A stretch of 55,716 nt of DNA, taken from assembly GCA_041665505.1 (NCBI GenBank), contig JBAYIR010000007.1, forward strand, positions 1 through 55,716, read 5' to 3'. The stretch is from Patescibacteria group bacterium (lineage in GTDB: Bacteria > Patescibacteriota > Patescibacteriia > UBA1558 > GWA2-36-10). The notes beneath the pieces were generated by a model. It was not told where the DNA came from, ran no database searches, and worked only from the letters and a program-made list of their open reading frames with translations. The translations under genes were made by a program, and so were the position numbers. How positions within the stretch are numbered: position 1 is the stretch's first letter; each line of letters begins with the position of its first letter. This document shows, one piece after another, positions 1 through 55,716 of this stretch.

Positions 1-1
1 A

Positions 2-415
2 ATAGCTATTATAGCTTTACTAGCTGCTGCTACCTTTGTGGCAGTCAATCCAGCCAAGCGTATTGGTGATGCCAATAATGCTCAAAGGTGGTCAGACGTC
101 ACAGCTGTAGCTGATGCTTGGGCTCTTTATTTGGCTGATAATAGTGGCACAGCAGCTACGACAGTAACTAACGGTGTCACTTATGCTGTAGCTACTACTA
201 CCAAAGCGCATGCAGCTACCTGCGGAGCAACTACTACTACTAGAATAGTTAATATGAACGCTCTGGTCACAGCTGGCTATATTGGTCAAATTCCTTCTGA
301 TCCTTCTACTGCTTCAGCTAATACGGAATATTATTTTTATACTGATGGTACAGGACTTATTAAAATAGGAGCTTGTGACACTTATAATAGTGCAGAAATT
401 GAAGTGGTAAGATAA
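2..415 (+). CDS. type IV pilin-like protein, 5' end outside window
   Basis: Frame is open from base 2. It starts inside a hydrophobic prepilin-type helix (IAIIALLAAATFVAVNPAKR), followed by a Thr/Ala-rich domain. Stop TAA at 413-415. Confidence 0.6.
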   Translation: MAIIALLAAATFVAVNPAKRIGDANNAQRWSDVTAVADAWALYLADNSGTAATTVTNGVTYAVATTTKAHAATCGATTTTRIVNMNALVTAGYIGQIPSDPSTASANTEYYFYTDGTGLIKIGACDTYNSAEIEVVR

Positions 416-425
416 AATATTATTT

Positions 426-463
426 AAAAAATCTAGGTAGTTGATTTGAGCCTAGATTTTTTG
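426..463 (+). terminator. intrinsic terminator after pilin-like gene
   Basis: Stem atctagg (431-437) / cctagat (451-457) followed by a T-run. Confidence 0.65.
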
Positions 464-629
464 TTTGCTTATTATAATTTTAAGAGGGCTTAAAAAATAT
501 ATTAATTTAGGGTATAATTTAGCCCGCTAAATCAATTAAAATCATTATACTACAAACAATATTGTAAATATGTTATAATATTAGTAATTTAATAGCAATA
601 AAAAGAATTTAAGGCTTAAATTAAAAAAT

Positions 630-2288
630 ATGGTGAATAAACTAAAAAATAAGTGGATTTGGATTATATTGGCGATAATAATTGTGGCAGTAATTGTTGC
701 TTTTCAATTTTTTAAAAAGCCAGAGTCAAATTATATTACTGAAAAAGCTGCTATTTCAGACATTGTGCAAACAGTGGAAGTGACTGGTTCGGTAGAATCA
801 GCTGATAATATTGATTTAAATTTTAATAAAACCGGCACTTTACAGGCTGTTTTGGTCAAAACTGGTGATCAAGTCAAAAAAGATCAAGTTTTAGCTAGAC
901 TTAATGCTGGTGATGCTGCTTCTCAGGTGGCTGATGCTAGAGCTAGTGTGGAGATTGCCAAATTACAATTAGATCAACTATTAGCTGGAGCTAGTAATCA
1001 AGATGTTGAAGTAACTAAAAAAGAATTGGCCAGTGCTGAGGCTAGCTACCAAAATACTTTAGATAGTTTAAAAAATTTGGAAGAGACGCGTGATCAGGAA
1101 CTAGTAAATTTAAAAGAGGAAGCCAATAATATCCTTAAAGACAAAGAATCTATTGCTCAATTTGCTTTGGATTTAGTTTATGATATTATCATGGACGAAG
1201 ATGCTGATAATTATCTTTATGTCAGCGATGTGGTATTACTTAGCAACACACAAGTTTTATATAGTCAAACTCACAATAATTTTTTGTTATTGGATAGTCT
1301 AATAGCCAAAGCTAAAGTAGGTGATACAGAAGAGATATTAATAGCTACTCAGGCTATGCAAAATAATTTGGCCAATATTTTGCAACTGCTAACTAATACT
1401 TATGAGATAATGGGAGTGACAGTCACTAATTCCGTCTACACTACTACAGTGGTTGATGCTTTTAAAACTAGTATCAATACTAAAGTCACTAGTATTAATT
1501 CCGCTATTTCAGCTGTGCAAACTAGTAGTGCTAATTTGCGCACTAGAGATTTGTATTATCAGACCCAAATTTCAGAAAAACAAAATAGTATCAATTCCTA
1601 TAAAATTGCTATGGATTTAGCTAGAGCCAAATTGGATTTTAAAACTGCTCCGCCTAGAGATTTTGAAGTATCTTCAGCAGAGGCCAATATCAGAAGGGCA
1701 CAAGCTACTTTGGATAGATATTTGAGTAATTTATCGGAAACAGTGATTAGTGCCCCAGTAGATGGCATAGTAATAGCAGTAAATTTTGACGCCGGTGAGC
1801 AAACATCCATGTCTGAACCAGTGATATCTATGATTGGTCTTAGCACTATGCAGATAGAAGTAGATGTACCAGAGTCAGATGTCACAAAATTAGCTGTGGG
1901 TGATCAAGTAGAAATTAGTCTAGATGCTTTTTCATCTGGTGAAAAATTTATTGGTACAGTCACTTTTATAGATCCGGCCGCTACCAATATTGATGGTGTA
2001 GTTTATTATACTACCAAAGTATCTTTTAATGACAAAGATGATCGTATCAAATCAGGTATGACAGCTGATCTTACTATTTCTACTGACAAGCGGGAGGGAG
2101 TATTGACCGTGCCTTCTAGAGCTGTAATTTATAGAGAAGACAAAAAATATATTCAAACCTATGATGGAGTAAATTTGTCGGAGATAGAGGTAACTACAGG
2201 TTTGAGAGGTGATGATGGTTTTACCGAAATTATCAGTGGTTTGGAAGAAGGAACAGAAGTAGTTACTTTTATAAAAGCTACTAAATAA
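630..2288 (+). CDS. HlyD/MacA-family membrane-fusion (periplasmic adaptor) protein with long coiled coil
   Basis: N-terminal TM helix, lipoyl-like motif (GDQVKKDQVLARL), long coiled-coil insert and C-terminal beta domain. First gene of an ABC efflux operon. Confidence 0.75.
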   Translation: MVNKLKNKWIWIILAIIIVAVIVAFQFFKKPESNYITEKAAISDIVQTVEVTGSVESADNIDLNFNKTGTLQAVLVKTGDQVKKDQVLARLNAGDAASQVADARASVEIAKLQLDQLLAGASNQDVEVTKKELASAEASYQNTLDSLKNLEETRDQELVNLKEEANNILKDKESIAQFALDLVYDIIMDEDADNYLYVSDVVLLSNTQVLYSQTHNNFLLLDSLIAKAKVGDTEEILIATQAMQNNLANILQLLTNTYEIMGVTVTNSVYTTTVVDAFKTSINTKVTSINSAISAVQTSSANLRTRDLYYQTQISEKQNSINSYKIAMDLARAKLDFKTAPPRDFEVSSAEANIRRAQATLDRYLSNLSETVISAPVDGIVIAVNFDAGEQTSMSEPVISMIGLSTMQIEVDVPESDVTKLAVGDQVEISLDAFSSGEKFIGTVTFIDPAATNIDGVVYYTTKVSFNDKDDRIKSGMTADLTISTDKREGVLTVPSRAVIYREDKKYIQTYDGVNLSEIEVTTGLRGDDGFTEIISGLEEGTEVVTFIKATK

Positions 2289-2290
2289 TT

Positions 2291-3001
2291 ATGATTGAAT
2301 TAAAAGACGTCCACAAAGAATTTGTAAATGATGAAGTAGTCACCAAAGTGCTTCATGGAATTAATATCAAGATAGAACAAGGAGAATTTTTGGCTATTAT
2401 GGGGCCTTCTGGTTCTGGTAAATCAACCTTAATGCATATTTTGGGTTTTTTGGATACTCTAAGTTCTGGTAAATATTATTTTGATAACAAAGATGTCTCT
2501 AGTCTTGATGATGATACTTTAGCTAAATATCGAAATAAAAGAGTAGGTTTTGTTTTTCAAAGTTTTAATTTATTACCTAAAACTAGTGTTTGGGACAATG
2601 TGCGTTTGCCCTTACTCTATAGTGATGAAAAAGTAGATTTGAAAGTCGTTGATGAAGCTATCAAGAGTGTTGGTTTGGAACACAGGAGAGATCATTTATC
2701 TAATCAGTTGTCAGGTGGAGAAAAACAAAGAGTGGCTATTGCTCGGGCTTTGGTCAATAAACCAGATATACTTTTTGCTGATGAGCCGACTGGTAATCTT
2801 GATTCTAAGTCAGGTATTCAAATCATGGCTATTTTAGCTGAGCTTTCTAAGATGGGTAAAACAGTAATACTAGTTACTCATGAATCAACCACTGCTCGCT
2901 ATGCCAAAAGAATTATAAGTGTCAGAGATGGTTTGATTATTAGTGATGAAATAAACAAAGAAGTGATTAAGACCGAACAAATAAACGGCCAATTAAAATA
3001 A
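2291..3001 (+). CDS. ABC transporter ATP-binding protein (MacB/LolD type)
   Basis: Walker [10 protein letters not shown], signature [15 protein letters not shown], Walker [13 protein letters not shown]. Confidence 0.92.
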
Positions 3002-3019
3002 ATTATAATTTCTAAGATC

Positions 3020-4264
3020 ATGCGCCTTGATTTGAAAACATATCTAGGTATCGTGCAAGCATTAAAGCGTAATAAGATGCGCTCTTTTTTGACTAGTTTG
3101 GGAATTGTGATAGGTATTTCATCGGTAGTAATTATCATGTCTGTCGGAGCAGGGGCCCAGAGTTTGGTGGTCAATCAGATTCAAGGTATTGGAGGAGATC
3201 TTTTGGCTATACTGCCAGGAGCTAGTGATGACAGTGGCCCACCAGCTGCAGTGATGGGTTTAAATATTACTACTTTAACAGCTGAAGATATTGAAGATAT
3301 AGCAGTCAGAGTGCCAGAGATTACAGCGGCGGCTGCTTATGTGCGTGGCGTAGCTACGGCTACTTGGCAGAATAAAACAGACGATACTAGTTTTTTGGGT
3401 ACGACTGGTAATTATATGCAAGTAGAAGAGGGAGCCGAGCTACAAAGTGGTAATTTTTTTAGTGAAGAGGAAGCTCAGTCTACTGCTAAGGTAGCTGTTT
3501 TAGGTAGTAAGGTAGCTGATGAACTTTTTGGAGGAAATAGTGACCCGATTGGTGAACGTGTTAAGATAAATAAAGAGTCTTTTCGAATAATAGGCGTGAT
3601 GGAAGAGAGAGGCACAGCTGGTTTTCAAGATCAAGATGATCAAATTTTTATTCCTATCTCTACAGCCCAAAAATTAATGTTGGGTATTAATTATCTTACC
3701 TTTGCTAGAGCCAAAGTAGCTCCCGGTTCGGATGTAGATTTTGTGATAGAACAAGTAAAAACTGTTTTGAGAGATAGACATGGTGTAGATGATCCACAAG
3801 GTGACGATTTTTCTGTTAGATCATCAGAATCAACTTTGGATACCTTAAAAAGTATTACAGATGCGCTTAATTATTTTTTGGGTATGGTAGCGGCTATATC
3901 ACTCTTAGTCGGAGGAATTGGTATTATGAATATTATGCTGGTTTCAGTAGCTGAAAGCACCAAAGAAATAGGTTTGAGGAAGGCAGTGGGTGCTACTCGC
4001 TTGGATATAAGTTTGCATTTTTTAATTCAAACTATTATTTTGTCATTTTTAGGGGGTTTTATAGGTATAGTATGGGGGATACTGATTTCATTTTTAGCTA
4101 GTGTGGTGGCTCAGGCTATGGGTTATAATTGGGATTTTGTCATATCAGTTGCTTCTATTGTAATTTCTTTGGCTTTTACTATTGTAGTGGCTCTAGCTTT
4201 TGGTTGGTATCCAGCCAGTCAAGCTGCAAGATTAAATCCGATAGAAGCATTACGTCACGAATAA
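3020..4264 (+). CDS. ABC transporter permease, FtsX/MacB type
   Basis: N-terminal TM, large extracytoplasmic domain and C-terminal FtsX-like 3-TM block (GGIGIMNIMLVSVAESTKEIGLRKAVGA). Confidence 0.85.
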   Translation: MRLDLKTYLGIVQALKRNKMRSFLTSLGIVIGISSVVIIMSVGAGAQSLVVNQIQGIGGDLLAILPGASDDSGPPAAVMGLNITTLTAEDIEDIAVRVPEITAAAAYVRGVATATWQNKTDDTSFLGTTGNYMQVEEGAELQSGNFFSEEEAQSTAKVAVLGSKVADELFGGNSDPIGERVKINKESFRIIGVMEERGTAGFQDQDDQIFIPISTAQKLMLGINYLTFARAKVAPGSDVDFVIEQVKTVLRDRHGVDDPQGDDFSVRSSESTLDTLKSITDALNYFLGMVAAISLLVGGIGIMNIMLVSVAESTKEIGLRKAVGATRLDISLHFLIQTIILSFLGGFIGIVWGILISFLASVVAQAMGYNWDFVISVASIVISLAFTIVVALAFGWYPASQAARLNPIEALRHE

Positions 4265-4267
4265 TAT

Positions 4268-5503
4268 ATGAAAGCGCATAATATAATTAAAATAGCTACT
4301 AATGCTTTGAGCAAAAATAAGTTTAGAACTTTTTTGACTATTTTAGGCGTGATGATAGGCATCAGCTCGGTAACGGTGATAATTTCAGCTGGCGATAGCA
4401 TCCAAGGTTTGGTCTACAATCAAGTAGCTAGTTTTGGTTCAAATTTTATTCAAACTGAAGTCAGGGTGCCTGCTACTAGTGGTGGAGCTACTAGCCAAGC
4501 ACAAGGTGTAGCTATCACTACTATGAAAGATAGTGACAGAGAAGATATATTAGAGTTGCCTTATATTGATAAGGCTTATTCAGCTGTCACGGCTCAAGAA
4601 ATTATCTCTTGGCAAGGGGAAGTTAAAAAATCTTTAATTTATGGGGTGACTGAGGATTATATTGATATTGATAGCACAGAAATAGCTGAAGGTAGATTTT
4701 TTACCGATGAAGAAGGAGATGCTTTAGCTAGAGTAGTAGTTTTGGGTCCTAAGATCAAAGAAACTCTTTTTGGCTCTAGCCCAGCTATAGGACAAAATGT
4801 AAAAATAGATAAACAAAATTATAAAGTGATTGGTATAGCCGCTCCTCGGGGGGCAGTATTTTTCTTTGATTTTGATGAACTAGTATATGTGCCACTTAAA
4901 ACTACACAAAAATTTCTTTTGGGTATAGACCACGTCTTATCTATTACTTCTCAATTATCTGATCCTAGCCGTGAGGATGAAGCAGTAGCAGCTATTCAAA
5001 ATATCATGCGAACCAATCATGACATTAGTGATCCTAGCCGAGATGATTTTGAGGTTTCTTCTCTGGCTGATGCTCAAGAGATGCTCAATACTATTATTGG
5101 TGGAGTGACTCTTCTTTTGGTAGCTTTGGCGGCCGTATCTTTGGTAGTGGGCGGAGTGGGTATTATGAATATAATGTATGCCACAGTTTCAGAACGTACA
5201 TTTGAGATTGGACTGCGTAAGGGTCTAGGAGCTAGTAAAAAAGATATTTTACAACAATTTTTGGCTGAGGCAGTAGTGATTACACTACTAGGAGGGATAT
5301 ATGGTATTGCCTTAGGTGTGGCTTTTATTTATATTGTTTATTTACTAGCCAATAAATATAATTTAGATTGGGATTTTTCTATATCAATCATGGGTTTACT
5401 ATTAGCTTTGGGTTTTTCAATGGCGGTTGGCCTTATTTTTGGGCTTTACCCAGCCAAAAGGGCCGCTGACCTTGACCCTATCACAGCCCTCAGGAGGGAA
5501 TAA
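4268..5503 (+). CDS. ABC transporter permease, FtsX/MacB type (paralog)
   Basis: Same architecture as 3020-4264 (GGVGIMNIMYATVSERTFEIGLRKGLGA). Confidence 0.85.
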   Translation: MKAHNIIKIATNALSKNKFRTFLTILGVMIGISSVTVIISAGDSIQGLVYNQVASFGSNFIQTEVRVPATSGGATSQAQGVAITTMKDSDREDILELPYIDKAYSAVTAQEIISWQGEVKKSLIYGVTEDYIDIDSTEIAEGRFFTDEEGDALARVVVLGPKIKETLFGSSPAIGQNVKIDKQNYKVIGIAAPRGAVFFFDFDELVYVPLKTTQKFLLGIDHVLSITSQLSDPSREDEAVAAIQNIMRTNHDISDPSRDDFEVSSLADAQEMLNTIIGGVTLLLVALAAVSLVVGGVGIMNIMYATVSERTFEIGLRKGLGASKKDILQQFLAEAVVITLLGGIYGIALGVAFIYIVYLLANKYNLDWDFSISIMGLLLALGFSMAVGLIFGLYPAKRAADLDPITALRRE

Positions 5504-5531
5504 GTCCTAGACAATTTTAGAGTATCTATTA

Positions 5532-5558
5532 TTAGCACTCCTTGACTTAGAGTGCTAA
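5532..5558 (+). promoter_or_regulatory. CIRCE operator (HrcA binding site)
   Basis: Perfect TTAGCACTC-N9-GAGTGCTAA inverted repeat 19 nt upstream of hrcA. Confidence 0.9.
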
Positions 5559-5570
5559 TTTGTATATAAT
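5542..5570 (+). promoter_or_regulatory. sigma70-type promoter overlapping CIRCE
   Basis: TTGACT (5542-5547), 17-nt spacer, TATAAT (5565-5570). The -35 box lies in the CIRCE spacer. Confidence 0.7.
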
Positions 5571-5576
5571 ACTTTT

Positions 5577-6236
5577 ATGGAGGATAGAAGCCAAAAATTA
5601 TTAAAAGAAATCATTGATATTTATATCAAGACCGCTCATCCAGTTGGTTCGTCTGTTTTGTCCGAGAGCAAAAGATTTGATTTATCTCCAGCCACTATCA
5701 GAAATGAAATGTATGAGTTGGAAGCACAAGGATATATCGCTCAGCCTCATACTTCGGCTGGCCGGGTACCAACTATTATTGGTTACAAATTTTATTTAGA
5801 TAATTTATTGAACGTTAAAACTTTAAATAGCAAAGAAAGTAAAGAATTGCGCGATGCTTATAAAAATGACATGCGTGATTTAGCCAAACTTTTGGTAGCC
5901 AAGACCAATTTAGCTGCCATCGTTGGTTTTTCACCAGGTGATTTATATTTTACAGGTTTATTTAATCTTTTTTCTCAACCAGAGTTTGAAGATTATAAGA
6001 TGGTTCTTTCGATGACCAAAGTAGTTGATTCACTGGAAAAAGCTATGATGGATATTTATACTCAAATAGATAAACCAGTAGTACTGATTGGCAATGATAA
6101 TCCTTTTAGCTCTGATTGTTCGGTTGCTATTACACCTTTGGGGGATAAAAAATTATTGGCTATTTTAGGTCCAGTGCGTATGGATTATAATAAAATATTA
6201 GCTTTACTAGAAGAAACAGTAAAAATTATAAAATAA
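5577..6236 (+). CDS. hrcA: heat-inducible transcription repressor HrcA (short form, 219 aa)
   Basis: N-terminal winged-helix motif (ATIRNEMYELEAQGYIAQPHTSAGRVPT). Sits between CIRCE and grpE. Confidence 0.8.
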   Translation: MEDRSQKLLKEIIDIYIKTAHPVGSSVLSESKRFDLSPATIRNEMYELEAQGYIAQPHTSAGRVPTIIGYKFYLDNLLNVKTLNSKESKELRDAYKNDMRDLAKLLVAKTNLAAIVGFSPGDLYFTGLFNLFSQPEFEDYKMVLSMTKVVDSLEKAMMDIYTQIDKPVVLIGNDNPFSSDCSVAITPLGDKKLLAILGPVRMDYNKILALLEETVKIIK

Positions 6237-6240
6237 TATA

Positions 6241-6750
6241 ATGTCAGATAAAAAAAATAAACCAATAGATAAGTCAGCTGAAAAAAATAAAGATAATCAG
6301 CCTAGTCAAGAAAGTTTAGCCACGGAAGCGGCACTAAATTTAGCTGGCTGGCAAAAAGCTTTAGCTGATTATCAGAATTTGCAAAAAGATATGGACAAGC
6401 GTTTATCTAATATGAATGATTATGTGTCCGCCAATTTTATCTTAGAACTTTTGCCAATTTTTGATAATTATCAGATAGCTATCTCTCATATCCCAGCTGA
6501 TGAGCAGAGTAAATCTTGGGCAATTGGACTTCAACACATACTCAAAATGTGGGAAGGATTTTTGGCTGAACACGGCATAGATAAAATCAAAACTACTGGT
6601 AGTCAATTTGACCCAAATTTTCATGAATCAGTCGGTCAAATCACAGACGAAAATCAAGCCGATCAAATGATTGTGGAAGAAAAATTGGCTGGTTATAGCA
6701 TCAAAGACAGAGTGCTTCGTCCAGCTAAAGTAATAATAATTAATAATTAG
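6241..6750 (+). CDS. grpE: nucleotide exchange factor GrpE
   Basis: GrpE-like coiled coil plus C-terminal beta domain (FDPNFHESV, RVLRPAKV). Located in the hrcA-grpE-dnaK context. Confidence 0.9.
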   Translation: MSDKKNKPIDKSAEKNKDNQPSQESLATEAALNLAGWQKALADYQNLQKDMDKRLSNMNDYVSANFILELLPIFDNYQIAISHIPADEQSKSWAIGLQHILKMWEGFLAEHGIDKIKTTGSQFDPNFHESVGQITDENQADQMIVEEKLAGYSIKDRVLRPAKVIIINN

Positions 6751-6758
6751 AAAAAATT

Positions 6759-7160
6759 ATGCCACTTATACCATGGAGCCCACTTTTAGACACTTTTGAT
6801 GCCTTGGAAAAAGGTTTTAGTAATTTTTTACCGGCTATGGATGTCTATGAAGAAAAAGAAAATGTCATAGTCGAAGCTACTTTGGCTGGTATTAAACCAG
6901 AAGACGTTAATATTAATGTCCATGATGATGTTTTGACTTTAGAAGGTAAAAGAGAAACTTCTAGTGAAGTAGAAGAAAAAAATTATTACCGTAAAGAAGT
7001 GCGTAGTGGATCATTTAACCGCAGTGTTGTTTTACCATCAGCTGTTCAAGCTGATAAAGCTATGGCTAATTTTGAAAATGGTTTGCTCAAGATTGTTTTA
7101 CCAAAACAAACAGAGCCTAAAGCAAAAAGCATCAAGATTAATGTAAATAATAAAAAATAA
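6759..7160 (+). CDS. hsp20: Hsp20/alpha-crystallin small heat-shock protein
   Basis: Alpha-crystallin domain (PAMDVYEEKENVIVEATLAGIKPEDVNINV, GSFNRSVVLP, ENGLLKIVLPK). Confidence 0.88.
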   Translation: MPLIPWSPLLDTFDALEKGFSNFLPAMDVYEEKENVIVEATLAGIKPEDVNINVHDDVLTLEGKRETSSEVEEKNYYRKEVRSGSFNRSVVLPSAVQADKAMANFENGLLKIVLPKQTEPKAKSIKINVNNKK

Positions 7161-7496
7161 ATGATAAATAATTATAATTCACCGCTTAATCTAAAGCTAA
7201 TCAAAAAATGTCCAATTTGTTCATCTGATTATCAAGAATCAATGATTCAAATTTTGGACGAAAATGAATTTGGGGTGCTGACTTATGCCACTTGTTCTAG
7301 TTGTCAGGCCAATTTATTGACCAAGTTTAGTTCACTGCCACAAGGTATTATAGGTAACGCTATACTGACTGATTTAAATCCCCAAGAAGTATTGGATTTT
7401 GCTCTAGGTAATGAGATTGATGCGGACAATGTCTTGGATATCCAAGCTATGTTGTCAAAAAAAGAATTAATCAAAAATTTAAAAAAATTAATATAA
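7161..7496 (+). CDS. hypothetical zinc-ribbon protein inside the heat-shock cluster
   Basis: CPICSS and CSSC pairs. The ATG directly abuts the hsp20 stop codon. Confidence 0.5.
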   Translation: MINNYNSPLNLKLIKKCPICSSDYQESMIQILDENEFGVLTYATCSSCQANLLTKFSSLPQGIIGNAILTDLNPQEVLDFALGNEIDADNVLDIQAMLSKKELIKNLKKLI

Positions 7497-7502
7497 ATAT
7501 TT

Positions 7503-7563
7503 TGTCATCCTGAATTTATTTCAGGATCTGGAGTGCAGATTCCGGAACAAGTCCGGAATGACA
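7503..7563. repeat. composite palindromic (REP/MITE-like) element
   Basis: Two 8-bp hairpins, atcctgaa/ttcaggat (7507-7527) and attccgga/tccggaat (7539-7559), bracketed by tgtcat ... atgaca. Confidence 0.6.
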
Positions 7564-7598
7564 AGGTAAGTTTAAAAAAATTAATATAATAAAAAAAT

Positions 7599-9503
7599 AT
7601 GGGAAAAATTATTGGAATTGATTTGGGAACCACCAACTCCGCTCTAGCTATTATCGAAGGTGGTAAACCAAAAATTTTGGAAAACAAAGAAGGCAACCGT
7701 ACCACACCGTCTATGGTGGCTATTTCCAAAAATGGGGAACGTTTGGTAGGTATTTCCGCCAAGCGTCAAGCAGTCACCAATCCGAAAGGCACTATTTTTT
7801 CAGTCAAAAGATTAATTGGCCGAAAATATAGCGACAGTGCTATCAAAAAAGATATTGACACTGTGCCTTATGAGATTGTGCAATCTGGAGAAGGTGTCAA
7901 AGTGAAGATGGGGGATAAAGAATATACACCTCAGGAAGTCTCAGCTATGATACTACAAAAAATCAAAGCAGACGCCGAAGAGAAATTGGGTTATCCAGTG
8001 ACTGAAGCAGTCATTACGGTGCCAGCTTATTTTGATGATGGTCAGCGTCAAGCTACCAAAGATGCTGGCAAAATTGCTGGCTTGGAAGTCAAACGTATTA
8101 TCAATGAGCCAACGGCAGCGGCCTTAGCTTATGGCTTTGACAAGAAAAAAGATCAACAAGTGGTAGTTTATGACTTGGGTGGTGGTACTTTTGATGTGTC
8201 TGTTTTGGAAGTCTCAGCTGATACCGTGGAAGTAAAAGCTACCAATGGTGATACTCACTTAGGTGGTGATGACTTTGACCAAGTGATTATTGCTTGGATT
8301 TTGAGTGAATATAAAAGACAAGAGGGTATTGATTTATCAGGTGATCCTTTGGCTATGCAAAGACTCAAAGAGTCTGCCGAAAAAGCCAAGACTGAGCTTT
8401 CTTCCTCAATGGAAACAGAAATCAATCAGCCTTTTATTACTACTGATGAATCTGGACCAAAACATTTGGTCATGAAAATTACTAGAGCTAAATTGGAAGA
8501 ATTAGTTGGTGATTTGGTCGAGAAGACTTTAGAACCATGCCGTAAAGCACTAGCTGATGCCAAATTAGAAACCAAAGATATTGAAGAAATAATTATGGTC
8601 GGTGGTATGACTAGAATGCCACTAGTGCAGAAGAAAGTAGAAGAATTTTTTGGTAAAAAACCAAATATTTCTGTTAACCCTGATGAAGTAGTGGCTTTGG
8701 GTGCCGCTGTGCAAGCTGGCGTGTTACAAGGTGATGTCAAAGATGTATTGTTACTTGATGTTACACCATTGACTTTGGGTATTGAGACTATGGGTGGAGT
8801 ACGTACCCCACTGATAGAGAGAAACACTACTATCCCAACTTCTAAGTCACAGATTTTTTCTACAGCCGCTGATAATCAAGACACTGTAGAAATTCATGTC
8901 TTGCAAGGTGAACGTCAGATGGCTCAAGACAACAAGACTTTGGGTAGATTTACTCTTTCTGGTTTGCCACCAGCTCCTCGTGGTATTCCCCAAGTAGAAG
9001 TTAGTTTTGATATTGATGCCAATGGTATTTTAAATGTCAAAGCAGTAGATAAAGCTACTAGTAAAGAACAGTCAATCACTATCAAATCATCTTCAGGTTT
9101 GAGTGATGAAGAAGTAAAAAATATGACCAAAGACGCTGAAATTCACGCCGAAGAAGACAAGCAGAAAAAAGAAGAAGTAGAAGTCAGAAATGGTGCTGAA
9201 AATATTATTTTCCAAACAGAAAAATTCATCAAAGAAAATAAAGACAAATTAAAAGATGATGACAAAAAACAAATGGAAGATAAGATGGCCGCTCTTAAAA
9301 AAGTCAAAGACAGCCAAGATTTAGAGCCGATTAGAGTAGCTATTAAAGATATGGAAGAGGTCGTCCAAAAAATTGGTGCGGCTATGTATCAAGCTGCTTC
9401 CGCTGAAGCTACAGCTAATAAGCAATCAGAAGCTGCTGAAAAGACTGAAGATAAAAAACCAGTTGAAGGTGATTTTGAAGAAGTAAAAGAAGACAAAAAA
9501 TAA
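7599..9503 (+). CDS. dnaK: molecular chaperone DnaK (Hsp70)
   Basis: [17 protein letters not shown] and other canonical Hsp70 motifs over the full length. Confidence 0.98.
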
Positions 9504-9517
9504 TTAATATTTTCTAG

Positions 9518-9554
9518 TGCAGCTACCCTTTGCGTAAAGCTACGGGTAGCTGCA
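9518..9554 (+). promoter_or_regulatory. GC-rich stem-loop between dnaK and dnaJ (no T-run)
   Basis: 11-bp stem tgcagctaccc / gggtagctgca with a 15-nt loop. Confidence 0.4.
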
Positions 9555-9570
9555 TCTTGGATAAAAATAA

Positions 9571-10677
9571 ATGGCCAAAGATTACTATAAAACCTTAGGA
9601 GTTGATAAGACAGCTAGTGAAACGGAAATCAAAAAAGCTTTTCGTAAATTAGCTCACGAGCATCATCCCGACAAAACTAATGGCAATGCCGATAAGTTCA
9701 AAGAAATAAATGAAGCTTATCAAGTCTTGTCCAATAAAGAAAAACGTCAGCAGTATGATCAGTTTGGTAGTGCTTTTGATGGCGCTTCTGGTAATCCTTT
9801 TGCTGGGGGCAATCCTTTTGGAGGAGCCAATATGGGTGGCTGGGATTTTTCTGGAGCCCAAAACATGGATTTTGATTTGGGTGATATATTTGGCCAATTT
9901 TTTGGTGGTGGAGCGCCTAGTGGAAGAGCTAGAAGTCAAAAAGGCCAAGATATTCAGGTGGATATAGAAATTACTTTAAAGGAGGCAGTTTTTGGTAAAT
10001 CAGCCAAATTTTCTTTGCGTAAGCAGACAGCCTGTAAAGCTTGTCAGGGGACTGGGGCTGATAAAGCTAGTTCTTATGAAAAGTGTGGCACTTGTGCTGG
10101 CAGTGGCAAAATTGCTACTACAGTTTTGGGCACTTTTCGTACGCAGACTATTTGTCCAGAATGTTTGGGTCAAGGCAAAGTAATAAAAAATAAATGTGGA
10201 GCTTGCCGTGGTCAAGGATTCAATGAAGAAAATGTAGATATCAAAGTAGAGATTCCAGCTGGTATAGATGATGGTCAGTCAGTGCGTCTGTCTGGTCAGG
10301 GTAATGCTGGAAAAAATGGTTCAGCTGCTGGTGATTTGTATGTCACAGTTCATATTCAAGATGAAGCTGGTTTTGTCCGAGAGGGCAGTGATTTAATTAG
10401 TGAATATAGCATTCCTTTTACTATCGCGGCTTTAGGTGGGGAGCTAGAAGTCAAAACTATTGATGGTCAAGTAAAATTAAAAATTCCCGCTGGTACGCCA
10501 TCTGGTAAACAATTTATTTTGAGAGACAAGGGAGTGACTCATCTTAGATCGCACGGTCGTGGCCAGCAGATAGTGATAGTCAATGTTGATGTGCCAAAAA
10601 AATTGACCAAAAAACAAAAACAACTTTTGGAAGAGTTGAATAAAGAATTTTCGTCTAATAAAAAATCTTGGCTATAA
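9571..10677 (+). CDS. dnaJ: co-chaperone DnaJ
   Basis: J domain with HPD, a G/F-rich linker and four CxxCxGxG zinc motifs. Confidence 0.96.
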   Translation: MAKDYYKTLGVDKTASETEIKKAFRKLAHEHHPDKTNGNADKFKEINEAYQVLSNKEKRQQYDQFGSAFDGASGNPFAGGNPFGGANMGGWDFSGAQNMDFDLGDIFGQFFGGGAPSGRARSQKGQDIQVDIEITLKEAVFGKSAKFSLRKQTACKACQGTGADKASSYEKCGTCAGSGKIATTVLGTFRTQTICPECLGQGKVIKNKCGACRGQGFNEENVDIKVEIPAGIDDGQSVRLSGQGNAGKNGSAAGDLYVTVHIQDEAGFVREGSDLISEYSIPFTIAALGGELEVKTIDGQVKLKIPAGTPSGKQFILRDKGVTHLRSHGRGQQIVIVNVDVPKKLTKKQKQLLEELNKEFSSNKKSWL

Positions 10678-10680
10678 TAT

Positions 10681-11181
10681 ATGTCTGAGCAGATTATTTT
10701 GGTAGATGAAAAAGATAATCAAATTGGCAGTGGTGAAAAATTAGCTGTTCACCAAAAAGGTCAATTGCATAGAGCTTTTTCTATTTTGGTTTTTAATTCC
10801 CGTGGTCAATTGTTGATTCAGCAAAGATCTGATAGTAAATATCATTGTCCAGGTCTTTGGGCCAATACTTGTTGTTCACATCCTGTAGTTGGAGAGACCA
10901 TAGATCAAGCCGCTCATCGTAGGTTAGAGGACGAAATGGGTTTTGATTGTCCTTTGGAAGAAAAAGGCAGTTTTATTTATAAGGTAGCTTTTGATAATAA
11001 TTTGATTGAACACGAGTTTGATCACGTTTTAGTTGGCTACTATGATGGGGATATAAAAATTAATCCTCAGGAAGTCAAAGATAGTCTTTGGCTAGAATTA
11101 GCTAGTTTAAAGAAGGATATGAGTGATTTTCCAAATAAATATGCCCCTTGGTTTAAAATAATAATAGACAAATTTTTTTAA
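10681..11181 (+). CDS. idi: isopentenyl-diphosphate delta-isomerase, type 1 (Nudix)
   Basis: LHRAFSILVFN, GLWANTCCSHP and EHEFDHV motifs. Confidence 0.85.
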   Translation: MSEQIILVDEKDNQIGSGEKLAVHQKGQLHRAFSILVFNSRGQLLIQQRSDSKYHCPGLWANTCCSHPVVGETIDQAAHRRLEDEMGFDCPLEEKGSFIYKVAFDNNLIEHEFDHVLVGYYDGDIKINPQEVKDSLWLELASLKKDMSDFPNKYAPWFKIIIDKFF

Positions 11182-11199
11182 AAGCCAAAGACTTAATCC

Positions 11200-11228
11200 T
11201 TGACTTTTTTCTCATTTTTGCTTATAAT
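11200..11228 (+). promoter_or_regulatory. sigma70-type promoter upstream of tRNA-Thr/rpmG
   Basis: TTGACT, 17-nt spacer, TATAAT. Confidence 0.55.
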
Positions 11229-11359
11229 TTATTCCGTTATTTATCTACTGTCACCCTAGCTTCTATTATAGAATAGCTAGTAAATTAATTAAGATAAGTA
11301 GCTGATAGATAGAAGATATAAATTTTAGCTTAAATAGCATTTTACATTATCGTAATTAC

Positions 11360-11435
11360 GCCACCCTAGCTCAGTTGGTAGAGCAACGGTTTTGTAAACC
11401 GTCGGTCGTCGGTTCGAGTCCGACGGGTGGCTCCA
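11360..11435 (+). tRNA. tRNA-Thr (anticodon UGU), CCA encoded
   Basis: Cloverleaf folded by hand: acceptor gccaccc/gggtggc, anticodon loop ttTGTaa, T-arm gtcgg-ttcgagt-ccgac. Confidence 0.9.
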
Positions 11436-11463
11436 TTATTTAAAAATTATTAAAAATACTGAC

Positions 11464-11619
11464 ATGTCACAAGATAATTTAGCCAAATTGGAATGCACAC
11501 AGTGTCACAGTATCAATTACCATAGTCACAGAAACAAGAAAACGGTAAAAGAAAGACTGGAAGTCAACAAACATTGTAAGAAATGTAAGACACACACAAT
11601 GCATAAAGAAACTAAATAA
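11464..11619 (+). CDS. rpmG: 50S ribosomal protein L33 (51 aa, below the ORF-track length cut-off)
   Basis: My translation is MSQDNLAKLECTQCHSINYHSHRNKKTVKERLEVNKHCKKCKTHTMHKETK, which has the CxxC...CxxC...HKETK L33 signature. Confidence 0.88.
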   Translation: MSQDNLAKLECTQCHSINYHSHRNKKTVKERLEVNKHCKKCKTHTMHKETK

Positions 11620-11655
11620 TCCCAACCCAATCCTTGGGAGGGGATTATTTTGTAA

Positions 11656-11753
11656 GGGGGCGTAGTATAGTGGTAGTACACCCAGTCGCTCGCGAGCAGC
11701 TGGGACAAGGGTCCCTACCCAGCCCTTCGCGAAAGGCTGGGTCAGAACCTAGC
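11656..11753 (+). pseudogene. degenerate partial copy of tRNA-Trp interrupted by two GC-rich palindromes
   Basis: 11656-11680 is identical to tRNA-Trp 12045-12069. Then come palindrome cccagtcgctcgcgagcagctggg, acaagggtc (identical to 12067-12075), palindrome cccagcccttcgcgaaaggctggg at the anticodon-loop position, and aacctagc. There is no T-arm. Confidence 0.55.
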
Positions 11754-11787
11754 AAATCAATACAAATATCAATTAAGAAAAGCGATT

Positions 11788-12033
11788 ATGTATTATGTGT
11801 ATATTTTAAAATTAAATAGTGGTAAGTTTTATATTGGTTATACTAAGAGTATTAAAAGGAGATTAGAAGAACATAAAGCTAAGAAAACATATTTTGTTGG
11901 TAGAGAAAAAAGTTTTAAGTTAATCTATTTTGAGGCTTTTAGTGAGATAGATTTAGCAAAAGAAAGAGAGAAAAAGTTAAAGCAATACGGTTCAGCTTAT
12001 CATGGTTTATTAAAACGTATAAAAGTTTTATAA
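11788..12033 (+). CDS. GIY-YIG nuclease-family protein (81 aa)
   Basis: YVYILK..GKFYIGYT...RRLEEH motif. Confidence 0.82.
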   Translation: MYYVYILKLNSGKFYIGYTKSIKRRLEEHKAKKTYFVGREKSFKLIYFEAFSEIDLAKEREKKLKQYGSAYHGLLKRIKVL

Positions 12034-12044
12034 GTAATTAACAG

Positions 12045-12118
12045 GGGGGCGTAGTATAGTGGTAGTACAAGGGTCTCCAAAACCTTTAGCGTGGGTTCGA
12101 TTCCTACCGCCCCTGCCA
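12045..12118 (+). tRNA. tRNA-Trp (anticodon CCA), CCA encoded
   Basis: Acceptor gggggcg/cgcccct, D-arm gtat-agtggta-gtac, anticodon arm agggt-ctCCAaa-acctt, T-arm gtggg-ttcgatt-cctac. Confidence 0.88.
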
Positions 12119-12224
12119 TTCGACTCCGTCGCGTTAGACGCGACTTCGCTCATGACCTTCGGCCACCAGTAAGTATTGTAATACGGGTGTCGAATGTCTT
12201 GAGTGAAATCGAAAGACAAAAAAT

Positions 12225-12258
12225 CAAGATATTAATTATCTTGTTTTTTTGTATAAAA
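12225..12258 (+). terminator. intrinsic terminator, copy 1 of a 34-bp direct repeat
   Basis: Stem caagata/tatcttg plus T7. Matches 13179-13212 at 33 of 34 positions. Confidence 0.6.
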
Positions 12259-12262
12259 CAAA

Positions 12263-12291
12263 ATGACAATAGAATATTTTTATGATAATAT
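12263..12291 (+). promoter_or_regulatory. promoter giving a probably leaderless mRNA
   Basis: ATGACA, 17-nt spacer, TAATAT with a TGn extension. The ATG at 12298 lies 6 nt after the -10 box. Confidence 0.45.
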
Positions 12292-12297
12292 TGAATT

Positions 12298-13158
12298 ATG
12301 AACGATTTATTTAATACTTGGCAACTGTATATAGTTGGGTATTTGGTAAGTGTTGTAATTTTTTTTCAATACTACAAATTGGCTGTCAAAGAAGCAAAAA
12401 ATGATGGGGCGGCCACTATTTTATTACAAGTAATAGCTGGTTTGAGTATTCTTATATTTATTCCATTTTTTCCTATTCAATTTCCGACAGAGATAAAATT
12501 TTATATTATTTTATCTATTGCCTCTATATTCTATGCTTTAAATGATAGATTGCAGGTTACTGCCCGTAAGCATCTTGAGGTTTCTGTATTTTCTATTTTG
12601 AACATGCTTAAAACATTTTTTTTGTTTGTTTTTGGGTTATTATTCTTTAAAGAAAATTTTATTATAAGTAAAATGTTAGGAGCATTGTTAATTTTGCTTG
12701 GTAATGGTTTTTTATTTTACAAAAAGGGGAAATTTAAATTTGATAAATATGCAATAATAAGTATAATTGCTACTTTTATATTTGCCATAGCAATGTCAAT
12801 TGATATTGGTATTTCTAAAAAATTTAATTTGCCTATATATATTTCTTTTACACTTTTAATTCCAGCGTTAATATTATTTTTATTTGGTAGACAGAAATTT
12901 AATGATATTGTAATTGAATATAATTCTGTGTCGAAAAAACATTATTTTATTACAGGAATATTTTGGGGATTGACTGTATTGTTTACTCTAAGAGCATATC
13001 AATTAAGTAGTGTTACAACTATTGCTCCAATTTTAGCTACTTCTGTTTTATTGAATGTAATTGTTGCTTATATTTTTCATAAAGAAAAGGAACATTTCAT
13101 CAGAAAAATAGTTATTTCAGCGTTGATTTTTTTTGGTGTTTATCTCACTATAATATAA
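12298..13158 (+). CDS. DMT/EamA-like membrane transporter
   Basis: About 10 predicted TM helices arranged as two halves. Confidence 0.55.
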   Translation: MNDLFNTWQLYIVGYLVSVVIFFQYYKLAVKEAKNDGAATILLQVIAGLSILIFIPFFPIQFPTEIKFYIILSIASIFYALNDRLQVTARKHLEVSVFSILNMLKTFFLFVFGLLFFKENFIISKMLGALLILLGNGFLFYKKGKFKFDKYAIISIIATFIFAIAMSIDIGISKKFNLPIYISFTLLIPALILFLFGRQKFNDIVIEYNSVSKKHYFITGIFWGLTVLFTLRAYQLSSVTTIAPILATSVLLNVIVAYIFHKEKEHFIRKIVISALIFFGVYLTII

Positions 13159-13178
13159 TAAATAATCAATCAGCAGAG

Positions 13179-13212
13179 CAAGATATTATTTATCTTGTTT
13201 TTTTGTATAAAA
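13179..13212 (+). terminator. intrinsic terminator, copy 2 of the 34-bp direct repeat
   Basis: Same hairpin plus T7 as 12225-12258. It abuts island A. Confidence 0.6.
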
Positions 13213-13216
13213 GAAA

Positions 13217-13243
13217 GCCGGGGCGCGCGTTGCGCACCCCGGC
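13217..13243 (-). terminator. island A terminator (GC hairpin)
   Basis: gccgggg-c-gcgc/gcgc-a-ccccggc hairpin 8 nt after the A1 stop, followed by a T-rich tail on the minus strand. Confidence 0.7.
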
Positions 13244-13251
13244 GTGGATCC

Positions 13252-13608
13252 TCAGATCCAGTACTTCAGCTCCTGGCGGCTGAACTGTCTGATCTTCGCC
13301 GCCTGACGGCGGGAGATCCCATGTCGCTGAGCGAACTCAGCATTGGTCTCCTGGTCGGGACAGTCAGGACCTGGCGTGAGCTGACGAGCTCTCTGCTGAA
13401 TGGTCTCGAAGCGATGATGCTTGAGAACATCCCAGCTGAACTGAGAGTCGTAGCAGCACTCGCATCCCCAACGCCGGACATTGTAGAAGGTGACCTCCTG
13501 ACACTGCGAACAGGCAGTACTCTCCCAGTAGTAGGGATCATTCATACACCTGTTCAGGTATTCGGTCAGCACGACATGTTCGTAGCTCCAGCGGCGCTCG
13601 GATTCCAT
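13252..13608 (-). CDS. island ORF A1: Cys-rich protein with C-terminal HTH-like segment (118 aa)
   Basis: SD AAGGAG 6 nt before the ATG, with its own promoter and terminator. Motifs CSQC, GCECC and TNAEFAQRHGISRRQAAKIR. Confidence 0.65.
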   Translation of the reverse strand: MESERRWSYEHVVLTEYLNRCMNDPYYWESTACSQCQEVTFYNVRRWGCECCYDSQFSWDVLKHHRFETIQQRARQLTPGPDCPDQETNAEFAQRHGISRRQAAKIRQFSRQELKYWI

Positions 13609-13800
13609 GGTTGGCTCCTTCTGAAGAATGCGTGGTCGAGACCAGCACCTTCAGAAAGGAGAGAGAAGGGGAAGGATGAGACTGAAGGTGCTTCAGATTT
13701 GCACCTAGCCTTAGTGAAATTCCCAGTTCCAAGGCATTTCTGCCTCTCTTTCATTGAAGAACGCACTCCGTCAGAAATACGAATATTTCTGACCCAAAGT
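13609..13800 (-). promoter_or_regulatory. structured GC-rich 5' leader of A1
   Basis: 10-bp hairpin capped by a UUCG loop (13770-13793). An 11-bp long-range stem (13644-13654 / 13682-13692) encloses a CU-rich loop and competes with a local hairpin (13682-13696). Confidence 0.5.
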
Positions 13801-13804
13801 AAAC

Positions 13805-13838
13805 ATTATATACTAACATATTTAAGCTATTTTGTCAA
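13805..13838 (-). promoter_or_regulatory. promoter of A1
   Basis: On the minus strand: TTGACA, 17-nt spacer, TAGTAT with TGn, and an overlapping TATAAT. It shares an identical 22-nt -35/UP segment with 14865-14886. Confidence 0.65.
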
Positions 13839-13851
13839 TGATATTATTTAT

Positions 13852-13887
13852 CTAAAACAAAAAGCCGGTACAATATTTCATGTACCG
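13852..13887 (-). terminator. terminator of the A3-A2 operon
   Basis: Stem cggtaca/tgtaccg followed by a T-run on the minus strand. Confidence 0.6.
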
Positions 13888-13938
13888 ACCAAGATCATCA
13901 CTCGGGGGTGGATGATCAAAACCCTTTGGTCTGGCTCC

Positions 13939-14283
13939 CTACGGAGCCTCGAGATCTTGATGCTCGAAGGGCAGAGCGCCCATTTGCTCCGCGTCCAGGA
14001 AGAACACGGGAAGATGCATCGTAGGCAAGCCGAAGTGTCGACCCGTCAGCTCTCTGGTAACCTCGGCGACCAGAGAGGCGTCCTGGCAGAGAATCAGCAG
14101 CTGGTTGCCCAACTTGAAGTCGGACCACAACCTGTTGTGGGGGATGCTCGTATCCCTCACTTCAACGTTGACAGTCATGCGTTCTCGGAGCTTGAGCACC
14201 TTGATGACCCTCTCGAGAGTCCCGGCTGTTGCGGGGTTGAGGTCAACCGTGCTCAGGTTGAGGTAAAGGATAAATAGGATCAT
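13939..14283 (-). CDS. island ORF A2: hypothetical protein (114 aa)
   Basis: SD GGAAGGAAGGG 3 nt before the ATG. Second gene of the operon. Confidence 0.6.
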   Translation of the reverse strand: MILFILYLNLSTVDLNPATAGTLERVIKVLKLRERMTVNVEVRDTSIPHNRLWSDFKLGNQLLILCQDASLVAEVTRELTGRHFGLPTMHLPVFFLDAEQMGALPFEHQDLEAP

Positions 14284-14343
14284 GTCCCTTCCTTCCGTTT
14301 TGGCCCAAGAAGGACCGTGTGAACGTGCGAGCTCAGGCGAGAG

Positions 14344-14673
14344 TTACTGCTTCTTCTGGAGCTGCTCCAGGCAGTCTTGAATCTCTGCATAAGCATCACG
14401 TTCGTCTTCTGTGACACCTCTCTTATAGAGAAGCATCGTTGATTGGGCTTGTCTTTGCTCGAAGTTTCCACCCTTGAACTCAAAAGTGTATTTACCAGGT
14501 CGAAAAAAAGGAAAGAAAAAATGACCAAAACCACTGCGTACACAGATGATCGTGTACGAATAAGTATCCGTATCGCATTGTTTGAGTACCTGACCATTTT
14601 CACCACAACCAGCCATGGCGACCAGACTGACGGTGAAGACGACGAGCATGAGGATCTGCCAGAACTTGCGCAT
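14344..14673 (-). CDS. island ORF A3: putative lipoprotein (109 aa)
   Basis: Signal peptide ending in a lipobox-like VAMAGC. AGGAAAGAG lies upstream of the ATG. Confidence 0.6.
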   Translation of the reverse strand: MRKFWQILMLVVFTVSLVAMAGCGENGQVLKQCDTDTYSYTIICVRSGFGHFFFPFFRPGKYTFEFKGGNFEQRQAQSTMLLYKRGVTEDERDAYAEIQDCLEQLQKKQ

Positions 14674-14845
14674 TCTCTTCTCACTCTTTCCTTGTTTAGC
14701 AGTTCTTACACTGCCGTGCTTGTGCCAGAACGCAGAATTATCTAGGCACTATACTGGGCTTAAGTTTTTTTAACTTATTCTTAAGCTTTCAATATAGTGG
14801 CTAGATAATATTTTTTTAAAAGAACTTATTTTAAGTTAATGCAGT

Positions 14846-14874
14846 ATTATATAATAAATATACAATTTTGTCAA
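14846..14874 (-). promoter_or_regulatory. consensus promoter of the A3-A2 operon
   Basis: On the minus strand: TTGACA (14869-14874), 17-nt spacer, TATAAT (14846-14851). Confidence 0.7.
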
Positions 14875-14965
14875 TGATATTATTTAATTTAAGTTATAAA
14901 AAATATTAATTTCTATAATCAACATTTTTTGCTATAATACAAGAGTAAAAATTAATAAAAAAATT

Positions 14966-15706
14966 ATGTTATTAGAAAATAAAGTAGCCATTGTCACTGG
15001 TGCAGCCATGGGTATTGGTTTGGGTATTGTCAAAGCACTAGCCAAAGAAAAATGCCAAGTAGTAGTATCTGATATCAAGCTAGCTGACTGTCAAAAAGTA
15101 GTCAAAGAATTAGAAAAACAAGGTGTCAAAGCACTGGCTGTCAAATGTGATGTTAGTAAAAAATCAGAAGTCACCAAGCTATTTCAAGAGACCAAAAAAA
15201 AGCTTGGTCGTTTAGATATATTGGTCAACAATGCCGGTATTTATCCTTTTGTGCCTTTTAGTCAGATGAAAGAAGCTGATTGGGACAAAGTCATGTCAGT
15301 CAATTTGAAAAGTCTTTTCTTTACTTGCCAAGCAGCTACCAATGCTATGTCTAGCGGTGGCCGGATAATCAATATTTCTTCCATTGCTTCAATAGTTGGT
15401 TTTGAAAATTTGGTACACTATTGCGCTTCCAAAGGAGCAGTCAATAGTATGGTCAGAGCCTTAGCTTTAGAGCTTGCCCCCAAAAATATTTTAGTCAACG
15501 CTGTGGCTCCAGGAGCCATTGCTACGCCTGGCGCTAATAAGGGTATGAATGAAGCTAGCCTCAAACAAATGACCGCCGCTATACCACTAGCTCGCGTTGG
15601 TCAGCCGGAAGATATTGCTGGAGCAGTAGTATTTTTGGCTTCAGAATTGTCAAATTATGTAACTGGGCAGACTATTGTGGTGGATGGCGGTTGGACTTTA
15701 CGCTAA
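14966..15706 (+). CDS. short-chain dehydrogenase/reductase (FabG-like)
   Basis: TGAAMGIG Rossmann motif, NNAG and YCASKGAV catalytic motif. Confidence 0.85.
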   Translation: MLLENKVAIVTGAAMGIGLGIVKALAKEKCQVVVSDIKLADCQKVVKELEKQGVKALAVKCDVSKKSEVTKLFQETKKKLGRLDILVNNAGIYPFVPFSQMKEADWDKVMSVNLKSLFFTCQAATNAMSSGGRIINISSIASIVGFENLVHYCASKGAVNSMVRALALELAPKNILVNAVAPGAIATPGANKGMNEASLKQMTAAIPLARVGQPEDIAGAVVFLASELSNYVTGQTIVVDGGWTLR

Positions 15707-15767
15707 AAATTTTAAATAGAAAATATTTTTTGCTTAGCTAGAGGATTTTTTATATCAAAAAAAAGTT

Positions 15768-16418
15768 ATGAAAGATATAATATTATTATTTTTGGCTAGT
15801 CTGATGCTTACAGCCTGCTCACCGGCCAAAAATATAGTTGATAACAATTTGAATATTTTAGATAATACAAACCTAGAAGAATCACCAGTAGAGGATATTG
15901 AAGATGAGTTAGATGTAGTAAAAAAAGAACTGGTTGAGCCAGTGGCTGATTTTAGCACTCGGATTAGCAAAAAACCTTTTGGTATATATATTAGCCCGGA
16001 TAATTCTCCAGTCCAGCCAGAAAAATTCACTGGTTATCACACTGGTGTGGATGTGGAGTATGGTGATTTGGCAGAGGATACAATCCCAGTTTTGGCTATA
16101 GCCGATGGTGAAGTGCTTCGTTCAGCTTGGGTCAGTGGTTATGGTGGTATGTTGGCTATTAGACATCAGATTGAAGGAAAATCTTATATAGTCATCTATG
16201 GTCATCTATCACCAAATAGTTTAGCCAAGTTGGGACAAAAAGTTTCAGCTGGTGATATTATTGGTAATTTGGGTCAAGCTTATAGTCAAGAAACAGCTGG
16301 AGAAAGAAAACATTTACATTTAGCCATTTATACGGGTAGTGATATTAATGTTAAGGGTTATGTGGCCAGACAAAGTGATTTAAGCTTATGGTTAGATCCA
16401 GTAGAATTTTTCAAATAA
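15768..16418 (+). CDS. M23 family metallopeptidase, lipoprotein
   Basis: Lipobox LTAC, plus HTGVDV and GHLS..HLHL LytM-type motifs. Confidence 0.8.
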   Translation: MKDIILLFLASLMLTACSPAKNIVDNNLNILDNTNLEESPVEDIEDELDVVKKELVEPVADFSTRISKKPFGIYISPDNSPVQPEKFTGYHTGVDVEYGDLAEDTIPVLAIADGEVLRSAWVSGYGGMLAIRHQIEGKSYIVIYGHLSPNSLAKLGQKVSAGDIIGNLGQAYSQETAGERKHLHLAIYTGSDINVKGYVARQSDLSLWLDPVEFFK

Positions 16419-16535
16419 TCAAAATTTATCGTTCAAAGAAAAAAAGTGTTAAAATAGTAAGATAGTACTGCTATATTGACCTTAATTATCAATGTAGTAT
16501 AATTAGTGGACTAATATAATTAAACAAAAAAATCT

Positions 16536-17207
16536 ATGAAAAAAACGATAGTTATTGTTGTTCTGGCAATAATATCATTGGGGTCATTGGGCTATATAAT
16601 ATCTAGTAATATGAAATCTGATACTATAAAAGCCACTGAAGTCAAAGATATTGCTGCAAAATTTATTAATGACAATTTGCTTCAGCCAGGTGTCACAGCC
16701 ACTATTGGTGAAGTGACCGAAGAAAATGCTTTGTATAAAGTGCCAGTCAATTTACCTGATGGCAGTAGTGTGGATTCTTATATGAGTACCGATGGTAAAA
16801 TTTTCTTCCCAGAAGGAATGAATATTGAAGAAGTAACTAAACAAATGGCTGACATTAAAGCAAATAACAATCAGAATCAAGGTCAAACACAATTGTTAAC
16901 AGAAGTTGTAACTGAAGGCACTGGTGATGTAGTGGTTGAAAGCGGTGATTCTATTACCGTTGATTACACTGGTACTTTGGAAGATGGCACAGAATTTGAT
17001 TCTAGTGTTGGCAAAACTCCTTTTACTTTCACTATTGGTCAAGGAACAGTTATTCCAGGTTGGGATCAAGGACTCTTGGGCATGAAAGTTGGTGAAGAAA
17101 GAAAATTGATTATTCCATCTGATTTAGCCTATGGTGCTAGTGGCTCTGGTTCTATACCACCAAATGCTACTTTGATTTTTACTGTTAAGTTAATTTCTAT
17201 AAATTAA
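16536..17207 (+). CDS. membrane-anchored FKBP-type peptidyl-prolyl isomerase
   Basis: N-terminal TM helix and a C-terminal FKBP domain (VDYTGTLEDGTEFDSS, GWDQGLLGMKVGE, LIFTVKL). Confidence 0.88.
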   Translation: MKKTIVIVVLAIISLGSLGYIISSNMKSDTIKATEVKDIAAKFINDNLLQPGVTATIGEVTEENALYKVPVNLPDGSSVDSYMSTDGKIFFPEGMNIEEVTKQMADIKANNNQNQGQTQLLTEVVTEGTGDVVVESGDSITVDYTGTLEDGTEFDSSVGKTPFTFTIGQGTVIPGWDQGLLGMKVGEERKLIIPSDLAYGASGSGSIPPNATLIFTVKLISIN

Positions 17208-17222
17208 TAATATTTAAAAAAG

Positions 17223-17250
17223 CACTCGCGTTATCACGTGGGTGTTTTTT
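17223..17250 (+). terminator. terminator of FKBP gene
   Basis: Stem cactcgcg/cgtgggtg with two GU pairs, followed by T6. Confidence 0.55.
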
Positions 17251-17287
17251 GTTTATTTAAATAATTTTTTTTAGAAAAAATAAATGA

Positions 17288-17312
17288 CCGGGGCGCGCTG
17301 CGCGCACCCCGG
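17288..17312 (-). terminator. island B terminator, near-identical to the island A terminator
   Basis: ccgggg-c-gcgc tgc gcgc-a-ccccgg. It has the same C/A mismatch as 13217-13243 and a T-rich tail on the minus strand. Confidence 0.7.
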
Positions 17313-17324
17313 CCGAGCTAGTGG

Positions 17325-17675
17325 CTACTCAGTAGCCATGTCGCTTTCGCTCATGAAGATCTCCAACCGACATCCGTAGATTCGGATGCCGAGCTTCTCG
17401 GCTCTGAGGGCCAAGATGACCAGATCAGCCTCGAGGCGGTCACTGTAGATGATCAACAGGGAGGGTTTGTCCACGGTCGGACCAGACACAGCCTTGTCCA
17501 CGGTCGGACCAGACACAGCCTTGACCACCTGCACATTGTCATGCAGATTGACCTCAGCATCATCCCCCAGTTTAAACTGTTTGATCACCCGCAAGATGGC
17601 ACCGAGGACACGCTTCTTGACGGCCATGGTATCTGTGTCTTTACTACCAAGGCCGTAGACCCCGAACAGGAACAT
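17325..17675 (-). CDS. island ORF B1: hypothetical protein, paralog of the B2 N-terminal domain (116 aa)
   Basis: Start moved to the ATG at 17675, which has SD AAGGAAGGAAG 3 nt upstream. Alignable to B2 (VLGAILRVIKQFKLGDDAEVNL vs VLSVICRVVQELRLRDDAVITL). Confidence 0.6.
   Translation of the reverse strand: MFLFGVYGLGSKDTDTMAVKKRVLGAILRVIKQFKLGDDAEVNLHDNVQVVKAVSGPTVDKAVSGPTVDKPSLLIIYSDRLEADLVILALRAEKLGIRIYGCRLEIFMSESDMATE
17467..17520. repeat. perfect 27-bp tandem duplication inside B1
   Basis: 17467-17493 equals 17494-17520. The duplication is in frame and encodes KAVSGPTVD twice. Confidence 0.9.
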
Positions 17676-17735
17676 TGGCTTCCTTCCTTTCAGAACTCCG
17701 CGATCCAAGCTGTGGAGCACTTGTCTGGGCGATCT

Positions 17736-18227
17736 CTAGAAGTCGAACTCTCCGGCGCCGGAGAGGCTGCTGCCCTCTTCCGGACCATCGATCTCGTCGC
17801 CTCCGTCGTCGTCGAGATGATCGCTCATCTGTCTGGCACTGGGGTCCAAGAGGGAGAGTTGGGGATTCTTTTTCGGACCATCGATCTCGTCGCCTCCGTC
17901 GTCGTCGAGTGGCCGACCCATCTCGCTTGCGCTGAAGAATTTGTTCAGGGCCGGTACTTCCGTGTCGAGCCGGAGGTTGTTCATCTTGAGAGCCAGCAGA
18001 ATGTGGCCCAGGTCGATCGGCTCGGGACAGAAGATCTCGAGGTAGGGTTTGGCCTGCGGTAGGCCAGGAACAGCCTGGAACACCTGGGACGAGAAGAGGG
18101 TGATGACAGCGTCATCTCGGAGGCGCAGTTCTTGAACCACACGGCAGATGACACTGAGCACCCATTCCCTGAGGGTAATGACCTCGATGGTATTGCCACC
18201 GAGACCATGTAGTTTGAAGTTGGGCAC
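17736..18227 (-). CDS. island ORF B2: hypothetical protein with acidic repeat tail (163 aa, GTG start)
   Basis: SD AAGGAAGGAG 5 nt before the GTG at 18227, which is 17 nt after the B3 stop. The C-terminus carries LDDDGGDEIDGP twice. Confidence 0.55.
   Translation of the reverse strand: MPNFKLHGLGGNTIEVITLREWVLSVICRVVQELRLRDDAVITLFSSQVFQAVPGLPQAKPYLEIFCPEPIDLGHILLALKMNNLRLDTEVPALNKFFSASEMGRPLDDDGGDEIDGPKKNPQLSLLDPSARQMSDHLDDDGGDEIDGPEEGSSLSGAGEFDF
17781..17909. repeat. two perfect 36-bp direct repeats inside B2
   Basis: 17781-17816 equals 17874-17909, a 93-nt in-frame offset. Confidence 0.9.
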
Positions 18228-18244
18228 GTCGACTCCTTCCTTGT

Positions 18245-18853
18245 CTAGAACTCCGCGATCCACGCGGTGAACCACTCGTCCGGACGATCGACATTGACCG
18301 TCAGAACGATTTTGCAGGTGCTCAAGTGCTTGAGCGGCGCACAGTTGTAGTACATTCCCAAGAAGATCTGCCGGGAGCTGGTCTCGCTCAGGCGGGTCTC
18401 GTTGAAGACCCCCAGGCGGGATTTTCCCAACTTGATCTGTTGGCGCAGGAGCCCGCTGTCGGACGACTGGTCGGTAGACCATTGGCCGAGGTTGTAGCTC
18501 TGCCAGACCAGACCGCGTCCCAGTGGCAGTGCGAAATCCAGTTCACCGGAAACGAAGCGGATCTTCTCCGCGCCGTCAACCGTGGACCAGGTCGGGCCAG
18601 CACCGACTTCGAACTTGTCGAAGCCGGGCACAGAGGTAGCGTAGCGAATCAGGACGTTCGACTGCTCGCCCGTGACGAACCAAGGATGGATCATCCAGCT
18701 GTCGCTGAGGTAGTAGTCGGCGAAGAACACGATCGGGATGTCGGAGCGGAGCTCCAGTCCGAAGGCATTGTCGCCAGCCATGGCCGGCTGGACGCTGATG
18801 ATGGTGAAGAGCACCAAGGCGAGGAGTAGTGAGTAGATGTTCTTGGAGCGCAT
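18245..18853 (-). CDS. island ORF B3: secreted beta-barrel-like protein ending in Phe (202 aa)
   Basis: SD GGAAGGAAAG, signal peptide ...VQPAMA/GD, alternating beta-strand-like pattern and C-terminal ...FTAWIAEF. Confidence 0.6.
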   Translation of the reverse strand: MRSKNIYSLLLALVLFTIISVQPAMAGDNAFGLELRSDIPIVFFADYYLSDSWMIHPWFVTGEQSNVLIRYATSVPGFDKFEVGAGPTWSTVDGAEKIRFVSGELDFALPLGRGLVWQSYNLGQWSTDQSSDSGLLRQQIKLGKSRLGVFNETRLSETSSRQIFLGMYYNCAPLKHLSTCKIVLTVNVDRPDEWFTAWIAEF

Positions 18854-19019
18854 GACTTTCCTTCCGGTGAGTGGACCTCTTTGGCCTGTTCAAATGTCTT
18901 CTAAGAAGTCACTTGAATTTGGCCGCTTACTTATCTATCGCCAAAGCTTAGCTACAGACGCTGCTTGTTGTCCATTTTTGGACTTGTATAAGGACAAATC
19001 GCACGGATTTTAACATTTT

Positions 19020-19048
19020 AAAGTAACATAGTTTATTGATTTTGTCAA
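19020..19048 (-). promoter_or_regulatory. promoter of the B3-B2-B1 operon
   Basis: On the minus strand: TTGACA, 17-nt spacer, TACTTT with a TGn extension. Confidence 0.5.
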
Positions 19049-19098
19049 TGTAGATAAATATGCTTTATTATTGATTTTATGACTTATACTTGTTTATA

Positions 19099-19127
19099 TT
19101 GACAATTTATATATTTTATGATATAAT
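19099..19127 (+). promoter_or_regulatory. divergent consensus promoter of B4
   Basis: TTGACA, 17-nt spacer, TATAAT (perfect consensus). Confidence 0.7.
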
Positions 19128-19197
19128 AATATATTAAGTTCAGAGTCCCGAGTTGATAAACCGGCCAAGCAATTGGCCTTAGACAGAGGAGATACTC

Positions 19198-19422
19198 ATG
19201 ATCCGTTCACTCAAGACCATTTTCAGCCCTTTCCGGCTGGTCTACGCCGGTGCTTCTCTCTGCCTCTACAACAGAGAGGCACATCGGAGCAAGATGGCCC
19301 AGCTGGCCGAAGGTGAACGCCTCTTCACCGAGGTGCTGGTTGGCGGCTTCATCACCGCCCTGATGGTCATCACCATCGTTTTCGCCAGTCGCTACATCGC
19401 GGCCGGCAGTATCTTGGTCTAG
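19198..19422 (+). CDS. island ORF B4: small protein with C-terminal TM helix (74 aa)
   Basis: SD GAGGAG 6 nt upstream, with its own promoter and terminator. Confidence 0.55.
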   Translation: MIRSLKTIFSPFRLVYAGASLCLYNREAHRSKMAQLAEGERLFTEVLVGGFITALMVITIVFASRYIAAGSILV

Positions 19423-19449
19423 GCCTGGCTCACGAGCTAGACCTGACCG

Positions 19450-19484
19450 GCCCCGGATCTGCGCAGATCCGGGGCTAGTTTTTT
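19450..19484 (+). terminator. island B right-hand terminator
   Basis: 13-bp perfect palindrome gccccggatctgc/gcagatccggggc followed by T6. Confidence 0.75.
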
Positions 19485-19567
19485 GTTTAAGAAAAAGCCA
19501 AAATTATTTTTTGCTTTGTCTATTTTCAAAAAGGGAGTAAAATATACTTATAATTTAAAATAAAGCT

Positions 19568-20557
19568 ATGGACAAAAATTTATTAAACAATTTACACAAA
19601 GACGCCGCTGCTAATATTTTGACGGATAAAGTACCTGTAGTCAGTCCAGAAAATACTATTCGCACAGTAGAGGAATATTTGCTCAAAAATGTTAGGAAGT
19701 TGGATTCTATAAATTATGTTTATGTGCTTAGCAAAACAGGCCTACTCAAAGGCGCTTTGTCTATTAAAGAAATTTTCCGACAGCCAAAAAATAGCAATAT
19801 TTCAGAAGTCATGGTCAAAGAGCTGATTACAGCTCATCCCCATACTGATCGGGAAAGAGTAGCTTATTTGGCTTTAAAAAATAATCTAAAGGCCATACCA
19901 GTTATAGATAAAGATGGTAAATTTTTGGGTGCAGTTTTGAGTGATACTATTTTAAATACTCTTTATCAAGAATCCCAAGAGGATATTTTGCACTTTGCCG
20001 GTGTAGGTCATCATAAAATTAATATAGATGATGTCACTTCTATGTCTTTAGTGGCTTCCTTAAAACACCGTTTGCCATGGTTGGTGCTTGGTCTAGTGGG
20101 AGGTATTTTGGCTGCTCAAGTTATTGCTTTATTTGAAACTACTTTATCAGAAAATATCATCTTGGCTGCTTTTATTCCTTTGGTGGTTTATATGGCTAGT
20201 GCGGTTGGGACACAAATTGGATTTTTTATCATCAGAGATTTGGCTATAAACCCAAAAATTAAATTTTTAATTTATTCTTTACGCCAATTTAGGGTTATAT
20301 TTTTTCTGGGCATAATTATAAGCATATTAATTTTTGCAGCGACTTTACTTTTTTACGGAAATTTATTATTAGCTTTTGTTTTGGGTTTAGCTATGTTTTT
20401 GGCTATTTTATCTTCTATTATCACTGGCTTATTTATTCCTTATGCTTTTAGTCGTTTACGTTTTGATCCAGCTAATGCTAGCGGTCCAATTGCTACTATT
20501 GTTCAAGATTTGACTAGTGTTACTATTTATCTTTTGGTAGCTAAGTGGCTGTTATAA
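19568..20557 (+). CDS. mgtE: magnesium transporter MgtE (short form)
   Basis: CBS pair followed by a 5-TM MgtE membrane domain (PIATIVQDLTSV). Confidence 0.75.
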   Translation: MDKNLLNNLHKDAAANILTDKVPVVSPENTIRTVEEYLLKNVRKLDSINYVYVLSKTGLLKGALSIKEIFRQPKNSNISEVMVKELITAHPHTDRERVAYLALKNNLKAIPVIDKDGKFLGAVLSDTILNTLYQESQEDILHFAGVGHHKINIDDVTSMSLVASLKHRLPWLVLGLVGGILAAQVIALFETTLSENIILAAFIPLVVYMASAVGTQIGFFIIRDLAINPKIKFLIYSLRQFRVIFFLGIIISILIFAATLLFYGNLLLAFVLGLAMFLAILSSIITGLFIPYAFSRLRFDPANASGPIATIVQDLTSVTIYLLVAKWLL

Positions 20558-20720
20558 TTATTTTTTATTTTAAATAAATATATTATTTATTTTAAACCCA
20601 AGCGGACAGATCCTTTGGGTTTTTAATTTTTACTGGGTTGACTTTTGGCTTTAAAAGTGGGAAAATTAAGCAATATTTTTAGGCCTTTAGCTAAGAAATT
20701 TAAGTATTTATTATAAAAGT

Positions 20721-22001
20721 ATGAAGATAAAATCAATCTCTGCTCTAGAAATTTTGGATAGTCGCTCCAATCCCACTATTGAAGCCACTGTAGTTTTGGA
20801 AGATGGCTCTTGTGGTTCAGCCGCTGTACCATCTGGGGCATCGACTGGTAGCTATGAAGCAGTAGAACTACGTGATGGTGATATAAAGCGTTACAATGGC
20901 CTAGGAGTTTTAAAAGCTATTGCTAATATTGAAAGCAAAATTGCCCCAGCTTTGATTGGTCAGGAGGCCTCCGAGCAAAACGAGATTGATAAAATAATGA
21001 TTGAGCTAGATGCTACAGAGAACAAAGCTAATTTGGGAGCCAATGCCATCTTGGCCGTATCTCTGGCTACTGCTCGCGCTCAAGCTGTCTCAGAAAAAAA
21101 ACCACTGTATCAATATTTAGCCAAATTCAATCCAGATTTTGATGGCAATTATTATTTGCCACTGCCGATGATGAATATTATGAACGGTGGTAAACACGCC
21201 AACTGGGCCACTGATATTCAGGAGTATATGATCCTGCCTATTGGCGCCAAAAATATTACTGAAGCCGTCAGGATGTGTGCCGAAATTTATTTTCAGCTAA
21301 AGAAAACTCTAAAAAATAAAAATTATCAAATCAGTGTCGGAGACGAAGGTGGTTTTGCCCCCGCTGTAAAATCAAATAGCGAAGCTTTTGAGCTGATGTC
21401 AGAAGCAGTTACTAGCGCTGGCTACCAGCTAGGTCAAGATATTGTCTTTGGTATTGATGCTGCTGCCACTGAGTTCTACAAAGATGGTATGTATGAACTA
21501 AAAAAAGAAGCCAAAACTATCAGTAGTGTTGAGCTCAGTGATTTTTATCTTGGTATTATGGAAAAATATCCAATAAAAACTTTGGAAGATATTTTTAGTG
21601 AAGATGATTGGCAGGGTTTTGAAAATTTCTTGGCTAAGACAAACAATCAAGTCCAAATTGTCGGGGATGATTTGTATGTCACCAATATCAAGCGACTAGA
21701 AAAAGGTATAGCTCAAAAATCTTCCAATTCAATTTTGATAAAATTAAATCAAATCGGCACACTAAGTGAAACAATTGAAGCAATTTTACTATCTAGAAAA
21801 AATAATATGACCGCTGTCATATCTCATCGTAGTGGAGAAACAGAGGATGACTTTATCGCTGATTTGGCTACAGCTATGGGTACAGGGCAGATAAAAACTG
21901 GCGCGCCAGCTAGAAGCGAGCGCACAGTCAAATACAATCGTTTGCTAAAAATTGAAAAAGAATTAGGTGCTAAAGCTATTTTGAAAAAATTCCCTTTTTA
22001 A
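20721..22001 (+). CDS. eno: enolase
   Basis: Canonical enolase motifs ([31 protein letters not shown]). Confidence 0.97.
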
Positions 22002-22003
22002 AT

Positions 22004-23509
22004 ATGAAAAATAAAGTAATTTTAATAATTTGTGACGGCTTGGGCTATAGTCAGGCTACAGAACACAATGCTATTTACACAGCTAAGACTCCAAATCTAG
22101 ACTCTTTTCAGGCCAAGTATCCTTTTGCTATATTAGAGGCAGCCGGAGAGGCTATAGGACTGCCAGAAGGGCAAATGGGCACATCAGAGGCCAATCACTT
22201 AGTAATTGGCTCCGGTCGGATAATTTACCAAAATCTAGTCAAGATAAACAAGGCGGCCAAAAATAAAGAGATAGAAACCAATCCAGCCATCTTGGAAGCT
22301 TTTGCGCATGTCAAAGAGCATCAGAGCTCTCTGCATATCAAAGGTATAATTAGCGATGGCGGAGTGCATGGCCACGTGGAGCATTTAAAAGCTTTGATCT
22401 TAGCAGCCAAAGCTCACGGGGTAGCCAAAGTATTTTTGCATTTATTTACTGATGGTCGTGATGTGGCTCCGCAAAGTGCCAAAGGATATATCACTGAGCT
22501 AGAAGATTTTTTGCAGTCTGAAGGACTGGGGAAAATTGCTTCGCTGGGTGGTCGCTACTGGGGTATGGATAGAGACAACAATCATGATAGAATAGAAAAA
22601 CATTTTTTGGTAATGACCAAAGGCTCAGCTTTGAAATTTAAAACTGCTCACGATATTATTGAACACAATTATCAGGCCGGAAATTTTGATGAATTTATTG
22701 AGCCAGCTTCTATAGAATTTGAAGAAGAATCAGAAGGACTTATCGCTGCCAACGATGCGGTGATTTTTGCCAACTTCCGAGCAGACAGAGCCAGACAAAT
22801 TACCAAAAGAATCTTGGCCGAAAAAATAGACAACTTAAAATATGTCTCAATGACTAAGTATGACGATGATATTGATGTCCGAGTAGCCTATGAGCCAGAG
22901 GAAATCAGTCATTGTCTGTCAGAAGTAGTATCAAGTCATGGACTCAAACAATTAAAAGTCACTGAAACAGAAAAATTTTCGCATTTAACTTTTTTCTTTA
23001 ATGCTCAAAAATACGAAGCTTTTGAAAGTGAAGATAGGATAATGATAGATAGCAACAAAGATATTGCTACCCATGATGAGAAACCAGAAATGAAAGCCAA
23101 AGAAATTGCTAGTGCAGTGGTGCAAGCTATCAAAGATGATAAATATGATTTTATCGCTGTCAATTTGACCAACTGCGATATGGTCGGACACTCTGGTAAT
23201 TTTCCCGCTATTGTCCAAGCAGTGGAAGCAGTCGATACTGCACTGGGTGAAATAGCTCAGGCTTCGCTAGAGCAGGGCTATCAGCTACTGATCAGCGCTG
23301 ACCATGGCAATGCTGAAGAAACATATGACCCCAAGATAAATCAGCGGATGACTGCTCATACTCTGAATCCAGTGCCATTTTATCTAGTTTCTGATAAGTA
23401 CAATAGTATCAATCGATCTTCTGGCAACCTAAGCGATATCGCTCCCACTATCTTAAACATTTTAGATTTGGATATTCCCAAAGAAATGACTGGTCAGTCA
23501 TTAATATAA
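22004..23509 (+). CDS. gpmI: 2,3-bisphosphoglycerate-independent phosphoglycerate mutase
   Basis: ILIICDGLG, TSEANH, DGGVHGH and ADHGNAE motifs. Confidence 0.93.
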   Translation: MKNKVILIICDGLGYSQATEHNAIYTAKTPNLDSFQAKYPFAILEAAGEAIGLPEGQMGTSEANHLVIGSGRIIYQNLVKINKAAKNKEIETNPAILEAFAHVKEHQSSLHIKGIISDGGVHGHVEHLKALILAAKAHGVAKVFLHLFTDGRDVAPQSAKGYITELEDFLQSEGLGKIASLGGRYWGMDRDNNHDRIEKHFLVMTKGSALKFKTAHDIIEHNYQAGNFDEFIEPASIEFEEESEGLIAANDAVIFANFRADRARQITKRILAEKIDNLKYVSMTKYDDDIDVRVAYEPEEISHCLSEVVSSHGLKQLKVTETEKFSHLTFFFNAQKYEAFESEDRIMIDSNKDIATHDEKPEMKAKEIASAVVQAIKDDKYDFIAVNLTNCDMVGHSGNFPAIVQAVEAVDTALGEIAQASLEQGYQLLISADHGNAEETYDPKINQRMTAHTLNPVPFYLVSDKYNSINRSSGNLSDIAPTILNILDLDIPKEMTGQSLI

Positions 23510-23521
23510 ATAAATATAAAT

Positions 23522-24955
23522 ATGAGAAAAAAGCAAACAAAAATCGTCGCTACTATTGGTCGCAAATCTGACCCAAAGTTTATCACTGACTTAAACGAAG
23601 CCGGAGTAGATGTCATGCGTTTAAATACTGCCCATCAAGATAAAAAAGAATCTTTGAAGGTGATAAACAATATCAGGAAAGTTTCTGATCGTTTGGCTAT
23701 TTTGATAGACACCAAAGGCCCAGAAATCAGAGTTACTCAAATAGACGAGGATTTGAGCTATCAAACAGGGGATATAGTCAAAATGGCTGGCACTGCTCTT
23801 AGCTTAAAATCCAGCCGAGACAAAATCTATGTAAATTATGCTAATTTCCATAAAGATATGCCTATTAATGCTGTTATATTTATTGATGATGGCAAAATGG
23901 GATTAAAAATAAAAAAGAAAAATTCAGATTATCTGATTTGTGAGGTTATAAACAATGGCTTTATCAAATCACATAAAAGCGTCAATGTGCCAGGAGTGCA
24001 TATTGATTTGCCGACTTTGAGTAAAAAAGATAAAGACTATGTAAATTTTGCCATTAAACACAAAATTGATTTTATTGCCCATTCTTTTGTCAGAAACAAA
24101 GAGGACATCATCAGTATTCAAAAGATTTTGAATAAATATAAAAGTCCGATAAAAATAATTGCTAAAATTGAAAATGTAGAAGGTGTCAAAAATTTTGATG
24201 AAATACTAGAGCACGCTCATGGCATTATGATTGCTCGTGGTGACCTAGGTATAGAAATAGCCGCTGAAGAAATCCCCCTGATTCAAAAAGAAATCATCCG
24301 AAAATGTATTGCCAGCCACAAGCCAGTCATAGTCGCTACGCAGATGCTCCAGTCTATGGTCAATAATCCTCGTCCGACTCGGGCTGAGGTCAGTGATGTG
24401 GCCAATGCTGTCATAGACGGTGCTGATGCCGTCATGCTGTCAGAGGAAAGTGCCAATGGCAACTACCCCATAGAAGCAGTGGAAATAATGTCTAGGATTG
24501 TCCGCCGAGTGGAAGCTAGTAGTGAAGAATATAGCTATGGTAATTTGCCAATCCTAAAAAGCAAAAATAGCGTCGCCAACTATCTGATCAAAGCGGCTAT
24601 TGATGCTACCAAGGATTTGGATATTTCAGAAATTATTATGGCTTCATCTAGCAGTTTTACAGCCGAGGTAATTGCCGCTCACAGGGGGCGCATACCAGTA
24701 TTTGTAAAATGCTTTGACAAGACAGTGGCTCGTCAGCTGGCTTTGACTTATGGTATCAATGCTCACTACGTCAAAAAAGAAGAAAACCACAAAAAATTTA
24801 TTACTGATTTATTTAGGTATTTAGTCAAAACGGGGAGATTAAAAGCTCAGGACAAAGTCATATTTTTGGCTAGTGATATAAATATCGGAGGAGAAGCCAA
24901 TTTTATGGAAATATGCGAAGTTGGTAAATATCTGGCCAATAAGACTAAAAAATAG
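23522..24955 (+). CDS. pyk: pyruvate kinase
   Basis: TKIVATIG, MRLNTAH, IARGDLGIEI and MLSEESA motifs. Confidence 0.95.
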   Translation: MRKKQTKIVATIGRKSDPKFITDLNEAGVDVMRLNTAHQDKKESLKVINNIRKVSDRLAILIDTKGPEIRVTQIDEDLSYQTGDIVKMAGTALSLKSSRDKIYVNYANFHKDMPINAVIFIDDGKMGLKIKKKNSDYLICEVINNGFIKSHKSVNVPGVHIDLPTLSKKDKDYVNFAIKHKIDFIAHSFVRNKEDIISIQKILNKYKSPIKIIAKIENVEGVKNFDEILEHAHGIMIARGDLGIEIAAEEIPLIQKEIIRKCIASHKPVIVATQMLQSMVNNPRPTRAEVSDVANAVIDGADAVMLSEESANGNYPIEAVEIMSRIVRRVEASSEEYSYGNLPILKSKNSVANYLIKAAIDATKDLDISEIIMASSSSFTAEVIAAHRGRIPVFVKCFDKTVARQLALTYGINAHYVKKEENHKKFITDLFRYLVKTGRLKAQDKVIFLASDINIGGEANFMEICEVGKYLANKTKK

Positions 24956-24964
24956 CCAAAATTA

Positions 24965-24991
24965 AGCTCCTATTTTATAGGGGCTTTTTTG
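24965..24991 (+). terminator. terminator after pyk
   Basis: Stem agctcct/aggggct followed by T6. Confidence 0.6.
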
Positions 24992-25100
24992 TTTGACTTT
25001 TGAGGCCTAGGGTAGCATAATAAAGGTGAATTTATTTATTAAATAAGTAGAAATATAGTGTTTCCTCCACATACGCTACGGAAACTAACAATATAAATAT

Positions 25101-26651
25101 ATGTCAAAAGTAAACCTAGATGCACTCATTCCACGCGCTGATTTCGAAAGTGCAGGTGCTGATAATTCTTTAAATTATTTTGATAAAATTACGATTAGCA
25201 GTTATCAAACAAATTTATTTTATCCTTTTCTCAGAAAACCAGATTTTCAACGAGAAACAAGCGAATGGGATATTAAAAAAAATTATGATTTTATTAAAAG
25301 TTTTATTGATGGAGATTTAATTCCTTCTATTATTTTATGGAGAAGTCAATCAGGTTTTTATTTTGTTATTGATGGAGCCCATAGATTAAGTGCATTAACT
25401 TCATGGATACTTGATGATTATGGGGATGGTGATGCGTCTTTAAAGTTTTATAATAACGCTATATCCGAAGATCAAAAAGAAATAGCTAATAACGCAAGAA
25501 AATATATCAACAAAAACCTAGGGGCATACAAGGATATAATTGAATCAACAAATAGTAGTAATCCGAATTCCGAGTACATCAAAATTGCAAAAAATCTCGG
25601 AGCACATTCTCTTCAAGTTCAGTGGATTTCTGGTAATGCCAAAAAGGCAGAACAATCTTTTTTTAAGATAAATCAACAGGGGGTCCCGTTAAATAATACG
25701 GAAATAAAATTACTTCAATCGAGAAAAAAAGGAAATTGCATAGCAGCGCGAGCAATTATCAGGGCTGGTAGTGGCCATAAATATTGGTCAGAATTTTCTG
25801 CCGAAAATCAGAAGACGATTCAAGAAATTTCTGAAGAAATCAACAAAATTTTGTTTTCTCCTCCTCTAAAAAGCCCGATAAAGTCGTTAGATTATTTACC
25901 AATAGCTGGTAAAATATCATCTACCCAAGCACTTCCTCTTATATTTGATTTTATTAATATCACGAATGTCATTCCACTTGATTTTAAAGATAAAATTAAT
26001 GATGATTTGAATGGAGAAGAAACACTCAAATATCTTAAAAACGTTCGCAAAATAGCTTGGAGAATTAATAGTGTGCATCCTTCTTCTTTAGGTCTTCATC
26101 CAGCAGTTTATTTTTATTCATCTGACGGAAGACATAAAACCGCATCTTTTTATGCTATAGCTACTTTTATACAGGAACTCGAAAATAAAAATGAATTTAA
26201 TAAGTTTATTAAAGTGCGAGATAAATTTGAAGAATTATTATTAAGTTATGATTATTTGATTCAGGACATTAATAGGCATTATAGACAAGCCATGAAGAGT
26301 TACGTTCATATTAAAGATTTTTACATGGATTGTATAGAAATGCTTGGAGCTGGTGAGACAATCAAGGAAATGATTGAGGGTATTGTTAAAATACCTAAAT
26401 ACAAATATTTAAAAACTTCGCATCCAGCTATAGACATTGTAAAGTCTGGAGAATTTACTAAGGAAAGAAAATCTGCTGTCTTTATTAAAGATGCGTTGAA
26501 AAATGCTACACGCTGTAAAATCTGTAATGGGCATCTTCACGTAAATTCGATTACCATAGACCATATAAATCGCAAAGAGGATGGAGGGTTAGGAAACATA
26601 GACAATGGACAAATAACCCATCCGTATTGCAACACTACCGTAAAAAATTAA
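25101..26651 (+). CDS. ParB/DUF262-like (DGxHR) protein fused to a C-terminal HNH nuclease motif
   Basis: PDFQRE...VIDGAHRLSAL near the N-terminus. C-terminal CKICNGHLHVNSITIDHINRKEDGG...HPYCN. Confidence 0.6.
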   Translation: MSKVNLDALIPRADFESAGADNSLNYFDKITISSYQTNLFYPFLRKPDFQRETSEWDIKKNYDFIKSFIDGDLIPSIILWRSQSGFYFVIDGAHRLSALTSWILDDYGDGDASLKFYNNAISEDQKEIANNARKYINKNLGAYKDIIESTNSSNPNSEYIKIAKNLGAHSLQVQWISGNAKKAEQSFFKINQQGVPLNNTEIKLLQSRKKGNCIAARAIIRAGSGHKYWSEFSAENQKTIQEISEEINKILFSPPLKSPIKSLDYLPIAGKISSTQALPLIFDFINITNVIPLDFKDKINDDLNGEETLKYLKNVRKIAWRINSVHPSSLGLHPAVYFYSSDGRHKTASFYAIATFIQELENKNEFNKFIKVRDKFEELLLSYDYLIQDINRHYRQAMKSYVHIKDFYMDCIEMLGAGETIKEMIEGIVKIPKYKYLKTSHPAIDIVKSGEFTKERKSAVFIKDALKNATRCKICNGHLHVNSITIDHINRKEDGGLGNIDNGQITHPYCNTTVKN

Positions 26652-26744
26652 TCTAAGGTGTTTTGGGCTTGGGCATTCACCCTCTAACCGCCTCTGCACT
26701 GATGTTAAAATTTCAAAGTAAATATAATAATTTATTATAAAAAT

Positions 26745-26963
26745 ATGCAAATTTTAAAAGAGTATTTAATCACTTTTGGTTGGGCTATTACTGGGGCGAT
26801 TTCTATGGCAATTTCGCTTGGAATTTTGGTAAAAGTTTTTTCTTGGATTACTCCTATAAATGAATGGGAAGAAATAAAATCTGGTAATAAATCAGTGGCT
26901 ATGATTTTATCATCAGTGATTTTAGGTACGGCCCTAGTTATTGGGCTTACATTAATGCCATAG
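26745..26963 (+). CDS. DUF350-like small membrane protein
   Basis: 72 aa with two TM helices flanking the EWEEIKSGN motif. Confidence 0.5.
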   Translation: MQILKEYLITFGWAITGAISMAISLGILVKVFSWITPINEWEEIKSGNKSVAMILSSVILGTALVIGLTLMP

Positions 26964-26967
26964 AACT

Positions 26968-27204
26968 ATGAATAAATCTAAATTTTTGTTTTTAATTTTG
27001 CTAGTGGCTAATTTTGTAATATCACCAATAGCCCATGCTCATCCTGGTAGAACAGATACTCAAGGATGTCATACTTGTTATACAAACTGTACAGAAAAAT
27101 GGGGGCTTGAATATAATGAATATCATTGCCATGAGCAGAAAGCTAAAATAAAAACTGAGGCTAGAAAAGAAGCCCGTAAAGAAGCTAGAAATACTAGTAA
27201 ATAA
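26968..27204 (+). CDS. YHYH-domain secreted protein
   Basis: Signal peptide, then HPGRTDTQGCH...EYHCH. Confidence 0.55.
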   Translation: MNKSKFLFLILLVANFVISPIAHAHPGRTDTQGCHTCYTNCTEKWGLEYNEYHCHEQKAKIKTEARKEARKEARNTSK

Positions 27205-27211
27205 TTTTAAT

Positions 27212-27640
27212 ATGAAAAATATTTTTAGTAATATAGATTCAAAAATTATTAAATACATTAGTAAATCTTTTTTGACGCTTTGTATTTTTATATCTTTTAT
27301 AAGTGTGTTAAATTTTCCTGATGATTTGAAAAATTATGTTTGGGAATTCATGGTTTTTTCTTTTTTAGGTGGAGCTTCTATTTTATCTATAAATTCTAAA
27401 GAAACAAAATTATCCACGAATCAAATAGGATCTTTTATGGTGTTTACTAGTATTTTATTATTAGTTGGCTATGGAATATCTAAAGCAGAGGGGCCGGGGT
27501 TTATTAATGGTGTTATAGTACCATGGTTAAGCGTTATAATTTTATTTGTTAGTATATTTTTATTTTCTTTTGCTTTATCTGAATTGACAATAGAATTAGG
27601 TAAAAATATTTTTCCTAAAAAAATAAATAAATTGAAATAG
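27212..27640 (+). CDS. hypothetical membrane protein
   Basis: Four hydrophobic helices. No recognisable motif. Confidence 0.45.
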   Translation: MKNIFSNIDSKIIKYISKSFLTLCIFISFISVLNFPDDLKNYVWEFMVFSFLGGASILSINSKETKLSTNQIGSFMVFTSILLLVGYGISKAEGPGFINGVIVPWLSVIILFVSIFLFSFALSELTIELGKNIFPKKINKLK

Positions 27641-27641
27641 C

Positions 27642-27806
27642 ATGCCCTCCAAACTAAATGCCACTTGGCACCTCAAACACAAAATGCCAAAAAATCCTAG
27701 CTTAGACCAAAAAGTAGATTGGCATTTGGCGCACGCTAAAAATTGTCAGTGTCGGCCACTAGGTGCTAAAATATTAGAGGAAATAAAGAAAAATAAAAAT
27801 ACATGA
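27642..27806 (+). CDS. small conserved-looking protein (54 aa, not in ORF track)
   Basis: [39 protein letters not shown]... The stop codon overlaps the msrB start (ATGA). Confidence 0.45.
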
Positions 27807-28156
27807 ATAAATTATCCGAGGAAGAAAAACGCGTGATTATAGATAAGGGCACCGAAGCACCCTTTACGGGTGAATATGTAAATACCAAAGAGGAGGGTGT
27901 CTATGTCTGCCGTCAATGTGGAGCTAAACTATATTATGCTCAAGACAAATTTGAGTCCGCTTGTGGTTGGCCCAGCTTTGATGATGAAATAAAAGGCGCG
28001 GTCAAGAAAACTCCCGATGCCGATGGACACAGGACTGAAATATCTTGCGCCAATTGTGGGGGACACTTGGGGCATTTGTTTTTGGGTGAAAAATTAACTG
28101 CCAAAAATATGCGTCACTGTGTCAATTCTATTTCCATGAAATTTATTAAAAAATAA
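27803..28156 (+). CDS. msrB: methionine-R-sulfoxide reductase MsrB
   Basis: [23 protein letters not shown] and RHCVNS motifs. Confidence 0.92.
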
Positions 28157-28157
28157 C

Positions 28158-28670
28158 ATGCCGGAAATTACTCTTCTATTTATTCTTTCCCAAATTGCAG
28201 TTTTTATTGCAATGATTTTTGATTTTTTGAGTTTTCAGTTTAAAAAAAGAAAATATACTTTTGTATGTTTTACAATCTCGGCTACTTTGATAAGTACTCA
28301 CTATTTTTTACTAGGTAAAAGCGCCGCTGGAGTGATAGTGTTTATATCAGCTATTAGGTTTATTGTTTCTTATTTTAAGCCAAACAAAAAATATTTATTT
28401 ATTTTTATAGGCTTAAATACTTTATCATTGCTATTTACCTACAAATTTCTCACCGACTTGGTTATTTATATTGCTTCCTTAGTAATCATCACTGGTAATT
28501 TTCAAGCCAATGACAAATTGATGAGGAGGATAATGATGCTAGGCACATCTATAGCTATAGTCTATAATATTATTATATTCTCACCTATGGCCGCTATCAT
28601 GGAAACATCATTTTTGATTAGCAATTTTCTGGGTTACTATAGGCATTATGTAAAAATAGAAAAGAAATAA
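28158..28670 (+). CDS. YgjV-like inner membrane protein
   Basis: Five TM helices and an N-terminal LSFQFKKRK motif. Confidence 0.45.
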   Translation: MPEITLLFILSQIAVFIAMIFDFLSFQFKKRKYTFVCFTISATLISTHYFLLGKSAAGVIVFISAIRFIVSYFKPNKKYLFIFIGLNTLSLLFTYKFLTDLVIYIASLVIITGNFQANDKLMRRIMMLGTSIAIVYNIIIFSPMAAIMETSFLISNFLGYYRHYVKIEKK

Positions 28671-28673
28671 AAT

Positions 28674-29441
28674 ATGAAAAATAAAATTCTTAAAAACAAA
28701 AAAATCTTAGTAGCTTTAATTGTAGTTTTAGGATTGGCTATTTATCTATATTTAGCCCATTTTTCTATCTACTATAAGCTCGGGCACACTGACCTCAGAC
28801 CAACTGATAGGCATATAGATTATACCATTACTAGTAGCCAAGAAAATTCTGTGGATTTTATTTATGTAGCCTTGGGGGATAGCTTGGCTTCTGGGGTGGG
28901 GGTAGATAAATACGAAGATTCTTATCCCTATTTATTGGCTGAGAAAATCGCTGCCGCTAGTGACAAGACTATTAGCTTAAAAAACTTTTCTTTTCCAGGA
29001 GCAAAGACTAGTCAAGTGATAAGCAATCAACTAAGTCAAGCTATTTCAGCTGAGCCAGATATGATCACAATATTGATTGGCACCAATGATGTCCACGGCA
29101 ATATCAGCTTAGATAAATTCAAAAAAAATTATGATTATATTTTAGAAAAATTAACTACTACTACCAAAGCAGAAATATATATTTTGGGACTGCCAAATAT
29201 TGGCACTGACAAATTATTGTGGCCACCTTATAATTATTATTTTAGACAAAAAACTAGCGACTATAATACTATCATCAAAGAGCTAGCTGATAAGTATAAT
29301 CTCGTGTATATTGATTTAGAAAAAGTGACTTTAGAAGAGTTTAATAAAGACAATAAGTATTATGCGTCGGATTTATTTCATCCCTCAGCTTTGGGTTATG
29401 ATATTTGGGCGCAAATAATATATGGAAATATTTATAAATAA
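28674..29441 (+). CDS. SGNH/GDSL hydrolase
   Basis: N-terminal TM helix, plus GDSLASG, GTND and DLFHPS blocks. Confidence 0.8.
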   Translation: MKNKILKNKKILVALIVVLGLAIYLYLAHFSIYYKLGHTDLRPTDRHIDYTITSSQENSVDFIYVALGDSLASGVGVDKYEDSYPYLLAEKIAAASDKTISLKNFSFPGAKTSQVISNQLSQAISAEPDMITILIGTNDVHGNISLDKFKKNYDYILEKLTTTTKAEIYILGLPNIGTDKLLWPPYNYYFRQKTSDYNTIIKELADKYNLVYIDLEKVTLEEFNKDNKYYASDLFHPSALGYDIWAQIIYGNIYK

Positions 29442-30531
29442 TCCAGTTCTCTCAACGAACATTTTTATTGTTATTTTTATAATAACACTTTTATTGACTA
29501 TCAGGTCAAAAGCTAGTCAGGAGTTTTTTTCTCAGGCAGTTTCCCAAGAGTTAAAAGGTTTGGCTACTTTGATGATAATCTTTGGTCATATTGGTTATTT
29601 TTTGGTTAGTGATCATCGCTTTTTATTTCCTTTGTCTATTTCAGCTGGAGTAGGGGTCAATTTGTTTTTATTTTTATCTGGCTACGGTTTGGCTAGTAGT
29701 GCCTTGTCCAAGTCTTTATCTATTTTTCAATTTTACAAAAAACGTTTGGCCAAATTATTTATTCCTATGTGGATAGTTTTGGTGGTTTTTTTATTGTTGG
29801 ATTATTTTATATTGAGCCGTACTTATAGCTGGACTTATATCTGGCATTCATTTTTGGGTTGGTTTCCGGTAGCTGACTTGGCTAGTGATTTGAATTCGCC
29901 TTTGTGGTATTTTTCTTTTATTTTGTTTTATTATCTGATATTTCCTTTGGTCTTTTCCAAAAAGTATTATTGGCTGACAGCTATTATTATTTATTTTATT
30001 TCTTATTATCTTTTGCGTTATAACACAGTAAATTCAGTAGATGTATTAAAGCTCTATAAAGTTCATCTTTTAGCCTTTCCATTAGGAGTGCTTATAGCTG
30101 GATTGTATTTTAATAGAAATAGATGGATTAGTATTATTAAAACTATTAAGACAATATTAAATCATCAGAGCTTTACTAAGAAAATGATTTATTATGTTAT
30201 TTTTTTCTCACTACTATTTGTAGTAGCTTACACTGCTTATCACTCCAATGTCGGCGACAAACCGATGAGAGAGCAGTTGACTAGTTTGTTGACGCTACTG
30301 GCAGTACTTGTAGTTTTTTTAATCAAAAAGTTTGATTGGAAGATATTTTCACTATTTGGACTTTATTCTTATGAAATATATTTGCTTCATTGGCCGCTTC
30401 TTTATCGCTATGATATGCTTTATAAGTACATTCCAGCTTGGCTAGCTACTGTTTTATATTTAGTGATATTTGTAGCTTTGGCTTGGGTTTTGAAAAAAGT
30501 TTCCAGTTTATTGGTAGCTAAAAAACATTAA
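29422..30531 (+). CDS. acyltransferase family 3 membrane protein
   Basis: About 10 TM helices, a conserved His near the N-terminus (FGHIGY), and an adjacent SGNH partner gene. Confidence 0.65.
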   Translation: MEIFINNPVLSTNIFIVIFIITLLLTIRSKASQEFFSQAVSQELKGLATLMIIFGHIGYFLVSDHRFLFPLSISAGVGVNLFLFLSGYGLASSALSKSLSIFQFYKKRLAKLFIPMWIVLVVFLLLDYFILSRTYSWTYIWHSFLGWFPVADLASDLNSPLWYFSFILFYYLIFPLVFSKKYYWLTAIIIYFISYYLLRYNTVNSVDVLKLYKVHLLAFPLGVLIAGLYFNRNRWISIIKTIKTILNHQSFTKKMIYYVIFFSLLFVVAYTAYHSNVGDKPMREQLTSLLTLLAVLVVFLIKKFDWKIFSLFGLYSYEIYLLHWPLLYRYDMLYKYIPAWLATVLYLVIFVALAWVLKKVSSLLVAKKH

Positions 30532-30541
30532 AATAAATTTT

Positions 30542-31117
30542 ATGACATCATCAACAACAAAAAATTTTTCTCAGCAGCCACGTTATGAATATATTCTTTT
30601 GTGGACAGTTATACTAACTGCTCTTGATTTTTTAGTACATAGTATCTCAGGTAGTCTTGGTCTAGTGATAACTATAACTTTCTTTACTTTCATAATTTTA
30701 GTTCTTATTACTTCTCGATGGTTTTTGAATGATTTATATATTGGTCATAGAAACATTTTTTGGCAAAACAGATATCCATTAGATAAAATAAAAAAAATTT
30801 ATGCTGCCAAAATACCGACAAATCAATCTGGTCTACAAACTGCTTCCAAATTTGGCGAAGTTGTCGCGGCTGCCAGTCAAGCTACCGGACGCCAAATGCC
30901 GGTACTCAGTAGTGAACAAATTGAATCATTGGCTCAAAGTATGGCACCCATGCAAATTTGGTTAGATCTTGAAAAAGATGGACAAATACAATCTTTGCCA
31001 TTAGTTGAATTGAATAAACGAATAGTTGGCTTAAAAAAGCTTTTTCAGATTTTACAAAAATTATCCACTCAAAGACCAGAGTTGGTGGATAAGGAAATTT
31101 TTAAATTATTTTTTTAA
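30542..31117 (+). CDS. hypothetical membrane protein
   Basis: Two TM helices followed by a soluble domain. Confidence 0.4.
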   Translation: MTSSTTKNFSQQPRYEYILLWTVILTALDFLVHSISGSLGLVITITFFTFIILVLITSRWFLNDLYIGHRNIFWQNRYPLDKIKKIYAAKIPTNQSGLQTASKFGEVVAAASQATGRQMPVLSSEQIESLAQSMAPMQIWLDLEKDGQIQSLPLVELNKRIVGLKKLFQILQKLSTQRPELVDKEIFKLFF

Positions 31118-31127
31118 AAATAACTCT

Positions 31128-31502
31128 ATGAAAAAAAACAAAGGAAAAATTTTATTAAACACCCTATTTTGGGGGTTTATTCTGTGGCTCATAGGCTATA
31201 TTTTGGGCCTGGTATTTTTTGCTTTTGTCCCCAAAGAGCAGATTGGCTGGTATGTCATGCCACTAGGTATTATCATTACTCTTTGGATCCTAGCCAAAAA
31301 AATCAAAAGAGATTCATTTGGCTGTTATATTGGTTTAGGTGTCATCTGGACAATTGTAGCTATGCTCTTAGATTATATTTTTATAGTCAAAATGTTTAAT
31401 TCTAGTGATTATTATAAGCTGGATGTTTATGTGTATTATGTAGTTACTTTTATTTTACCGATTTTGTTTGCAATAAGAAAATTTAATAAACATAAAATAT
31501 AA
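31128..31502 (+). CDS. hypothetical membrane protein
   Basis: Four TM helices. Confidence 0.4.
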   Translation: MKKNKGKILLNTLFWGFILWLIGYILGLVFFAFVPKEQIGWYVMPLGIIITLWILAKKIKRDSFGCYIGLGVIWTIVAMLLDYIFIVKMFNSSDYYKLDVYVYYVVTFILPILFAIRKFNKHKI

Positions 31503-31506
31503 AATT

Positions 31507-31953
31507 ATGAATCTTAAGCAATTTTTTGTTGGCCGTGCTATTGGCTTTATCGTAGTGTTAATTCTAGTAGGCTTATATTTTTATTTTTTCAAAAGTGCAC
31601 CAGCTAGTAATGTCAATGAAAATAATAATGAAAATGATATTGTCTGCACTATGGAGGCCAAAGAGTGTCCAGATGGATCTTATGTTGGCCGCAGTGGTCC
31701 AAACTGTCAATTTGCTCCTTGCCCAGAGTTAAAATCTAGTATGACCGAAGCAGAAGCCAGAGCTATGGCTGAGCAAACTTGTATTAAGGGAGGTGAGTCT
31801 TTAACACCGGGCACTTATAATGCTAAAAGCAAAAATTGGTCGTTTCAGGCTAATTTAAATACAGTTAAACAAGGTTGTAGTCCGGCTTGTGTGTTAAGTG
31901 AAGAAACTAAACAAGCAGAGTTAAAGTGGAATTGTACTGGTTTTGTTAAATAA
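31507..31953 (+). CDS. membrane-anchored Cys-rich hypothetical protein
   Basis: The N-terminal anchor is similar to that of the next gene. Confidence 0.45.
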   Translation: MNLKQFFVGRAIGFIVVLILVGLYFYFFKSAPASNVNENNNENDIVCTMEAKECPDGSYVGRSGPNCQFAPCPELKSSMTEAEARAMAEQTCIKGGESLTPGTYNAKSKNWSFQANLNTVKQGCSPACVLSEETKQAELKWNCTGFVK

Positions 31954-31956
31954 TAT

Positions 31957-32538
31957 ATGAATATAAAAAAAATTTATTTAGGCAGAACAATTGGCTTTAT
32001 AGTAGTACTGGTTTTAGCTTTACTTTATTTAGCTTTTTTCAAAAGTAATTCAGCTAGCAATGAAAACATAAATAAAAACTTCAATGAAAATAATATTAGG
32101 GCTGAACTGAGTAATTGGCTGACATTTGAAGATAAGGAACAAAAAATCAGCTGGCTTTATCCTGAAAAATTAAGTGCCAATTTTATTAGTAGCCAAACTT
32201 GGCCACCAAGAGTCAGCTTATCAAATATGGCTTATAAGTGCCCAGTGACTGAGGCTGGTAGTAGCTTGCCAGACAGAACTATGGAACGCCAAGTTGATGA
32301 CCGGACATATTGTGTCACCGCTACTAGTGAAGGAGCAGCGGGTAGTGTCTTTACTGATTATACTTATAGCCGAGTGAGAGACGGAAAATTGATCAATATT
32401 ACTTTTGCTCTTAGATACCCTCAGTGTGACAATTATGATGATACACAGAAAAGCGCTTGCAAAGGAGAAAGAGAAACTTTTGATTTGGATAGTGTTATAG
32501 ACAAAATTGCTCAAAGCCTTTCTCTGGTAGGGGAATAG
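31957..32538 (+). CDS. membrane-anchored hypothetical protein (paralogous N-terminus)
   Basis: MNIKKIYLGRTIGFIVVLVL aligns with MNLKQFFVGRAIGFIVVLIL of the previous gene. Confidence 0.45.
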   Translation: MNIKKIYLGRTIGFIVVLVLALLYLAFFKSNSASNENINKNFNENNIRAELSNWLTFEDKEQKISWLYPEKLSANFISSQTWPPRVSLSNMAYKCPVTEAGSSLPDRTMERQVDDRTYCVTATSEGAAGSVFTDYTYSRVRDGKLINITFALRYPQCDNYDDTQKSACKGERETFDLDSVIDKIAQSLSLVGE

Positions 32539-32599
32539 TTATTTTAAATTAGCTAATAAATATAGAAAACAAGACTATCTGTCTTGTTTTTTGGTATAA

Positions 32600-32628
32600 T
32601 TGACAAATTTGATAATTTATGATGTAAT
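32600..32628 (+). promoter_or_regulatory. promoter of island C
   Basis: TTGACA, 17-nt spacer, TGTAAT with a TGn extension. Confidence 0.6.
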
Positions 32629-32674
32629 CTGCTTACTGGAAGCAATCACCCCATACTTCAGGGAGGAAAAGTCC

Positions 32675-32989
32675 ATGAATGATTTTGACGACGTACTCCA
32701 ATATGGTCCTCATGAACCCTCGAGGTCCAGGACGCCCAGCATCTTCAATGGCAACCACTGCACTTGTGGTGGTTTGGTCAATTTGCAGACGGGCGTCTGC
32801 TGGCGGTGCCACCACCAGCACACTCTCGATCTGGATGGCGGCCAGCGCAATGCCAAGCCCAAGCCTCAGGTCTCTGAGGCAGAAAACTTGTTGCGATCGG
32901 TCAGCCTCAGCGAGAAGCAGTGCGATCTCTGCTTTCATGGAACCATCGGCGAGGATGGAAAATGTGATGTATGTGAGAACAGTCCGTAA
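32675..32989 (+). CDS. island ORF C1: double zinc-ribbon-like protein (104 aa)
   Basis: Start moved to the ATG at 32675, which has SD GGGAGGA 7 nt upstream. Motifs CTC...CWRC and CDLC...CDVC. Confidence 0.65.
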   Translation: MNDFDDVLQYGPHEPSRSRTPSIFNGNHCTCGGLVNLQTGVCWRCHHQHTLDLDGGQRNAKPKPQVSEAENLLRSVSLSEKQCDLCFHGTIGEDGKCDVCENSP

Positions 32990-33034
32990 ATCATTGCGGA
33001 CCATTCTAGGCGCTATCAGCGCCATTGCCTTCCA

Positions 33035-33069
33035 GAGAGCCGCGGACATGTTCGCGGCTCTCTCCTTTT
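33035..33069 (+). terminator. island C terminator
   Basis: 10-bp stem gagagccgcg/cgcggctctc followed by cttttt. Confidence 0.7.
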
Positions 33070-33109
33070 TACAAAAAATATGTTAAGATAAAAGAGTTTT
33101 AATAGTCAT

Positions 33110-33700
33110 ATGATAACAGCAGTAATATTTGATTTAAATGGTGTCTTTGTTCAAAGCCCTTATCTTAGTGATAGGTTTGAGGCTGAATTTGGTATAGCTA
33201 AAGAAGAGTTTATACCAGCCTTAAAAGATGTTTTAGTCAAAGCTCGTCGCTCTCAGACGGGTGATAGTTTTAAATATTGGCAGGAGTATCTAGATAAATG
33301 GCAAATTAATCTGAGCTCAGAACAATTTTTTGATTTTTGGTTTAAAGCCGAAAAAGAAGATCAGGCCATGATAGATTTGGCCAAAGAATTAAAAGCGTGG
33401 GGTCTTAAAATATTTATTTTGTCCAATAATTTTTCGGAGCGAGCCAAACATTATCAGCAATTATTTTCTTTTTTAGAAAATATTTTTGATAAAATATATT
33501 ATTCTTGGCAAACTGGTTTTGTAAAACCAGATAAAATGGCTTATCAAAATGTCCTGACAGAAAATAATTTATCAGCTGAGGAATGTTTTTATTTTGATAA
33601 TTCTCAAAAAAATGTGGACGTAGCTAAAGATTTGGGCTTTAAAGCTTTTTTGTTTGAAGGAGCTGAAGCTACTAGAAAAACTATTGAAAAATTTTTGTGA
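33110..33700 (+). CDS. HAD-superfamily hydrolase
   Basis: Motif I IFDLNGV, and a later SNN and D residues. Confidence 0.7.
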   Translation: MITAVIFDLNGVFVQSPYLSDRFEAEFGIAKEEFIPALKDVLVKARRSQTGDSFKYWQEYLDKWQINLSSEQFFDFWFKAEKEDQAMIDLAKELKAWGLKIFILSNNFSERAKHYQQLFSFLENIFDKIYYSWQTGFVKPDKMAYQNVLTENNLSAEECFYFDNSQKNVDVAKDLGFKAFLFEGAEATRKTIEKFL

Positions 33701-33729
33701 TGTATATATCAATAAATTTAATTTAAAAT

Positions 33730-34731
33730 ATGAATCTAGAAAAATTATATAAAATTTTGGAAGATCAACCCAAATATCGGATTGAGCAGGCCAAAGATGC
33801 CATATTCAAAAAATTGGCTAGCAATTGGTCAGAGGCTAGCAATCTTTCCAAAGATATAAAAGAAAAATTAAATAAAGAATGCCCCCTAGAGATTGATGGG
33901 CAGATTTTTGCTTCGCGAGACACCAAAACTACCAAAGCCTTGATTACTTTAGCTGATGGCTTGCAAATTGAAACTGTCATGCTGTCGCACAAAGATGGTC
34001 GTCACACTGTCTGTGTATCTACTCAGGTTGGTTGTCCTTTGGCTTGTACTTTTTGTGCCACTGGCAAATTGGGTTTAAAAAGAAATTTGGAAGTAGAGGA
34101 AATGTTGGAGCAAGTATTATTTTTTTCTCGTTTACTCAAAGAAGAAGACAGTCGGGTATCCAACGTAGTTTTTATGGGCATGGGGGAGCCATTTTTAAAT
34201 TATGATAAAACTCTCAAAGCTATTTCTTATCTCAATCAAGATTTAGGTATTGGCGCTCGGCATATTTCTATTTCTACTAGCGGAGTAGTGACTGGTATCA
34301 AAAAATTAGCCAATCAGCCACTGCAAATCAATCTAGCTATATCTTTGCATGCTCCCAATCAAAAATTGCGTCTAGAGTTGATGCCAATTGCTAAGCGCTG
34401 GCCACTAAATGATTTGTTTGAGGCGGTTGATAATTATATTGCCAAAACTGGCCGTCGAGTTATGTTTGAATATTTGATGATCAAAGGAGTAAATGATAGT
34501 GTGGTTCTAGCTCAACAATTGGCCAAATTGATGAACAAGCCTCTATATATGGTCAACTTAATAGCTTATAATCCGACTGATGTTTTCAAAGCATCAGATA
34601 AAAAAACTATCGAGACTTTCAGAAATACTCTAGAGCAAGCTGGTATAGCAGTTACTCAGCGCTATAGTTTTGGTCAGGATATAGACGCCGCTTGCGGACA
34701 GCTGGCCAATAAAAACAATCGCCAGAAATAA
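33730..34731 (+). CDS. rlmN: 23S rRNA/tRNA (adenine-C2)-methyltransferase RlmN (radical SAM)
   Basis: CPLACTFCATG and MGMGEP motifs, plus the C-terminal Cys motif DIDAACGQL. Confidence 0.9.
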   Translation: MNLEKLYKILEDQPKYRIEQAKDAIFKKLASNWSEASNLSKDIKEKLNKECPLEIDGQIFASRDTKTTKALITLADGLQIETVMLSHKDGRHTVCVSTQVGCPLACTFCATGKLGLKRNLEVEEMLEQVLFFSRLLKEEDSRVSNVVFMGMGEPFLNYDKTLKAISYLNQDLGIGARHISISTSGVVTGIKKLANQPLQINLAISLHAPNQKLRLELMPIAKRWPLNDLFEAVDNYIAKTGRRVMFEYLMIKGVNDSVVLAQQLAKLMNKPLYMVNLIAYNPTDVFKASDKKTIETFRNTLEQAGIAVTQRYSFGQDIDAACGQLANKNNRQK

Positions 34732-34874
34732 TTTTCTCCGTATATAAAAAATATTGGTCATTATTAGTAGTTAATATATTTAGTTTTTACAAGCTAGGAG
34801 CTATTTTTGTTTGCCCTTAGCTAGTTTACATAGCTTTAAAAATATGGTATAAAATATGTTACTGATTTTATATT

Positions 34875-36731
34875 ATGTCAGATAAAATATTTAAATTAAA
34901 ATCCAATTTTGAACCAGCTGGTGATCAACCTCAAGCTATTAGTAAGCTCACTACAGGCTTATTAAAAGGGGACAACTATCAAACTCTTTTGGGTGTGACT
35001 GGTTCGGGCAAGACTTTTACCATGGCCAATGTCATAGCCAATTACAACAAGCCAACTTTGGTCATTGCCCCCAACAAAGCCTTAGCGGCTCAGCTTTATC
35101 GTGAATACAAAAACTTTTTTCCTGAGAATTCAGTCAATTATTTTGTTTCTTATTATGATTATTATCAGCCCGAGGCTTATATGCCAGTGTCTGATACTTA
35201 TATAGAAAAGGAAGCTATGATAAACGATGAAATAGATCGTTTACGCCATCAGGCTACCAGTGCCTTATTGACCAGAAAAGATGTTATTATTGTGGCTTCA
35301 GTCTCTTGCATATACAACCTTGGTATTCCCCTAAATTATATGGAGCATTCGCTCCGTTTGGCTTTAGGTCAAAGTATTGTCCGCGGTGATTTTATAAAAC
35401 AATTGGTCAAAATGCAATTTAACCGGACACCCGGAGAATTAAAAAGAGGTTTTTTTAGAGTCAGGGGTGATGTCTTTGAAATCAGATTGGCCTCAGAAGA
35501 ATTGGTCTATCGGATAGAATTGAGTGAACAAAAAATTAGTTCAATCGCCGTAGTGGATAAATTGACCAAAAAAATCAAAGAAGAAGTCAAAGAGATATTG
35601 ATATTTCCACCCAAGCATTTTGTGTCTTCTCAGCCAGAAATAGCTCGAGCCATTCAAGATATCAAAGATGAGCTCAAAGAAAGATTGAGGTTTTTTGAAA
35701 AAAACAAGCTTTATTTGGAATATGAAAGGTTAGAAAGACGCACTCGTTTTGATATGGAAATGATGACTTCACTGGGTTATTGTCACGGTATAGAAAATTA
35801 TTCTCGTCATTTGACTGGCAAGTTGACTGGTCAAGCACCAGATACATTACTAGCTTATTTCCCAGTCAAAAATGGTCAAGCGGATTTTTTGACTATTATT
35901 GATGAATCACATATTGGCTTGCCTCAAATCAGAGGTATGTATGCTGGAGATAAAAGTCGCAAAGAAACTCTAGCCAAATATGGCTGGCGACTACCTTCAG
36001 CGCTAGACAATCGACCATTGCGTTTTGAAGAATTCAAAGAGCGAGTCGGGCAGATAATATTTACGACGGCCACTCCAGGTGATTGGGAATTAAAAAATTC
36101 CAAACAAATTGTAGAACAAGTAATTAGACCAACGGGCTTGGTAGATCCGCCTATTGATATCCGTCCAGTCTTTAATAAAACTACTAATCGCAGTCAGATA
36201 GATGATATTGTCGACGAGATAATCAGATTGGCCAAAAGAAAAGAAAGAGTGATAGTCAATACTCTGACCAAGCGGCAAGCGGAAGATCTCCATGCTTATT
36301 TGAAAAAGAAAAAAATCAAATCAAATTATATTCATTCGGATATCAAGACTATTGAGCGAACAGATATTTTGATGGATTTTCGCACGGGCAAATTTGATGT
36401 TTTAGTGGGTGTTAATTTGCTACGAGAAGGTTTGGATTTACCAGAAGTCTCTCTAGTGGCTATTTTAGACGCTGATCGGGAAGGTTTTTTGCGTAGTGAT
36501 ACTTCGCTGATTCAAATCATGGGTCGGACAGCTAGAAATGTGCGCGGAGTAGTGATTCTCTACGCTGATCGTATGACGGGCTCTATTAAAAGGGCAGTAG
36601 AGGAGGTAAATAGAAGAAGAATTATTCAGCTGGCTTATAATCAAAAACATAATATTAAACCGCAGACAATTAGCAAAAAAATTGAAAGTTTTTTGGGTAT
36701 AGAAAATGAAACAAAAGTTAAAAGAAAATAA
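34875..36731 (+). CDS. uvrB: excinuclease ABC subunit B (618 aa, short C-terminus)
   Basis: GVTGSGKT, DESH and other helicase motifs, and a beta-hairpin region. Confidence 0.95.
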   Translation: MSDKIFKLKSNFEPAGDQPQAISKLTTGLLKGDNYQTLLGVTGSGKTFTMANVIANYNKPTLVIAPNKALAAQLYREYKNFFPENSVNYFVSYYDYYQPEAYMPVSDTYIEKEAMINDEIDRLRHQATSALLTRKDVIIVASVSCIYNLGIPLNYMEHSLRLALGQSIVRGDFIKQLVKMQFNRTPGELKRGFFRVRGDVFEIRLASEELVYRIELSEQKISSIAVVDKLTKKIKEEVKEILIFPPKHFVSSQPEIARAIQDIKDELKERLRFFEKNKLYLEYERLERRTRFDMEMMTSLGYCHGIENYSRHLTGKLTGQAPDTLLAYFPVKNGQADFLTIIDESHIGLPQIRGMYAGDKSRKETLAKYGWRLPSALDNRPLRFEEFKERVGQIIFTTATPGDWELKNSKQIVEQVIRPTGLVDPPIDIRPVFNKTTNRSQIDDIVDEIIRLAKRKERVIVNTLTKRQAEDLHAYLKKKKIKSNYIHSDIKTIERTDILMDFRTGKFDVLVGVNLLREGLDLPEVSLVAILDADREGFLRSDTSLIQIMGRTARNVRGVVILYADRMTGSIKRAVEEVNRRRIIQLAYNQKHNIKPQTISKKIESFLGIENETKVKRK

Positions 36732-36732
36732 C

Positions 36733-39237
36733 ATGGAGGAAAATATAATCATCAAAGGGGCTAGGGTGCACAATCTTAAAAATATAAACTTGACTATCCC
36801 ACACAATAAGCTAGTGGTAATAACTGGCGTCAGTGGTAGTGGTAAGTCTTCTTTGGCTTTTGATACTATTTTTGCCGAAGGCCAACGTCGCTATATTGAA
36901 TCATTATCTCCTTATGCTCGGCAGTTTTTGGGTCAAATGAAGCCAGCTGATGTCGATGAAATAATTGGCTTAGCGCCAGCTATTTCTATTGATCAAAAAG
37001 CTTTGAGTCATAACCCTAGATCAACAGTCGGTACACTGACGGAAATTTATGATTATCTCAGAGTACTCTATGCTCGTTTGGGTGAAGTATTTTGTCCGGT
37101 CTGTGGAGCTAAAATAGAAAAATTGGCAGTGGATCAGATGGTAGATATCATTGAAGTCTCAGCCAAGGAAAATAAACAAGAATATGTGACTATACTCTCA
37201 CCAGTAGTTAGAGGTCGCAAAGGAGAATATTATCAGTTGCTCTATGATTATTTAGCCTTAGGTTATAGTCAGGCGCGAGTAGATGGTAAATTACATAATT
37301 TGCATGACAAAATAAAATTAGCTCGTTATAGCAAACACGATATAGATATCATTGTAGATAAAGTGATGCTCAGTGATAAAAGTCGCTTGAGTGAAGCTAT
37401 AGAAAATGCTTTGGATTATAGTCAAGGTATAGTGATTGTGCTTTTTGATGGCATGACTAAAGCCAAAGAATTTTTACTTTCTTCTCAGTGGACTTGTGCC
37501 AATGATAATTTTGCTTTTCCAGAGTTGGAGCCAAGATTATTTTCATTTAATAGTCCTCATGGTGCTTGTCCGACTTGCCACGGTCTAGGTATGGAAAGCT
37601 GGGACGATCAAGGTGACTGTCCGACTTGTCAGGGTAAGCGGCTGCGTATTGAAGCCTTGTCAGTAAAAATTAATAAAAAAAATATTCAAGAGATTAGCTC
37701 CATGCCAATTAATGAAGCCAATCGTTTTTTTGAAAATTATTTTGAAAAAATGCCAAACAAAGATAGAGCTGTAGCTGAACCAGTAGTTTTGGAAATAATT
37801 TCCCGTTTGGAATTTTTGCTCAAAGTAGGTTTAAATTATTTAACTCTAGATAGAAGATCTCATACTTTGTCTGGCGGTGAAGCTCAGCGCATTAGACTGT
37901 CTTCTCAAATTGGTTCGCATCTTTCTCGTACCTTGTATGTCTTGGATGAGCCAACTATCGGACTACACGAAAGAGATACTGAGCGTTTGATAGAAACTTT
38001 ACAATCACTCAAAAGTAAAAATAATAGTGTGGTGGTAGTAGAACATGATGAACAGGTAATATTGGATTCAGATTATTTAGTAGACCTCGGTCCTTTGGCC
38101 GGAGTCCATGGCGGGGAAATAGTCATTGCTGGTGAGACCAAAAAAATATTAATCAAAGCCAATGCCAAAAAATCTTTAACAGTGGATTATCTAGTAGGTG
38201 ATAGGCGGATACATATTCCTAAAAGGCGAGATAAACAAAGAGAAGAATTAAAATTGATTGGGGCTCGGGCCAACAATTTGAAAAATTTACAAGTCAGTAT
38301 TCCACTGCGAAAGCTAGTTGGTATCAGTGGTGTATCTGGTAGTGGTAAATCAACCTTACTCTATGATGTTTTATACAAAAATCTTAGTGCTATCAAAGCT
38401 CGTCCGGGTAAATTTAAATTGCAAGATGTCACCAAAATTGAGGGTAGTGAATATATCAGTAAAGTCATAGTGATAGATCAGTCACCAATTGGTCGCACCC
38501 CGCGGTCTAATCCAGCTACTTATACTGGTATTTTTACCCCGATTAGAGATTTTTTTGCCCTCTTACCAGAATCCAGAGAAAGAGCTTATACTTTGTCTAG
38601 ATTCTCTTTCAATCGGCCAGGGGGACGTTGTGAGGCTTGTGATGGAGCTGGCGCCAAACTGATTGAAATGCATTTTTTGCCAGCAGTCTATGTGGAGTGT
38701 GATGTTTGCCGTGGGCAGAGATTCAATCGTGAGACTTTGCAAGTCAAATACAAAGGCAAAAATATCGCCGAAGTTTTGAAATTGACTATTGAAGAGGCCT
38801 TAGATTATTTTGATGGGCACTATCACATCACTGACAAATTAAAGGTGCTACAAGAAGTCGGTCTGGGTTATCTACAATTAGGTCAAAGTGCTACTACTTT
38901 ATCTGGTGGTGAAGCCCAACGAATCAAACTAGCACGGGAGTTGACTCATACTTTGGGCAAGCGCTCACTCTATCTTTTGGATGAGCCAACAGTTGGTTTA
39001 CATTATCATGATATTGAATTGCTACTTCAAGTACTCAACAAGTTGGTAGATAAAGGCAACTCAGTCTTAGTGATTGAGCATAATCTGCATATGCTCAAGT
39101 CTATGGATTATTTGATAGATTTGGGTCCAGAAGGCGGACAAGCTGGAGGAAAAATTGTCGCTAAAGGCACACCAGAAGAATTGGCTCAAAATGAAAAATC
39201 ATTGACTGGGTATTATCTTAAAAAACAATTAAAATAA
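36733..39237 (+). CDS. uvrA: excinuclease ABC subunit A
   Basis: Two ABC modules (GVSGSGKSS, GVSGSGKST) and zinc modules. I chose the ATG at 36733 (MEENIIIKGARVHNLKNI). An alternative in-frame ATG at 36706 overlaps uvrB. Confidence 0.95.
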   Translation: MEENIIIKGARVHNLKNINLTIPHNKLVVITGVSGSGKSSLAFDTIFAEGQRRYIESLSPYARQFLGQMKPADVDEIIGLAPAISIDQKALSHNPRSTVGTLTEIYDYLRVLYARLGEVFCPVCGAKIEKLAVDQMVDIIEVSAKENKQEYVTILSPVVRGRKGEYYQLLYDYLALGYSQARVDGKLHNLHDKIKLARYSKHDIDIIVDKVMLSDKSRLSEAIENALDYSQGIVIVLFDGMTKAKEFLLSSQWTCANDNFAFPELEPRLFSFNSPHGACPTCHGLGMESWDDQGDCPTCQGKRLRIEALSVKINKKNIQEISSMPINEANRFFENYFEKMPNKDRAVAEPVVLEIISRLEFLLKVGLNYLTLDRRSHTLSGGEAQRIRLSSQIGSHLSRTLYVLDEPTIGLHERDTERLIETLQSLKSKNNSVVVVEHDEQVILDSDYLVDLGPLAGVHGGEIVIAGETKKILIKANAKKSLTVDYLVGDRRIHIPKRRDKQREELKLIGARANNLKNLQVSIPLRKLVGISGVSGSGKSTLLYDVLYKNLSAIKARPGKFKLQDVTKIEGSEYISKVIVIDQSPIGRTPRSNPATYTGIFTPIRDFFALLPESRERAYTLSRFSFNRPGGRCEACDGAGAKLIEMHFLPAVYVECDVCRGQRFNRETLQVKYKGKNIAEVLKLTIEEALDYFDGHYHITDKLKVLQEVGLGYLQLGQSATTLSGGEAQRIKLARELTHTLGKRSLYLLDEPTVGLHYHDIELLLQVLNKLVDKGNSVLVIEHNLHMLKSMDYLIDLGPEGGQAGGKIVAKGTPEELAQNEKSLTGYYLKKQLK

Positions 39238-40388
39238 TGGCTTTAAAAGATAAAATAAAAAATATTCCAGACCAACCTGGTGTTTATAGGTTTTTGGACA
39301 AAACAGGGGAGATTCTTTATATTGGTCGCGCTAGCTCGTTAAAGAAAAGATTGTCTCAATATTTTTTGAAAAATGTTGAAGCCAGAATAGCCGAGATGGT
39401 CTCTCAGGCTAGAGATATAAAATATCAAGAAACAGACACTATACTAGATAGTGTAGTTTTGGAAGCCAATCTAATAAAAAAACACTGGCCAAAATATAAT
39501 GTCAAAGATAAAGATAATCGTTCTTTTATTTATATTGTCATAGCCAAAACAGCTTTTGCCAAACCAATTATAGTCCGTGGTCGTGATTTGCAAAAATTTC
39601 CCAAAAATCAAGTGAATATTTTTGGTCCTTACCAAGCTCAAGCTTTGATAAAAAATGCTTTGCGTATTATCAGACGTATTTTCCCTTATAGCACCTGCCA
39701 AGTTTCATCTGGCCGACCTTGTTTTGATTATCAAGTGGGTCTTTGCCCAGGCGCTTGTGTAGATAAAATCAGTAAAAAAGATTATCAAAATAATATCAAA
39801 AATATTGGTTTATTACTGAGTGGCAAAAAAAAGCAATTGTTAAAAAAATTGCTAGTTGAAAATCCAGAGCAGGCGCGCAGCTTGAAGCATTTGCAGGATG
39901 TCTCACTTATTACCAATGAAGATTCTGTCTTGGGAGGTATCAATAGAATAGAGGGTTATGATATTTCTCATTTAGCTGGTAAAGAAAGTTATGGTGCCAT
40001 GGTAGTTTTTTCCGCTGGCGCGCCGGATAAAGCACAGTATCGTCTTTTCAAAATAAAAGAAGCACCCGCTAGTGATGATTTGCGTGCACTAGTAGAAGTA
40101 TTGTCTCGTCGTTTAAAACATAGCGAGTGGGCTAGGCCAGATCTGATGATGATAGATGGTGGCAAAGCGCAAATTGATTTTATAGATAAATATTTTAAAG
40201 CTAATAATATAAATATTCCGATTGTCGGCATCTCAAAATATAGTGGAGATAAGTTGATCTTCCCTCAGACTACAGCTAAACAGTTCAAAGATTTATCAAC
40301 CAGTATTAAAAATACCTTACTGAAAGTAAGGGATGAAGCGCATCGTTTTGGCAATGCGGCTGGTCGTAGAAAAAGAAGTAAATATTAA
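39237..40388 (+). CDS. uvrC: excinuclease ABC subunit C, short form (383 aa, no C-terminal HhH region)
   Basis: GIY-YIG N-terminus (GVYRF..GEILYIGRA), UVR-like segment, and IEGYDISH...MIDGGKAQ. It ends at ...RDEAHRFGNAAGRRKRSKY. Confidence 0.85.
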   Translation: MALKDKIKNIPDQPGVYRFLDKTGEILYIGRASSLKKRLSQYFLKNVEARIAEMVSQARDIKYQETDTILDSVVLEANLIKKHWPKYNVKDKDNRSFIYIVIAKTAFAKPIIVRGRDLQKFPKNQVNIFGPYQAQALIKNALRIIRRIFPYSTCQVSSGRPCFDYQVGLCPGACVDKISKKDYQNNIKNIGLLLSGKKKQLLKKLLVENPEQARSLKHLQDVSLITNEDSVLGGINRIEGYDISHLAGKESYGAMVVFSAGAPDKAQYRLFKIKEAPASDDLRALVEVLSRRLKHSEWARPDLMMIDGGKAQIDFIDKYFKANNINIPIVGISKYSGDKLIFPQTTAKQFKDLSTSIKNTLLKVRDEAHRFGNAAGRRKRSKY

Positions 40389-40404
40389 TTTTTTTAAAAT
40401 TTGA

Positions 40405-40435
40405 GACCCCGCCACGTTTCTGACGTGGCGGGGTC
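40405..40435. terminator. GC hairpin shared by the convergent uvrC and island D gene
   Basis: gaccccgccacg / cgtggcggggtc, starting 16 nt after the uvrC stop and ending 22 nt after the D1 stop. Confidence 0.65.
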
Positions 40436-40457
40436 CTTGCTTCTGGCTCAGCTGAGC

Positions 40458-40880
40458 CTAGGGATTGGCCGTGGTGGCCGGCTCGGGCCAGACGTGGTAG
40501 CCCAGCTTGAGGCCATCGGGGCCAGCGATCTCGGTCCGGGTCCGGATGGCATTCATGTTGAACACCAGACGACCGTAGATGGTCCGCTGATCTCCCTTGG
40601 GCAGGGCGTTGATCAGGGCACAGGCGTAGGACCAGCGCCGGGCGCTCTCGTGGTCGTGATGGCGTTCCTTGCGCAGACTGCGCAGGGCATCGGTGATGCC
40701 GAAGATATCACCCAGAGCGAGTTCTTCGGACTTGAACCAAGGCTGGTTCAGGATGGTGTGACCCAAGAGGGCCGCACCTTCCTCGTCATCAGGCATGACG
40801 ACAGCCATGTCCTCGAACGGAACGCCGAGGAAGGCGAAGAGGTCCTGGTAGTGATCGATCTTGGCAGCGGGGTGCTTCAT
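40458..40880 (-). CDS. island ORF D1: hypothetical protein (140 aa)
   Basis: SD AGGAG 9 nt upstream, with its own promoter and terminator. Confidence 0.6.
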   Translation of the reverse strand: MKHPAAKIDHYQDLFAFLGVPFEDMAVVMPDDEEGAALLGHTILNQPWFKSEELALGDIFGITDALRSLRKERHHDHESARRWSYACALINALPKGDQRTIYGRLVFNMNAIRTRTEIAGPDGLKLGYHVWPEPATTANP

Positions 40881-41009
40881 GTCAGTTAACTCCTGGCTCT
40901 AGCTTTTGTTTTTTTGCTAGTATTTTTCAACTAGCGCTCCTCCTTGAATCCGACGAATCCTTTCACGGTCTAGGGTGAATGGTGATGGGGGTGAACATAG
41001 AATTAATAT

Positions 41010-41037
41010 AATATAGAACAAAATCACTTTTTTGTCA
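41010..41037 (-). promoter_or_regulatory. promoter of D1
   Basis: On the minus strand: TTGACA, 16-nt spacer, TATATT. Confidence 0.55.
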
Positions 41038-41115
41038 AGCAGATAATTATAGAAAAATTACTGCTATTTTTAATTTTATTAATTTAATCTTAAATTTATG
41101 CTATAATTTATATCT

Positions 41116-41847
41116 ATGAAAAAGAATATAATTTTTATTTTATTTTTATTAGTTTGGCCATTAGTTTCTTTGGCTGAGGATTTAGATACTGATGCTGACG
41201 GCTTGAGTGATGAAAAGGAAATTAATATCTATTTTACCAAGTATGACCAAGCTGATACAGATGCTGATGGCTACAATGATGGCGTGGAAATAAAGGCTGG
41301 TTTTTCTCCACACTATGGAGAAGCTAAAAAACTCATTCAAGTAGATTCAGATAAAGATTATTTAAATGACAAATGGGAGCTAGTGCTTGGCACTGGTTTG
41401 ATGAATCCCGATAGTGATGGAGATTTGTATTTAGACGGCACAGAAGTAGCTGCTAGCTATGATCCTTTGGATAAAGAAACAAAAAAATTAGAAAAAATAA
41501 TAAAAGTAGACATTGCCAAACAAAATTTGTCTTATTATTTTGATAATAAGCTTTTTGATTCTTTCCCAATATCTAGTGGTGTCAGTGGTATGAATACACC
41601 AGAAGGAGAATTCAAAATATTAGACAAAGTGCCAGTCAAACACTATGGTGGTGGAAATTATGATTACCCCAATACTAAGTGGAATTTACACTTTACTACT
41701 CGCACTTACCGTTATTATATCCACGGAGCTTATTGGCACAACAATTTTGGTCACCCTATGAGTCATGGTTGTGTCAATGTGGCTTATGAAAATATGGAGC
41801 ATCTTTATTGGTGGGCTCAGTATGATACCAAAGTAATAATAGATTAA
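41116..41847 (+). CDS. L,D-transpeptidase (YkuD domain) with thrombospondin-type-3-like Ca-binding repeats
   Basis: Signal peptide, DTDADGLSDEKE / DTDADGYNDGVE repeats and the catalytic motif HG...SHGCVN. Confidence 0.85.
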   Translation: MKKNIIFILFLLVWPLVSLAEDLDTDADGLSDEKEINIYFTKYDQADTDADGYNDGVEIKAGFSPHYGEAKKLIQVDSDKDYLNDKWELVLGTGLMNPDSDGDLYLDGTEVAASYDPLDKETKKLEKIIKVDIAKQNLSYYFDNKLFDSFPISSGVSGMNTPEGEFKILDKVPVKHYGGGNYDYPNTKWNLHFTTRTYRYYIHGAYWHNNFGHPMSHGCVNVAYENMEHLYWWAQYDTKVIID

Positions 41848-41897
41848 TTATTGTTGAATAAAAAAATCTCCTTTTTAGGAGGTTTTTTTGTTTGGTG

Positions 41898-42206
41898 TTA
41901 TTTTTTTATTCGTAGTGGCAGGCTCACTTGCTGGCCAAATAAATTTTGGGCGGCTTTTTTGCCACGAGCAGTCAATTTGATTTGAGTAATAAATAATTTA
42001 TATTGAGTTTTTTCACCAAAGCCAGTCAGGAGGCCTTTGTCGATTAATCTTTCTATGCTTTTGGTGATTATATTGGCTCGTATTTTTGTGGAAGGAGGAT
42101 TCTTTTTATTATCATAGAATTTTTCAAAAATATTTCTAGACAACTTAGCTTTGTTATTTTGCAAAGTAGTTTTTAAAATATATTTTTGTAATTCTGATAA
42201 GTTCAT
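41898..42206 (-). CDS. hypothetical small basic protein, winged-helix-like
   Basis: 102 aa and basic. No firm motif. Confidence 0.4.
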   Translation of the reverse strand: MNLSELQKYILKTTLQNNKAKLSRNIFEKFYDNKKNPPSTKIRANIITKSIERLIDKGLLTGFGEKTQYKLFITQIKLTARGKKAAQNLFGQQVSLPLRIKK

Positions 42207-42219
42207 AATTATTTCATTA

Positions 42220-42447
42220 TTATACCAGGGCTGTTTTTTTTAGCTTTTGACCAAAATCACTCTTGTTCCAAAGCCTCTCGTGTAGGTAATACAATATAGC
42301 TTTGATTATTTGTAATATTATAGCTTCTAGCAAACTAGTTTTCCAGTCTTTATTTAATATAGTGAGGGTTATAAAAGTCAAAGATAGGGCCAAAATAAAC
42401 CAAGTGCTTGATTTTAAAATACTACGAGAATGGAGTTCATGAAACAT
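42220..42447 (-). CDS. DUF2061-like small membrane protein
   Basis: RSILKSSTW...LHERLWNK pattern. Confidence 0.45.
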   Translation of the reverse strand: MFHELHSRSILKSSTWFILALSLTFITLTILNKDWKTSLLEAIILQIIKAILYYLHERLWNKSDFGQKLKKTALV

Positions 42448-42467
42448 ATTTTTTTATTTAATAGCTA

Positions 42468-42477
42468 GGGGGGGGGG
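42468..42477. repeat. homopolymeric G10 (C10 on the coding strand) tract
   Basis: Ten consecutive G residues, 21-30 nt upstream of the ATG at 42447 on the minus strand. Confidence 0.9.
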
Positions 42478-42508
42478 ATATTTAAAAGCGATAATAGATG
42501 TATAAATT

Positions 42509-42721
42509 TTATACTAGTTTATTTATGGTGTAGTGTGTCAGGCTGATAATAGCAGCGCCTACTATTATTGATAAACTAAAACTCAAGGGTGGATTATTAG
42601 GACTTAGATAAATATCTAATAGTCCCCAAATGCCACGCCATAAACAGACCACTCCAATTAAAATTACAAAACTAAAAAATAATTGGTGATGTTTTTTTAA
42701 ATTTGCAAGTTTTTTGATCAT
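42509..42721 (-). CDS. hypothetical 2-TM membrane protein
   Basis: 70 aa with two hydrophobic helices. Confidence 0.4.
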   Translation of the reverse strand: MIKKLANLKKHHQLFFSFVILIGVVCLWRGIWGLLDIYLSPNNPPLSFSLSIIVGAAIISLTHYTINKLV

Positions 42722-42810
42722 AATCTTTTATTTCCAGTACTTATATTATAGGGGTATTTGCCATTTTTAGCAAAATAGATTATAATAATTTTACTTTAAA
42801 ATTGAATAAT

Positions 42811-42973
42811 TTATCAAGAGAGCGGGGAGAGAATTGGCTCTATAATCCGCCAGCAACCCACTTACGCATCGCTTTTAGCGAGGAGCGAAGTAGGGTGCTA
42901 AGTCCAACCCTTAATTAAGGCAGGGAAAGATGATAAAATCATTATTACTTTCTCTGTTCGGGAAAGTTTTTTT
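42811..42973 (+). promoter_or_regulatory. SAM-I (S-box) riboswitch with terminator
   Basis: TTATCAAGAGAG..GGGGAGAGAATTGGCTCTATAATCCGCCAGCAACC...GGTGCTAAGTCCA...GAAAGATGATAA, then stem actttc/gaaagt plus T7 (42947-42973). It lies directly upstream of metK. Confidence 0.85.
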
Positions 42974-42997
42974 ATTAATTAATCATAATAAAAATAT

Positions 42998-44008
42998 ATG
43001 TTAAAAACTGCAGAAAATGTAACTTTTGGTCATCCAGACAAAGTTTGTGATCAGATCTCGGATGCTATTTTAGATGAGTGTTTACGTCAAGATCCAAATA
43101 CCAGAGCTGGTATTGAAGTAGTAGGTGGGCATGGTCAATTATTTATTACCGGTGAGGTGAGTACCAAGGCTGATTTTGATGCTGCTCAAATAGCTAGAGA
43201 TTTATATAAAGAAATTGGTTATCAGGAAGAATTAAAAATAATGGTCAATATTGTCAGACAAAGTCCGGATATTGCTAGAGGAGTAGATACTGGTGGAGCT
43301 GGTGATCAAGGTATTATGGTTGGCTATGCTACTAGTGAGACTGAAGAATTATTACCTCGTGAGCATGTTTTGGCCAATAAGTTGGCTAGAAAATTGGAAG
43401 AAGTCAGACTTAAAGGCGAAACTGATTTAGCCAAAGTACTAATGCCAGATGGCAAATCTCAAGTTACTTTGGATAATGGTACTGTAGATACAGTAGTAGT
43501 CTCTACTCAACACAAAGAGGGCGTTGATCAAAATCAACTGAGAGAATGGATCATCAGTGAAGTGGTTAAACCTATCATACCTGAGTATAAAAAGATATTT
43601 ATTAACCCCACTGGCTCTTTTGTCCAGGGTGGCTTTGAGGCAGATGCTGGATTAACTGGTCGGAAAATAATTGTGGATAACTATGGTCCACAAATACCAG
43701 TGGGTGGTGGTTGCTACAGTGGTAAAGATGCTACCAAAGTTGACCGTTCAGCTGCTTTTATGGCTCGTTATTTAGCGGTAAAATATCTTAAGGAATATAA
43801 TGCCAAAGAAGTATTGGTTAAATTAGCCTATGCTATTGGTGAACCACAACCAGTCATGGCTACAGCCTTAGTTGACGGACAATCCGTTGAAATTAAAGGT
43901 TATGATTTGTCTCCAAAAGGTATTATTGACAAACTTAATTTGAGAAAACCACAATATAGAGATAGAGCTAGGTATGGTTATTTTGTTGCTTTTGATGTTA
44001 AAGAATAA
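42998..44008 (+). CDS. metK: S-adenosylmethionine synthetase (compact, 336 aa)
   Basis: GHPDKVCDQISDAILD, GAGDQGIM and GGGCYSGKDATKVDRS motifs. Confidence 0.9.
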   Translation: MLKTAENVTFGHPDKVCDQISDAILDECLRQDPNTRAGIEVVGGHGQLFITGEVSTKADFDAAQIARDLYKEIGYQEELKIMVNIVRQSPDIARGVDTGGAGDQGIMVGYATSETEELLPREHVLANKLARKLEEVRLKGETDLAKVLMPDGKSQVTLDNGTVDTVVVSTQHKEGVDQNQLREWIISEVVKPIIPEYKKIFINPTGSFVQGGFEADAGLTGRKIIVDNYGPQIPVGGGCYSGKDATKVDRSAAFMARYLAVKYLKEYNAKEVLVKLAYAIGEPQPVMATALVDGQSVEIKGYDLSPKGIIDKLNLRKPQYRDRARYGYFVAFDVKE

Positions 44009-44012
44009 GTCC

Positions 44013-44041
44013 TTGACTAATACTAAGCGCATTGATATTAT
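44013..44041 (+). promoter_or_regulatory. island E cassette 1 promoter
   Basis: TTGACT, 17-nt spacer, TATTAT with TGn. Confidence 0.6.
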
Positions 44042-44050
44042 AAATATAAT

Positions 44051-44119
44051 ATGAATAAACAGATAGAACAATCAAATTTTTTAAAGGTTTATTTTATTAT
44101 TGGTCGTTTGACGACTTAG
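44051..44119 (+). CDS. leader mini-ORF 1 (22 codons)
   Basis: The ATG lies 9 nt after the -10 box. Encodes MNKQIEQSNFLKVYFIIGRLTT. The TAG stop sits just 3' of hairpin gtcgt/acgac, which is followed by a T-run. Confidence 0.35.
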   Translation: MNKQIEQSNFLKVYFIIGRLTT

Positions 44120-44154
44120 TTTTTGCGTATATTTTATAATATAAACAAAGATTA

Positions 44155-44178
44155 GGTCGCCTCAAGCGACCTTTTTTT
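44155..44178 (+). terminator. leader terminator 1
   Basis: Stem ggtcgc/gcgacc followed by T7. Confidence 0.65.
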
Positions 44179-44239
44179 GATGGAGTTCATTACACACGCC
44201 AAGCCAAGTCAAAACTAGCCTTTAGGAAAGGGGTCTGAA

Positions 44240-44431
44240 ATGGTCAGATTTCGACATCCTAGTGGCACCGGATTCATAGATGTCTGTTACTGTCGCCCCT
44301 GTTTGAATTGTGATTACGATCACTGTCTGCATCGTCAAGATGCTGACGCTTCTCTCAAGGAAGAACAGCCAGACACGAAAAATGTCTTAGACAAGGAAGG
44401 AGGAAATCCAACAGAAGCGGATCTTCACTAG
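44240..44431 (+). CDS. island ORF E1: Cys-rich small protein (63 aa)
   Basis: SD AGGAAAGGGG. Motif CYCRPCLNCDYDHC. Confidence 0.55.
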   Translation: MVRFRHPSGTGFIDVCYCRPCLNCDYDHCLHRQDADASLKEEQPDTKNVLDKEGGNPTEADLH

Positions 44432-44461
44432 TGGGGAAAACAAAACCAAGGATGGTTAGCC

Positions 44462-44683
44462 ATGCAGCAAGTTAGTTCTGTGATCTCAGGAAAAGACTGC
44501 TGTGCCTGTGTTGGCCCGGCTTCCCGTGACCATGGTCATGATATCTTTTCCTGCGAAAACCACGAATGCGTGGTGGTGGCTCAGACCGTGGCTAATAGGT
44601 TTGTGGCTTCTCTGCGCGGAGACATGCAGAGCGAGTTGGCTCTTGATCTGGATCAGTTTCCTGATATCGGCCGTAGGCTTTAG
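44462..44683 (+). CDS. island ORF E2: Cys-rich small protein (73 aa)
   Basis: SD AAGGATGG. Motifs DCCAC and SCENHEC. Confidence 0.55.
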   Translation: MQQVSSVISGKDCCACVGPASRDHGHDIFSCENHECVVVAQTVANRFVASLRGDMQSELALDLDQFPDIGRRL

Positions 44684-44708
44684 GCTTTTCGGCTGTCGGC
44701 ATTGGTTA

Positions 44709-44740
44709 GTCGCGGACATTCCTTCGGGAATGTCCGCGAC
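44709..44740 (+). terminator. 14-bp GC hairpin with UUCG loop ending cassette 1
   Basis: gtcgcggacattcc ttcg ggaatgtccgcgac. The T-tail is weak. Confidence 0.5.
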
Positions 44741-44756
44741 CTCAAATTCATATAGT

Positions 44757-44784
44757 TTGACTAATTTTTGAAAAATGATAATAT
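44757..44784 (+). promoter_or_regulatory. island E cassette 2 promoter
   Basis: TTGACT, 16-nt spacer, TAATAT with TGn. Confidence 0.6.
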
Positions 44785-44791
44785 ATTTAAT

Positions 44792-44866
44792 ATGCAAGAT
44801 ATAAACAGACAATTGAATCAAAATTATTTTGGTTTTTACTTTTTCTTTAGTCGTCAGGCGACTTAG
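44792..44866 (+). CDS. leader mini-ORF 2 (24 codons)
   Basis: The ATG lies 7 nt after the -10 box, so the mRNA is probably leaderless. Encodes MQDINRQLNQNYFGFYFFFSRQAT. The TAG stop sits just 3' of hairpin agtcg/cgact, which is followed by a T-run. Confidence 0.35.
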   Translation: MQDINRQLNQNYFGFYFFFSRQAT

Positions 44867-44910
44867 TTTTTTGCATATATATTTATTAAAATAAATTGAG
44901 CATAGAAGCA

Positions 44911-44936
44911 AGTCGCCAAGCAGGCGGCTTTTTTTG
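44911..44936 (+). terminator. leader terminator 2
   Basis: Stem agtcgcc/ggcggct followed by T7. Confidence 0.65.
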
Positions 44937-45009
44937 ATAGTTCTTTCCATCTTTTCTTTCTGGATTCTTCTCTTGGTGTCAGCGTTCACCTACAAACGGA
45001 GGAAATCTC

Positions 45010-45144
45010 ATGAAGCACAAGCCAGACCTTAAGACCAGAGACCAAGCAGCTGGCCAGACCAAGCCTTCCAAAGAGGCTATAGCAGAGTTTGCCCGTCTGG
45101 TGGCCGAGCAACTGGCTAGCAGCCGGCATGGCTGCGGCATGTGA
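45010..45144 (+). CDS. island ORF E3: small protein (44 aa, not in ORF track)
   Basis: SD GGAGGA 7 nt upstream. Encodes MKHKPDLKTRDQAAGQTKPSKEAIAEFARLVAEQLASSRHGCGM. Confidence 0.5.
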   Translation: MKHKPDLKTRDQAAGQTKPSKEAIAEFARLVAEQLASSRHGCGM

Positions 45145-45169
45145 GTCTAACCAGACATCAATCGGGGGT

Positions 45170-45201
45170 GTGCCCGCAACATTAGCTAATGTTGCGGGCA
45201 C
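45170..45201 (+). terminator. 14-bp GC hairpin ending cassette 2
   Basis: gtgcccgcaacatt agct aatgttgcgggcac. Confidence 0.55.
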
Positions 45202-45207
45202 TTCTAT

Positions 45208-45236
45208 TTGACAGTCAAAATTTTTTATGATATTAT
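45208..45236 (+). promoter_or_regulatory. island E cassette 3 promoter
   Basis: TTGACA, 17-nt spacer, TATTAT with TGn. Confidence 0.6.
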
Positions 45237-45255
45237 TTTTTTATAAAAATTCAAT

Positions 45256-45306
45256 ATGTTTAGGAGTTTAATTATCATTATCAGCATTATTTTGTTAACG
45301 CCCTAG
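45256..45306 (+). CDS. leader mini-ORF 3 (16 codons)
   Basis: Encodes MFRSLIIIISIILLTP. The TAG stop lies inside hairpin cgcc/ggcg, which is followed by a T-run. Confidence 0.3.
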   Translation: MFRSLIIIISIILLTP

Positions 45307-45359
45307 GCGATCAGATTTTTGTTGCTAGTAATAATTTAACTTCCAAACATCAAAAATGA

Positions 45360-45388
45360 ATCGCCCAGCTGGCGGTTTTTCTTTTTTG
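45360..45388 (+). terminator. leader terminator 3
   Basis: Stem atcgcc/ggcggt followed by a ttttcttttttgg tail. Confidence 0.6.
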
Positions 45389-45492
45389 GAGAAAGTACAT
45401 TATCAATTCTATGCTTGTTTGACTGGAATTTCAGTTTCTGGGTCTAGCCTGAGAGTGAGTGTCGTCTACACCAGCACAAGGAGGCTTTCCTG

Positions 45493-45738
45493 ATGGACCA
45501 GATGCATTCAGACAGATACCAGCCCAAGAAAGGGCCGGCATTGATTCCGATTGTCAAGAAGGTTCTTCAGCGTATCTACGCTGAAGAGGATTTGGGAGGA
45601 GTCGACCCCATCCGCTCGGCGGAAAACGAATCCCTGATTGCCTTCTACCTGCGGCAGAACTGCCGCTGTCCGGCTGACAGCCAGTGGTGCATGTGCGGTG
45701 GAGGTTTCACTGTGTCTGACGGAAGGCGGAGCCCTTAG
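45493..45738 (+). CDS. island ORF E4: Cys-rich small protein (81 aa)
   Basis: SD AAGGAGG 8 nt upstream. Motifs NCRC and WCMC. Confidence 0.6.
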   Translation: MDQMHSDRYQPKKGPALIPIVKKVLQRIYAEEDLGGVDPIRSAENESLIAFYLRQNCRCPADSQWCMCGGGFTVSDGRRSP

Positions 45739-45759
45739 TCAAGCTTCAAGGAGGAAGAG

Positions 45760-46053
45760 GTGTTTCAGGAGGATGAGAGGCCTAAGAGGCCTCAAGATTT
45801 GCCCAAAGGGTTGTGGCGCTGCCAGTACTGTGAACAGGAGTTTTGTACTCCACTTAGTTGTTTGGAGAGGCTCAGAGCCCTTCACTCAGAAAGAGAGCGA
45901 GAAATGAAGGATCGAGACGAGCAAAAGGTGGCTAGCGACCAAGAACAGCCGCCAACTGAGAAGCCTCAGGCTCCCAGTGTTTGTGCTGAATGTCAGTGCC
46001 CTGACCGTCAGCATGGTCGTGAATGTTCTTACCATATTGCGGTCATCATCTGA
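45760..46053 (+). CDS. island ORF E5: Cys-rich small protein (97 aa, GTG start)
   Basis: SD AAGGAGGA 4-5 nt upstream. Motifs CQYC..FC..SC and CAECQC. Confidence 0.55.
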   Translation: MFQEDERPKRPQDLPKGLWRCQYCEQEFCTPLSCLERLRALHSEREREMKDRDEQKVASDQEQPPTEKPQAPSVCAECQCPDRQHGRECSYHIAVII

Positions 46054-46079
46054 CCAAGAGGTCAGCGACGACCTTAGAA

Positions 46080-46118
46080 GCCCCACCACGTCCGACGTGG
46101 TGGGGCTCTATATTTTTT
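46080..46118 (+). terminator. island E final terminator
   Basis: gccccaccacgt / acgtggtggggc followed by a T-run. It resembles the hairpin at 40405-40435. Confidence 0.7.
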
Positions 46119-46313
46119 AGAAAAATTAATCTTTTTTCATTTCATCTAAGATTTAGTAATATATGAAATTTTGTGTTTTCTTTAGCAATTTGACAAGTTT
46201 TTTTATTTGTGTATAAGTTTTAGCCCATTTTCATTGACTAATCTTCACAAAGTTTGACAAATGTGCTATATTTATTGGAGAAAAATAATAATTAATTAAC
46301 TAACATTAAGTTT

Positions 46314-46595
46314 ATGGCAAAACTAACAAAGTCTCAATTGCTAAACGTCTTGTCAGACAAGACTGGCTTGAGCAAAAAAGATGTGGGAAATTTCTTGGAT
46401 ACATTAGCTACATTAGCTTACAGCCAAGTTAAAGGAAGTGGTGAATTTACCTTGCCAGGTTTAGGTAAATTGGTAAAGAAAAATCGTGCTGCCCGTGAAG
46501 GACGCAACCCAGCCACTGGAGCAACTATCAAGATTCCAGCTAAGACCGTGGTTAAATTCCGTGTAGCTAAAGCTGCTAAAGACGCAGTACTCTAA
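46314..46595 (+). CDS. hup: DNA-binding protein HU
   Basis: Typical HU sequence (GRNPATGATIKIPAKTVVKFR). Confidence 0.93.
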   Translation: MAKLTKSQLLNVLSDKTGLSKKDVGNFLDTLATLAYSQVKGSGEFTLPGLGKLVKKNRAAREGRNPATGATIKIPAKTVVKFRVAKAAKDAVL

Positions 46596-46669
46596 TAAAA
46601 ATTATAAAATTTTTAATAAAAAAGGACTTTCCATAATGGAATAGCCCTTTTTTATATTAAATTATTATT

Positions 46670-48772
46670 TTAGCGATTATAAATAAAAACAGTATTTATT
46701 CCATTATCCACGCTTATTTTATCATTAGAGCTAAGTGTAGCTTGTGTCATAGCCTGTTTAGCACTATGCCAATAATTATTGACTACAAAATATAGTTTAT
46801 CAACACCAACTTTATCCATAGCCACTAGCGCCTGGTCCCGGCTGGCATTGTTTTCTATCATCTCTAGAAAATTTTGATAAATATTATCAGTGCCTAGAGG
46901 CATGGAGTAATAAAAATTATTATTATAATAATGAGCAAAACCATAAGTATCAATAGCGGCTGCTCCGACCATTTGATTGGCTAAAACAATATAATTTTGG
47001 CCACTTCCATCTGCTTCTATTAGCTCTACAGTTTTTATATCAGTACTAGTGACATTAAAACTTTTGCTGTTGCCATGGCGGTCATAGACGGGATAGGAAA
47101 AATAAGTGCCAAAACTAATACAAAGCACAGTTACTATTAGGATAAGAATTTTTTTGGAGTGGTCATTATTTTTTAATGAACCATTAAATAGAAAATAAAG
47201 GGCGGTTAAGAATATTGGCAAGAAAAACAAAGTTATTAAAAAAGAGATTCTATTGATATAATCATTCTTTTGATAATCAATTTGCAAGTTAAAAGACAAA
47301 AATATAGTAGTAATAAGATAATTAGCTATTAGAATGGCTGTAAATATTAATAATCTCTTAAAGAATAAAAGTTTATTTTCTCTGAATATAAAATAAATAC
47401 CAAATAAAATTATTAAAGTATAAAGCCAGAATTTATTTTCTTGTAAATTATAGAGCATGTCCAAAGGAAAACTATAAGTTGACAGCCAAACCAGCTGTGG
47501 TATTTCTAGTAGGGGCCATAGTTTAAAATGAAAAATATCCAGCCAAGAAAGATTATCTAATTTTTGATAGACAGCAAACAAGCTTGGTAAAATAAGTATG
47601 GATAGGGTATAAATGAATATCTTGATTATTTTTGGCCACCAAGCAGTCTTTCCTTGGCGCCAAATAGCCAAAAGCATAGTAAAAAATAATAGTGGCATGC
47701 CGGTCAAAGGATGGATAGTAATAGTCATCAAGCTAATCGCTAAAGGAAAATATAGACTAATTCTCCGGCGGTTTATTTCTGGCAATAAAAAAATAAATAT
47801 AGCAGCTAGTAGATAGCTCAAGCTCTGGGGGGTGGTCATAATAGCAAAGCTAAAACCTATAAATAAACTCCAGAGAGTCGCTAGATAACTATTTTGAAAA
47901 GTCCAGGAAAAACCATATCTTAATCCATAAAATAGCGTGCTAGGCCAGAGTAAGGCAAATAAAAATGGCAATAGTACTTTATTAGCGGTAGCTAAGCTGA
48001 TTTGTAGTAAGTCGTGAGAGAAAAAACTAAGACCATATTGCCCGATATAAAGAAACAAACGAGGTTCTATAGTGCCTGTTTGGTTTATAATTTTTAGAGC
48101 GGCGTTGTGGATAAAAGAATCATAACCATAGCCTAGCGGGTATAAAATAATAGCCATACTAGACAAAAGTAGAAAATGCCAGCTAATTAGTAGTATATTT
48201 TTGTAGGATCTCTTGTCTATCAAGCTAGCAGTTAAACAAATATTACTAATGACGAAAATAGCCCAAAATTTGTAAGATACTAACTCCCAAGGTGATCTAA
48301 TGACCCCTAAACTAGCTTTTTTGAATAAGGCAACAAATAATATAATATCCAAACAGAAAACTGCTAGAGGTAAAAAAGATCTTCTTAATTTGTTTGGTTT
48401 TATTATATCAAGGTTAAAATCATTAAAAAAATAATGTTTGGTATGGAAATAGCGGGATGATATCTCGGTCAGTAAAGGTATGGATATGAGTGTAAAAAGC
48501 CAAACCCAAGAATTTATTTGGTAGATGTGATAAGCTAGGGTGTAGACAATAGAGATATAAGCCAGTATAGTAATCAGGCCAATGATATTTCTTAGACCTT
48601 GGTGTATGTTTTCAGCAAAAATATCTGATATTTTTTTACTATTTAACCACAAATAAAAAAAACCAAAAATAATACCCAGAGCAGAGGACTGCCAAAAGTA
48701 CATATTGGCTAAAATTATCAGAAGTAGAATAAACTGAGAAAAGATGTTCTGTTGTCGACTAAAATTAATCAT
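46670..48772 (-). CDS. large polytopic membrane protein with C-terminal extracytoplasmic domain
   Basis: About 15 or more TM helices followed by a soluble tail of about 150 aa. It may be a glycosyltransferase-like protein, but I see no motif to support that. Confidence 0.45.
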   Translation of the reverse strand: MINFSRQQNIFSQFILLLIILANMYFWQSSALGIIFGFFYLWLNSKKISDIFAENIHQGLRNIIGLITILAYISIVYTLAYHIYQINSWVWLFTLISIPLLTEISSRYFHTKHYFFNDFNLDIIKPNKLRRSFLPLAVFCLDIILFVALFKKASLGVIRSPWELVSYKFWAIFVISNICLTASLIDKRSYKNILLISWHFLLLSSMAIILYPLGYGYDSFIHNAALKIINQTGTIEPRLFLYIGQYGLSFFSHDLLQISLATANKVLLPFLFALLWPSTLFYGLRYGFSWTFQNSYLATLWSLFIGFSFAIMTTPQSLSYLLAAIFIFLLPEINRRRISLYFPLAISLMTITIHPLTGMPLLFFTMLLAIWRQGKTAWWPKIIKIFIYTLSILILPSLFAVYQKLDNLSWLDIFHFKLWPLLEIPQLVWLSTYSFPLDMLYNLQENKFWLYTLIILFGIYFIFRENKLLFFKRLLIFTAILIANYLITTIFLSFNLQIDYQKNDYINRISFLITLFFLPIFLTALYFLFNGSLKNNDHSKKILILIVTVLCISFGTYFSYPVYDRHGNSKSFNVTSTDIKTVELIEADGSGQNYIVLANQMVGAAAIDTYGFAHYYNNNFYYSMPLGTDNIYQNFLEMIENNASRDQALVAMDKVGVDKLYFVVNNYWHSAKQAMTQATLSSNDKISVDNGINTVFIYNR

Positions 48773-48834
48773 AAGACGCCTATATTGTAACAGATACTTT
48801 AGTAAATAGTAAAGTTCTGCTAATATATAAGTAG

Positions 48835-49335
48835 ATGAATAAAAAGATTATTATACAATTTTTTCATTATTTATGGATAGTTATGGGGCTAGCCATTGTT
48901 TTCTTTGTGTCGAGCCAAGCTATCTATACCAAAAGGTCTCTAGAATATAACTTAAATTTTTCAGAGTCCCTGAGTAGAAATATCAGAGGCTGGTATCCAG
49001 AGAAAAGAATTAGTAGTACTCCTATGGTCAAGGCTTTTGCTATGCTAGCGGAGCCAATTTATATGAAGATTTATAGCCCAATTGATTTTAAGCAAATGTC
49101 AGTTAAGGGTAGTATTTATTTTCAGGGGACAGAAGATATAAATTTAGGTCTTAAACAACTTGATGGCTCTTGGGATTTTAAGAAAATTGAGGAACAAGAT
49201 TTTTTTATAAATTTTGACTTAGCTCAGGCGCAAATAAGAAATAATCAACTAGAAATAATTTTATCAATACCAGATATAGCTAGTTCGACTGAGCTCAGCT
49301 TAATTGATAATTGGCAAATAATTTTAAGTAGATGA
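48835..49335 (+). CDS. hypothetical membrane-anchored protein
   Basis: N-terminal TM helix. Confidence 0.4.
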   Translation: MNKKIIIQFFHYLWIVMGLAIVFFVSSQAIYTKRSLEYNLNFSESLSRNIRGWYPEKRISSTPMVKAFAMLAEPIYMKIYSPIDFKQMSVKGSIYFQGTEDINLGLKQLDGSWDFKKIEEQDFFINFDLAQAQIRNNQLEIILSIPDIASSTELSLIDNWQIILSR

Positions 49336-49508
49336 AAACAATTATTATAATTACTAAAGATTTTTTTAAGACAATTCTAATCACTTTCTTAGTTTTGGTA
49401 TTTTTAGAACTAATAAACCCAGGTATGGTGCAGCGTTTTATAAATTTGGAAATTTATTTTTATTTTTTAATTGTTGTCTACATTTTTAATAAAATTATAG
49501 ATAGATAA
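49332..49508 (+). CDS. small 2-TM membrane protein (58 aa, not in ORF track)
   Basis: ATGA overlap with the preceding stop codon. Encodes MKTIIIITKDFFKTILITFLVLVFLELINPG... Confidence 0.35.
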   Translation: MKTIIIITKDFFKTILITFLVLVFLELINPGMVQRFINLEIYFYFLIVVYIFNKIIDR

Positions 49509-49642
49509 ATATTTGGGCTCTACAAGTTATTTGTGGTATAATAAAGCTAGTTAGAAATTCTAGCTTTTTCATGTTAAGGGAGGAAAAATAAAAGTAAAAA
49601 TAAAAATTAATTTCTAAAAGGGTGAAAACAAAAAAACAAACA

Positions 49643-50968
49643 ATGCATGTGGTAACGGTAGATATGGGTTACGGACACCAGCGAGCAGCCTATCCTTTTT
49701 CTGATAGTGCCTATCGAGGAATTATAAATGCTAATCATTACCAAGGTATCAGTAAGAAAGAGCAACAGCAGTGGGATAGTGGCCGTAAGTGGTATGAAAT
49801 TATTTCTCGTTTTAAAAATGTGCCAATTCTTGGTACATCGGCCTTTGCCATCATGAATCATTTTCAAGAGATAGAACCACTTTATCCCAAACGTGATTTA
49901 TCAAAAAATTCACAGCAGCAAAAATATTTTTATAAGCAAGTTAAAAAAGGTTTAGGTAAACATTTGATAGAGGAGTTAAATACACAAATTCCTAGTGGTT
50001 ATAAAAAACCTCTGCCATTTTTGACTACTTTTTTTGTTCCAGCTTATTTCGCGGAGTATTATGGTTATAAAAATGATATTTATTTGGTAGTTTGTGATGC
50101 TGATGTGGCGCGGGCTTGGGCACCTTATGATGCCAAAAATAGCCGTATTATTTATCTAGCGCCAAATAAAAGGGTCAAAGAAAGATTAGAGTTGTATGGC
50201 GTTAGATCAAATAAAATATTTGTAACAGGTTTCCCTTTGCCTAAGGAAAATATTGGTGGCTACAAACAAAGCATTCTTCGCACAGATATAGCTAGCCGGC
50301 TTTACAATCTTGACCCCAAAGGTGTTTATCGTAAAAAGTACGGTAAATTAATAGAAGATTATCTTGGCCCAGTCAAAAATATTAAGAAACCGCAGCATCC
50401 TTTGACTATTACTTTTGCTGTGGGAGGAGCTGGAGCACAGCGAGATATTGGGGTTATATTATTGAATAAATTAGATAAATATTTAAAAACAGGCAAAATT
50501 AGGCTCAATCTTGTGGCTGGTGTGAGAAATGATGTTTATCTTTACTATCAAAAAGTGGTCAGTGCTCGTAATTTGGATAAATGTAAGAATGTTAATTTGG
50601 TCTATGCTGAAGATAAAACTGCTTATTTTAAAACTTTTAATAAATTACTGCGGACGACAGATATACTTTGGACCAAACCATCAGAGCTGACTTTTTATAG
50701 TGGTTTAGGAATCCCAATTATTATGTCTGAAGCAATTGGTTCTCAAGAAAATTATAATCGCGGTTGGCTTCTAGCTATTGGGGCAGGGGTAGATAGTTTA
50801 AATCCCCATTACGTTGACGAATGGTTATTTGATTGGCTTGATTCTGGTTGGTTGGCTGAAGCAGCTATGGAAGGATTTTTAGATGCCCCAAAAATGGGTA
50901 CTTATCATATCGAAAACATAATATTTAAACATCAGACTACAGAAATAGAGGATGTACATTTGTTATAA
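49643..50968 (+). CDS. glycosyltransferase (MGDG-synthase/GT28-like)
   Basis: N-terminal VDMGYGHQRAA and central FAVGGAGAQ motifs. A GTG at 49622 is an alternative start. Confidence 0.5.
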   Translation: MHVVTVDMGYGHQRAAYPFSDSAYRGIINANHYQGISKKEQQQWDSGRKWYEIISRFKNVPILGTSAFAIMNHFQEIEPLYPKRDLSKNSQQQKYFYKQVKKGLGKHLIEELNTQIPSGYKKPLPFLTTFFVPAYFAEYYGYKNDIYLVVCDADVARAWAPYDAKNSRIIYLAPNKRVKERLELYGVRSNKIFVTGFPLPKENIGGYKQSILRTDIASRLYNLDPKGVYRKKYGKLIEDYLGPVKNIKKPQHPLTITFAVGGAGAQRDIGVILLNKLDKYLKTGKIRLNLVAGVRNDVYLYYQKVVSARNLDKCKNVNLVYAEDKTAYFKTFNKLLRTTDILWTKPSELTFYSGLGIPIIMSEAIGSQENYNRGWLLAIGAGVDSLNPHYVDEWLFDWLDSGWLAEAAMEGFLDAPKMGTYHIENIIFKHQTTEIEDVHLL

Positions 50969-52302
50969 TGAAAATTGCCAGCTTAAAAATTAATTGTTAC
51001 AAAAGCATCAAAGAGCCAATGGTCTTAGATTTACAGTCACTAAGTATTTTGATTGGTCAAAATAATAGTGGTAAAACTAATATCTTGGATGCTATTGAGT
51101 TTGCCTTAGGTGGTCGGATTGATGATCAAGATATTTTTTATGAAAAAGCGGATATAGAGATTGATTTGATATTTGATGATCAAGAGCAAGATCGTCATAA
51201 ATTTCCTGAGGCCAGAGCAAAATTTGTGCTCAAAGATAGTAGTAGAAAATTAATTTTTAGTAAGCAAGAGCTGAATTATAATAAGAATCTTTCCATTTTA
51301 ATTTCTTCCCGTATTAAAGTTTTAGACGAAAAAGCTTTTCATGATTATACGCAGATAGAATTAGATTATCATTCTTTATTTAATTATCCTAGTAATTTGG
51401 ATAAGTTTAAAGAGCATCTGAAAAATCATTTTCCCAAGATATCGGCTACTAAAAATGCTTTGGATATTCGTTATGAAAATGATGGTCTTTATGAAGATAA
51501 ACGTCGGGTGACTATCGATCGTTTGGGTTCTGGTTTTCAGCGTATTTTTACAATACTTTTATATATTTTTCATCCTCAATATTCACTAGTAATGATTTCT
51601 GAGCCAGAAACTCATCTGCATCCAGCTATTACACGAAAACTTCTTTGGGCGATGGCCAATTCTAATTTTGGGCAGATTATTTTTACTACCCATTCACCGT
51701 TGTTTGTTACACCAATTAGTTTGGGTAATGTTATTCGTATAGTTAAAGATGATAAAAATTCCACTAAAGCTTTTTCCATTGATAATAAAAAATATAATTA
51801 TCAGAGATTGATTCAAGAATTGGATGCTGATAATTTAGAGATGTTTTTTACCGATGAGGTAATCTTAGTGGAAGGAGTATCAGATAAATTATTGCTGAGA
51901 GGTTTAATAGACAAATTTTATCAAGGACAAAAAGATTTTAAAGTAATTCAGACGCACGGTAAAGGCAATATGAAATTGTATGTAGATTTGCTTAGCATCT
52001 TTCAAATTCCTTATTTGGTGATTTTGGATAAGGATGTCATGAAAACCAGCCATTTAAGGGATTTGATGAGGTATCTACAAATTAATTTACCACCATTACA
52101 TGATCAAGCACTGATTAATGCTTTGAAAGAGTATAATATTTACGTTTTGCCAAATGGCGATTTAGAAAATAATTATCCTCGCCGTTATCAAACAGATGAT
52201 AGTAAATCACTTAATGCCTTGAGAGCGGCCAATTTGATTACTATTGAAGATTATAAGTCAAAATCTATGGATAATTTAAGAGAAATAATAGAAAATATTT
52301 AG
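50968..52302 (+). CDS. OLD-family nuclease (AAA ATPase plus Toprim)
   Basis: Walker A GQNNSGKTN, LGSGFQR, Walker B LVMISEPETHLHP, and Toprim motifs ILVEGVSDK and ILDKDV. Confidence 0.75.
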   Translation: MKIASLKINCYKSIKEPMVLDLQSLSILIGQNNSGKTNILDAIEFALGGRIDDQDIFYEKADIEIDLIFDDQEQDRHKFPEARAKFVLKDSSRKLIFSKQELNYNKNLSILISSRIKVLDEKAFHDYTQIELDYHSLFNYPSNLDKFKEHLKNHFPKISATKNALDIRYENDGLYEDKRRVTIDRLGSGFQRIFTILLYIFHPQYSLVMISEPETHLHPAITRKLLWAMANSNFGQIIFTTHSPLFVTPISLGNVIRIVKDDKNSTKAFSIDNKKYNYQRLIQELDADNLEMFFTDEVILVEGVSDKLLLRGLIDKFYQGQKDFKVIQTHGKGNMKLYVDLLSIFQIPYLVILDKDVMKTSHLRDLMRYLQINLPPLHDQALINALKEYNIYVLPNGDLENNYPRRYQTDDSKSLNALRAANLITIEDYKSKSMDNLREIIENI

Positions 52303-52303
52303 T

Positions 52304-53242
52304 ATGTCTTGGTTATTAATTGCCTTTATAGCTTATCTAATATTGGCCATTGTCAATTTGGCTGATAAATTTATTGTGGAAAAAGTAATTCCAGGGCCAA
52401 AGACTTATACTTTTTTAGTTGGCGCCACTGGTGCTCTAGTGATAGTGGCCGCTCCTTGGTTTTTGGCTTGGCCTGGCTGGGCTTTATTTTTCTTCAATTT
52501 ATTGGTGGGCTCATTTTTTGCTGGCGGTTTGTTTTTTTTATATAGTGCCTTAAAAGGAGGTGAGGCTTCTCGTATTTTTACCTTAATTGGTGGTATGGTA
52601 CCGATTTTTACTATTTTATTTTCAGTGGCAGTATTTAAAGAAATTTTTAGTGCTTATGAGTGGCTGGCTATTTTATTTTTAGTACTAGGCACTATAATCA
52701 CTTCTTCTACATCAGTTCATCATAATATTTGGTTTAATATTAGAAGATTTTTAAAGCTACTGGATGCTAGCCAGTGGCCAGCTATTTTAACGGCTATTTT
52801 TTCCGCTTTATTTTTTGCTTTATTTTGGGTAGGTAGCAAACAAGTTTATAATACCCAAGATTTTGTGAGTGGTTTTATTTGGGTGCGTTTAGGCACATTT
52901 CTGACAGTTTTGTTTTTATTGTTTAGACCATCATCCCGAGAAGAAATTTTGGCTGAAATAAAAGCAGGTAATAAGAAAAAGAATAATAAGTTTATTTATT
53001 TTTCTACGCAAGGCTTGGGTGCTTTGGGTAGTATTTTACAAAACTATGCGGTGGCTTTGGGTTCGGTGGCTTTGGTCACATCTTTACAGGGATTGCAATA
53101 CGTTTTGCTTTTGGTATTTAGTATGGCTATGACATTTTTTTATCCAAAAATTATTAAAGAAGATTATTCTAGAAAAAAATTAATAAAAAAAATAATAGCT
53201 ATAATTTTTGTGGCTTTAGGTTTATATTTTTTAGCAATTTAA
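52304..53242 (+). CDS. DMT/EamA-like membrane protein
   Basis: About 10 TM helices. The start lies 1 nt after the OLD gene stop. Confidence 0.5.
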   Translation: MSWLLIAFIAYLILAIVNLADKFIVEKVIPGPKTYTFLVGATGALVIVAAPWFLAWPGWALFFFNLLVGSFFAGGLFFLYSALKGGEASRIFTLIGGMVPIFTILFSVAVFKEIFSAYEWLAILFLVLGTIITSSTSVHHNIWFNIRRFLKLLDASQWPAILTAIFSALFFALFWVGSKQVYNTQDFVSGFIWVRLGTFLTVLFLLFRPSSREEILAEIKAGNKKKNNKFIYFSTQGLGALGSILQNYAVALGSVALVTSLQGLQYVLLLVFSMAMTFFYPKIIKEDYSRKKLIKKIIAIIFVALGLYFLAI

Positions 53243-53260
53243 TCTTATATTTAACTTGAG

Positions 53261-54277
53261 ATGAAGAAAATATTTAAAAAGAAAAAAATTTGGTTGCTTA
53301 TCATCATTATATTTTTAATATGGCTTTTTAAAGTCGCTGATAATTATCCCAGAAAAATTACGCTGTCAGCTAAAGAGGATTTTTGGGGAGTGACCTATTC
53401 TCCTAAATTTGCCCAGGAATTAGGGCTAGATTGGCAAGAAGCATATTTGGCTATTATTGATGATTTGCAAGTAAAAAATATTCGCATACCAATTTATTGG
53501 GATCAGATAGAAGCCACCGAGGGCGAATATGATTTTTCTAAGTATGATTATATTTTTGATGAGGGTAAAAAAAGAAATGTGGAATTTATTGCTAATATTG
53601 GTTGGCGTTTACCTCGTTGGCCAGAATGTCATGCACCTAGTTGGGTCGATCAATCTGACCTTTCAGCCACTAAAGCGCGAACCATTGGTATGCTAGAAAA
53701 AACTATTGAGCATTTTAAGGACCGAGAGGAGATAGTGGCTTGGCAAGTAGAAAATGAACCTCTATTTGATTGGTTTGGCAAGTGTCCAAAAGGGGATAAG
53801 GAATTTTTGGAAAATGAAATTAGTTTTGTTAAAAGTTTAGATGACAGTCGTCCCATTGTTATTTCTGCCTCAGGAGAGCTTTCTTCTTGGAGACAAGAAG
53901 GAAATATGTCTGATATCTTTGGTACCACTATGTATCGGGTAGTTTGGAATCCTGTTTTTAAGTATATTCGTTATCCAATTCCAGCTGTGTATTATCAAGC
54001 TAAAGCCTGGTTTTTTGGTATAGCTAATGAGAGAACTATAGTTTCAGAATTACAAGCTGAACCTTGGGTGCCAGAAGGAACTTTGGCTAATTTGTCTTTT
54101 GATGAATTTGACAAATCATTTTCTATTGAACAGTTTAAAGCTAATATGCAATTTGCCATTAATGTTAATTTTAAACAAACTTATTTATGGGGAGTAGAGT
54201 GGTGGTATTTACAAAAGCAAATGGAGCATCCAGAATATTGGGATGTGGCTAGAAGTGTCTTTAGAAACGCCAAATAA
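53261..54277 (+). CDS. glycoside hydrolase, TIM-barrel (GH5/GH42-like), membrane-anchored
   Basis: N-terminal TM helix, plus IPIYWDQIEATEGEYDF and WQVENEP motifs. Confidence 0.55.
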   Translation: MKKIFKKKKIWLLIIIIFLIWLFKVADNYPRKITLSAKEDFWGVTYSPKFAQELGLDWQEAYLAIIDDLQVKNIRIPIYWDQIEATEGEYDFSKYDYIFDEGKKRNVEFIANIGWRLPRWPECHAPSWVDQSDLSATKARTIGMLEKTIEHFKDREEIVAWQVENEPLFDWFGKCPKGDKEFLENEISFVKSLDDSRPIVISASGELSSWRQEGNMSDIFGTTMYRVVWNPVFKYIRYPIPAVYYQAKAWFFGIANERTIVSELQAEPWVPEGTLANLSFDEFDKSFSIEQFKANMQFAINVNFKQTYLWGVEWWYLQKQMEHPEYWDVARSVFRNAK

Positions 54278-54372
54278 AGCTTAAAAATAATTTTGTAAAA
54301 GCATCATTTTATAAATGATGCTTTTTCTTGTTTTTGAAGCTTAATTCTGTTATAATTTAGTGACTATTATTA

Positions 54373-55716
54373 ATGATTACTAGAGTGATAAAAAATAACA
54401 AAATAGCTATTTTTGGTCTTTTTTTCTTGTTTTGGGCCACCAATGTTCAGGCTTTTACACAAACTTACACGCCGACTGATCCAAATATGGTCTATCAGAC
54501 TTATTTTGATATGATAAATATTAGTCCTAGTTGGTCCAGCGAACTAAAAGTTAACAAAGAAGTAGTAGTAGCAGTGCTTGATTCGGGAGTGGATCTAGAC
54601 CATCCAGATTTAGTGGACAATATTTGGGTCAACACAGAAGAAATAGCTGGAGATGGTATAGATAATGATAAAAATTCTTATATTGATGACCGTTTTGGTT
54701 GGGATTTTGTTTCTTCTGATAATGATCCCGAACCAGATATAAGTGGCAGTTATGATTTTACAGCCATTAATCACGGTACAATTGTGGCTGGTATTATTTC
54801 AGCTACCGCTAATCAAAGTGGGATAGTGGGTATTGCTCCTCGAGCCAAAATTATGCCACTAAAAATTTTGGATGCTCAGGGTATGGGTAATACTTTAGTT
54901 TTATCTCAAGCTATTGATTATGCAGTAGAAAATGGTGCGGATATCATAAATTTAAGTTTAGTTGGTGATACTTACGGTGATAATCTAGAAAAATCAATTA
55001 CCAATGCTTATGATCAAGGAGTTATGATTATTGCTGCTTCTGGTAATGAAGAAAGTTTAGGTCTGGATTTAGATATTAGTCCACGTTATCCAATTTGTGA
55101 TATTGACGGTGTCAATAGAGTGTTAGGGGTAGCGGCTTTAGATAGTAAAGAATTATTGGCTACTTTTTCCAATTATGGAGAAACTTGTATTGATATTTCA
55201 GCGCCAGGTACAGAATTTTATTCAACTGTTTACAATGATCCAAATAATGCAGAATTTAAGCAATATTATCGTGGTGGTTGGAATGGCACCTCAGTAGCCG
55301 CACCAATTGTAGCTGCGACAGCCGCTCTTATTAAAAGTAGTTTCCCCAATCTCAGGCCTTACGATATATATACTATTATTAGTTCTAGTGCCAAAGACCT
55401 TAGAATATCCAATCCACTTTATCATGTAGATTTAGGTAGTGGTTTGATTGATATTGGTGCGGCTCTAAATTTGGCTGAGAATTATTATAATAATTCTATC
55501 AATATAGTTTTAGGTCCACAAAAAGGTCTAAAGCCGGAAATACTTTTATTAGATGTAAAAGGAGCATTGGAAAATGTATTTTTGGCTTATAATGCCAATT
55601 TTACTGGTGGAGTCAATATAGCGGTCGGTGATGTTGATGGTGACGGTCAAGAAGAAATAGTGACTGCTCCTATGGCTGGTGGCGGACCGCATATCAAAGT
55701 TTTTACTAAATCTGGC
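54373..55716 (+). CDS. S8 (subtilisin-family) serine peptidase with FG-GAP/VCBS-like C-terminal repeats, 3' end outside window
   Basis: Not in the ORF track because there is no stop before the window end. Signal peptide and catalytic D (VAVLDSGVD), H (HGTIVAG) and S (GTSVAAP). The frame is open to base 55716. Confidence 0.88.
   Translation, partial: MITRVIKNNKIAIFGLFFLFWATNVQAFTQTYTPTDPNMVYQTYFDMINISPSWSSELKVNKEVVVAVLDSGVDLDHPDLVDNIWVNTEEIAGDGIDNDKNSYIDDRFGWDFVSSDNDPEPDISGSYDFTAINHGTIVAGIISATANQSGIVGIAPRAKIMPLKILDAQGMGNTLVLSQAIDYAVENGADIINLSLVGDTYGDNLEKSITNAYDQGVMIIAASGNEESLGLDLDISPRYPICDIDGVNRVLGVAALDSKELLATFSNYGETCIDISAPGTEFYSTVYNDPNNAEFKQYYRGGWNGTSVAAPIVAATAALIKSSFPNLRPYDIYTIISSSAKDLRISNPLYHVDLGSGLIDIGAALNLAENYYNNSINIVLGPQKGLKPEILLLDVKGALENVFLAYNANFTGGVNIAVGDVDGDGQEEIVTAPMAGGGPHIKVFTKSG

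Follow-up and report, generated by a model that had tools for sequence, protein, structure and literature searches.

Nine GC-rich expression units lie scattered between the core genes of the window, the whole 55,716-nucleotide stretch analysed here, which belongs to a Patescibacterium near Candidatus Komeilibacteria with an AT-rich, tiny genome. The reading that we favour, with a probability of about one half, is that these units form a resident, riboregulated and SD-dependent class of accessory genes in this lineage rather than fresh imports.

Composition and content of the five islands

The five segments (about 13217-14745, 17288-19476, 32640-33062, 40405-40990 and 44180-46106) have GC contents of 51.2, 54.8, 54.4, 59.4 and 46.7%, compared with 34.4% for the remainder and 36.5% for the window as a whole, and 400-bp windows outside the islands are all at or below 46.5% GC (mean 34.6, sd 4.3). 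The GC spot counts of the original prediction (39/60 and 18/60) recount exactly, and its figure of about 60% GC or more is appropriate for the coding cores (0.46-0.62) but not for the segments taken whole, since promoter spacers that are AT-rich (18907-19137, 44758-44968 and 45220-45420) lie within them. Its 14 ORFs in nine autonomous units are reproduced as promoter-SD-ORF-terminator cassettes between core genes (A1; A3-A2; B3-B2-B1; B4; C; D; E1-E2; E3; E4-E5), and Pfam agrees with the flanking gene names it gave (DMT/SDR, FKBP/mgtE, envelope/HAD, uvrC/L,D-transpeptidase and metK/HU). Likewise, the window ORFs of at least 100 aa include neither an integrase nor a transposase or reverse transcriptase.

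Island 1 (A) contains two units:
13217-13243, minus strand: intrinsic terminator of unit A1, stem of 12 pairs, 11 GC
13252-13608, minus strand: A1, 118 aa, GC3 0.71, SD GAAGGAG; N-terminal half Cys-rich, C-terminal half helix-turn-helix-like
13609-13806, minus strand: A1 5′ leader, about 200 nt, predicted fold z -3.2
13810-13838, minus strand: predicted A1 promoter, TTGACA-17-TAGTAT with TG, match 10/12
13863-13890, minus strand: terminator of unit A3-A2, predicted hairpin
13939-14283, minus strand: A2, 114 aa, GC3 0.76, SD GGAAGGAAGGG; distant member of the B1/B2 family
14344-14673, minus strand: A3, 109 aa, GC3 0.50; predicted lipoprotein, signal peptide with lipobox ..AMAG-C read from sequence
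14846-14874, minus strand: predicted A3-A2 promoter, TTGACA-17-TATAAT, match 12/12

Island 2 (B) contains two divergent units:
17286-17314, minus strand: terminator of operon B3-B2-B1, 13 pairs, 11 GC
17325-17675, minus strand: B1, 116 aa, B2 paralogue (E 3e-12); perfect tandem duplication of 27 nt (17467-17520)
17736-18227, minus strand: B2, 163 aa, GTG start, MPNFKLHGL...
18245-18853, minus strand: B3, 202 aa, GC3 0.83, Sec signal peptide, C-terminal ..WIAEF
18854-19046, minus strand: B3 promoter and leader of about 160 nt, -35 TTGACA at 19041-19046
19099-19127, plus strand: B4 promoter, TTGACA-17-TATAAT with TG, match 12/12, divergent from the B3 promoter
19198-19422, plus strand: B4, 74 aa, GC3 0.77, hydrophobic C-terminal segment
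19449-19476, plus strand: B4 terminator, predicted hairpin

Islands 3 (C) and 4 (D) each contain a single unit:
32600-32628, plus strand: predicted unit C promoter, TTGACA ... TATGATGTAAT, -35 perfect
32675-32989, plus strand: C, 104 aa, GC3 0.64, SD GGGAGGA; small Cys-rich protein with CxC / CxxC pairs
33034-33063, plus strand: C terminator, predicted hairpin
40405-40435, minus strand: D terminator, 14 pairs
40458-40880, minus strand: D, 140 aa, GC 0.62, GC3 0.80
40881-41038, minus strand: D leader and promoter TTGACA-17-TATATT (41038-41010, match 11/12)

Island 5 (E) contains three units:
44013-44172, plus strand: unit 1 front module; promoter 44013-44041 (match 10/12), near-leaderless 22-codon ORF 44051-44119, long hairpin 44102-44172 ending in a T-run (fold z -6.95)
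44240-44431, plus strand: E1, 63 aa, Cys-rich, SD
44462-44683, plus strand: E2, 73 aa, Cys-rich, SD
44709-44740, plus strand: 14-bp hairpin ending E1-E2, no T-run
44758-44930, plus strand: unit 2 front module; promoter TTGACT..TAATAT, mini-ORF 44792-44866, hairpin plus T-run up to 44930 (fold z -2.8)
45010-45144, plus strand: E3, 44 aa
45170-45201, plus strand: E3 terminator, predicted hairpin
45208-45378, plus strand: unit 3 front module; promoter 45208-45236 (match 11/12, with TG), mini-ORF 45256-45306, hairpin plus T-run 45358-45378 (fold z -4.9)
45493-45738, plus strand: E4, 81 aa, Cys-rich
45760-46053, plus strand: E5, 97 aa, GTG start, Cys-rich
46079-46107, plus strand: terminator after E5, predicted hairpin

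The AT/GC junctions are not chimeric, as at least three other assemblies, made from other samples, show them again, with spanning contigs that are identical or about 90% identical (JGI 3300037810, SRR6484324, SRR22387796 and SRR222164xx). The 14 ORFs carry a real coding signal, with strong three-base periodicity, GC3 of 0.39-0.83 against GC2 of 0.34-0.49, and dN/dS of 0.25-0.40 against 0.03-0.18 for host genes at similar dS. Together with signal peptides, conserved protein families and a confident B3 fold, these results speak against a chimeric assembly or GC-rich structured RNA with chance ORFs. Structured RNAs classically show up as GC-rich stretches between the genes of AT-rich genomes, and long spurious opposite-strand ORFs do exist (e.g., 13195-14277). 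At gathering score, however, Rfam places no family inside the islands, with weak sub-threshold matches (E up to 1) in islands 1-2, and the artefact or non-coding explanation is effectively refuted by the independent assemblies (four or more), the coding signal, the B3 fold and the Rfam result.

The AF2 model of B3 (pLDDT 82) has 12 predicted beta strands and, in Foldseek, matches only outer-membrane beta-barrels at a TM of about 0.55; the predicted fold is thus a barrel of the outer-membrane type with 12 strands. An alignment of 8 B3 sequences has 49 invariant columns. In close relatives B2 always follows B3, and its low-confidence model is a twofold beta-alpha-beta with an acidic repeat tail ending in EFDF. 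Signal peptides of island proteins were read from sequence, and six of the proteins are small and Cys-rich. Because the products appear to be mainly envelope or secreted and small Cys-rich proteins, including the B3 barrel with its partner, the cargo most likely has a role at the cell surface or in host interaction, the latter as had been suggested originally.

Two expression classes in one genome

All island ORFs are preceded by a predicted SD, as claimed before, with duplexes to ACCUCCUUA of -5.4 to -11.1 kcal/mol, and a convincing SD is found at 0 of about 45 host ORFs. This presence in all island genes and absence from host genes is the sharpest contrast in the data and had been overlooked. 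The host genes have GC3 of 0.16-0.37, and in RSCU islands 1-4 correlate with one another at 0.70-0.80 and with the host at -0.21 to -0.38; likely highly expressed host genes are far from the island pattern (GC3 of 0.20 for pilin and 0.34 for HU). The island class is not uniform, since island 5 and A3 are intermediate in GC3 (0.39-0.62) and weaker in codon similarity (r 0.3-0.4). As the anti-SD motif is missing in about half of Parcubacteria (PMC9297842), SD use by the island genes in this cell is a prediction.

The top sigma-70-type matches in the scanned regions stand before the nine units as predicted promoters, which upholds the near-consensus promoters originally described except at B3 and C, where a perfect -35 is combined with a weaker -10 (TACTTT and TGTAAT). 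The unit C promoter has the layout of the promoter of a host-type EamA gene and is immediately preceded by a host terminator module (32566-32599). The units end in the strongest terminator candidates, hairpins of 12-14 pairs with 8-11 GC, and to call them perfect was slightly generous, because that at 44709-44740 has no T-run and some stems contain a mismatch or G-T pair. Two terminator pairs are related in sequence (13217-13243 with 17286-17314, and 40405-40435 with 46079-46107).

In the predicted A1 leader fold, CUCCUUUCUGAAG pairs with the SD region CUUCAGAAGGAG, and in that of B3 (z -3.8) UUUGUCCUU pairs with the SD. Across four strains the B3 promoter and leader retain 95-97% identity, against 56-70% for the B3 codons. 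The D leader, read by eye, contains an SD-led TTG mini-ORF (40930-40886) with its stop overlapping the SD of D.

According to the favoured reading, the cassettes would constitute a lineage-restricted accessory pool of long-term chromosomal residents and a second expression class. The housekeeping genes are AT-rich, without SD and often leaderless, and the cassette genes GC-rich, with opposite synonymous codons and a strong SD, placed behind long, conserved, structured leaders. These leaders may act as switches, with an upstream anti-SD stretch paired with the SD in A1 and B3, and a mini-ORF and terminator hairpin ahead of the genes in D and the E units. We infer that the GC-rich body and SD dependence would jointly close the mRNAs to default SD-independent initiation and keep them free of cryptic AT-rich promoters, an insulation rationale for GC-richness in which expression would occur only once the leader opens. 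The predicted B3 barrel is always accompanied by the small beta-alpha-beta partner, and recombination across short repeated promoter/terminator modules would allow cassettes to be gained, lost and moved between strains.

Relatives, turnover and maintenance of GC

The 14 proteins are as unrecognised as originally stated, with nothing above threshold in Pfam, PHROGs, NCBIfam and PADLOC for A1-A3, B1-B4, C, D and E5, or in Pfam for E1-E4. A set of 5.8 billion proteins yields 8 relatives of B3, and one of 1.84 billion cluster representatives yields 20; six members are known for the B2/B1/A2 family, and a GC-rich donor of either was not found in these two protein sets. Every context examined for these searched families is an AT-rich Patescibacteria-like contig, and on this sequence evidence both are confined to the phylum. 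For A1, C, D and E1-E5, homologues were sought through family libraries and two collection scans, and a donor of these genes may have escaped notice; D, the most GC-rich gene, has no relatives detected in them.

The possibility that relatives carry the genes at host-like GC is not borne out, as they are GC-rich and SD-led there also, including in a distant relative at a different locus. On contigs of 37-40% GC (L004, L053, L054, L058-60), B3-family members occur as single cassettes or B3-B2 operons with GC3 of 0.60-0.71; the value is weaker in L056 (0.42; contig 35.6% GC), and all these cassettes, L056 included, have a consensus promoter and GC hairpin terminator. The SD is kept in 9/9 members with upstream sequence read, and GC3 is still 0.60 in the B3-family gene of a relative that shares only about 76% identity in its host genes.

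The dS of B3 is the same as that of flanking host genes, and B3 has therefore co-diverged with the chromosome. By parsimony, the 69 polarised changes in this one gene family comprise 44 S>W on ~522 S sites and 25 W>S on ~60 W sites. From these counts GC3 would settle at about 0.8, compared with about 0.28 for host controls (43/165 and 56/563). Decay toward GC3 of 0.25-0.3 would predict roughly a 15:1 S>W excess, from which B3 is far. A fixation bias holds B3 GC3 near 0.8, and its foreign look is kept, not fading; this bias may reflect selection, GC-biased conversion or allele replacement from an external GC-rich pool. Of the earlier proposal of foreign genes from high-GC donors, the deviant composition stands, but no donor is found and B3 is at its own GC-rich equilibrium.

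The A3-A2 cassette and the B1 gene differ in presence between strains about 90% identical, in agreement with the earlier description of the genes as accessory. Strain L005 has the synteny of the window and keeps B4 (73% aa) and an A1 orthologue with an identical C-terminal half, and it lacks unit A3-A2 (13850-14878) and the B1 unit (17313-17722). The A3-A2 indel is flanked by a duplicated 21-22-nt promoter piece, the 22-nt module ATTTTGTCAATGATATTATTTA, with one copy at 13829-13850 that adjoins the A1 promoter and marks the junction and a second at 14865-14886. At the B1 indel, 43 nt derived from the B3 3′ end plus an SD (17692-17734) survive as a relic before B1, and an AT-rich EamA cassette with a 38-nt repeat on both flanks is missing in L061-63. 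The indel junctions are located in repeated modules, and recombination at duplicated promoter/terminator modules is a plausible insertion route. The original prediction named no mechanism of insertion and had overlooked this one.

Origin of the cassettes and comparison with known systems

Recent import from one or a few SD-using donors of about 60% GC, with capture behind host promoters and amelioration yet to come, is an unlikely alternative. The islands look foreign to the host in composition, in codons and in SD use, the codon pattern shared by islands 1-4 and the related terminator pairs are as expected from a single source, cassettes vary by strain, and Patescibacteria are reported to have many islands and transferred genes (PMC12455944). 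Against this stand the restriction of B3 and B2/B1/A2 homologues to AT-rich Patescibacteria-like contigs, the host-like dS of B3, the GC3 retained in the relative at about 76% host-gene identity, a substitution spectrum at GC-rich equilibrium, and leaders that are predicted regulatory RNAs conserved within the host lineage. Less probable still is that the main home of the cassettes is a GC-rich plasmid or phage of these bacteria that has escaped sampling, whose mutational regime their composition would mirror, and are repeatedly copied into the chromosome. The autonomous units, differing chromosomal positions between genomes, related terminators, and near-identical B3 leaders beside diverged coding regions, a possible trace of recent recombination, would all suit such copying, but four queries against 2.9 million viral contigs found no relative, PHROGs gave no match, no examined contig has the genes in a GC-rich, phage or plasmid context, integrase and att site are absent from the window, and L005 compares with the window, in synteny and in dS, as genes inherited in place would. 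Resident accessory genes remain our preferred reading, with an ultimate origin that was probably foreign but ancient.

Two known systems invite comparison. T-DNA genes carry plant signals, and the cassettes could be likened to them in their universal sigma-70 promoters, SD, GC-rich codons and outer-membrane barrel, as if built for expression inside a GC-rich Gram-negative partner (host) bacterium. The organism's own genes lack SD, its likely highly expressed genes have opposite codons, and the GC-rich state is maintained; B3 is a predicted outer-membrane-type barrel with a C-terminal aromatic signal, and described CPR cells are monoderm (PMC8871954). The promoters, however, do not differ in type from those of host genes such as EamA, the predicted leaders resemble in-cell riboregulators, and the cassettes lie dispersed between core genes in a window that lacks border repeats, transfer genes and relaxase genes, making such a role very improbable. 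We know of no CPR bacterium that delivers DNA or RNA. The phage morons invoked originally fit the architecture but not the setting, as PHROGs and the 2.9 million viral contigs offer no phage context or homologue, and the islands are best read as not phage-borne but moron-like in their architecture.

Composition, architecture and coding content of the islands

The five islands differ in composition from the DNA around them (47-59% GC against 34%). The window as a whole is 36.5% GC; segments 1 to 5 stand at 51, 55, 54, 59 and 47%, the remainder at 34.4%, and the highest value of any 400-bp window outside the islands is 46.5%. At third codon positions GC content (GC3) is 0.39-0.83 in the islands versus 0.16-0.37 in the AT-rich host genes. 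The two spot GC counts of the original prediction were exact on recount, and its figure of about 60% GC holds for the coding cores (0.46-0.62) but not for whole segments. Its 14 ORFs, lettered here by island, were recovered in the same nine units (A1; A3-A2; B3-B2-B1; B4; C; D; E1-E2; E3; E4-E5). Predicted consensus promoters and strong terminator hairpins bracket 9/9 units: the top sigma-70-type matches of the scanned regions precede units, with two 12/12 and two 11/12 matches among them, and the strongest terminator-like hairpins (12-14 pairs) form unit ends. The claim of a promoter and terminator for each unit is therefore borne out in prediction, with the reservation that the -10 boxes of B3 and C are weak and that one unit-closing hairpin lacks its T-run. 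Pfam agrees with the flanking genes named earlier (EamA/SDR, FKBP/MgtE, HAD, UvrC/YkuD, MetK/HU), and M23 joins these as an island neighbour. As had been anticipated, Pfam detects no integrase, transposase, reverse transcriptase or other mobility-gene domain among window ORFs of 100 aa or more; the unit boundaries are duplicated promoter/terminator modules and do not have att-type character.

The AT/GC junctions are reproduced by contigs from other samples, which are 100% identical in JGI 3300037810 and SRR6484324 and approximately 87-92% identical in SRR22387796 and SRR222164xx, and chimeric assembly is ruled out by these junction-spanning contigs. Codon periodicity is strong in the island ORFs (GC3 0.39-0.83 versus GC2 0.34-0.49). 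Between the window and L005, a strain about 90% identical to it, dN/dS is 0.25 for B3, 0.29 for B4 and 0.40 for B2, with 0.03-0.18 for four host genes; dS of B3 (0.36) falls inside the host range of 0.23-0.43, and B4 and B2 are higher at 0.75. Across eight B3 sequences 49 columns are invariant. Taken together with the predicted signal peptide and lipobox, periodicity, dN/dS and invariant columns indicate that the island ORFs encode proteins. Rfam gives no island match at gathering score and only weak sub-threshold matches, with E up to 1, in islands 1 and 2.

The cargo proteins are as unfamiliar as first reported, with Pfam matches for 0/14; the ten larger ones have nothing above threshold in Pfam, PHROGs, NCBIfam or PADLOC, the search of E1-E4 being confined to Pfam. 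An AlphaFold2 model of B3 built on the eight-sequence alignment (pLDDT 82) has a signal helix at residues 4-20 followed by 12 strands, and Foldseek matches it in the PDB to outer-membrane barrels only, including Omp33, KdgM, NanC, PcoB, the beta-domains of invasin/intimin, and FapF (TM 0.51-0.57, E 4e-4 to 1e-2, identity 7-13%). The C-terminus ends ..WIAEF or ..IIEF in 8/8 sequences and W-x-x-x-F/L in most of the remote members. With a Sec signal peptide, an even strand number and a C-terminal aromatic beta-signal, B3 is predicted to be an outer-membrane-type beta-barrel, which is unexpected, the CPR cells on record being monoderm (PMC8871954). A second family, made up of B2, B1 and A2, has a poor model (pLDDT 55) that contains two beta-alpha-beta units; B2 follows B3 in all close relatives. 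Assignment of B2 to the tautomerase/MIF group (beta-alpha-beta fold, catalytic Pro1), considered for its N-terminal Pro and beta-alpha-beta units, was rejected: the profile has no PDB match, the model is poor, the ferredoxin-like matches are insignificant, and B1 and A2 lack Pro2. A3 is a predicted lipoprotein with a lipobox, the small protein B4 ends in a hydrophobic segment, and A1, C, E1, E2, E4 and E5 are small and Cys-rich, the C-terminus of A1 being helix-turn-helix-like. Internal repeats that vary among strains occur in both B1 and B2: B1 carries a perfect 27-nt tandem duplication at 17467-17520 (AVSGPTVDK twice), and B2 carries at 17775-17934 a 67-nt repeat encoding acidic DDDGGDEIDGP, whose copy number varies among strains.

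Initiation signals, predicted leaders and apparent maintenance of the GC-rich state

Host genes and island genes differ in how translation appears to begin. A convincing Shine-Dalgarno (SD) site was found in 0 of approximately 45 host ORFs, whose upstream regions are A/T runs, and many host genes have TATAAT only 7-15 nt before the ATG (e.g., 41096-41118, 12276-12300, 19548-19570); leaderless or very short-leader mRNAs are thus implied by the sequence as the probable default translation mode of this organism. Host-like genes are SD-poor in five related loci as well (L006-L010). Every island ORF, by comparison, has a strong SD with a duplex energy of -5.4 to -11.1 kcal/mol. The anti-SD motif is missing from roughly half of the 16S sequences of Parcubacteria (PMC9297842); neither the window nor nine related loci contain rRNA from which the 3' end of the host 16S could be read.

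Codon choice follows the same division. Relative synonymous codon usage intercorrelates among islands 1-4 (r 0.70-0.80) and runs from -0.21 to -0.38 against the host, with CTC/CTG preferred for leucine in islands versus TTA/TTG in host genes; usage in island 5 is intermediate. High expression was rejected as the cause of high GC3: a type IV pilin-like ORF at 2-415, cut by the window start, Ala/Thr-rich and useful as a likely highly expressed host gene, has a GC3 of 0.20, HU has 0.34, and both use host-type codons. As likely highly expressed host genes lie this far from the island pattern, the islands are not the host's "optimal codon" set. GC3-rich, SD-led ORFs also occur in other AT-rich Patescibacteria-like loci (L053 11815-12504; L060 4200-5500; L006 514-1662; L010 3804-4091; L004 10623-10985), a STAS-domain protein and an A2-like gene being among them, so that the two-class pattern extends beyond the window.

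Several units have leaders with predicted structure. The B3 promoter and its approximately 160-nt leader are 95-97% identical among four strains in which B3 codons are only 56-70% identical; the predicted leader fold beats shuffled sequences (z -3.8) and pairs the SD with upstream UUUGUCCUU. The A1 leader folds comparably (z -3.2), its SD being paired with CUCCUUUCUGAAG. Each GC-rich block of island 5 follows one of three homologous AT-rich modules (69% identity). A module consists of a promoter, a near-leaderless ORF of 16-24 codons whose end falls within a long hairpin, and a T-run, with fold z-scores of -7.0, -2.8 and -4.9 for the three; because there is no further promoter before the GC-rich genes, transcription must read through the module. 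The modules are candidate leader-peptide transcription attenuators, in which the short ORF would overlap alternative terminator and antiterminator hairpins ahead of the regulated genes. The D leader, read by eye, holds an SD-led mini-ORF whose stop overlaps the SD of D. These predicted leaders point to gated expression. Elsewhere in the window, at 42808-42936, an SAM (S-box) riboswitch scores 59.4 bits, above gathering score, before metK (42998-44008).

Whether the GC-rich state is fading or held was addressed in B3, where synonymous third-position changes were polarised by parsimony on the terminal branches of four orthologues with a fifth as outgroup. There are 44 changes from G/C to A/T on approximately 522 G/C sites and 25 from A/T to G/C on approximately 60 A/T sites, giving per-site rates of 0.084 and 0.42, an approximately five-fold difference. 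The implied equilibrium GC3 of approximately 0.8, which comes from one family and 69 changes of which a few in the A/T-to-G/C direction may be homoplasy, is close to the observed 0.82-0.87. Under plain decay to the host equilibrium, an excess of approximately 15:1 toward A/T would be expected in B3. The same procedure applied to host genes MgtE and SDR together gave 43 changes from G/C to A/T on 165 G/C sites and 56 from A/T to G/C on 563 A/T sites, the higher per-site rate here being toward A/T, for an equilibrium of approximately 0.28, near the observed values. Our own calculation from the counts translates the contrast between B3 and host into a fixation bias in favour of G/C of roughly 4Nes 2.5. 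The composition of this one family is not decaying toward that of the host, and amelioration is not seen. Selection, GC-biased conversion and allele replacement from an outside pool would all look alike under this substitution test.

Distribution among relatives and strain turnover

The two island families taken into the large protein sets are rare. B3 has 8 relatives in 5.8 billion proteins, and its profile has only 20 matches among 1.84 billion cluster representatives, which all measure approximately 180-220 aa, carry a signal peptide and end in W-x-x-x-F/L. The B2/B1/A2 family numbers six, of which three lie in this window. In 2.9 million viral contigs neither the profiles of A2/B1/B2 and B3 nor the sequences of D and A1 had a relative, and D had no match in metagenome contigs. 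An 8-residue match common to A1 and D, the "RRWSY" motif, was set aside as chance (E 0.12). All retrieved contexts of B3-family members are AT-rich contigs (36-40% GC) with Patescibacteria-like housekeeping neighbours, and each time the gene either stands alone as a cassette or belongs to a B3-B2 operon; it is preceded by a TTGACA...TATAAT promoter and an SD, and a GC hairpin serves as terminator. One of these relatives has a GC3 of 0.42 and the others 0.60-0.87; their neighbours have 0.25-0.37, and chromosomal position varies among distant genomes. The affinity of the host itself was judged from the MgtE gene adjoining island 2, whose closest relatives (56-68% identity) lie in MAGs of Patescibacteria, among them Candidatus Komeilibacteria. 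Wherever the B3 and B2/B1/A2 families turned up, the contigs were AT-rich and Patescibacteria-like, so no high-GC donor of matching composition is visible, and the features that appear foreign are probably a long-standing property of these families within the phylum.

At the strain level the cassettes come and go. The A3-A2 unit (13850-14878) is absent from L005. In the window a 21-22-nt promoter piece, AAATAATATCATTGACAAAAT, stands at either end of this unit as a duplicate, and the indel junction falls within it. The B1 unit (17313-17722), also absent from L005, opens on 43 nt left over from the 3' end of B3 together with an SD, and so was copied from another B3-type operon. A third variable element has host-like composition:

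12298-13158: EamA/DMT gene, GC 25%, AT-rich, leaderless
12225-12262 and 13179-13216: 38-nt direct repeat, a terminator module, 95% identical, flanking the EamA/DMT gene

As the EamA/DMT gene is missing from three strains approximately 92% identical (L061-L063) and is flanked by the repeat, it is a strain-variable cassette of host-like composition, and such turnover is not special to GC-rich DNA. Gain and loss of cassettes by recombination across short repeated regulatory modules therefore appears to be a general regional feature, supplying a candidate for the insertion route that the original prediction could not name; each of the A3-A2, B1 and EamA events can be read as insertion or as deletion.

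Other insertions and accessory genes were noted in the window and in related loci. In Ca. Komeilibacteria RIFOXYD1_FULL_37_29 (L007 9100-9950), the same gap upstream of mgtE holds a different cassette of approximately 50% GC, in which a TTGACA promoter and a hairpin terminator enclose two SD-led ORFs and the second of these starts with a lipoprotein-like signal; this suggests that the mgtE-upstream gap is a recurrent insertion site. Directly upstream of tRNA-Trp (12045-12118), the stretch 11647-12044 carries a copy of the 5' part of that tRNA (11647-11672) with GC-rich sequence and a GIY-YIG endonuclease ORF (11788-12033); positions 11677-12044 are missing from L061 and L062, and the stretch resembles either a homing-endonuclease-type insertion or what is left of an intron at a tRNA gene. 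The window also has two genes of defence type whose composition is host-like, GmrSD-N with an HNH endonuclease at 25101-26651 and an OLD-family AAA/TOPRIM nuclease at 50968-52302. After a B3-family terminator in another locus (L056 4290-4560), beside a tRNA-like sequence, a GC-rich and apparently non-coding segment with long complementary stretches may be a structured RNA.

A proposed resident accessory gene class and its relation to known systems

The best-supported reading is that the islands are a resident, lineage-restricted, strain-variable accessory gene class whose expression would depend on the SD and be gated by the leader, in a genome that by default initiates without an SD, and whose GC-rich coding state is maintained. 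Of the interpretation first offered, the architecture, the accessory nature and a likely surface or host-interaction role stand, and recent high-GC import and moron membership do not. Mechanistically, the ribosomes of this cell would start on open A/U-rich 5' ends, and the AT-rich host DNA would be full of promoter-like sites; we infer that a GC-rich body together with a sequestrable SD could hold these envelope genes, which may be harmful, in a silent state until the leader opens. Carried further, some Patescibacteria may run two gene-expression codes in one streamlined genome, an AT-rich SD-less or leaderless core code and a GC-rich, SD-dependent, riboregulated code for mobile surface and host-interaction genes, with selection or another fixation bias (approximately 4Nes 2.5) holding the second class apart. 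We regard this as tentative, with a probability of roughly 0.3.

Islands of deviant composition are usually taken for traces of recent transfer that wear off with time, and recent import from a high-GC donor, as originally proposed, would account for the contrast with the host; as the searched families show no donor, the window no mobility genes and B3 no amelioration, it is unlikely. Re-seeding from an unsampled GC-rich episome would replace alleles from outside, a process that the B3 substitutions accommodate as readily as selection, and would have to be squared with family contexts that are uniformly AT-rich and Patescibacteria-like; we consider it less probable still. In the strongest form of the two-code proposal, the second code exists since its genes, the outer-membrane-type barrel for instance, have to work inside or together with a partner cell that is GC-rich and uses SD sites, which would suit both the composition and the initiation signal of the islands; such partner adaptation is highly improbable.

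The reading of a resident class has several consequences. At least one gene family seems, within a tiny AT-rich genome, to be kept at a second equilibrium that is GC-rich, and the whole island class goes together with structured leaders and with another signal for translation initiation. If true, base composition and codon choice would be separable within one genome for functional reasons, giving a handle on the regulation of a special gene set in SD-less Patescibacteria. Candidate surface or host-interaction proteins would likewise be picked out in a phylum about whose mechanisms of symbiosis little is known, among them an unexpected barrel family of outer-membrane type in a presumed monoderm. 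Genuine chromosomal genes of this kind will be flagged or thrown out by composition-based detectors of horizontal transfer and by the filters used in binning or decontamination.

Phage morons, as defined by Hendrix and colleagues and exemplified by lom and bor of lambda, share with the islands independent promoter-ORF-terminator modules of deviant composition between unrelated genes, and the cargo is also alike in pairing an outer-membrane-type barrel with a lipoprotein. To this extent the moron comparison holds. Unlike morons, the island units lie in a bacterial chromosome between housekeeping genes and not in a prophage, with no phage genes, no PHROG matches for the ten larger proteins and no viral-contig relatives for the four queries; the searched families are vertically retained across a bacterial lineage, and their deviant composition is maintained and not transient. 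Genomic islets and ORFan genes are similarly strain-variable, atypical in composition, devoid of recognisable homologues and located in intergenic hot spots. Bacterial ORFans and islands are usually more AT-rich than their host and ameliorate; the island genes are far more GC-rich, use an initiation signal unused by host genes, and include B3 at a GC-rich equilibrium. Integron cassettes resemble the islands as small one- or two-gene mobile units, side by side in island 5, strain-variable and with a 3' hairpin. Unlike those cassettes, the units come each with a predicted promoter, their hairpins are terminator-like and mostly run into T-runs, and the indel junctions lie in duplicated promoter/terminator sequence instead of attC core sites; no IntI integrase domain was found in the window, and no Rfam match at gathering score in the islands.

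Small 12-stranded outer-membrane barrels (KdgM/NanC, PcoB, Omp33, intimin/invasin) are alike to the B3 model in signal peptide, 12 antiparallel strands, length of approximately 200 aa and C-terminal W-x-x-x-F, although they have no sequence or Pfam relationship to it (identity 7-13%), and the B3 family differs from them in comprising approximately 20 cluster representatives in 1.84 billion, with Patescibacteria-like contigs wherever examined. SD-poor bacteria, of which the Bacteroidota with SD-independent and leaderless initiation are an example, share with this genome an SD-independent or leaderless default and a small strong-SD minority. A literature search returned no account of an SD-led minority that coincides with a composition and codon class and accessory cassettes, no prior description of GC-rich, SD-led cassettes in CPR, and no description of the island combination of features. 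What distinguishes the islands from other SD-poor bacteria is that their SD-led minority coincides with a composition and codon class of its own and with accessory, cassette-borne genes.

Follow-up and report, generated by a model that had tools for sequence, protein, structure and literature searches.

The window analysed here, 55,716 nt long, is an entire contig of a metagenome-assembled genome (1.04 Mb, 35% GC, 16 contigs). It carries islands of GC-rich open reading frames (ORFs) led by Shine-Dalgarno (SD) sites among AT-rich backbone genes that largely lack them, and raises the question of why two styles of translation start coexist in one genome. The source is a tiny groundwater bacterium related to Candidatus Komeilibacteria (CPR/Patescibacteria).

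Two gene classes with different start signals

SD sites were scored as the duplex dG of purine-rich sites complementary to ACCUCCUUU in the region from -20 to -3. Such a site precedes all 14 island ORFs of the window, with dG of -5.2 to -11.2 kcal/mol (-6.3 kcal/mol or lower in 13), the weakest being AAGGAAAG, 12 nt 5' of the start of the ORF at 14344-14673. In contrast, a dG of -4.5 or lower was found for only one of 50 backbone ORFs (Fisher's exact p = 3e-13), the OLD-family gene at 50968, whose SD-like AGAGGATG is located too far upstream. Across the whole genome, an SD accompanies the first ATG of 73% of 86 island ORFs versus 23% of GC-matched internal positions taken from those same ORFs (p = 1e-18), whereas the 6% observed for 880 backbone ORFs is below their own internal control (14%). 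With the most favourable of all candidate starts taken for each ORF, and a control comprising equally many positions, the values at dG <= -8 were 60% versus 16% for island ORFs and 7% versus 8% for backbone ORFs. In 51 of 67 island ORFs, 5-9 nt separate the SD core from the start, and the commonest motifs are AGGAGG, AAGGAGG and GGAGGT. An earlier note on this DNA had claimed that every one of the 14 island ORFs has an SD and that host starts mostly have none; both statements are borne out, and the genome-wide scan that it proposed confirms that the dichotomy is real beyond the window.

The GC-rich add-on genes, hereafter islands or cassettes (~85 genome-wide), form a separate class by GC3, SD, TAG/TGA stop codons, long leaders and GC-rich terminators. 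In the window, GC3 is 0.39-0.83 for island ORFs and 0.16-0.37 for backbone genes. Island ORFs end in TAG (54%) or TGA (32%), whereas 80% of host genes end in TAA, and the start context of island genes also differs from that of the host. Across the genome, SD use follows GC3 as a step function, with almost no intermediate genes (~20): SD frequency is 5-8% in the four large bins that cover GC3 values up to 0.35, compared with 14% in a small bin of 14 genes at 0.35-0.42 and 67-79% above 0.42, and a gradient is absent inside either class. One genome is thereby shown to hold two discrete gene classes, each with its own composition and start signals.

Backbone start regions are depleted in G, rich in A at -5/-6 and rich in T at -1. 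Pfam matches confirm the identity of dnaK, dnaJ, eno, gpmI, pyk, uvrB, hup, mgtE, the OLD gene and the EamA gene. The latter has a promoter with ATGACA at 12263-12268, a 17-nt spacer and a TG-extended TAATAT box at 12286-12291 that ends 6 nt before the ATG at 12298; its mRNA is probably leaderless, and relocating the motifs showed the earlier description of this example to be correct. Across the genome, spacings of 6-10 nt between -10 box and start codon form a local peak among backbone genes. The backbone is poor in SDs across the whole order, with the exception of rpsU, encoding ribosomal protein bS21. Two genera of the family have backbones of 41% GC (GC3 0.42) that still lack SDs; therefore, composition alone does not dictate SD use.

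Architecture and relatives of the islands

The five islands of the window are self-contained units with their own promoters and terminators; Table 1 gives re-derived coordinates for all 14 island ORFs. Two of the promoters, at 14874-14846 (-) and 19099-19127 (+), match the TTGACA-17-TATAAT consensus at 12 of 12 positions, and the TG-extended -10 boxes of islands match those of backbone genes. Of the earlier inference that island genes use host-like promoters and keep the initiation signals of a donor, the first part stands and the second is not supported as stated.

Table 1. Features of the window (SD, Shine-Dalgarno site; strand "." denotes both strands)
Feature	Position	Strand	Remarks
Backbone	1..55716	.	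50 AT-rich ORFs, GC3 0.16-0.37; 1/50 with SD-like site
EamA transporter gene start	12263..12300	+	backbone start example without SD; promoter ATGACA-17-TG-TAATAT
Island 1	13217..14874	-	three SD-led GC-rich ORFs
I1a ORF	13252-13608	-	SD 13615-13621
I1b ORF	13939-14283	-	SD 14286-14296
I1c ORF	14344-14673	-	SD 14686-14693; lipoprotein-like signal peptide
Island 1 promoters	13838-13810; 14874-14846	-	
Island 1 terminator hairpins	13243-13217; 13890-13863	-	
Island 2	17286..19476	.	
I2a ORF	17325-17675	-	SD 17679-17689
I2b ORF	17736-18227	-	SD 18233-18242; GTG start; paralogue of I2a
I2c ORF	18245-18853	-	SD 18856-18865; signal peptide, C-terminal Phe
Island 2 terminator	17314-17286	-	
Island 2 divergent promoter	19099-19127	+	consensus
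I2d ORF	19198-19422	+	SD 19186-19191
Island 2 terminator	19449-19476	+	
Island 3	32600..33062	+	
Island 3 promoter-like sequence	32600-32628	+	TTGACA-17-TGTAAT
Island 3 SD	within 32661-32671	+	GGGAGG
Island 3 ORF	32675-32989	+	Cys-rich, 104 aa
Island 3 terminator hairpin	33035-33062	+	
Island 4	40403..41038	-	
Island 4 promoter	41038-41010	-	TTGACA-17-TATATT
Island 4 SD	40890-40894	-	AGGAG; leader ~125 nt
Island 4 (I4) ORF	40458-40880	-	140 aa
Island 4 terminator hairpin	40435-40403	-	
Island 5	44224..46106	+	five small ORFs, each with an SD; most are Cys-rich
I5a ORF	44240-44431	+	
I5b ORF	44462-44683	+	
I5c ORF	45010-45144	+	
I5d ORF	45493-45738	+	
I5e ORF	45760-46053	+	GTG start
Island 5 terminator hairpins	44709-44740; 45170-45201; 46080-46106	+	

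A chimeric assembly or mis-called ORFs could in principle create such a pattern in a metagenome-assembled genome of 16 contigs, and the small ORFs of island 5 are supported independently only by homologues in the same-genus genome G001. However, independent runs of three other studies yielded contigs that span host-island junctions, including those of island 1, several related genomes as well as JGI metagenome contigs have the same architecture, and GC3 periodicity is clear in the called frames. An artefact is hardly credible, and the island arrangement is natural DNA.

Homologues of several island genes occur at corresponding places in related genomes. On three metagenome contigs (L218-L220), I2c and I2b homologues (61% and 42% protein identity; GC 53-59%) adjoin the FKBP gene (82%) and retain an AAGGA SD, while in G001 the I2c homologue comes with a TTGACA promoter and with GGAGG as its SD. 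The I4 orthologue of the same-genus genome G005 is 30% identical, has an AAGGAG SD and occupies the same uvrC/L,D-transpeptidase-like site as here. G001 carries I5a and I5e homologues with AGGAGG SDs at the same site. The split itself is also found in G001, where SDs precede 7% of backbone ORFs versus 64-65% of GC3-high ORFs. SD and GC conservation in other species is thus shown, and the split looks maintained rather than merely left over from recent import.

It is nevertheless conceivable that the SDs are only a donor legacy, unselected in this host, and that the cassettes were imported recently, or are continually re-imported, from an unseen pool of GC-rich DNA that uses SDs, for example a mobile element or the bacterium that the episymbiont lives on. 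The composition, stop codons and start context unlike those of the host speak for this scenario, as does the greater divergence of island orthologues (30-61% identical) than of flanking proteins (70-85%). Among the genera sampled, the GC-rich class is abundant in this genus only; some island proteins of the genome carry domains typical of didermal bacteria, e.g., the T9SS sorting domain, and csrA, itself an island gene, has a patchy distribution. Repeated import would also fit the variation between species: G000 and G001 carry island 5, the corresponding site of G003 and G005 is empty, with 137-145 bp, and unrelated GC-rich ORFs lie upstream of mgtE in G001. However, neither mobility genes nor repeats were found at the borders of the window islands, and no relatives of island proteins were found in viral contigs. 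In a strain diverged by ~7%, islands and backbone differ by similar amounts, suggesting that the two were inherited vertically together. The perfect AT-rich promoter of host type that each cassette already has implies that it has been adapting to this host for long, and no amelioration gradient is seen. Diverged orthologues at the same sites keep the position and core of the SD though the remaining leader is unalignable; together with the canonical 5-9 nt spacing, this counts against passive donor relics. We therefore regard a mere legacy as unlikely. None of the 10 window island proteins tested has a Pfam match, and only a few relatives, all encoded in related metagenomes, were found for them, so that no donor can be named from the Pfam, metagenome and viral-contig comparisons.

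Phage "morons" are autonomous cassettes of promoter, ORF and terminator. The islands resemble them in this organization, in their atypical composition, in lying between unrelated genes and in varying among relatives. Unlike morons, they lie between housekeeping genes rather than in a prophage and have no viral relatives found, and their GC richness and SDs persist across species.

Ribosome, anti-SD and rpsU

The 16S gene of this genome is unassembled, and a canonical anti-SD, GGAUCACCUCCUUUCU, is present in six 16S genes from the same genus and family. In the order, all of 28 genomes, representing seven families, have a strong SD in front of rpsU, suggesting that SD/anti-SD pairing is in use in the lineage. 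In this genome the rpsU site is an extended GGAGGTGAT, the second strongest of all (-20.7 kcal/mol versus the full 16S tail). Whether the host ribosome is able to use the island SDs, a question left by the earlier note, is answered in part by the congener anti-SD and rpsU, which suggest that it may.

In part of Parcubacteria the anti-SD is lost or decayed (Tsurumaki et al. 2022, PMC9297842). The present family is likewise a CPR lineage with little SD use, but it keeps a canonical anti-SD, used for rpsU and probably for the cassettes. A closer likeness is found in Bacteroidia, which combine SD-independent initiation and a retained anti-SD with an extended rpsU SD for bS21 autoregulation (PMC7797042, PMC9976891, PMC13000453). 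Shared features are a backbone nearly without SDs despite a canonical anti-SD, A-rich upstream regions, and a very strong, extended and conserved rpsU SD of about -20 kcal/mol. Unlike Bacteroidia, this CPR lineage has a second class of ~85 genes with ordinary SDs and prefers A at -5/-6 and T at -1.

By analogy, bS21 might normally help to occlude the anti-SD on the 30S platform, so that only a bS21-lacking ribosome sub-population would read SD-led mRNAs and the cassettes would form a bS21-occupancy regulon beside rpsU autoregulation. The SD-poor backbone in the face of a canonical anti-SD and the rpsU signature, described for Flavobacteriia by Jha et al. (2021, PMC7797042), agree with such gating. 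So does bS21 of the order, in which a Tyr is conserved within the acidic C-terminal motif (D/E)YLK(K/R)IGKL(D/E). In that system, bS21 depletion raises translation of strong-SD reporters only, an effect that requires an extended SD in F. johnsoniae (McNutt et al. 2023, PMC9976891), whereas the island SDs are ordinary (median -10.7, best -16.9 kcal/mol versus the full 16S tail). The upkeep of such SDs at canonical spacing in ~85 genes speaks for ordinary SDs being functional on the bulk ribosome. Moreover, the match to 7JIL bS21 is confined to residues 1-43, the bS21/bS18/bS6 pocket residues being unalignable, and a GC-rich class is lacking in most genera that show the rpsU signature. Gating appears quite unlikely on these grounds.

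The purine-rich sites could instead be mainly GGA motifs bound by CsrA, rather than ribosome-binding sites, the island class being a CsrA regulon. The csrA gene (C6:13514-13702) is indeed GC-rich and SD-led, with two GGA motifs ~18 nt apart in its leader; among 61 genomes from the order, only four have a csrA above the Pfam cut-off, the island-rich G000 and G001 included, and the GGA motif is doubled in several SDs of the window (AAGGAAGGA). However, a second GGA is not in excess in island leaders (0.47 versus 0.59 per window in a coding-sequence control), G005 has islands with no csrA found at the Pfam cut-off, and 5-9 nt spacing and GGAGG cores are features of ribosome-binding sites. Control by CsrA would also supplement SD use and not replace it. 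We consider this explanation very improbable.

Start-region structure and a proposed need for an SD

The predicted folding energy of the region from -35 to +35 is -14.2 kcal/mol for island genes and -5.5 kcal/mol for backbone genes; start regions of both classes fold less than their own gene interiors. Island leaders (33-214 nt) are GC-rich and predicted to be strongly folded, SD sequestration being no greater than with shuffled leaders. Within the island class, no correlation of SD strength with GC3 or start-region folding was found, and the structure argument is correlative. The contrast between classes fits the rule that local absence of structure can substitute for an SD (Scharff et al. 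2011, PMC3121790): backbone starts are SD-less and weakly folded, and folded start regions accompany SDs. The rule describes a continuum within ordinary genomes, whereas two compositionally discrete classes are observed here.

With a probability of roughly 55%, we favour the reading that the two classes recruit the ribosome differently, an SD being needed only by folded cassette mRNAs because AT-rich backbone mRNAs use unstructured or absent leaders. Backbone genes, with leaders short or absent, would start translation without SD pairing via AT-rich, G-depleted, weakly folded start regions. Cassette genes would be transcribed from host-type promoters into long GC-rich folded leaders that offer no unstructured A/U-rich landing site and hence depend on pairing, at canonical distance, with an anti-SD that the ribosome would retain in canonical, usable form. 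We infer that the ribosome uses the island SDs and that mRNA structure is the reason for their need. The SDs may have come with the cassettes, and selection would then keep them because cassette mRNAs need them. Given their spacing, their persistence, the anti-SD shown in congeners and the rpsU site, the island SDs look functional and selected, not mere relics.

Initiation signals of the two compositional gene classes

The host is a CPR/Patescibacteria bacterium from groundwater, whose DnaK shares 88% identity with that of Candidatus Komeilibacteria MAG RIFOXYD1_FULL_37_29. Its assembly comprises 1,039,308 bases in 16 contigs (35% GC, 98% estimated completeness), the window being the entire contig C7. 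Most of the window has 30-40% GC, interrupted by five GC-rich blocks, and about 4% of 300-nt windows genome-wide are GC-rich by the same measure. Since contigs of three other studies span the host/island junctions, a chimeric assembly is ruled out as the source of the islands. The Rfam scan matched two tRNAs and a SAM riboswitch (RF00162, 59 bits) upstream of a 336-aa gene; no RNA family was found inside any island, and therefore the islands are not known structured RNAs. Within short AT-rich stretches, the island cassettes possess promoters of the sigma-70 consensus type, two of them with 12/12 matches; they also possess GC-rich hairpin terminators. The terminators of islands 1 and 2 are two near-identical copies of a 27-29-nt GC-rich hairpin (GCCGGGGTGCGC...GCGCCCCGGC), which has no other copy genome-wide, and a 20-nt promoter motif, AATAATATCATTGACAAAAT, occurs twice in island 1.

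The window ORFs were curated manually. The earlier note described all 14 island ORFs as led by a Shine-Dalgarno (SD) site, and the same 14/14 were re-derived here, each ORF being in frame with one stop. These ORFs start with ATG (12) or GTG (2) and have a GC3 of 0.39-0.83; upstream of every one lies a purine tract whose pairing energy with ACCUCCUUU is -5.2 to -11.2 kcal/mol. The 50 backbone ORFs, i.e., the AT-rich host genes, have a GC3 of 0.16-0.37 (~0.25) and upstream sequences such as aaataaaaaaatATG; Pfam agrees with the names previously proposed for ten of them. Host starts had been described as mostly SD-less, and indeed only one of the 50 reaches -4.5 kcal/mol, namely an OLD-family gene with poor spacing (14/14 vs 1/50, p = 3e-13, Fisher's exact test).

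Genome-wide ORFs were called with separate codon models for AT-rich backbone ORFs and GC-rich ORFs, which yielded 945 backbone ORFs plus 116 GC-rich candidates, 86 of the latter scoring well; SD frequencies were counted at the first ATG with a threshold of dG <= -4.5 kcal/mol. Automated calling chose the wrong frame for one window island ORF and missed two others, so the genome-wide counts are approximate. The proposed dichotomy extends to this scale, with SDs at 73% of 86 island ORFs vs 6% of 880 backbone ORFs. GC-matched internal positions reach 23% vs the 73% at island starts (p = 1e-18), and the backbone frequency, 5-6%, lies under its own random in-frame internal control (14%). When the best of all starts was compared at -8 kcal/mol, island ORFs scored 60% vs 16% for an equal number of random positions, and backbone ORFs 7% vs 8%, demonstrating no excess. 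The distance from SD core to start is 5-9 nt in 51 of 67 island ORFs, the commonest forms being AGGAGG, AAGGAGG and GGAGGT, and island genes, which constitute 9% of ORFs, carry 44 of the 55 strong SDs in the genome.

SD use follows GC3 as a step function: the four large bins up to 0.35 show 5-8%, the 0.35-0.42 bin (14 genes only) 14%, and all bins above 0.42 show 67-79%. About 20 genes are intermediate between the two GC3 classes, neither of which shows an internal trend. The classes also differ in stop codons (TAG 54% and TGA 32% in islands vs TAA 80% in the backbone) and in the base preceding the start codon (C vs T). In the backbone, the distance from the -10 box to the ATG peaks at 6-10 nt, which suggests leaderless mRNAs, and has an additional broad group at 20-50 nt; the leaders of island genes are 33 to 214 nt long.

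Coordinates and descriptions of individual features (positions refer to the window unless a genome and contig are named; G000, host genome; G001, same-genus genome; G041, another genome)
Feature	Location	Strand	Description
GC-rich block 1	~13.2-14.8 kb		50-62% GC
GC-rich block 2	~17.3-19.5 kb		50-62% GC
GC-rich block 3	~32.6-33.1 kb		50-62% GC
GC-rich block 4	~40.4-41.0 kb		50-62% GC
GC-rich block 5	~44.2-46.1 kb		50-62% GC
Island promoter	14874-14846	-	12/12 consensus matches
Island promoter	19099-19127	+	12/12 consensus matches
Island 1 terminator	13217-13243		hairpin shared with island 2
Island 2 terminator	17286-17314		hairpin shared with island 1
I1a leader	13609-13735	-	hairpin including the SD
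I1c			lipoprotein-like signal peptide (by inspection)
I2a, I2b	17325-18227	-	paralogues, N-terminal halves similar, internal repeats
I2a repeat	near 17463-17520		27-nt tandem duplication (direct repeat)
I2b repeat	near 17776-17910		~36-nt acidic direct repeat, two copies
I2c	18245-18853	-	signal peptide, then beta-rich protein, C-terminal Phe (by inspection)
I2d			small membrane protein (by inspection)
I1a, I3, I5a-e			several Cys-rich small proteins (by inspection)
I4 leader	40881-41003	-	125 nt
Island 5 repeated unit	44010-45495		three copies; mini-ORF ATGs near 44052, 44793, 45257
ORF in wrong frame in automated calling	32633-33049		
ORF missed in automated calling	17736-18227		
ORF missed in automated calling	45760-46053		
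SAM riboswitch	42808-42936	+	RF00162
Gene downstream of riboswitch	42998-44008		336 aa
OLD-family gene	50968		sole backbone ORF of the window reaching -4.5 kcal/mol
Extended-SD backbone gene	G000 C1:6855-7244		pilin-like protein
Extended-SD backbone gene	G000 C9:11892-12245		secreted protein
Extended-SD backbone gene	G000 C9:34699-34947		small membrane protein
L178	G000 C3:95244-97442		PKD and LVIVD repeats, Por_Secre_tail
csrA	G000 C6:13514-13702		
csrA	G001 C1:276464-276619		
csrA	G041 C3:77668-77823		

Leaders, products and relatives of the cassettes

General sequestration of the SD by leader hairpins was not supported, the mean unpaired probability being 0.38 vs 0.37 with shuffled leaders. 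In the I1a leader, the pyrimidine tract CUCUCCUUUCUGAAG pairs with the gene's own SD, CUUCAGAAGGAG, in a stable hairpin (fold of -52 kcal/mol, z = -3.6); as modelled, this leader looks like an SD-sequestering riboregulator, a feature that is not general to island leaders. In the I4 leader, an extra AGGAGGA lies upstream, ~60 nt from the true SD. A 14-codon frame beginning with TTG comes next and ends in a stop that overlaps the true SD; this may represent an upstream ORF or a decoy site. Each copy of the unit repeated in island 5 opens with a host-type promoter and a short, AT-rich mini-ORF that has no SD and encodes a hydrophobic peptide of 16-24 aa; behind these come two terminator-like hairpins with T-runs and finally a GC-rich SD-led ORF. 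The unit could act as an attenuator-like leader, or its parts could be separate tiny genes.

Pfam gave no match for 10 window island proteins. The features of I2c resemble those of outer-membrane beta-barrels, which is surprising for a lineage thought to have one membrane. Among the 20 largest island proteins outside the window, eight have Pfam domains, namely PKD/LVIVD with a T9SS sorting tail, a B12-radical SAM enzyme, DAO oxidoreductase, HD, ClpP, histidine phosphatase, DUF218 and UbiA. The T9SS-type C-terminal sorting domain (Por_Secre_tail) of the first of these, encoded by a GC-rich island gene, is typical of the Bacteroidota/FCB group and thus possibly points to one donor lineage. The csrA gene is a GC-rich, SD-led cassette gene in three genomes (G000, G001 and G041); of 61 genomes in the order, only 4 have a csrA match over the Pfam cut-off. 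Its leader has two GGA motifs ~18 nt apart; a second GGA motif, a CsrA signature, showed no excess in island leaders.

Homologues of the window cassettes were found in several relatives. On three metagenome contigs from JGI, the I2c-I2b pair adjoins the gene for FKBP, with protein identities of 61% and 42%, vs 82% for FKBP; these homologues have 53-59% GC and an AAGGA core equally far from the ATG, the remaining leader being different. In the same-genus genome G005, island 4 is flanked by the same two genes and encodes a 30% identical protein with the SD AAGGAG. At the island 5 site, G001 has AGGAGG-led homologues of I5a and I5e, and upstream of mgtE it carries other small ORFs that are GC-rich and SD-led and share no detectable similarity with those of the window. 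The whole G001 genome shows the same pattern, an SD split of 7% vs 64-65%. Among four other genera of the family (~100 kb sampled each), backbones are SD-poor and the GC-rich class is almost absent; in two of these genera the backbone has 41% GC. In a strain ~7% diverged, islands and backbone show similar divergence, which fits vertical co-inheritance over short times.

The window islands share with recently transferred genomic islands an atypical GC3 (0.39-0.83 vs ~0.25) and a patchy occurrence among close relatives, the island 5 site being vacant in the genomes G003 and G005. No mobility genes were found in the window islands, which hold just small ORFs without a Pfam match, and no tRNA lies at their borders. 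Similar to phage morons, the window cassettes comprise one or few ORFs with their own promoter and terminator; unlike morons, they are flanked by dnaK-type housekeeping genes rather than located inside a prophage or phage genome. No relatives of I2c and I4 occur in the viral contigs searched. The protein libraries searched offered no candidate donor lineage, I2c having 7 relatives among 5.8 billion clustered proteins and I4 having 7 family representatives among 1.84 billion proteins. Amelioration towards host composition was not seen, the GC3 distribution being bimodal with few intermediates. The suggestion that the SDs came along with imported cassettes, so that the islands simply keep the initiation signals of their donor, is a partial explanation: it accounts for the origin and patchiness of the cassettes, but not for the SD position conserved across diverged relatives or the scarcity of compositional intermediates, and in this form the proposal of the earlier note is not supported. 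Several results argue that the island SDs are not mere relics.

The anti-SD, rpsU and candidate modes of initiation

The G000 assembly contains no 16S rRNA gene, and therefore the 16S genes of relatives were used. Across six full 16S sequences sampled within the genus and family, the 3' end is invariably GGATCACCTCCTTTCT, the canonical anti-SD. The ribosomal proteins encoded in G000 include bS21 and a four-domain bS1. The SD of rpsU, acGGAGGTGAttttGTG, pairs with the full 16S tail at -20.7 kcal/mol, which ranks second genome-wide and is among the strongest on backbone genes. The motif (A/G)G(G/A)GGTG(A) precedes rpsU at 4-8 nt in all 28 genomes analyzed from seven families of the order and is mostly followed by a GTG start. 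Across five genomes of the family, 2-8% of backbone genes have an SD; for two other families the figure is 12-17%. Other backbone SDs (e.g., those of the PNPase gene and tuf) are not conserved beyond the genus among the partial genomes compared, and prfB showed no programmed frameshift site containing an internal SD. It should be noted that three AT-rich backbone genes carry rpsU-like extended SDs, GAGGAGGTGA, AAAGGGGGTGA and AAAGGGGGTAGA (-18 to -22 kcal/mol with the full tail).

The start regions of the two classes differ in folding. Between -35 and +35, island mRNAs fold at -14.2 vs -5.5 kcal/mol for backbone mRNAs, each being weaker than its own gene interior. SD-less mRNAs depend on a local absence of structure (PMC3121790). 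Together, this contrast and this rule lead to the best-supported reading, that AT-rich leaders initiate SD-free and GC-rich cassette mRNAs are SD-dependent. SD pairing would have been given up in the backbone of the order on account of leaders that are either missing or AT-rich and unstructured; the GC-rich mRNAs of the cassettes, presumably unable to initiate SD-free, would need and keep a classical SD, which the retained anti-SD would read.

An alternative that the rpsU signature makes attractive is that the anti-SD is available only on ribosomes without bS21. In Flavobacteriia, bS21, bS18 and bS6 sequester the anti-SD, and rpsU is translated by ribosomes that lack bS21 (PMC7797042, PMC9976891); the rpsU signature described there matches the one observed here. 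The likeness to the Bacteroidia-type ribosome lies in the low SD frequency across the genome, even though congeners have a canonical anti-SD, and in the extended, conserved SD of rpsU. The Bacteroidia-type pocket comprises Tyr54 and a less basic C-terminus in bS21, Phe50, Asn56 and Lys37 in bS18, and Trp100 and Arg103 in bS6. Across the order, bS21 has a conserved Tyr within an acidic C-terminal motif; the alignment of bS21 to the F. johnsoniae chain (7JIL) covers residues 1-43 only. This alternative is weakened because the island SDs are ordinary (median -10.7 kcal/mol with the full tail), whereas in F. johnsoniae the response is limited to an extended SD (PMC9976891). In Bacteroidia, ordinary SDs are non-stimulating and SDs are virtually confined to rpsU, whereas here ~85 cassette genes keep ordinary SDs at canonical spacing.

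We also considered, as an unlikely extension, that the SD-led GC-rich cassettes form a translationally separate regulon, the anti-SD being exposed only on a sub-population of ribosomes, e.g., ribosomes that are without bS21 in particular states of growth or attachment. The ~85 accessory genes, mostly encoding secreted, membrane or Cys-rich proteins, would then be turned on jointly at initiation, and the island-borne CsrA could supply a second control layer. The lasting GC richness of the cassettes is left without account by the SD-free/SD-dependent division, by gating through bS21 and by donor legacy alike.

Two proposed recruitment modes in a small genome

Our literature search found no published description of these cassettes. 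The new elements of this analysis are the control-matched genome-wide quantification, the GC3 step function, the anti-SD check in congeners, the profile of leaderless and short-leader backbone genes, the rpsU signature seen throughout the order in these same genomes, and the cross-species conservation of SDs for the window's own islands. A bacterial genome is usually viewed as having one prevailing mode of ribosome recruitment. Under the best-supported reading, one very small genome keeps two sharply separate modes, tied to two compositional classes, across species. If bS21 does gate SD use, this would be the first large bacterial regulon to be controlled through the composition of the ribosome. 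Should the SDs be functional, they would provide a reason why an SD-poor lineage retains an intact anti-SD and a natural test of the SD compensating for structured mRNA, and gene callers and expression predictors for CPR bacteria would need two start models.

Follow-up and report, generated by a model that had tools for sequence, protein, structure and literature searches.

Island B, a GC-rich gene cluster in the 55.7-kb stretch of Patescibacteria DNA analysed here (the window), is best explained as a long-resident, lineage-restricted module that encodes an exported, porin-like beta-barrel, B3, together with fast-evolving cytoplasmic partners. We hold this reading tentatively, at somewhat under an even chance. 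The evidence for it comprises the gene structure of the island, the paralogy of B1 and B2, a duplicated B3/B2 junction, purifying selection, the predicted barrel fold, a restricted distribution, and co-divergence with the flanking genes. B3 also offers a concrete and testable candidate for the means by which Patescibacteria, ultrasmall and dependent in their metabolism, obtain nutrients from their hosts.

Gene organization, composition and regulatory DNA of Island B

Island B spans approximately positions 17255-19524 and has a GC content of 0.53-0.62, compared with 0.36 for the whole window. Direct reading of the sequence bore out the minus-strand operon B3-B2-B1 with GGAAGGA ribosome-binding sites that had been proposed in the initial annotation, and the operon has its own promoter and its own terminator (Table 1). 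The in-frame GC3 and GC2 values of the island are 0.71-0.83 and 0.34-0.43, respectively, compared to a GC3 of 0.23-0.33 (about 0.25) in the neighboring genes. The codon usage is atypical, the jump in GC content is sharp, and the amino-acid composition is likewise of the GC-rich type. The contrast between GC3 and GC2, together with dN/dS ratios below 1 against the orthologs, indicates that the reading frames are real. The island was also found between the same flanks in further assemblies, from JGI and from Logan assemblies of public sequencing runs, and its presence in independent assemblies demonstrates that it is not an assembly chimera. Neither an integrase-like open reading frame nor a nearby tRNA was found, and no reliable direct repeats of the target-site duplication type were found at it. 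The 12-nt repeat that flanks the island corresponds to the T-tails of the terminators and is not conserved in lineage L004.

Table 1. Positions of the genes and regulatory elements of Island B and of the related Island A gene within the window.
Feature	Coordinates	Strand	Description
Intrinsic terminator of the B3-B2-B1 operon	17286..17314	-	GGCCGGGGTGCGCGCAGCGCGCCCCGGTC then T run
B1	17325..17675	-	116 aa; preceded by aaaggaaggaagccaATG
B3 3'-end relic	17690..17734	-	14 codons and TGA stop; reads DRPDKCSTAWIAEF-stop
B2	17736..18227	-	163 aa; GTG start; preceded by aaggaaggagtcgacGTG
B3	18245..18853	-	202 aa; preceded by ggaaggaaagtcATG
B3 operon leader	18854..19012	-	~155 nt
B3 operon promoter	19020..19048	-	ATTGACAAAAT in -35 region, 17-nt spacer, TG-n-TACTTT
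B4 promoter	19099..19127	+	perfect TTGACA-N17-TATAAT, TG upstream
B4	19198..19422	+	74 aa
Intrinsic terminator of B4	19449..19476	+	
Third B1/B2-family member (Island A)	13939..14283	-	downstream of lipoprotein-like ORF 14344-14673

Divergent consensus promoters had been assigned to the island. The assignment holds for B4, whose promoter is divergent and perfect, but not in full for the B3 operon, where TTGACA (19048-19043) is followed by a TACTTT element that makes this promoter weaker than consensus. Perfect TTGACA-N17-TATAAT sites occur twice in the window, compared with 0.10 expected by chance, and a perfect promoter at 14846-14874 drives the Island A member of the B1/B2 family. The -35 motif of the B3 operon, ATTGACAAAAT, recurs exactly in both Island A promoters, and a hairpin related to the B3-B2-B1 terminator closes Island A at 13217-13243. 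The intergenic region between B3 and B4, including the leader, is ~95% conserved between lineages that differ at 20-47% of synonymous sites. The predicted free energy of the B3 leader is -44.8 kcal/mol (z = -3.49), and in its predicted structure the ribosome-binding site pairs with a 5' UCCUU segment. Both the promoter and the leader are AT-rich and host-like, and strong B3 promoters were observed in two distant clades. Expression of the B3 operon would be governed by the conserved promoter and by a conserved leader whose predicted fold sequesters the ribosome-binding site. The divergently transcribed B4 gene encodes a basic protein (pI 9.9) whose only hydrophobic helix lies near the C-terminus (about residues 45-63), so that the product is probably a small membrane protein of the tail-anchored type. 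Orthologs of B4 are conserved in L002, L004, and L007.

Predicted structure and distribution of the B3 family

The signal peptide initially assigned to B3 was confirmed, with MRSK followed by a hydrophobic stretch and the AMA/GD site, and this N-terminus is conserved across the B3 family. In the AlphaFold2 model, residues 4-20 form a helix, consistent with a signal helix ahead of the strands. The Sec signal peptide would direct the export of B3 and be removed by cleavage after AMA. Structure prediction also agreed with the proposed outer-membrane-type beta-barrel, giving 12 strands in an AlphaFold2 model (pLDDT 82, pTM 0.68) with only 8 sequences behind it. Among the PDB matches listed with a Foldseek probability of 1.00, all were transmembrane beta-barrels, either natural or designed. 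The Foldseek matches include Omp33, the invasin/intimin beta-domains, FapF, PcoB, KdgM, and NanC, and the TM-scores were 0.5-0.6 against the 12-stranded KdgM, NanC, PcoB, invasin/intimin, and FapF structures and a designed 12-strand barrel. The best matches in a viral structure library were likewise porin or outer-membrane-protein barrels. In the model the strands are up to 17 residues long and the turns are short. Hydrophobic and polar residues alternate along the strands, with mean hydropathies of 1.49 and -0.72 on the two faces, a difference that was reached by 132 of 5000 within-strand shuffles and is thus of modest significance (p about 0.03). The mature protein of ~175 aa has a GRAVY of -0.11 and a pI of 5.0. 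B3 matched no Pfam or NCBIfam family at E<=1, and a sequence comparison with the PDB gave nothing at E<=10. Based on the model, B3 is predicted to be a closed transmembrane-type barrel whose 12 strands run antiparallel.

The beta-signal of substrates of the BAM machinery consists of a terminal aromatic residue and hydrophobic residues at positions 3, 5, 7, and 9 from the end. B3 ends in WIAEF, and positions 1, 3, 5, 7, and 9 from the C-terminus of its WFTAWIAEF end are F, A, W, T, and W, respectively. The terminal Phe is present in 20 of the 28 B3-family members, with Leu or Ile in the remainder, and the C-terminus is the most conserved segment of the protein. The terminal Phe noted earlier after beta-like segments is part of a pattern that resembles a beta-signal.

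The B3 family is small: a set of 5.8 billion proteins contained 8 clusters of it, and a profile search of 1.84 billion representatives recovered about 20. All contigs with B3 relatives that could be placed are Patescibacteria or Patescibacteria-like. No donor homolog was found in the sets of 5.8 billion and 1.84 billion proteins or in the GTDB species representatives, and phage, plasmid, and IMG/VR collections gave no matches. In a Candidatus Parcubacteria MAG and its syntenic contigs, the B3-family gene is flanked by SMC and RNase III; other members occur in genomes akin to that of the window, whose UvrA cluster-mates are named Patescibacteria. The B3-B2 pair, for which a search in other genomes had been suggested, is located beside FKBP in the lineages of the window (with L001 and L002), L004, and L008 (with L005). 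In L007, the B4-B3-B2 genes adjoin MgtE and the contig stops before the FKBP position. More distant relatives of B3 lack a B2 partner and occupy conserved housekeeping positions. Both the position and the content of Island B are variable between lineages, B4 being absent from L008 and B1 present here only. Among the loci inspected, no outer-membrane biogenesis genes were found beside B3-family members, and we know of no barrel-assembly or chaperone machinery in Patescibacteria. The initial presumption of a monoderm host is in agreement with the naming of its close relatives as Patescibacteria, a phylum held to be monoderm (PMC11665869, PMC12102498; see also PMC8871954) with secretion systems of the monoderm type (PMC11665869, PMC12102498), although few envelopes in the phylum have been imaged so far (PMC8871954).

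B2, B1 and the duplicated junction

Statistical alignment upheld the proposed paralogy of B1 and B2 (BLASTP E=2e-11, 30% identity over 111 aa), and at the nucleotide level the two coding sequences share only 52.5% identity. The copy of the B3 3' end reported upstream of B1 is also present and proved to be longer than first stated, since positions 17692-17734 match 18247-18289 over 43 nt with 84% identity. The resulting DRPDKCSTAWIAEF-stop relic sits right after the B2 stop codon and before the B1 ribosome-binding site. The initial annotation derived B1 from a duplication of the B3/B2 junction together with B2. Duplication of the junction stands, but a joint origin of relic and gene is too simple given their unequal divergence (84% versus 52.5% identity). 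At 17467-17520, B1 carries a 27-nt tandem repeat that is perfect and in frame; the gene was seen in this species only. B1 is paralogous to the core of B2 and, like B2, would be cytoplasmic.

The B2 core comprises ~105 aa with the predicted order beta-alpha-beta-beta-alpha-beta, that is, two beta-alpha-beta units (model pLDDT 50), and is followed by an acidic tail with a repeated LDDDGGDEIDGP unit (67-nt repeat, 17775-17934) and FDF at the end. B2 is only 44-57% identical between lineages whose flanking genes are 95-97% identical. A suggested resemblance of B1 and B2 to tautomerases found no support: nothing in Pfam matched at E<=1, and the top 50 Foldseek matches did not include a tautomerase. 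Similar to members of the tautomerase superfamily such as 4-OT and MIF, the B2 orthologs start with Met-Pro (MPNFK is conserved in all four) and contain two predicted beta-alpha-beta units in ~105 aa. In contrast, the N-terminal Pro is absent from B1 (MFLF) and from the Island A copies (MILF), and the low-confidence model (pLDDT 50) had no Foldseek match at E<1e-3. Its top matches were generic ferredoxin-like folds, namely designed ferredoxin folds, ACT domains, and ribosomal protein S6. B2 and B1 would be small, acidic, fast-evolving cytoplasmic alpha/beta proteins, with a third copy located behind the lipoprotein gene of Island A. By analogy, they are most likely partners of the exported protein encoded upstream, acting either as a holdase/chaperone or as a regulator.

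Age of the island, alternative explanations and related systems

The dN/dS ratios were 0.12-0.26 for B3, 0.35-0.63 for B2, and 0.29-0.48 for B4, compared to 0.03-0.11 for the flanking genes, and the island genes are under purifying selection. Between the window and L004, the dS of B3 was 0.36 and that of B2 and of B4 was 0.75, with 0.23, 0.43, and 0.38 for the flanking FKBP, MgtE, and SDR genes, respectively; this similarity indicates that the island diverged along with its flanks. GC3 is still 0.82-0.83 in lineages at a dS of 0.36 and 0.71 at dS >1.2. When B3 was compared between the L004 and L007 lineages with the window as an outgroup, 13 of 117 GC sites had changed to AT and 12 of 27 AT sites to GC, which implies an equilibrium GC3 near 0.8. 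AT-to-GC changes affected 17 of 49 sites in the island genes versus 15 of 232 in MgtE (Fisher p=8e-7). In this most reliable comparison, the GC3 of B3 is stationary and shows no decay. With L008 as a (saturated) outgroup, the island genes had 13 GC-to-AT changes at 104 sites and 3 AT-to-GC changes at 37 sites, counts that are compatible with a slow GC decay, so the compositional result is mixed. Some members of the B3 family have a native-like GC3 (0.28 in L097 and 0.49 in L088). Island B seems to be an old resident of the Patescibacteria group rather than a recent import, and GC-richness is a persistent property of its genes, not a residue of recent transfer. A GC3 near 0.8 amid genes near 0.25, at synonymous distances where decay is expected, is an unexplained phenomenon, and its persistence bears on the common reading of GC-rich islands as recent transfers.

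The initial annotation had attributed the operon to a diderm donor, a proposal from which the analysis departs: no donor was found, dS matches that of the flanks, and the GC3 of B3 is stationary. A recent transfer from a diderm with ~60% GC, leaving an operon without a clear function in this host, would account for the elevated GC3 and GC-type amino acids, for a fold and C-terminal motif like those of outer-membrane proteins, and for the lineage-dependent position and content of the island. We nevertheless regard such a transfer as decidedly improbable given the empty protein, GTDB, plasmid, phage, and IMG/VR searches for a donor homolog, the flank-like dS with dN/dS well below 1, the high GC3 retained even at dS >1.2, and the AT-rich, host-like, and strongly conserved promoter and leader. 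No more probable, in our judgment, is the possibility that the clade has an unrecognized outer membrane or membrane-like sheath with B3 as its porin. The signal peptide, barrel, and terminal Phe are those of a self-made outer-membrane protein, the promoters are strong in two distant clades, the position in the Parcubacteria clade is a conserved housekeeping one, and envelope data come from very few members of the phylum (PMC8871954). However, the phylum is described as monoderm with monoderm-type secretion systems (PMC11665869, PMC12102498), a family of 20 clusters is too rare to fit a general envelope component well, and no outer-membrane biogenesis gene adjoins the B3-family members inspected.

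We also considered a toxin-immunity cassette, in which B3 would be a secreted pore-forming toxin directed at competitors or hosts, B2 and B1 (and B4 perhaps) would be its immunity or neutralizing proteins, and B1 with the relic would be a displaced orphan module. The fast evolution of B2, the tandem paralogs accompanied by a 3' remnant of B3, the lineage-specific copy number, and the small membrane protein encoded alongside all point in this direction. The cassette is unlikely, however, since B3 has its most conserved part at the C-terminus instead of a variable toxin tip, distant B3 relatives are solitary at conserved housekeeping positions, and no match was found in the PADLOC defence-system library or among Pfam toxin families. 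B2 and B1 are moreover soluble, whereas the immunity proteins against pore formers known to us are membrane proteins. Finally, B3 could be a soluble secreted or wall-associated ligand-binding barrel that resembles outer-membrane proteins in fold only. The lack of a sequence match to any outer-membrane-protein family, the GRAVY and pI of the mature protein, and TM-scores of only 0.5-0.6 are consistent with a soluble barrel, to which we give only a slight chance in view of the long strands and short turns, the top matches exclusively to transmembrane barrels (including designed ones), the alternation of hydrophobic and polar residues, and the terminal aromatic residue conserved across the family.

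In the preferred reading of Island B as a long-resident module, exported B3 would fold into a 12-stranded barrel of the porin/outer-membrane type with a hydrophobic outside, a charged lumen, and a beta-signal-like C-terminus. Since the producer is thought to have neither an outer membrane nor barrel assembly, a bilayer beyond its own cytoplasmic membrane is the likeliest destination. The target is possibly the outer membrane of a diderm cell to which the epibiont attaches (our leading guess), where B3 might form a small solute channel. That B3-family barrels are effectors planted in the outer membrane of a diderm host, as a nutrient channel at the contact site, appears unlikely. Insertion would be spontaneous or proceed through the host's own BAM machinery, and the GC-rich coding sequence of B3 and the other island genes would be actively maintained rather than donor-inherited; an extreme version, in which these genes are adapted to being expressed within the host, is very unlikely. 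To our knowledge, there is no established case of a barrel entering the outer membrane of another cell from its exterior. The reviews consulted on host exploitation by Patescibacteria name pili, type IV secretion, and lytic enzymes, but no pore. B3 is a rare, conserved, and strongly promoted barrel gene in a lineage believed to lack an outer membrane. If it encodes a barrel, either a pore is delivered to the host or some Patescibacteria possess an unrecognized envelope layer.

Island B shares with horizontally acquired genomic islands the jump in GC content, the atypical codon usage, and the variable content between related genomes. It differs from them in having no integrase or tRNA target, in that no donor was found, in its host-like conserved regulatory DNA, and in its flank-like synonymous divergence and stationary B3 GC3. 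In the CDI/Rhs polymorphic toxin loci, orphan modules consist of a displaced toxin-tip fragment and an immunity gene. The B3 3' relic and ribosome-binding site in front of B1, a diverged paralog of the downstream gene, resemble such modules, but the relic has just 14 codons and derives from the conserved end of B3, and no toxin domain is recognizable. The closest structural likeness is to the small 12-stranded outer-membrane channels of diderms (the KdgM/NanC family, Tsx, PcoB, the FapF barrel, and the invasin/intimin beta-domains). B3 has no detectable sequence relationship to these channels and comes instead from Patescibacteria, a group held to have neither an outer membrane nor BAM, and to which its tiny family is confined as far as traced. 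Nevertheless, B3 is similar to them in size, in the Sec signal peptide, in the 12 predicted antiparallel strands (TM-scores of 0.5-0.6), and in the predicted hydrophobic exterior, charged lumen, and terminal Phe.

Layout of Island B and other GC-rich blocks

The window has an overall GC content of 36%, and almost all of its long open reading frames (ORFs) lie on the plus strand. Island B is a block of 53-62% GC at approximately 17255-19524, located between an FKBP-type isomerase gene and an MgtE gene and comprising the minus-strand operon B3-B2-B1 and the divergent gene B4. As stated in the initial annotation, a GGAAGGA-type ribosome-binding site precedes each of B3, B2, and B1 when the minus strand is read directly, and the perfect TTGACA-N17-TATAAT promoter of B4 was confirmed. 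Two perfect promoters of this type were found in the 55.7-kb window compared to 0.10 expected by chance, the second being in another GC-rich island. The island reading frames are supported by in-frame third-position GC (GC3) of 0.71-0.83 versus second-position GC (GC2) of 0.34-0.43, together with dN/dS ratios below 1. Independent assemblies from other projects contain this island between the same genes, and Island B is thus not a chimera.

Features of Island B and other features of the window
Feature	Position	Strand	Description
Island A	13161-14762		GC-rich island
B1/B2-family gene	13939-14283	-	Island A, third family copy
Lipoprotein-like ORF	14344-14673	-	Island A
Island A promoter	14846-14874		perfect TTGACA-N17-TATAAT
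FKBP-type isomerase gene	16536-17207		left flank of Island B
FKBP-gene terminator hairpin	17217-17250
Operon terminator	17314-17286	-	GC-rich hairpin, then T run
B1	17325-17675	-	116 aa
B2	17736-18227	-	163 aa, GTG start
B3	18245-18853	-	202 aa
B3 operon leader	18854-19012	-	~155 nt, downstream of B3 promoter
B4 promoter	19099-19127	+	perfect TTGACA-N17-TATAAT, upstream TG
B4	19198-19422	+	74 aa, divergent from B3 operon
B4 terminator	19449-19476	+	B4's own
MgtE gene	19568-20557		right flank of Island B
Three further GC-rich islands	32645-33074, 40330-40961, 44430-46124
tRNA-Thr (TGT)	11360-11435
tRNA-Trp (CCA)	12045-12118
SAM riboswitch	42808-42936		S-box, 59.4 bits; upstream of gene 42998-44008

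The 345-nt intergenic region between B3 and B4 is approximately 95% identical in the window and the related lineages L004 and L007, whereas neighboring synonymous sites differ by 20-47%. The predicted free energy of the B3 leader is -44.8 kcal/mol (z = -3.49), a value that no sequence among 200 shuffles attained, and in the predicted structure the ribosome-binding site is paired with UCCUU near the 5' end. The relatives L008 and L005, which represent one locus, retain the promoter, the first ~25 nt, and the UCCUU/AAGGA pairing without the central 100 nt, and the short L008 form folds no better than shuffled sequence. An Rfam search at E<=1 gave no credible match in Island B, the leader included. 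Conserved, structured, and without an Rfam match, the B3 leader is a candidate new cis-regulatory RNA. In the window as a whole, the Rfam matches were the SAM riboswitch and two tRNAs only.

Four more GC-rich islands, Island A among them, lie between AT-rich housekeeping genes. GC3 is raised in the ORFs of these islands (0.49-0.80), several of which are Cys-rich, and none had a Pfam match. The -35 motif ATTGACAAAAT is exactly common to Islands A and B, as is the CCGGGG...CCCCGG terminator type; in Island A, these elements belong to two minus-strand units. Island A also repeats the layout of Island B, with a B1/B2-family gene behind a lipoprotein-like ORF whose signal peptide ends LVAMAGC; this pair is driven by the other perfect promoter of the window. 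Island C begins with ATTGACAAATT. Transcription of the main island operons (A1, A2, B3-B2-B1, and the Island D ORF) proceeds on the minus strand, against the general direction; housekeeping genes are nearly all on the plus strand, and the GC skew is positive across the whole window. This opposite orientation may be related to the fast evolution of the island operons.

At the left edge of Island B, the window, L004, and L008 have wholly different stem sequences in the FKBP-gene terminator hairpin, while its T-rich tail and the adjoining island terminator are conserved among the three. The hairpin seems to have turned over quickly with its function kept. The 12-nt direct repeat GTTTTTTGTTTA that flanks the island was assessed as a possible target-site duplication. 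This reading was rejected, as the two copies are T-tails of terminators and the repeat is not kept in L004.

The predicted B3 barrel and its relatives

Neither Pfam, NCBIfam, nor a PDB profile search provided a sequence-level match of B3 to a curated family or solved structure. Likewise, PDB profile searches with B3 and B2 returned zero matches, and scans of B1-B4 and the other island ORFs against Pfam, NCBIfam, PHROGs, and PADLOC gave no meaningful match. The eight close B3 homologs share in alignment a conserved signal peptide, an AxAG(D/N)NAFG mature start, and a WIAEF end. AlphaFold2 modeling on this alignment (pLDDT 82, pTM 0.68) yielded 12 strands, with short turns between them, behind a signal helix. 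The top Foldseek matches in the PDB were transmembrane barrels, including Omp33, the invasin/intimin beta-domains, FapF, PcoB, KdgM, NanC, and designed 10- and 12-strand barrels, with TM-scores of 0.5-0.6 at probability 1.0 for 12-stranded PDB barrels. The best matches in a viral structure library were also porin or outer-membrane-protein barrels. One face of the predicted strands is hydrophobic and the opposite face polar or charged, a difference reached by 132 of 5000 within-strand shuffles, and positions 1, 3, 5, and 9 counted from the C-terminal end are F, A, W, and W. Despite the lack of a sequence-level match, these results support, at the level of prediction, the central structural claim made from the DNA alone, that B3 is an outer-membrane-type barrel. 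We regard it as a firm prediction that the main product of Island B is an exported, porin-like, 12-stranded barrel.

The B3 family is small, with roughly 28 sequences, comprising eight clusters among 5.8 billion proteins, or 20 clusters among 1.84 billion representative proteins in a profile search. Complete members have a length of approximately 190-220 aa; a signal peptide is present throughout, and the last residue is Phe in most. The assembly GCA_018669975.1 is among the B3 carriers. The cluster-mates of the window's UvrA (>=90% identity) are named 'Patescibacteria group bacterium'. In L089, a contig of a Candidatus Parcubacteria metagenome-assembled genome (MAG), the B3-family gene has SMC on one side and RNase III/NusB/L32 on the other; RNase III/NusB/L32 likewise form one flank in the contigs L091 and L093, and L093 also has SMC. 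The 82-kb compact contig P0023 carries FtsH, a pilus ATPase, TsaD, and NusA alongside. In a pattern scan of GTDB species representatives, the close B3 alignment found none, and the distant alignment found the Parcubacteria MAG only. Searches of IMG/VR, phage, and plasmid collections returned zero relatives of B3. The diderm donor proposed for the operon was not visible in any of these protein sets, genomes, or collections.

The island lies beside the FKBP gene in the L004 and L008 lineages, as in the window; the L007 contig ends short of that position. Among the close B3 homologs, a different position was found only in L003/L006 and a marine clade. A clean empty site 3' of the FKBP gene was not found in the relatives examined, L010 being rearranged there.

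For the distant L089 gene, both a near-perfect promoter and a terminator with a GC-rich hairpin were found. Beside it, at 10700-11212 on the minus strand, ~180-480 nt of 46% GC lie behind a perfect TTGACA-17-TATAAT promoter (with TG); this stretch has terminator-like hairpins and no convincing ORF, and may be a gene for a small RNA or small protein. At 3342-3953 in L007 is an intact B3 ortholog of 203 aa with 80% identity, over which the gene caller had called a 169-aa ORF on the incorrect strand. Several frames of the GC-rich islands contain long spurious ORFs, so automatic annotation is unreliable there.

B1/B2 paralogs and B4

The paralogy of B1 and B2 is statistically sound (BLASTP E=2e-11, 30% identity over 111 aa). 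The duplicated B3/B2 junction is also real and longer than initially reported, with 84% identity over 43 nt between 17692-17734 and 18247-18289; the copy follows the B2 stop codon immediately and reads DRPDKCSTAWIAEF-stop. The earlier proposal that B1 arose by duplication of the junction together with B2 is too simple. Coding nucleotide identity between B1 and B2 is 52.5% (41.5% at third positions), far below that of the non-coding relic, and such a gap in preservation between relic and coding part would not be expected after one tandem duplication. Either the junction has been homogenized, or recombination at the conserved 3' end of B3 brought in a diverged paralog. As a lineage-specific gene, B1 is absent from L004 and L008.

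Both paralogs contain in-frame repeats that are recent expansions. B1 has a perfect 27-nt tandem repeat at 17467-17520 (KAVSGPTVD, twice), whereas the acidic tail of B2, which ends FDF, has a 67-nt repeat at 17775-17934 with the duplicated unit LDDDGGDEIDGP. The number of B2 tail units is zero in L008, one in L004, and two in both the window and L007.

The B2/B1 family comprises eight clusters among 5.8 billion proteins. Its three copies in the window, the third being right behind the lipoprotein-like ORF of Island A, all lack a signal peptide and are mildly to strongly acidic (pI 4.3-5.8). A Met-Pro-Asn-Phe-Lys start is kept in B2 orthologs and absent from the other paralogs. The predicted structure of B2 is poor (pLDDT 50); its elements follow the order beta-alpha-beta-beta-alpha-beta, and its fold matches are weak and generically ferredoxin-like. 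We made no fold assignment beyond this order. The suggested likeness to tautomerases was not borne out, as no Pfam match was obtained and no tautomerase appeared among the top 50 fold matches. The arrangement of an exported-protein gene followed by a B2-like gene, repeated in Islands A and B, and the acidic tail are the sole basis for suggesting that B2/B1 could act as partners or chaperones. A B2-like partner gene was not found beside the distant B3 relatives. B4 is a basic protein with a single C-terminal hydrophobic helix, present in L002, L004, and L007 and absent from L008.

Age, composition, and possible roles of Island B

Synonymous divergence (dS) between the window and L004 is 0.36 for B3, 0.75 for B2, and 0.75 for B4, compared with 0.23, 0.43, and 0.38 for the flanking FKBP, MgtE, and SDR genes. 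These similar values indicate that the island was already in their common ancestor. The dN/dS ratios of B3 (0.12-0.26), B2 (0.35-0.63), B4 (0.29-0.48), and the flanking genes (0.03-0.11) show that the island genes are constrained yet fast-evolving.

GC3 of B3 is 0.83 in the window (neighbors ~0.25), 0.82 in L004 at a dS of 0.36 from the window, and 0.71 in L008 at a dS of >1.2. Synonymous third-position changes were polarized in the sister lineages L004 and L007 with the window as the close outgroup. In B3, 13 of 117 GC sites had changed to AT and 12 of 27 AT sites to GC, which implies an equilibrium GC3 near 0.8. AT-to-GC changes affected 17 of 49 AT sites in B3, B2, and B4 combined, compared to 15 of 232 in MgtE (p=8e-7). 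When L008, a distant and saturated outgroup, was used instead, counts of 13/104 for GC-to-AT and 3/37 for AT-to-GC were obtained, which is compatible with slow decay, and the evidence for GC3 maintenance is thus suggestive rather than conclusive. Raised GC3 was found in several separate B3-family clades (L089, 0.82 vs 0.29; L091, 0.69 vs 0.28; L095, 0.71 vs 0.3), and the B3-family genes of L097 and L088 have native-like GC3. GC1 and GC2 of the island genes are somewhat raised as well, so the bias reaches amino-acid composition. Selection, biased gene conversion, or repeated within-phylum exchange may maintain the high GC.

We firmly conclude that Island B is resident in a Patescibacteria clade, as a module that is under selection and strongly promoted. 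The reading of the island as recent junk from a diderm donor ranks last of those considered, being contradicted by several independent results, namely the distribution, with its missing donor, and the data on age and composition. As for the barrel itself, we tentatively rank first its placement in the outer membrane of the host cell, where B3 would act as a channel. Next in rank is a pore-forming toxin with neutralizing partners, followed by a location in a hitherto unrecognized outer layer of the producer; Patescibacteria have been described as monoderm in recent papers, and few of their envelopes have actually been imaged (PMC11665869, PMC12102498, PMC8871954). A soluble barrel ranks fourth.

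No literature report of outer-membrane-like barrels in Patescibacteria, or of GC-rich islands or persistently GC-rich modules in them, was found. The barrel fold of B3 is known, whereas its Patescibacteria setting and the compositional behavior of the island are new.

Follow-up and report, generated by a model that had tools for sequence, protein, structure and literature searches.

Putative leader-peptide attenuators repeated in front of orphan genes on an inserted island of a Patescibacteria genome

An ultra-small bacterium of the Patescibacteria/CPR carries, on a genomic island, three copies of one leader module that front unrelated, fast-evolving orphan genes. Judging from the sequence elements of this module and from their energetics, conservation, and covariation, we consider it rather probable that all three units are leader-peptide (ribosome-mediated) attenuators of transcription, which would constitute a new family of a known attenuator kind. 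Attenuation had been proposed in a sequence-only reading of the window (the whole 55,716-nt stretch of DNA analyzed herein) and is supported by our results, with the energetics of the alternative pairings, covariation, promoter placement, and mini-ORF conservation all favorable.

An inserted island with tandem leader units

The island lies between metK and hup in every carrier, and the carriers belong to a narrow Patescibacteria clade. It was also found in five more metagenome sources, six in total including the window (island-bearing: the window, L084+L082, L083, L086, L097, L100/L101, and L102/L103). The whole island, leaders included, is missing from the next relatives L002, L003, L095, and L096, and because it is thus an insertion, the earlier description of its cargo as 'foreign Cys-rich genes' is supported as regards 'foreign', i.e., inserted, but does not hold throughout as regards Cys, of which E3 has only one. 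The leader module is repeated in tandem, three to four times, on the inserted island, and in the window the promoters (promoter scan) and mini-ORFs (ORF listing and translation) are:

44013-44041, + strand: unit 1 promoter; TTGACT, 17-nt spacer, TATTAT, extended -10 TG
44757-44784, + strand: unit 2 promoter; TTGACT, 16-nt spacer, TAATAT
45208-45236, + strand: unit 3 promoter; TTGACA, 17-nt spacer, TATTAT; 11/12 consensus positions
44051-44119, + strand: mini-ORF 1; MNKQIEQSNFLKVYFIIGRLTT; 22 codons + TAG; effectively leaderless
44792-44866, + strand: mini-ORF 2; MQDINRQLNQNYFGFYFFFSRQAT; 24 codons + TAG; leaderless; Phe/Tyr run
45256-45306, + strand: mini-ORF 3; MFRSLIIIISIILLTP; 16 codons + TAG; Ile run; without Shine-Dalgarno

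Each mini-ORF is followed by two hairpins, the second an intrinsic terminator, and then by the cargo genes (ORF listing and codon-position substitutions, with a homolog search for E4 and E5), and further hairpins lie at the cassette ends:

44102-44116, + strand: unit 1 hairpin 1 (segments 1:2); -4.9 kcal/mol; then TAG and U-run 44120-44125 (terminator-like scan, sub-sequence folding)
44849-44863, + strand: unit 2 hairpin 1; -5.2 kcal/mol; then TAG and U-run 44867-44873 (terminator-like scan, sub-sequence folding)
45299-45309, + strand: unit 3 hairpin 1 plus U-run (scan, folding)
44154-44178, + strand: unit 1 intrinsic terminator; 3:4 hairpin 44154-44172 + T7 (terminator scan, folding)
44910-44935, + strand: unit 2 intrinsic terminator; hairpin 44910-44930 + T7 (terminator scan, pair list, alignment fold)
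45358-45387, + strand: unit 3 intrinsic terminator; hairpin 45358-45378 + TTTTTCTTTTTT (terminator scan, alignment fold)
44240-44431, + strand: E1, unit 1 cargo; 63 aa
44462-44683, + strand: E2, unit 1 cargo; 73 aa
45010-45144, + strand: E3, unit 2 cargo; 44 aa
45493-45738, + strand: E4, unit 3 cargo; 81 aa
45760-46053, + strand: E5, unit 3 cargo; 97 aa, GTG start
44709-44740, + strand: GC-rich hairpin, cassette 1 end; no U-run after it; read from sequence, not flagged by terminator scan
45170-45201, + strand: hairpin terminator, cassette 2 end (terminator scan)
46079-46118, + strand: hairpin terminator, island end (terminator scan)

Every element named in the sequence-only reading was found in its place, namely the three promoters, the mini-ORFs with their ATG 7-19 nt past the -10 box (at 9, 7, and 19 nt), the hairpins, the TAG stops (directly 3′ of hairpin 1 in units 1 and 2, inside its loop in unit 3), and the terminators. 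The 19-nt gap of mini-ORF 3 gives an estimated 5′ UTR of roughly 12 nt, and the -35 and -10 boxes of unit 1 are kept in L084, L086, L097, and L100. In a consensus scan, the intervals that separate the terminators from the ORFs behind them (E1-E2, E3, E4-E5) contained no promoter-like site on the + strand, in agreement with the earlier claim, and these intervals are the least conserved part of every unit. Right behind every terminator, at the junction of AT-rich module and GC-richer cargo, stands a conserved box, GTTCWTTMC.

A search of both strands of the whole window for the topology (a hairpin + T-run, 20-75 nt, a terminator + T-run, and at least 6 bp of 2:3 complementarity) retrieved exactly three loci, units 1-3, against 0.25 expected (the mean of 20 dinucleotide shuffles, none of which gave two or more). 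Folding z-scores for the whole leaders of units 1, 2, and 3 were -7.0, -3.1, and -5.0, with z = -1.35 for the unit 3 segment 1-4 stretch alone.

The cargo proteins had no Pfam, PHROG, or PADLOC matches, and the E2 family has four real members among 1.84 billion representative proteins. E1 and E2 carry Shine-Dalgarno sequences, are Cys-rich, and have GC content above that of the host. Cargo codons have changed non-synonymously as often as synonymously, and the genes are accessory, not biosynthetic, and nothing connects them with the metabolism of Phe or Ile. At a distance of 5 kb there is a defence-type OLD/AAA_15 gene.

Leaders are the best-conserved part of the island

The leaders have acquired 0-6 changes per ~170 nt while cargo genes are 79-91% identical, compared with 95% for hup. 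Leader 1 shows no substitution against L084 in about 170 nt, and identity across leader 3 amounts to 51/51 in the ORF (in both L082 and L083), 49-50/50 in the spacer, and 32-33/33 in the terminator. Against L086, leaders are 68-77%, metK 75%, cargo 48-65%, and terminator-to-gene UTRs about 47-50% identical.

Such extreme nucleotide conservation, which takes in loops and spacer, together with helices of 24-27 bp and the GTTCWTTMC box at the module border, would also suit a terminated leader of about 130-150 nt that acts as a structured small RNA (trans-acting or RNase III-processed), or a long inverted repeat that serves as a DNA-level cassette boundary or recombination site. We think either very improbable: the synonymous-only substitution described below shows that coding matters, in the window and in relatives alike no integrase or recombinase is found within 10 kb, an nhmmer search through the rest of the window and about 1 Mb of fetched loci gave no additional leader copies, and cargo expression would be left unexplained.

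Mini-ORFs evolve as coding sequence

Across the conserved blocks of the mini-ORFs (the Phe/Tyr run in unit 2, the Ile run in unit 3, and the C-terminus in unit 1) we counted 10 synonymous and 0 non-synonymous changes at ~21 synonymous and 84 non-synonymous sites. By unit, the comparison with L086 gave two synonymous changes in the C-terminal FIIGRLTT block of unit 1, four in the last 14 codons of unit 2, and four in the first 13 codons of unit 3, with no non-synonymous change in any of them. Both runs persist in L086 and L102, where the unit 2-type leader of L102 retains FFFFYFF and its unit 3-type leader encodes MFRNLIIIISIILIAP. These patterns indicate purifying selection on the codons of the mini-ORFs, which are maintained as reading frames, as the attenuator proposal had predicted. 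The attached caution, that AT-rich DNA favors Phe and Ile codons in any case, is fair for unit 1, whose aromatic block differs in position and content among lineages, but is answered for units 2 and 3 because change inside their Phe/Tyr and Ile runs is synonymous only. Moreover, a Shine-Dalgarno sequence precedes 0/36 host genes and several of these are leaderless, so the mini-ORFs fit the initiation style of the host.

Mini-ORF length is constant in the three closest lineages for unit 2 (24 codons) and unit 1 (22 codons), while distant leaders vary. Because the unit 3 stop lies 6 codons further downstream in L086 (a peptide of 22 rather than 16 aa), and UAG is lost in L102 unit A, where the ORF has 31 codons, the stop evidently has no strictly fixed place with respect to segment 2.

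Selection on the peptide blocks, the very hydrophobic unit 3 peptide, and a minimum-energy fold of free RNA in units 1 and 2 that is one long, terminator-like hairpin could alternatively denote a self-contained gene, made up of promoter, mini-ORF, and terminator, whose product would be a short peptide of aromatic or hydrophobic character, such as a toxin-like or membrane micropeptide, with the cargo expressed by unregulated leak-through or from unrecognized promoters and the 2:3 complementarity a by-product of a long strong terminator. This seems to us improbable. The peptides are 16-31 aa long, those of units 1 and 2 are mostly polar or variable, and length and C-terminus shift as noted for L086 unit 3 and L102 unit A. 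Furthermore, each of the three to four unrelated cargo sets immediately follows a leader and lacks its own promoter, the promoter scan showed no conserved antisense promoter, and covariation backs the 2:3 helix (below), including a U-run/A-run extension that a plain terminator does not need.

UAG ends 11/14 complete leader ORFs (L100 unit 1 and L102 unit A are exceptions with UAA) but only 4/36 host genes. In units 1 and 2, the conserved block is C-terminal, right before the stop, which is the position of an arrest peptide in the exit tunnel. Both observations, along with the accessory, fast-evolving, non-biosynthetic cargo and the OLD/AAA_15 gene nearby, could be accommodated by the same attenuator architecture sensing general translation stress rather than shortage of one amino acid, in the manner of erm/cat-type or bmrCD/vmlR-type systems: candidate stresses would be antibiotics, toxins, stalling of ribosomes induced by phage, or inhibition of release at UAG, and the conserved blocks would be arrest sequences. 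We hold this to be unlikely, though less so than the two alternatives above, as the C-terminal conservation falls mostly inside hairpin 1, where RNA structure could account for it, the purely synonymous change in the Phe/Tyr and Ile runs suggests that what counts is which codon or amino acid stands there, the peptide beyond the runs is free to vary, and the cargo matches no resistance or defence family.

A long predicted antiterminator is energetically competitive with the terminator

Turning to the RNA of the preferred amino-acid-sensing attenuator, the helices that involve segments 2 and 3, and those that add to the basic topology, are:

44112-44159, + strand: unit 1 antiterminator helix, 44112-44125 with 44146-44159; 14 bp; about -18 to -19 kcal/mol (folding, duplex energies)
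44857-44917, + strand: unit 2 antiterminator helix, 44857-44874 with 44900-44917; about -20 to -21 kcal/mol (pair list, energies, alignment fold)
45306-45365, + strand: unit 3 antiterminator helix, 45306-45324 with 45348-45365; about -12 to -15 kcal/mol (sub-sequence folding, duplex energies, shuffle control)
44102-44111 with 44162-44171 (segment 4 + loop), + strand: unit 1 1:4 helix (folding)
44849-44855 with 44923-44929, + strand: unit 2 1:4 helix (pair list, alignment fold)
45256-45350, + strand: unit 3 ORF:spacer helix, 45256-45286 with 45320-45350; 27 bp; encloses hairpin 1 (folding, pair list)

The 2:3 pairings quoted earlier (44112-17 with 44154-59, which includes one G:U, 44857-63 with 44911-17, and 45306-11 with 45360-65) are exact, but the true span is 13-20 bp rather than 6-7, as the U-run past hairpin 1 pairs with the A-rich stretch preceding the terminator. 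In all 14 leader sequences the antiterminator (-13 to -22 kcal/mol) is stronger than the terminator (-8 to -13 kcal/mol), and it also exceeds shuffled upstream sequence (z -1.9 to -5.8), so that the alternative pairing is energetically competitive, as had been proposed. The weakest antiterminator is that of unit 3, and z is about -2 for L102 unit C and L086 unit 3.

Homologous leaders covary in the antiterminator (unit 1), the 1:4 helix (unit 1), and the ORF:spacer helix (unit 3), which bears out the expectation of the earlier reading. In unit-1-type leaders of four lineages, 5/14 antiterminator pairs have changed on both sides with 96% of cells still paired, a level that 5/500 shuffles reached, while slid controls were 28-54% paired. 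One of these pairs, A:U to C:G, involves the stop-codon A in L102, where UAG is lost. The unit 1 1:4 helix is kept via one compensatory and four one-sided changes, and the unit 3 ORF:spacer helix has three compensatory pairs across five unit-3-type leader sequences. The G+C cores of the helices are invariant (4-5 lineages per unit type).

Owing to the additional pairing of segment 1 with segment 4, unit 1 and unit 2 RNA, when free, folds into a single long hairpin. This hairpin would in addition end transcripts of metK and of the cassettes ahead of it, simply as a strong terminator. In constrained folds, antitermination resulted only when the ribosome A site was on codons -7 to -9, the location of Phe/Tyr/Ile codons in units 1 and 2.

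Relation to known leaders

The closest counterparts are the E. coli/Salmonella leaders trpL, pheL/pheA, pheM (pheST leader), ilvL, leuL, hisL, and thrL, with which the island units share a promoter-adjacent short ORF, a one-amino-acid codon run immediately ahead of segment 1, a 1:2 hairpin overlapping the ORF end, a 2:3 antiterminator that excludes a 3:4 intrinsic terminator, and a stop placed so that the terminating ribosome masks segment 2. The pheST leader peptide carries FFFYFST, which FYFFFS of unit 2 resembles, and LIIIISIIL of unit 3 resembles the ilv and leu leader peptides. Among the sub-threshold Rfam matches were amino-acid leader families, with scores well under the cutoffs (Trp_leader on unit 1, 23.7 bits with a gathering threshold of 41; Phe_leader at best 30.2 bits on L086 unit 2 with a threshold of 55). 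Unlike these leaders, the island units precede unrelated, fast-evolving orphan proteins that are not biosynthetic, in a Patescibacterium (Patescibacteria, to our knowledge, generally lack amino-acid biosynthesis), and their mini-ORFs are leaderless or without Shine-Dalgarno. They differ further in a 1:4 pairing that adds a third, also terminating, state, in a U-run behind hairpin 1 that forms half of the antiterminator, in the 27-bp ORF:spacer helix of unit 3, and in their three- to fourfold tandem repetition on an insertion.

Antibiotic-responsive stalling leaders act by translation attenuation (ermC/cat) or transcription attenuation (bmrCD, vmlR, lmo0919). They resemble the island units in that a stalled ribosome on a short leader ORF remodels the downstream RNA, in some cases through an intrinsic terminator, and in their accessory, non-biosynthetic cargo; the island, however, has no ABC-F protein, methyltransferase, or efflux pump in its cargo, and its conserved feature is a one-amino-acid codon run. 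Phage morons are independent units with a sigma-70 promoter and hairpin terminator, small genes, and deviant base composition. Like them, the island units sit between unrelated genes with their own promoter and terminator, but the island is in a cellular chromosome, at metK-hup, and without matches to PHROG, viral contigs, or phage DNA, and we know of no leader-peptide attenuators in morons.

In mycobacteria, leaderless polycysteine short ORFs are reported to act as attenuators: as here, they are leaderless, rich in one amino acid, and first cistrons, and the amino acid in question governs their attenuation of the operon behind them (bioRxiv 10.1101/834739). They are reported to control Cys-related genes (bioRxiv 10.1101/834739). 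The codon runs of the island, in contrast, are Phe/Tyr and Ile. The island leaders differ from them also in having an intrinsic terminator of canonical form together with an antiterminator that covaries, and it is the cargo that is Cys-rich, not the leader.

Proposed mechanism

From these sequence features we infer RNA polymerase pausing and a decision between termination and read-through. The strong sigma-70 promoter would start an RNA that opens with a host-style, (near-)leaderless mini-ORF without Shine-Dalgarno, and hairpin 1 with its U-run, overlapping the ORF end, would pause RNA polymerase until a ribosome arrives. With no ribosome, units 1 and 2 would form a single extended hairpin (1:4 plus 2:3) and unit 3 the ORF:spacer helix and 3:4 hairpin; either structure would abut the U-tract and cause termination. 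A ribosome at UAG beside segment 2 would mask segments 1 and 2 and the U-run, and the 3:4 hairpin would again terminate transcription. A ribosome stalled 7-9 codons before the stop, on the Phe/Tyr codons of units 1 and 2, would mask segment 1 only; in unit 3 the predicted stall site is the Ile run, 5-11 codons ahead of the stop. The 13-20 bp antiterminator would then form between segment 2 plus the U-run on one side and the A-rich stretch plus segment 3 on the other, leaving segment 4 single-stranded and permitting read-through into the Shine-Dalgarno-led E1-E2, E3, and E4-E5. The signal that this Patescibacterium would thereby read on its island may be the supply of charged Phe/Tyr and Ile tRNA, or general translation stress.

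Genomic setting of the island

The window, from a Patescibacteria (CPR) bacterium, had a G+C content of about 33%, with nearly all genes on the plus strand, and its closest species representatives were Patescibacteria MAGs whose MetK proteins were 76% and 69% identical to its own. Within the island between metK and hup, G+C content reached 45-58% where ORFs are located and fell to 28% in three short AT-rich tracts. The features of the island and its flanks are as follows.

Features of the metK-hup region (plus-strand numbering)
42808-42936, SAM riboswitch preceding metK
42998-44008, metK, left flank of the island
44013-44041, promoter, unit 1
44051-44119, mini-ORF, unit 1 (UAG stop at 44117-44119)
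44185-44193, GTTCWTTMC box, unit 1
44757-44784, promoter, unit 2
44792-44866, mini-ORF, unit 2 (UAG stop at 44864-44866)
44940-44948, GTTCWTTMC box, unit 2
45170-45201, 32-nt palindromic terminator of E3
45208-45236, promoter, unit 3
45256-45306, mini-ORF, unit 3 (UAG stop at 45304-45306)
45395-45404, GTTCWTTMC box, unit 3
46314-46595, hup (HU gene), right flank of the island

E5, E2, and MetK served as queries in protein searches, and E2 also in an exhaustive HMMER search; together with one DNA pattern scan, these recovered the same locus from five further sources besides the window. Specifically, the metagenome-derived loci L084+L082, L085, and L083 had DNA approximately 85-88% identical to the window, while the more distant L086 (75% DNA identity in metK) contained all three units in unchanged order. 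Unit 1 was also present in L097 and L100/L101, the latter (L101) having the start of unit 2 as well, and L102/L103 encoded four tandem units between metK and hup, one of a new type. Protein word searches with E5 and E2 returned near relatives from Logan assemblies only, and the exhaustive HMMER search added two distant small homologues, leading to L100-L103; a 2887-aa match (P0056) was a repetitive artefact. L086 was the sole true relative among nine matches from the pattern scan of metagenomes, in which another match, L088, was repetitive DNA rich in GGCGAC/GTCGCC and was judged to be a chance match. An assembly chimera was ruled out by the identical layout in six independent sources.

In four relatives (L002, L003, L095, and L096; MetK 69-81% identical), hup was located directly 3′ of metK, and an 86% relative (L098/L099) had an unrelated insert at this position. 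Judged from these comparisons, the island in its entirety, with its AT-rich leaders, is an insertion of variable content and not native intergenic DNA, in agreement with the sequence-only reading, which had called its genes foreign. Among the compared loci, this position resembles a hot spot at which cassettes come and go: gene content was three units and five genes in both the window and L086, and four units with six or more genes in L102. L086 also had an additional promoter-plus-gene cassette 3′ of hup (3900-4250), and a contig from JGI 3300072015 provided a further metK-hup locus for comparison of intergenic content. Logan contigs of several samples (L001, L082, L084) started or stopped exactly in the palindromic E3 terminator, most likely reflecting an assembly-graph break at the inverted repeat and not a biological boundary. 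Additionally, metK lacked a dedicated terminator, the gene closing with its stop codon at 44008 and the first -35 box of the island beginning at 44013, and metK transcripts begun at the SAM riboswitch are probably also ended by the terminator of leader 1.

Cargo genes and other cassettes

The cargo genes (E1-E2 in unit 1, E3 in unit 2, E4-E5 in unit 3) were real coding genes, with Cys motifs retained and substitutions enriched at third codon positions, and were fast-evolving, non-synonymous codon changes being as numerous as synonymous ones. E1-E5 and other island proteins had no match in Pfam, PHROGs, or PADLOC, E1-E5 showed no similarity when compared with one another, and searches of phage DNA (blastn) and of viral contigs (two proteins, one DNA pattern) returned no match. 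Of 1.84 billion representative proteins, four were genuine members of the E2 family. An AlphaFold2 model of E5, built from a 3-sequence alignment, had a mean pLDDT of 63.8 and a pTM of 0.36 and was too poor for a fold search.

At least six further orphan-gene cassettes of 50-57% G+C were interspersed among host genes, whose G+C content was about 33%.

Further cassettes in the window (50-57% G+C)
13217-13850, minus strand
13860-14890, minus strand
17290-19060, minus strand
19100-19480, plus strand
32590-33075, plus strand
40400-41040, minus strand

Each was equipped with a separate consensus AT-rich sigma-70 promoter and a strong GGAGG ribosome-binding site, and ended in a G+C-rich hairpin; none had the mini-ORF leader in nhmmer searches with the leader profiles, and their genes had no match in Pfam, PHROG, or PADLOC. 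Promoter modules were paralogous in three minus-strand cassettes (family D4), and the 40.4-41.0 kb cassette was missing from L002. The GC-rich island at 17.3-19.0 kb contained a perfect 27-nt tandem duplication and a 67-nt repeat, 81% identical, 93 nt apart (17467-17520, 17775-17934), and the neighbouring proteins at 17325-17720 and 17736-18239 (minus strand) were paralogs (30% identity, E = 4.5e-11). For the tandem units of the metK-hup island, integron gene cassettes (promoterless, ending in an attC site, beside an intI integrase) were considered and rejected, as each cassette has its own consensus promoter and no integrase was seen; among called genes within 10 kb in the relatives of the window, no integrase domain was found. 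Finally, a gene located 5 kb downstream of the island (50968-52302) and kept in relatives encoded OLD-like TOPRIM and AAA_15/AAA_21 ATPase domains, which are typical of anti-phage defence systems.

Architecture and folding of the leaders

All three promoters had consensus-grade boxes, and the three mini-ORFs were present with the peptides that the sequence-only reading had quoted. In each unit, the final codons were covered by a small hairpin plus U-run, and the leader closed with a stronger hairpin and its T-run, as had been described. The complementarities reported between the 3′ arm of hairpin 1 (segment 2) and the 5′ arm of the terminator (segment 3) were exact and occurred in all three units; the pairing extended over 13-20 bp, much longer than reported. 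The absence of a promoter between terminator and cargo also held, since a consensus scan of the plus strand detected no promoter-like site there in any unit.

We scanned both strands of the 55.7-kb window for the topology (a first hairpin with its T-run, a gap of 20-75 nt, and a terminator with its T-run, the 3′ arm of the one being complementary to the 5′ arm of the other over at least 6 bp) and recovered exactly three sites, namely the three leaders, against a chance expectation of 0.25 sites on average in twenty dinucleotide shuffles. Across relatives, an intrinsic terminator with a G+C-rich 7-9 bp stem followed by a U-run was located between mini-ORF and cargo in 14/14 leader sequences, 100-120 nt 3′ of the ATG. 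Hairpin 1 had energies of -4.0 to -5.2 kcal/mol in seven distinct sequences (window, L084, L086), overlapping the last 4-5 codons, and was not obvious in L102 unit A. A GTTCWTTMC box (GTTCATTAC, GTTCTTTCC, GTACATTATC) followed the T-run by 5-10 nt in nearly every leader of all lineages (L086 about 1367-1375, 2141-2149, and 2626-2634; L102 after each terminator), at the junction of the AT-rich module and the GC-richer cargo, and may mark a processing site or a module boundary, or have some other role.

Folding z-scores for the whole leaders were -7.0, -3.1, and -5.0 for units 1, 2, and 3, respectively. The antiterminator duplex (2:3), which was extended by pairing of the U-run after hairpin 1 with an A-rich stretch 5′ of the terminator, had -13 to -22 kcal/mol versus -8 to -13 for the terminator (3:4) and was the more stable in all 14 sequences, so that the alternative pairings are thermodynamically competitive, as the sequence-only reading required. 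Sub-sequence folds typically gave about -5 kcal/mol for hairpin 1, -12 to -20 for the antiterminator, and -9 to -12 for the terminator. Compared with shuffled upstream sequence, the antiterminator had z-scores of -1.9 to -5.8 across the 14 leaders. In units 1 and 2, segment 1 and its loop were complementary to segment 4 and its loop, and the free RNA thus folded into one long hairpin (-35 and -28 kcal/mol) still ending at the U-tract. In unit 3, mini-ORF codons 1-11 paired with the spacer in a 27-bp helix enclosing hairpin 1. A structured sRNA, the folded leader RNA being itself the product, is a weaker rival of the attenuator reading. With a 30-nt ribosome mask applied to units 1 and 2, refolding gave the antiterminator without the terminator only for an A site at codons -7 to -9 relative to the stop, which is the position of the Phe/Tyr/Ile codons in these two units; masking codons -3 to -6 or the stop codon itself led to the 3:4 terminator.

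Covariation and nucleotide conservation

Covariation was analyzed per unit type because a MAFFT alignment of all three types together misaligned hairpin 1 of unit 3. For the unit-1-type leaders (four lineages), the RNAalifold consensus was the 2:3 antiterminator, in which 5/14 pairs had changed on both sides and 96% of cells remained paired; 5/500 shuffles reached the same, and slid controls were 28-54% paired with 0-1 compensatory pairs. One of these covarying pairs, A:U to C:G, fell exactly at the UAG stop lost in L102 (unit A). The loop-to-loop part of the unit 1 1:4 helix remained intact through one compensatory change and four one-sided ones. The ORF:spacer helix of the unit-3-type leaders (five sequences) held 27 bp with three compensatory pairs, of which two offset synonymous third-position changes and one offsets the only amino-acid change, S4N. 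The unit-2-type consensus structure was the long 1:4 plus 2:3 hairpin. The homologous leaders thus covary, within a scope of few lineages and with the G+C cores of the helices invariant.

Conservation of the leaders and their surroundings
Versus relatives at about 86%, leader 1: no substitutions 3′ of the promoter spacer (about 170 nt)
Versus relatives at about 86%, leader 2: six changes
Versus relatives at about 86%, leader 3: ORF 51/51, spacer 49-50/50, terminator 32-33/33
Versus relatives at about 86%, other parts: cargo genes 79-91%, terminator-to-gene UTR 67-92%, hup 95%
Window versus L086: leaders 68-77%, metK 75%, cargo genes 48-65%
Window versus L086, terminator-to-gene UTRs: about 47-50%, essentially unalignable

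A DNA-level element is a weaker rival of the attenuator reading.

Probable translation of the mini-ORFs

Mini-ORF length is constant across the three closest lineages, at 22 codons for unit 1 and 24 for unit 2. The last 14 codons of unit 2 (NYFGFYFFFSRQAT) had four synonymous and no non-synonymous changes between the window and L086, with free variation in the N-terminal 10 codons; the first 13 codons of unit 3 (MFRSLIIIISIIL) likewise had four and none, and the last eight codons of unit 1 two and none. In total, the conserved blocks had 10 synonymous versus 0 non-synonymous changes, the neutral expectation being about four non-synonymous per synonymous. Judging from this pattern of selection, the mini-ORFs are probably translated, and their conservation as ORFs is as the sequence-only reading required. 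The seven Phe/Tyr codons in the 9-codon run of unit 2 were present in all lineages with a complete run, including SFFFFYFFS in the unit-2-type leader of L102, and the six Ile codons of unit 3 were kept in three lineages, with MFRNLIIIISIILIAP retained in the unit-3-type leader of L102. Unit 1 and L102 unit C had a mixed, variable aromatic/Ile block, less fixed in unit 1, where ortholog peptides included NFSFFYFTF, KIYFDFII, HKFTTLYSI, and SDWYFILHY.

No host gene of at least 150 aa in the window (0/36) had a Shine-Dalgarno-like 4-mer upstream, and several host ATGs were located 6-11 nt 3′ of a -10 box (e.g., 12298, 41116, 5577, 10681), which would imply leaderless mRNAs. The mini-ORFs, being leaderless or without a Shine-Dalgarno sequence, would therefore use the normal initiation mode of the host; all cargo genes carry strong GGAGG sites, unlike host genes. 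UAG ended 11/14 complete leader ORFs, with UAA in L100 unit 1 and L102 unit A, and host genes used TAA in 30/36 and TAG in 4/36 cases. In units 1 and 2 the UAG was within the antiterminator helix, and its loss in L102 unit A was accompanied by an altered pairing partner.

Selection on the peptides is also what a stand-alone micropeptide gene would entail, a weaker alternative than an attenuator given that pairing constrains the same leaders. Type I toxin-antitoxin modules were rejected: the peptides (16-31 aa) are too short for a membrane-spanning toxin, the N-terminus in units 1 and 2 is mostly polar, and there was no conserved antisense promoter, the minus-strand promoter-like matches being differently placed in the three units. 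AT-rich DNA readily yields promoter consensus matches.

Proposed mechanism

The leaders are real, and their elements, energetics, conservation, and selection support in silico the interpretation as ribosome-mediated attenuators and fit classical transcription attenuation with a three-state twist; from them we infer pausing by RNA polymerase, the choice between termination and read-through, and which signal is sensed. With no ribosome, the long hairpin would arise in units 1 and 2, and the ORF:spacer helix together with the 3:4 hairpin in unit 3; in either case transcription would terminate. A ribosome at the stop codon would cover segment 2 and the U-run, so that 3:4 forms, again with termination. 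A ribosome stalled in the Phe/Tyr run (the Ile run in unit 3) would cover segment 1 alone, allowing the 2:3 helix to form and the polymerase to read through into the cargo. Hairpin 1 would act as both pause signal and anti-antiterminator. The main alternative as to the signal is a general translation-stress sensor, which shares this stalling logic; the synonymous-only change in the Phe/Tyr and Ile runs would favour codon or amino-acid identity, and the block of unit 1 is variable.

Relationship to known attenuators

Leader-peptide attenuation is tied to amino-acid biosynthesis and, more recently, antibiotic resistance. The island leaders would work like the trp, phe, and ilv leaders. They lack what defines the leaders of amino-acid operons (trp, phe, ilv, leu, his, thr), namely control over genes for the synthesis, tRNA charging, or import of the amino acid that the leader codons specify, because the cargo E1-E5 is unrelated to amino-acid metabolism. 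At Rfam gathering thresholds there was no match in the island, and the window had two tRNAs and the SAM riboswitch only. Sub-threshold matches included Trp_leader (RF00513; 23.7 bits on unit 1, gathering threshold 41) and Phe_leader (RF01859; 22.1 bits on unit 3, 18.4 on unit 2, and 30.2 on unit 2 of L086, threshold 55), scores so far below gathering that the leaders are not members of these families. Searches by nhmmer with leader profiles over the window and about 1 Mb of retrieved loci found no copies beyond the orthologous islands. Leaderless short-ORF attenuators are described for mycobacteria (bioRxiv 10.1101/834739). Our literature search found no report of attenuators in Patescibacteria, no paper combining Patescibacteria with leader peptides and attenuation. 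The leaders are a new family and variant of a known regulatory kind, with an unusual host and unusual cargo.

Implications

Tentatively, and with rather more doubt than belief, we consider that the leader is a portable leaderless attenuator module, duplicated before unrelated cargo on an accessory island into Phe/Tyr- and Ile-tuned copies, through which tRNA charging would report the supply from the host cell and switch on fast-evolving, effector-like Cys-rich proteins. Such a module would extend the textbook mechanism, with attenuation logic as a copy-and-paste unit gating orphan accessory genes, and, if true, no attenuator family would have been described before in CPR bacteria, nor any amino-acid-type attenuators that control genes of a non-metabolic, arms-race type. 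The leaders also offer an example of dual constraint, with codon identity and RNA pairing acting on shared nucleotides, and, for synthetic biology, a compact module of about 180 nt that needs no Shine-Dalgarno sequence. To our knowledge, metabolism in the host lineage is minimal and hardly any gene regulation is known from it, and the organism, as a CPR/Patescibacteria episymbiont, would be unable, as far as we know for this group, to make amino acids. If confirmed, the inducing conditions would provide a handle on otherwise intractable orphan proteins, and the leaders would represent a way for an ultra-small symbiont to sense amino-acid supply or translation stress.
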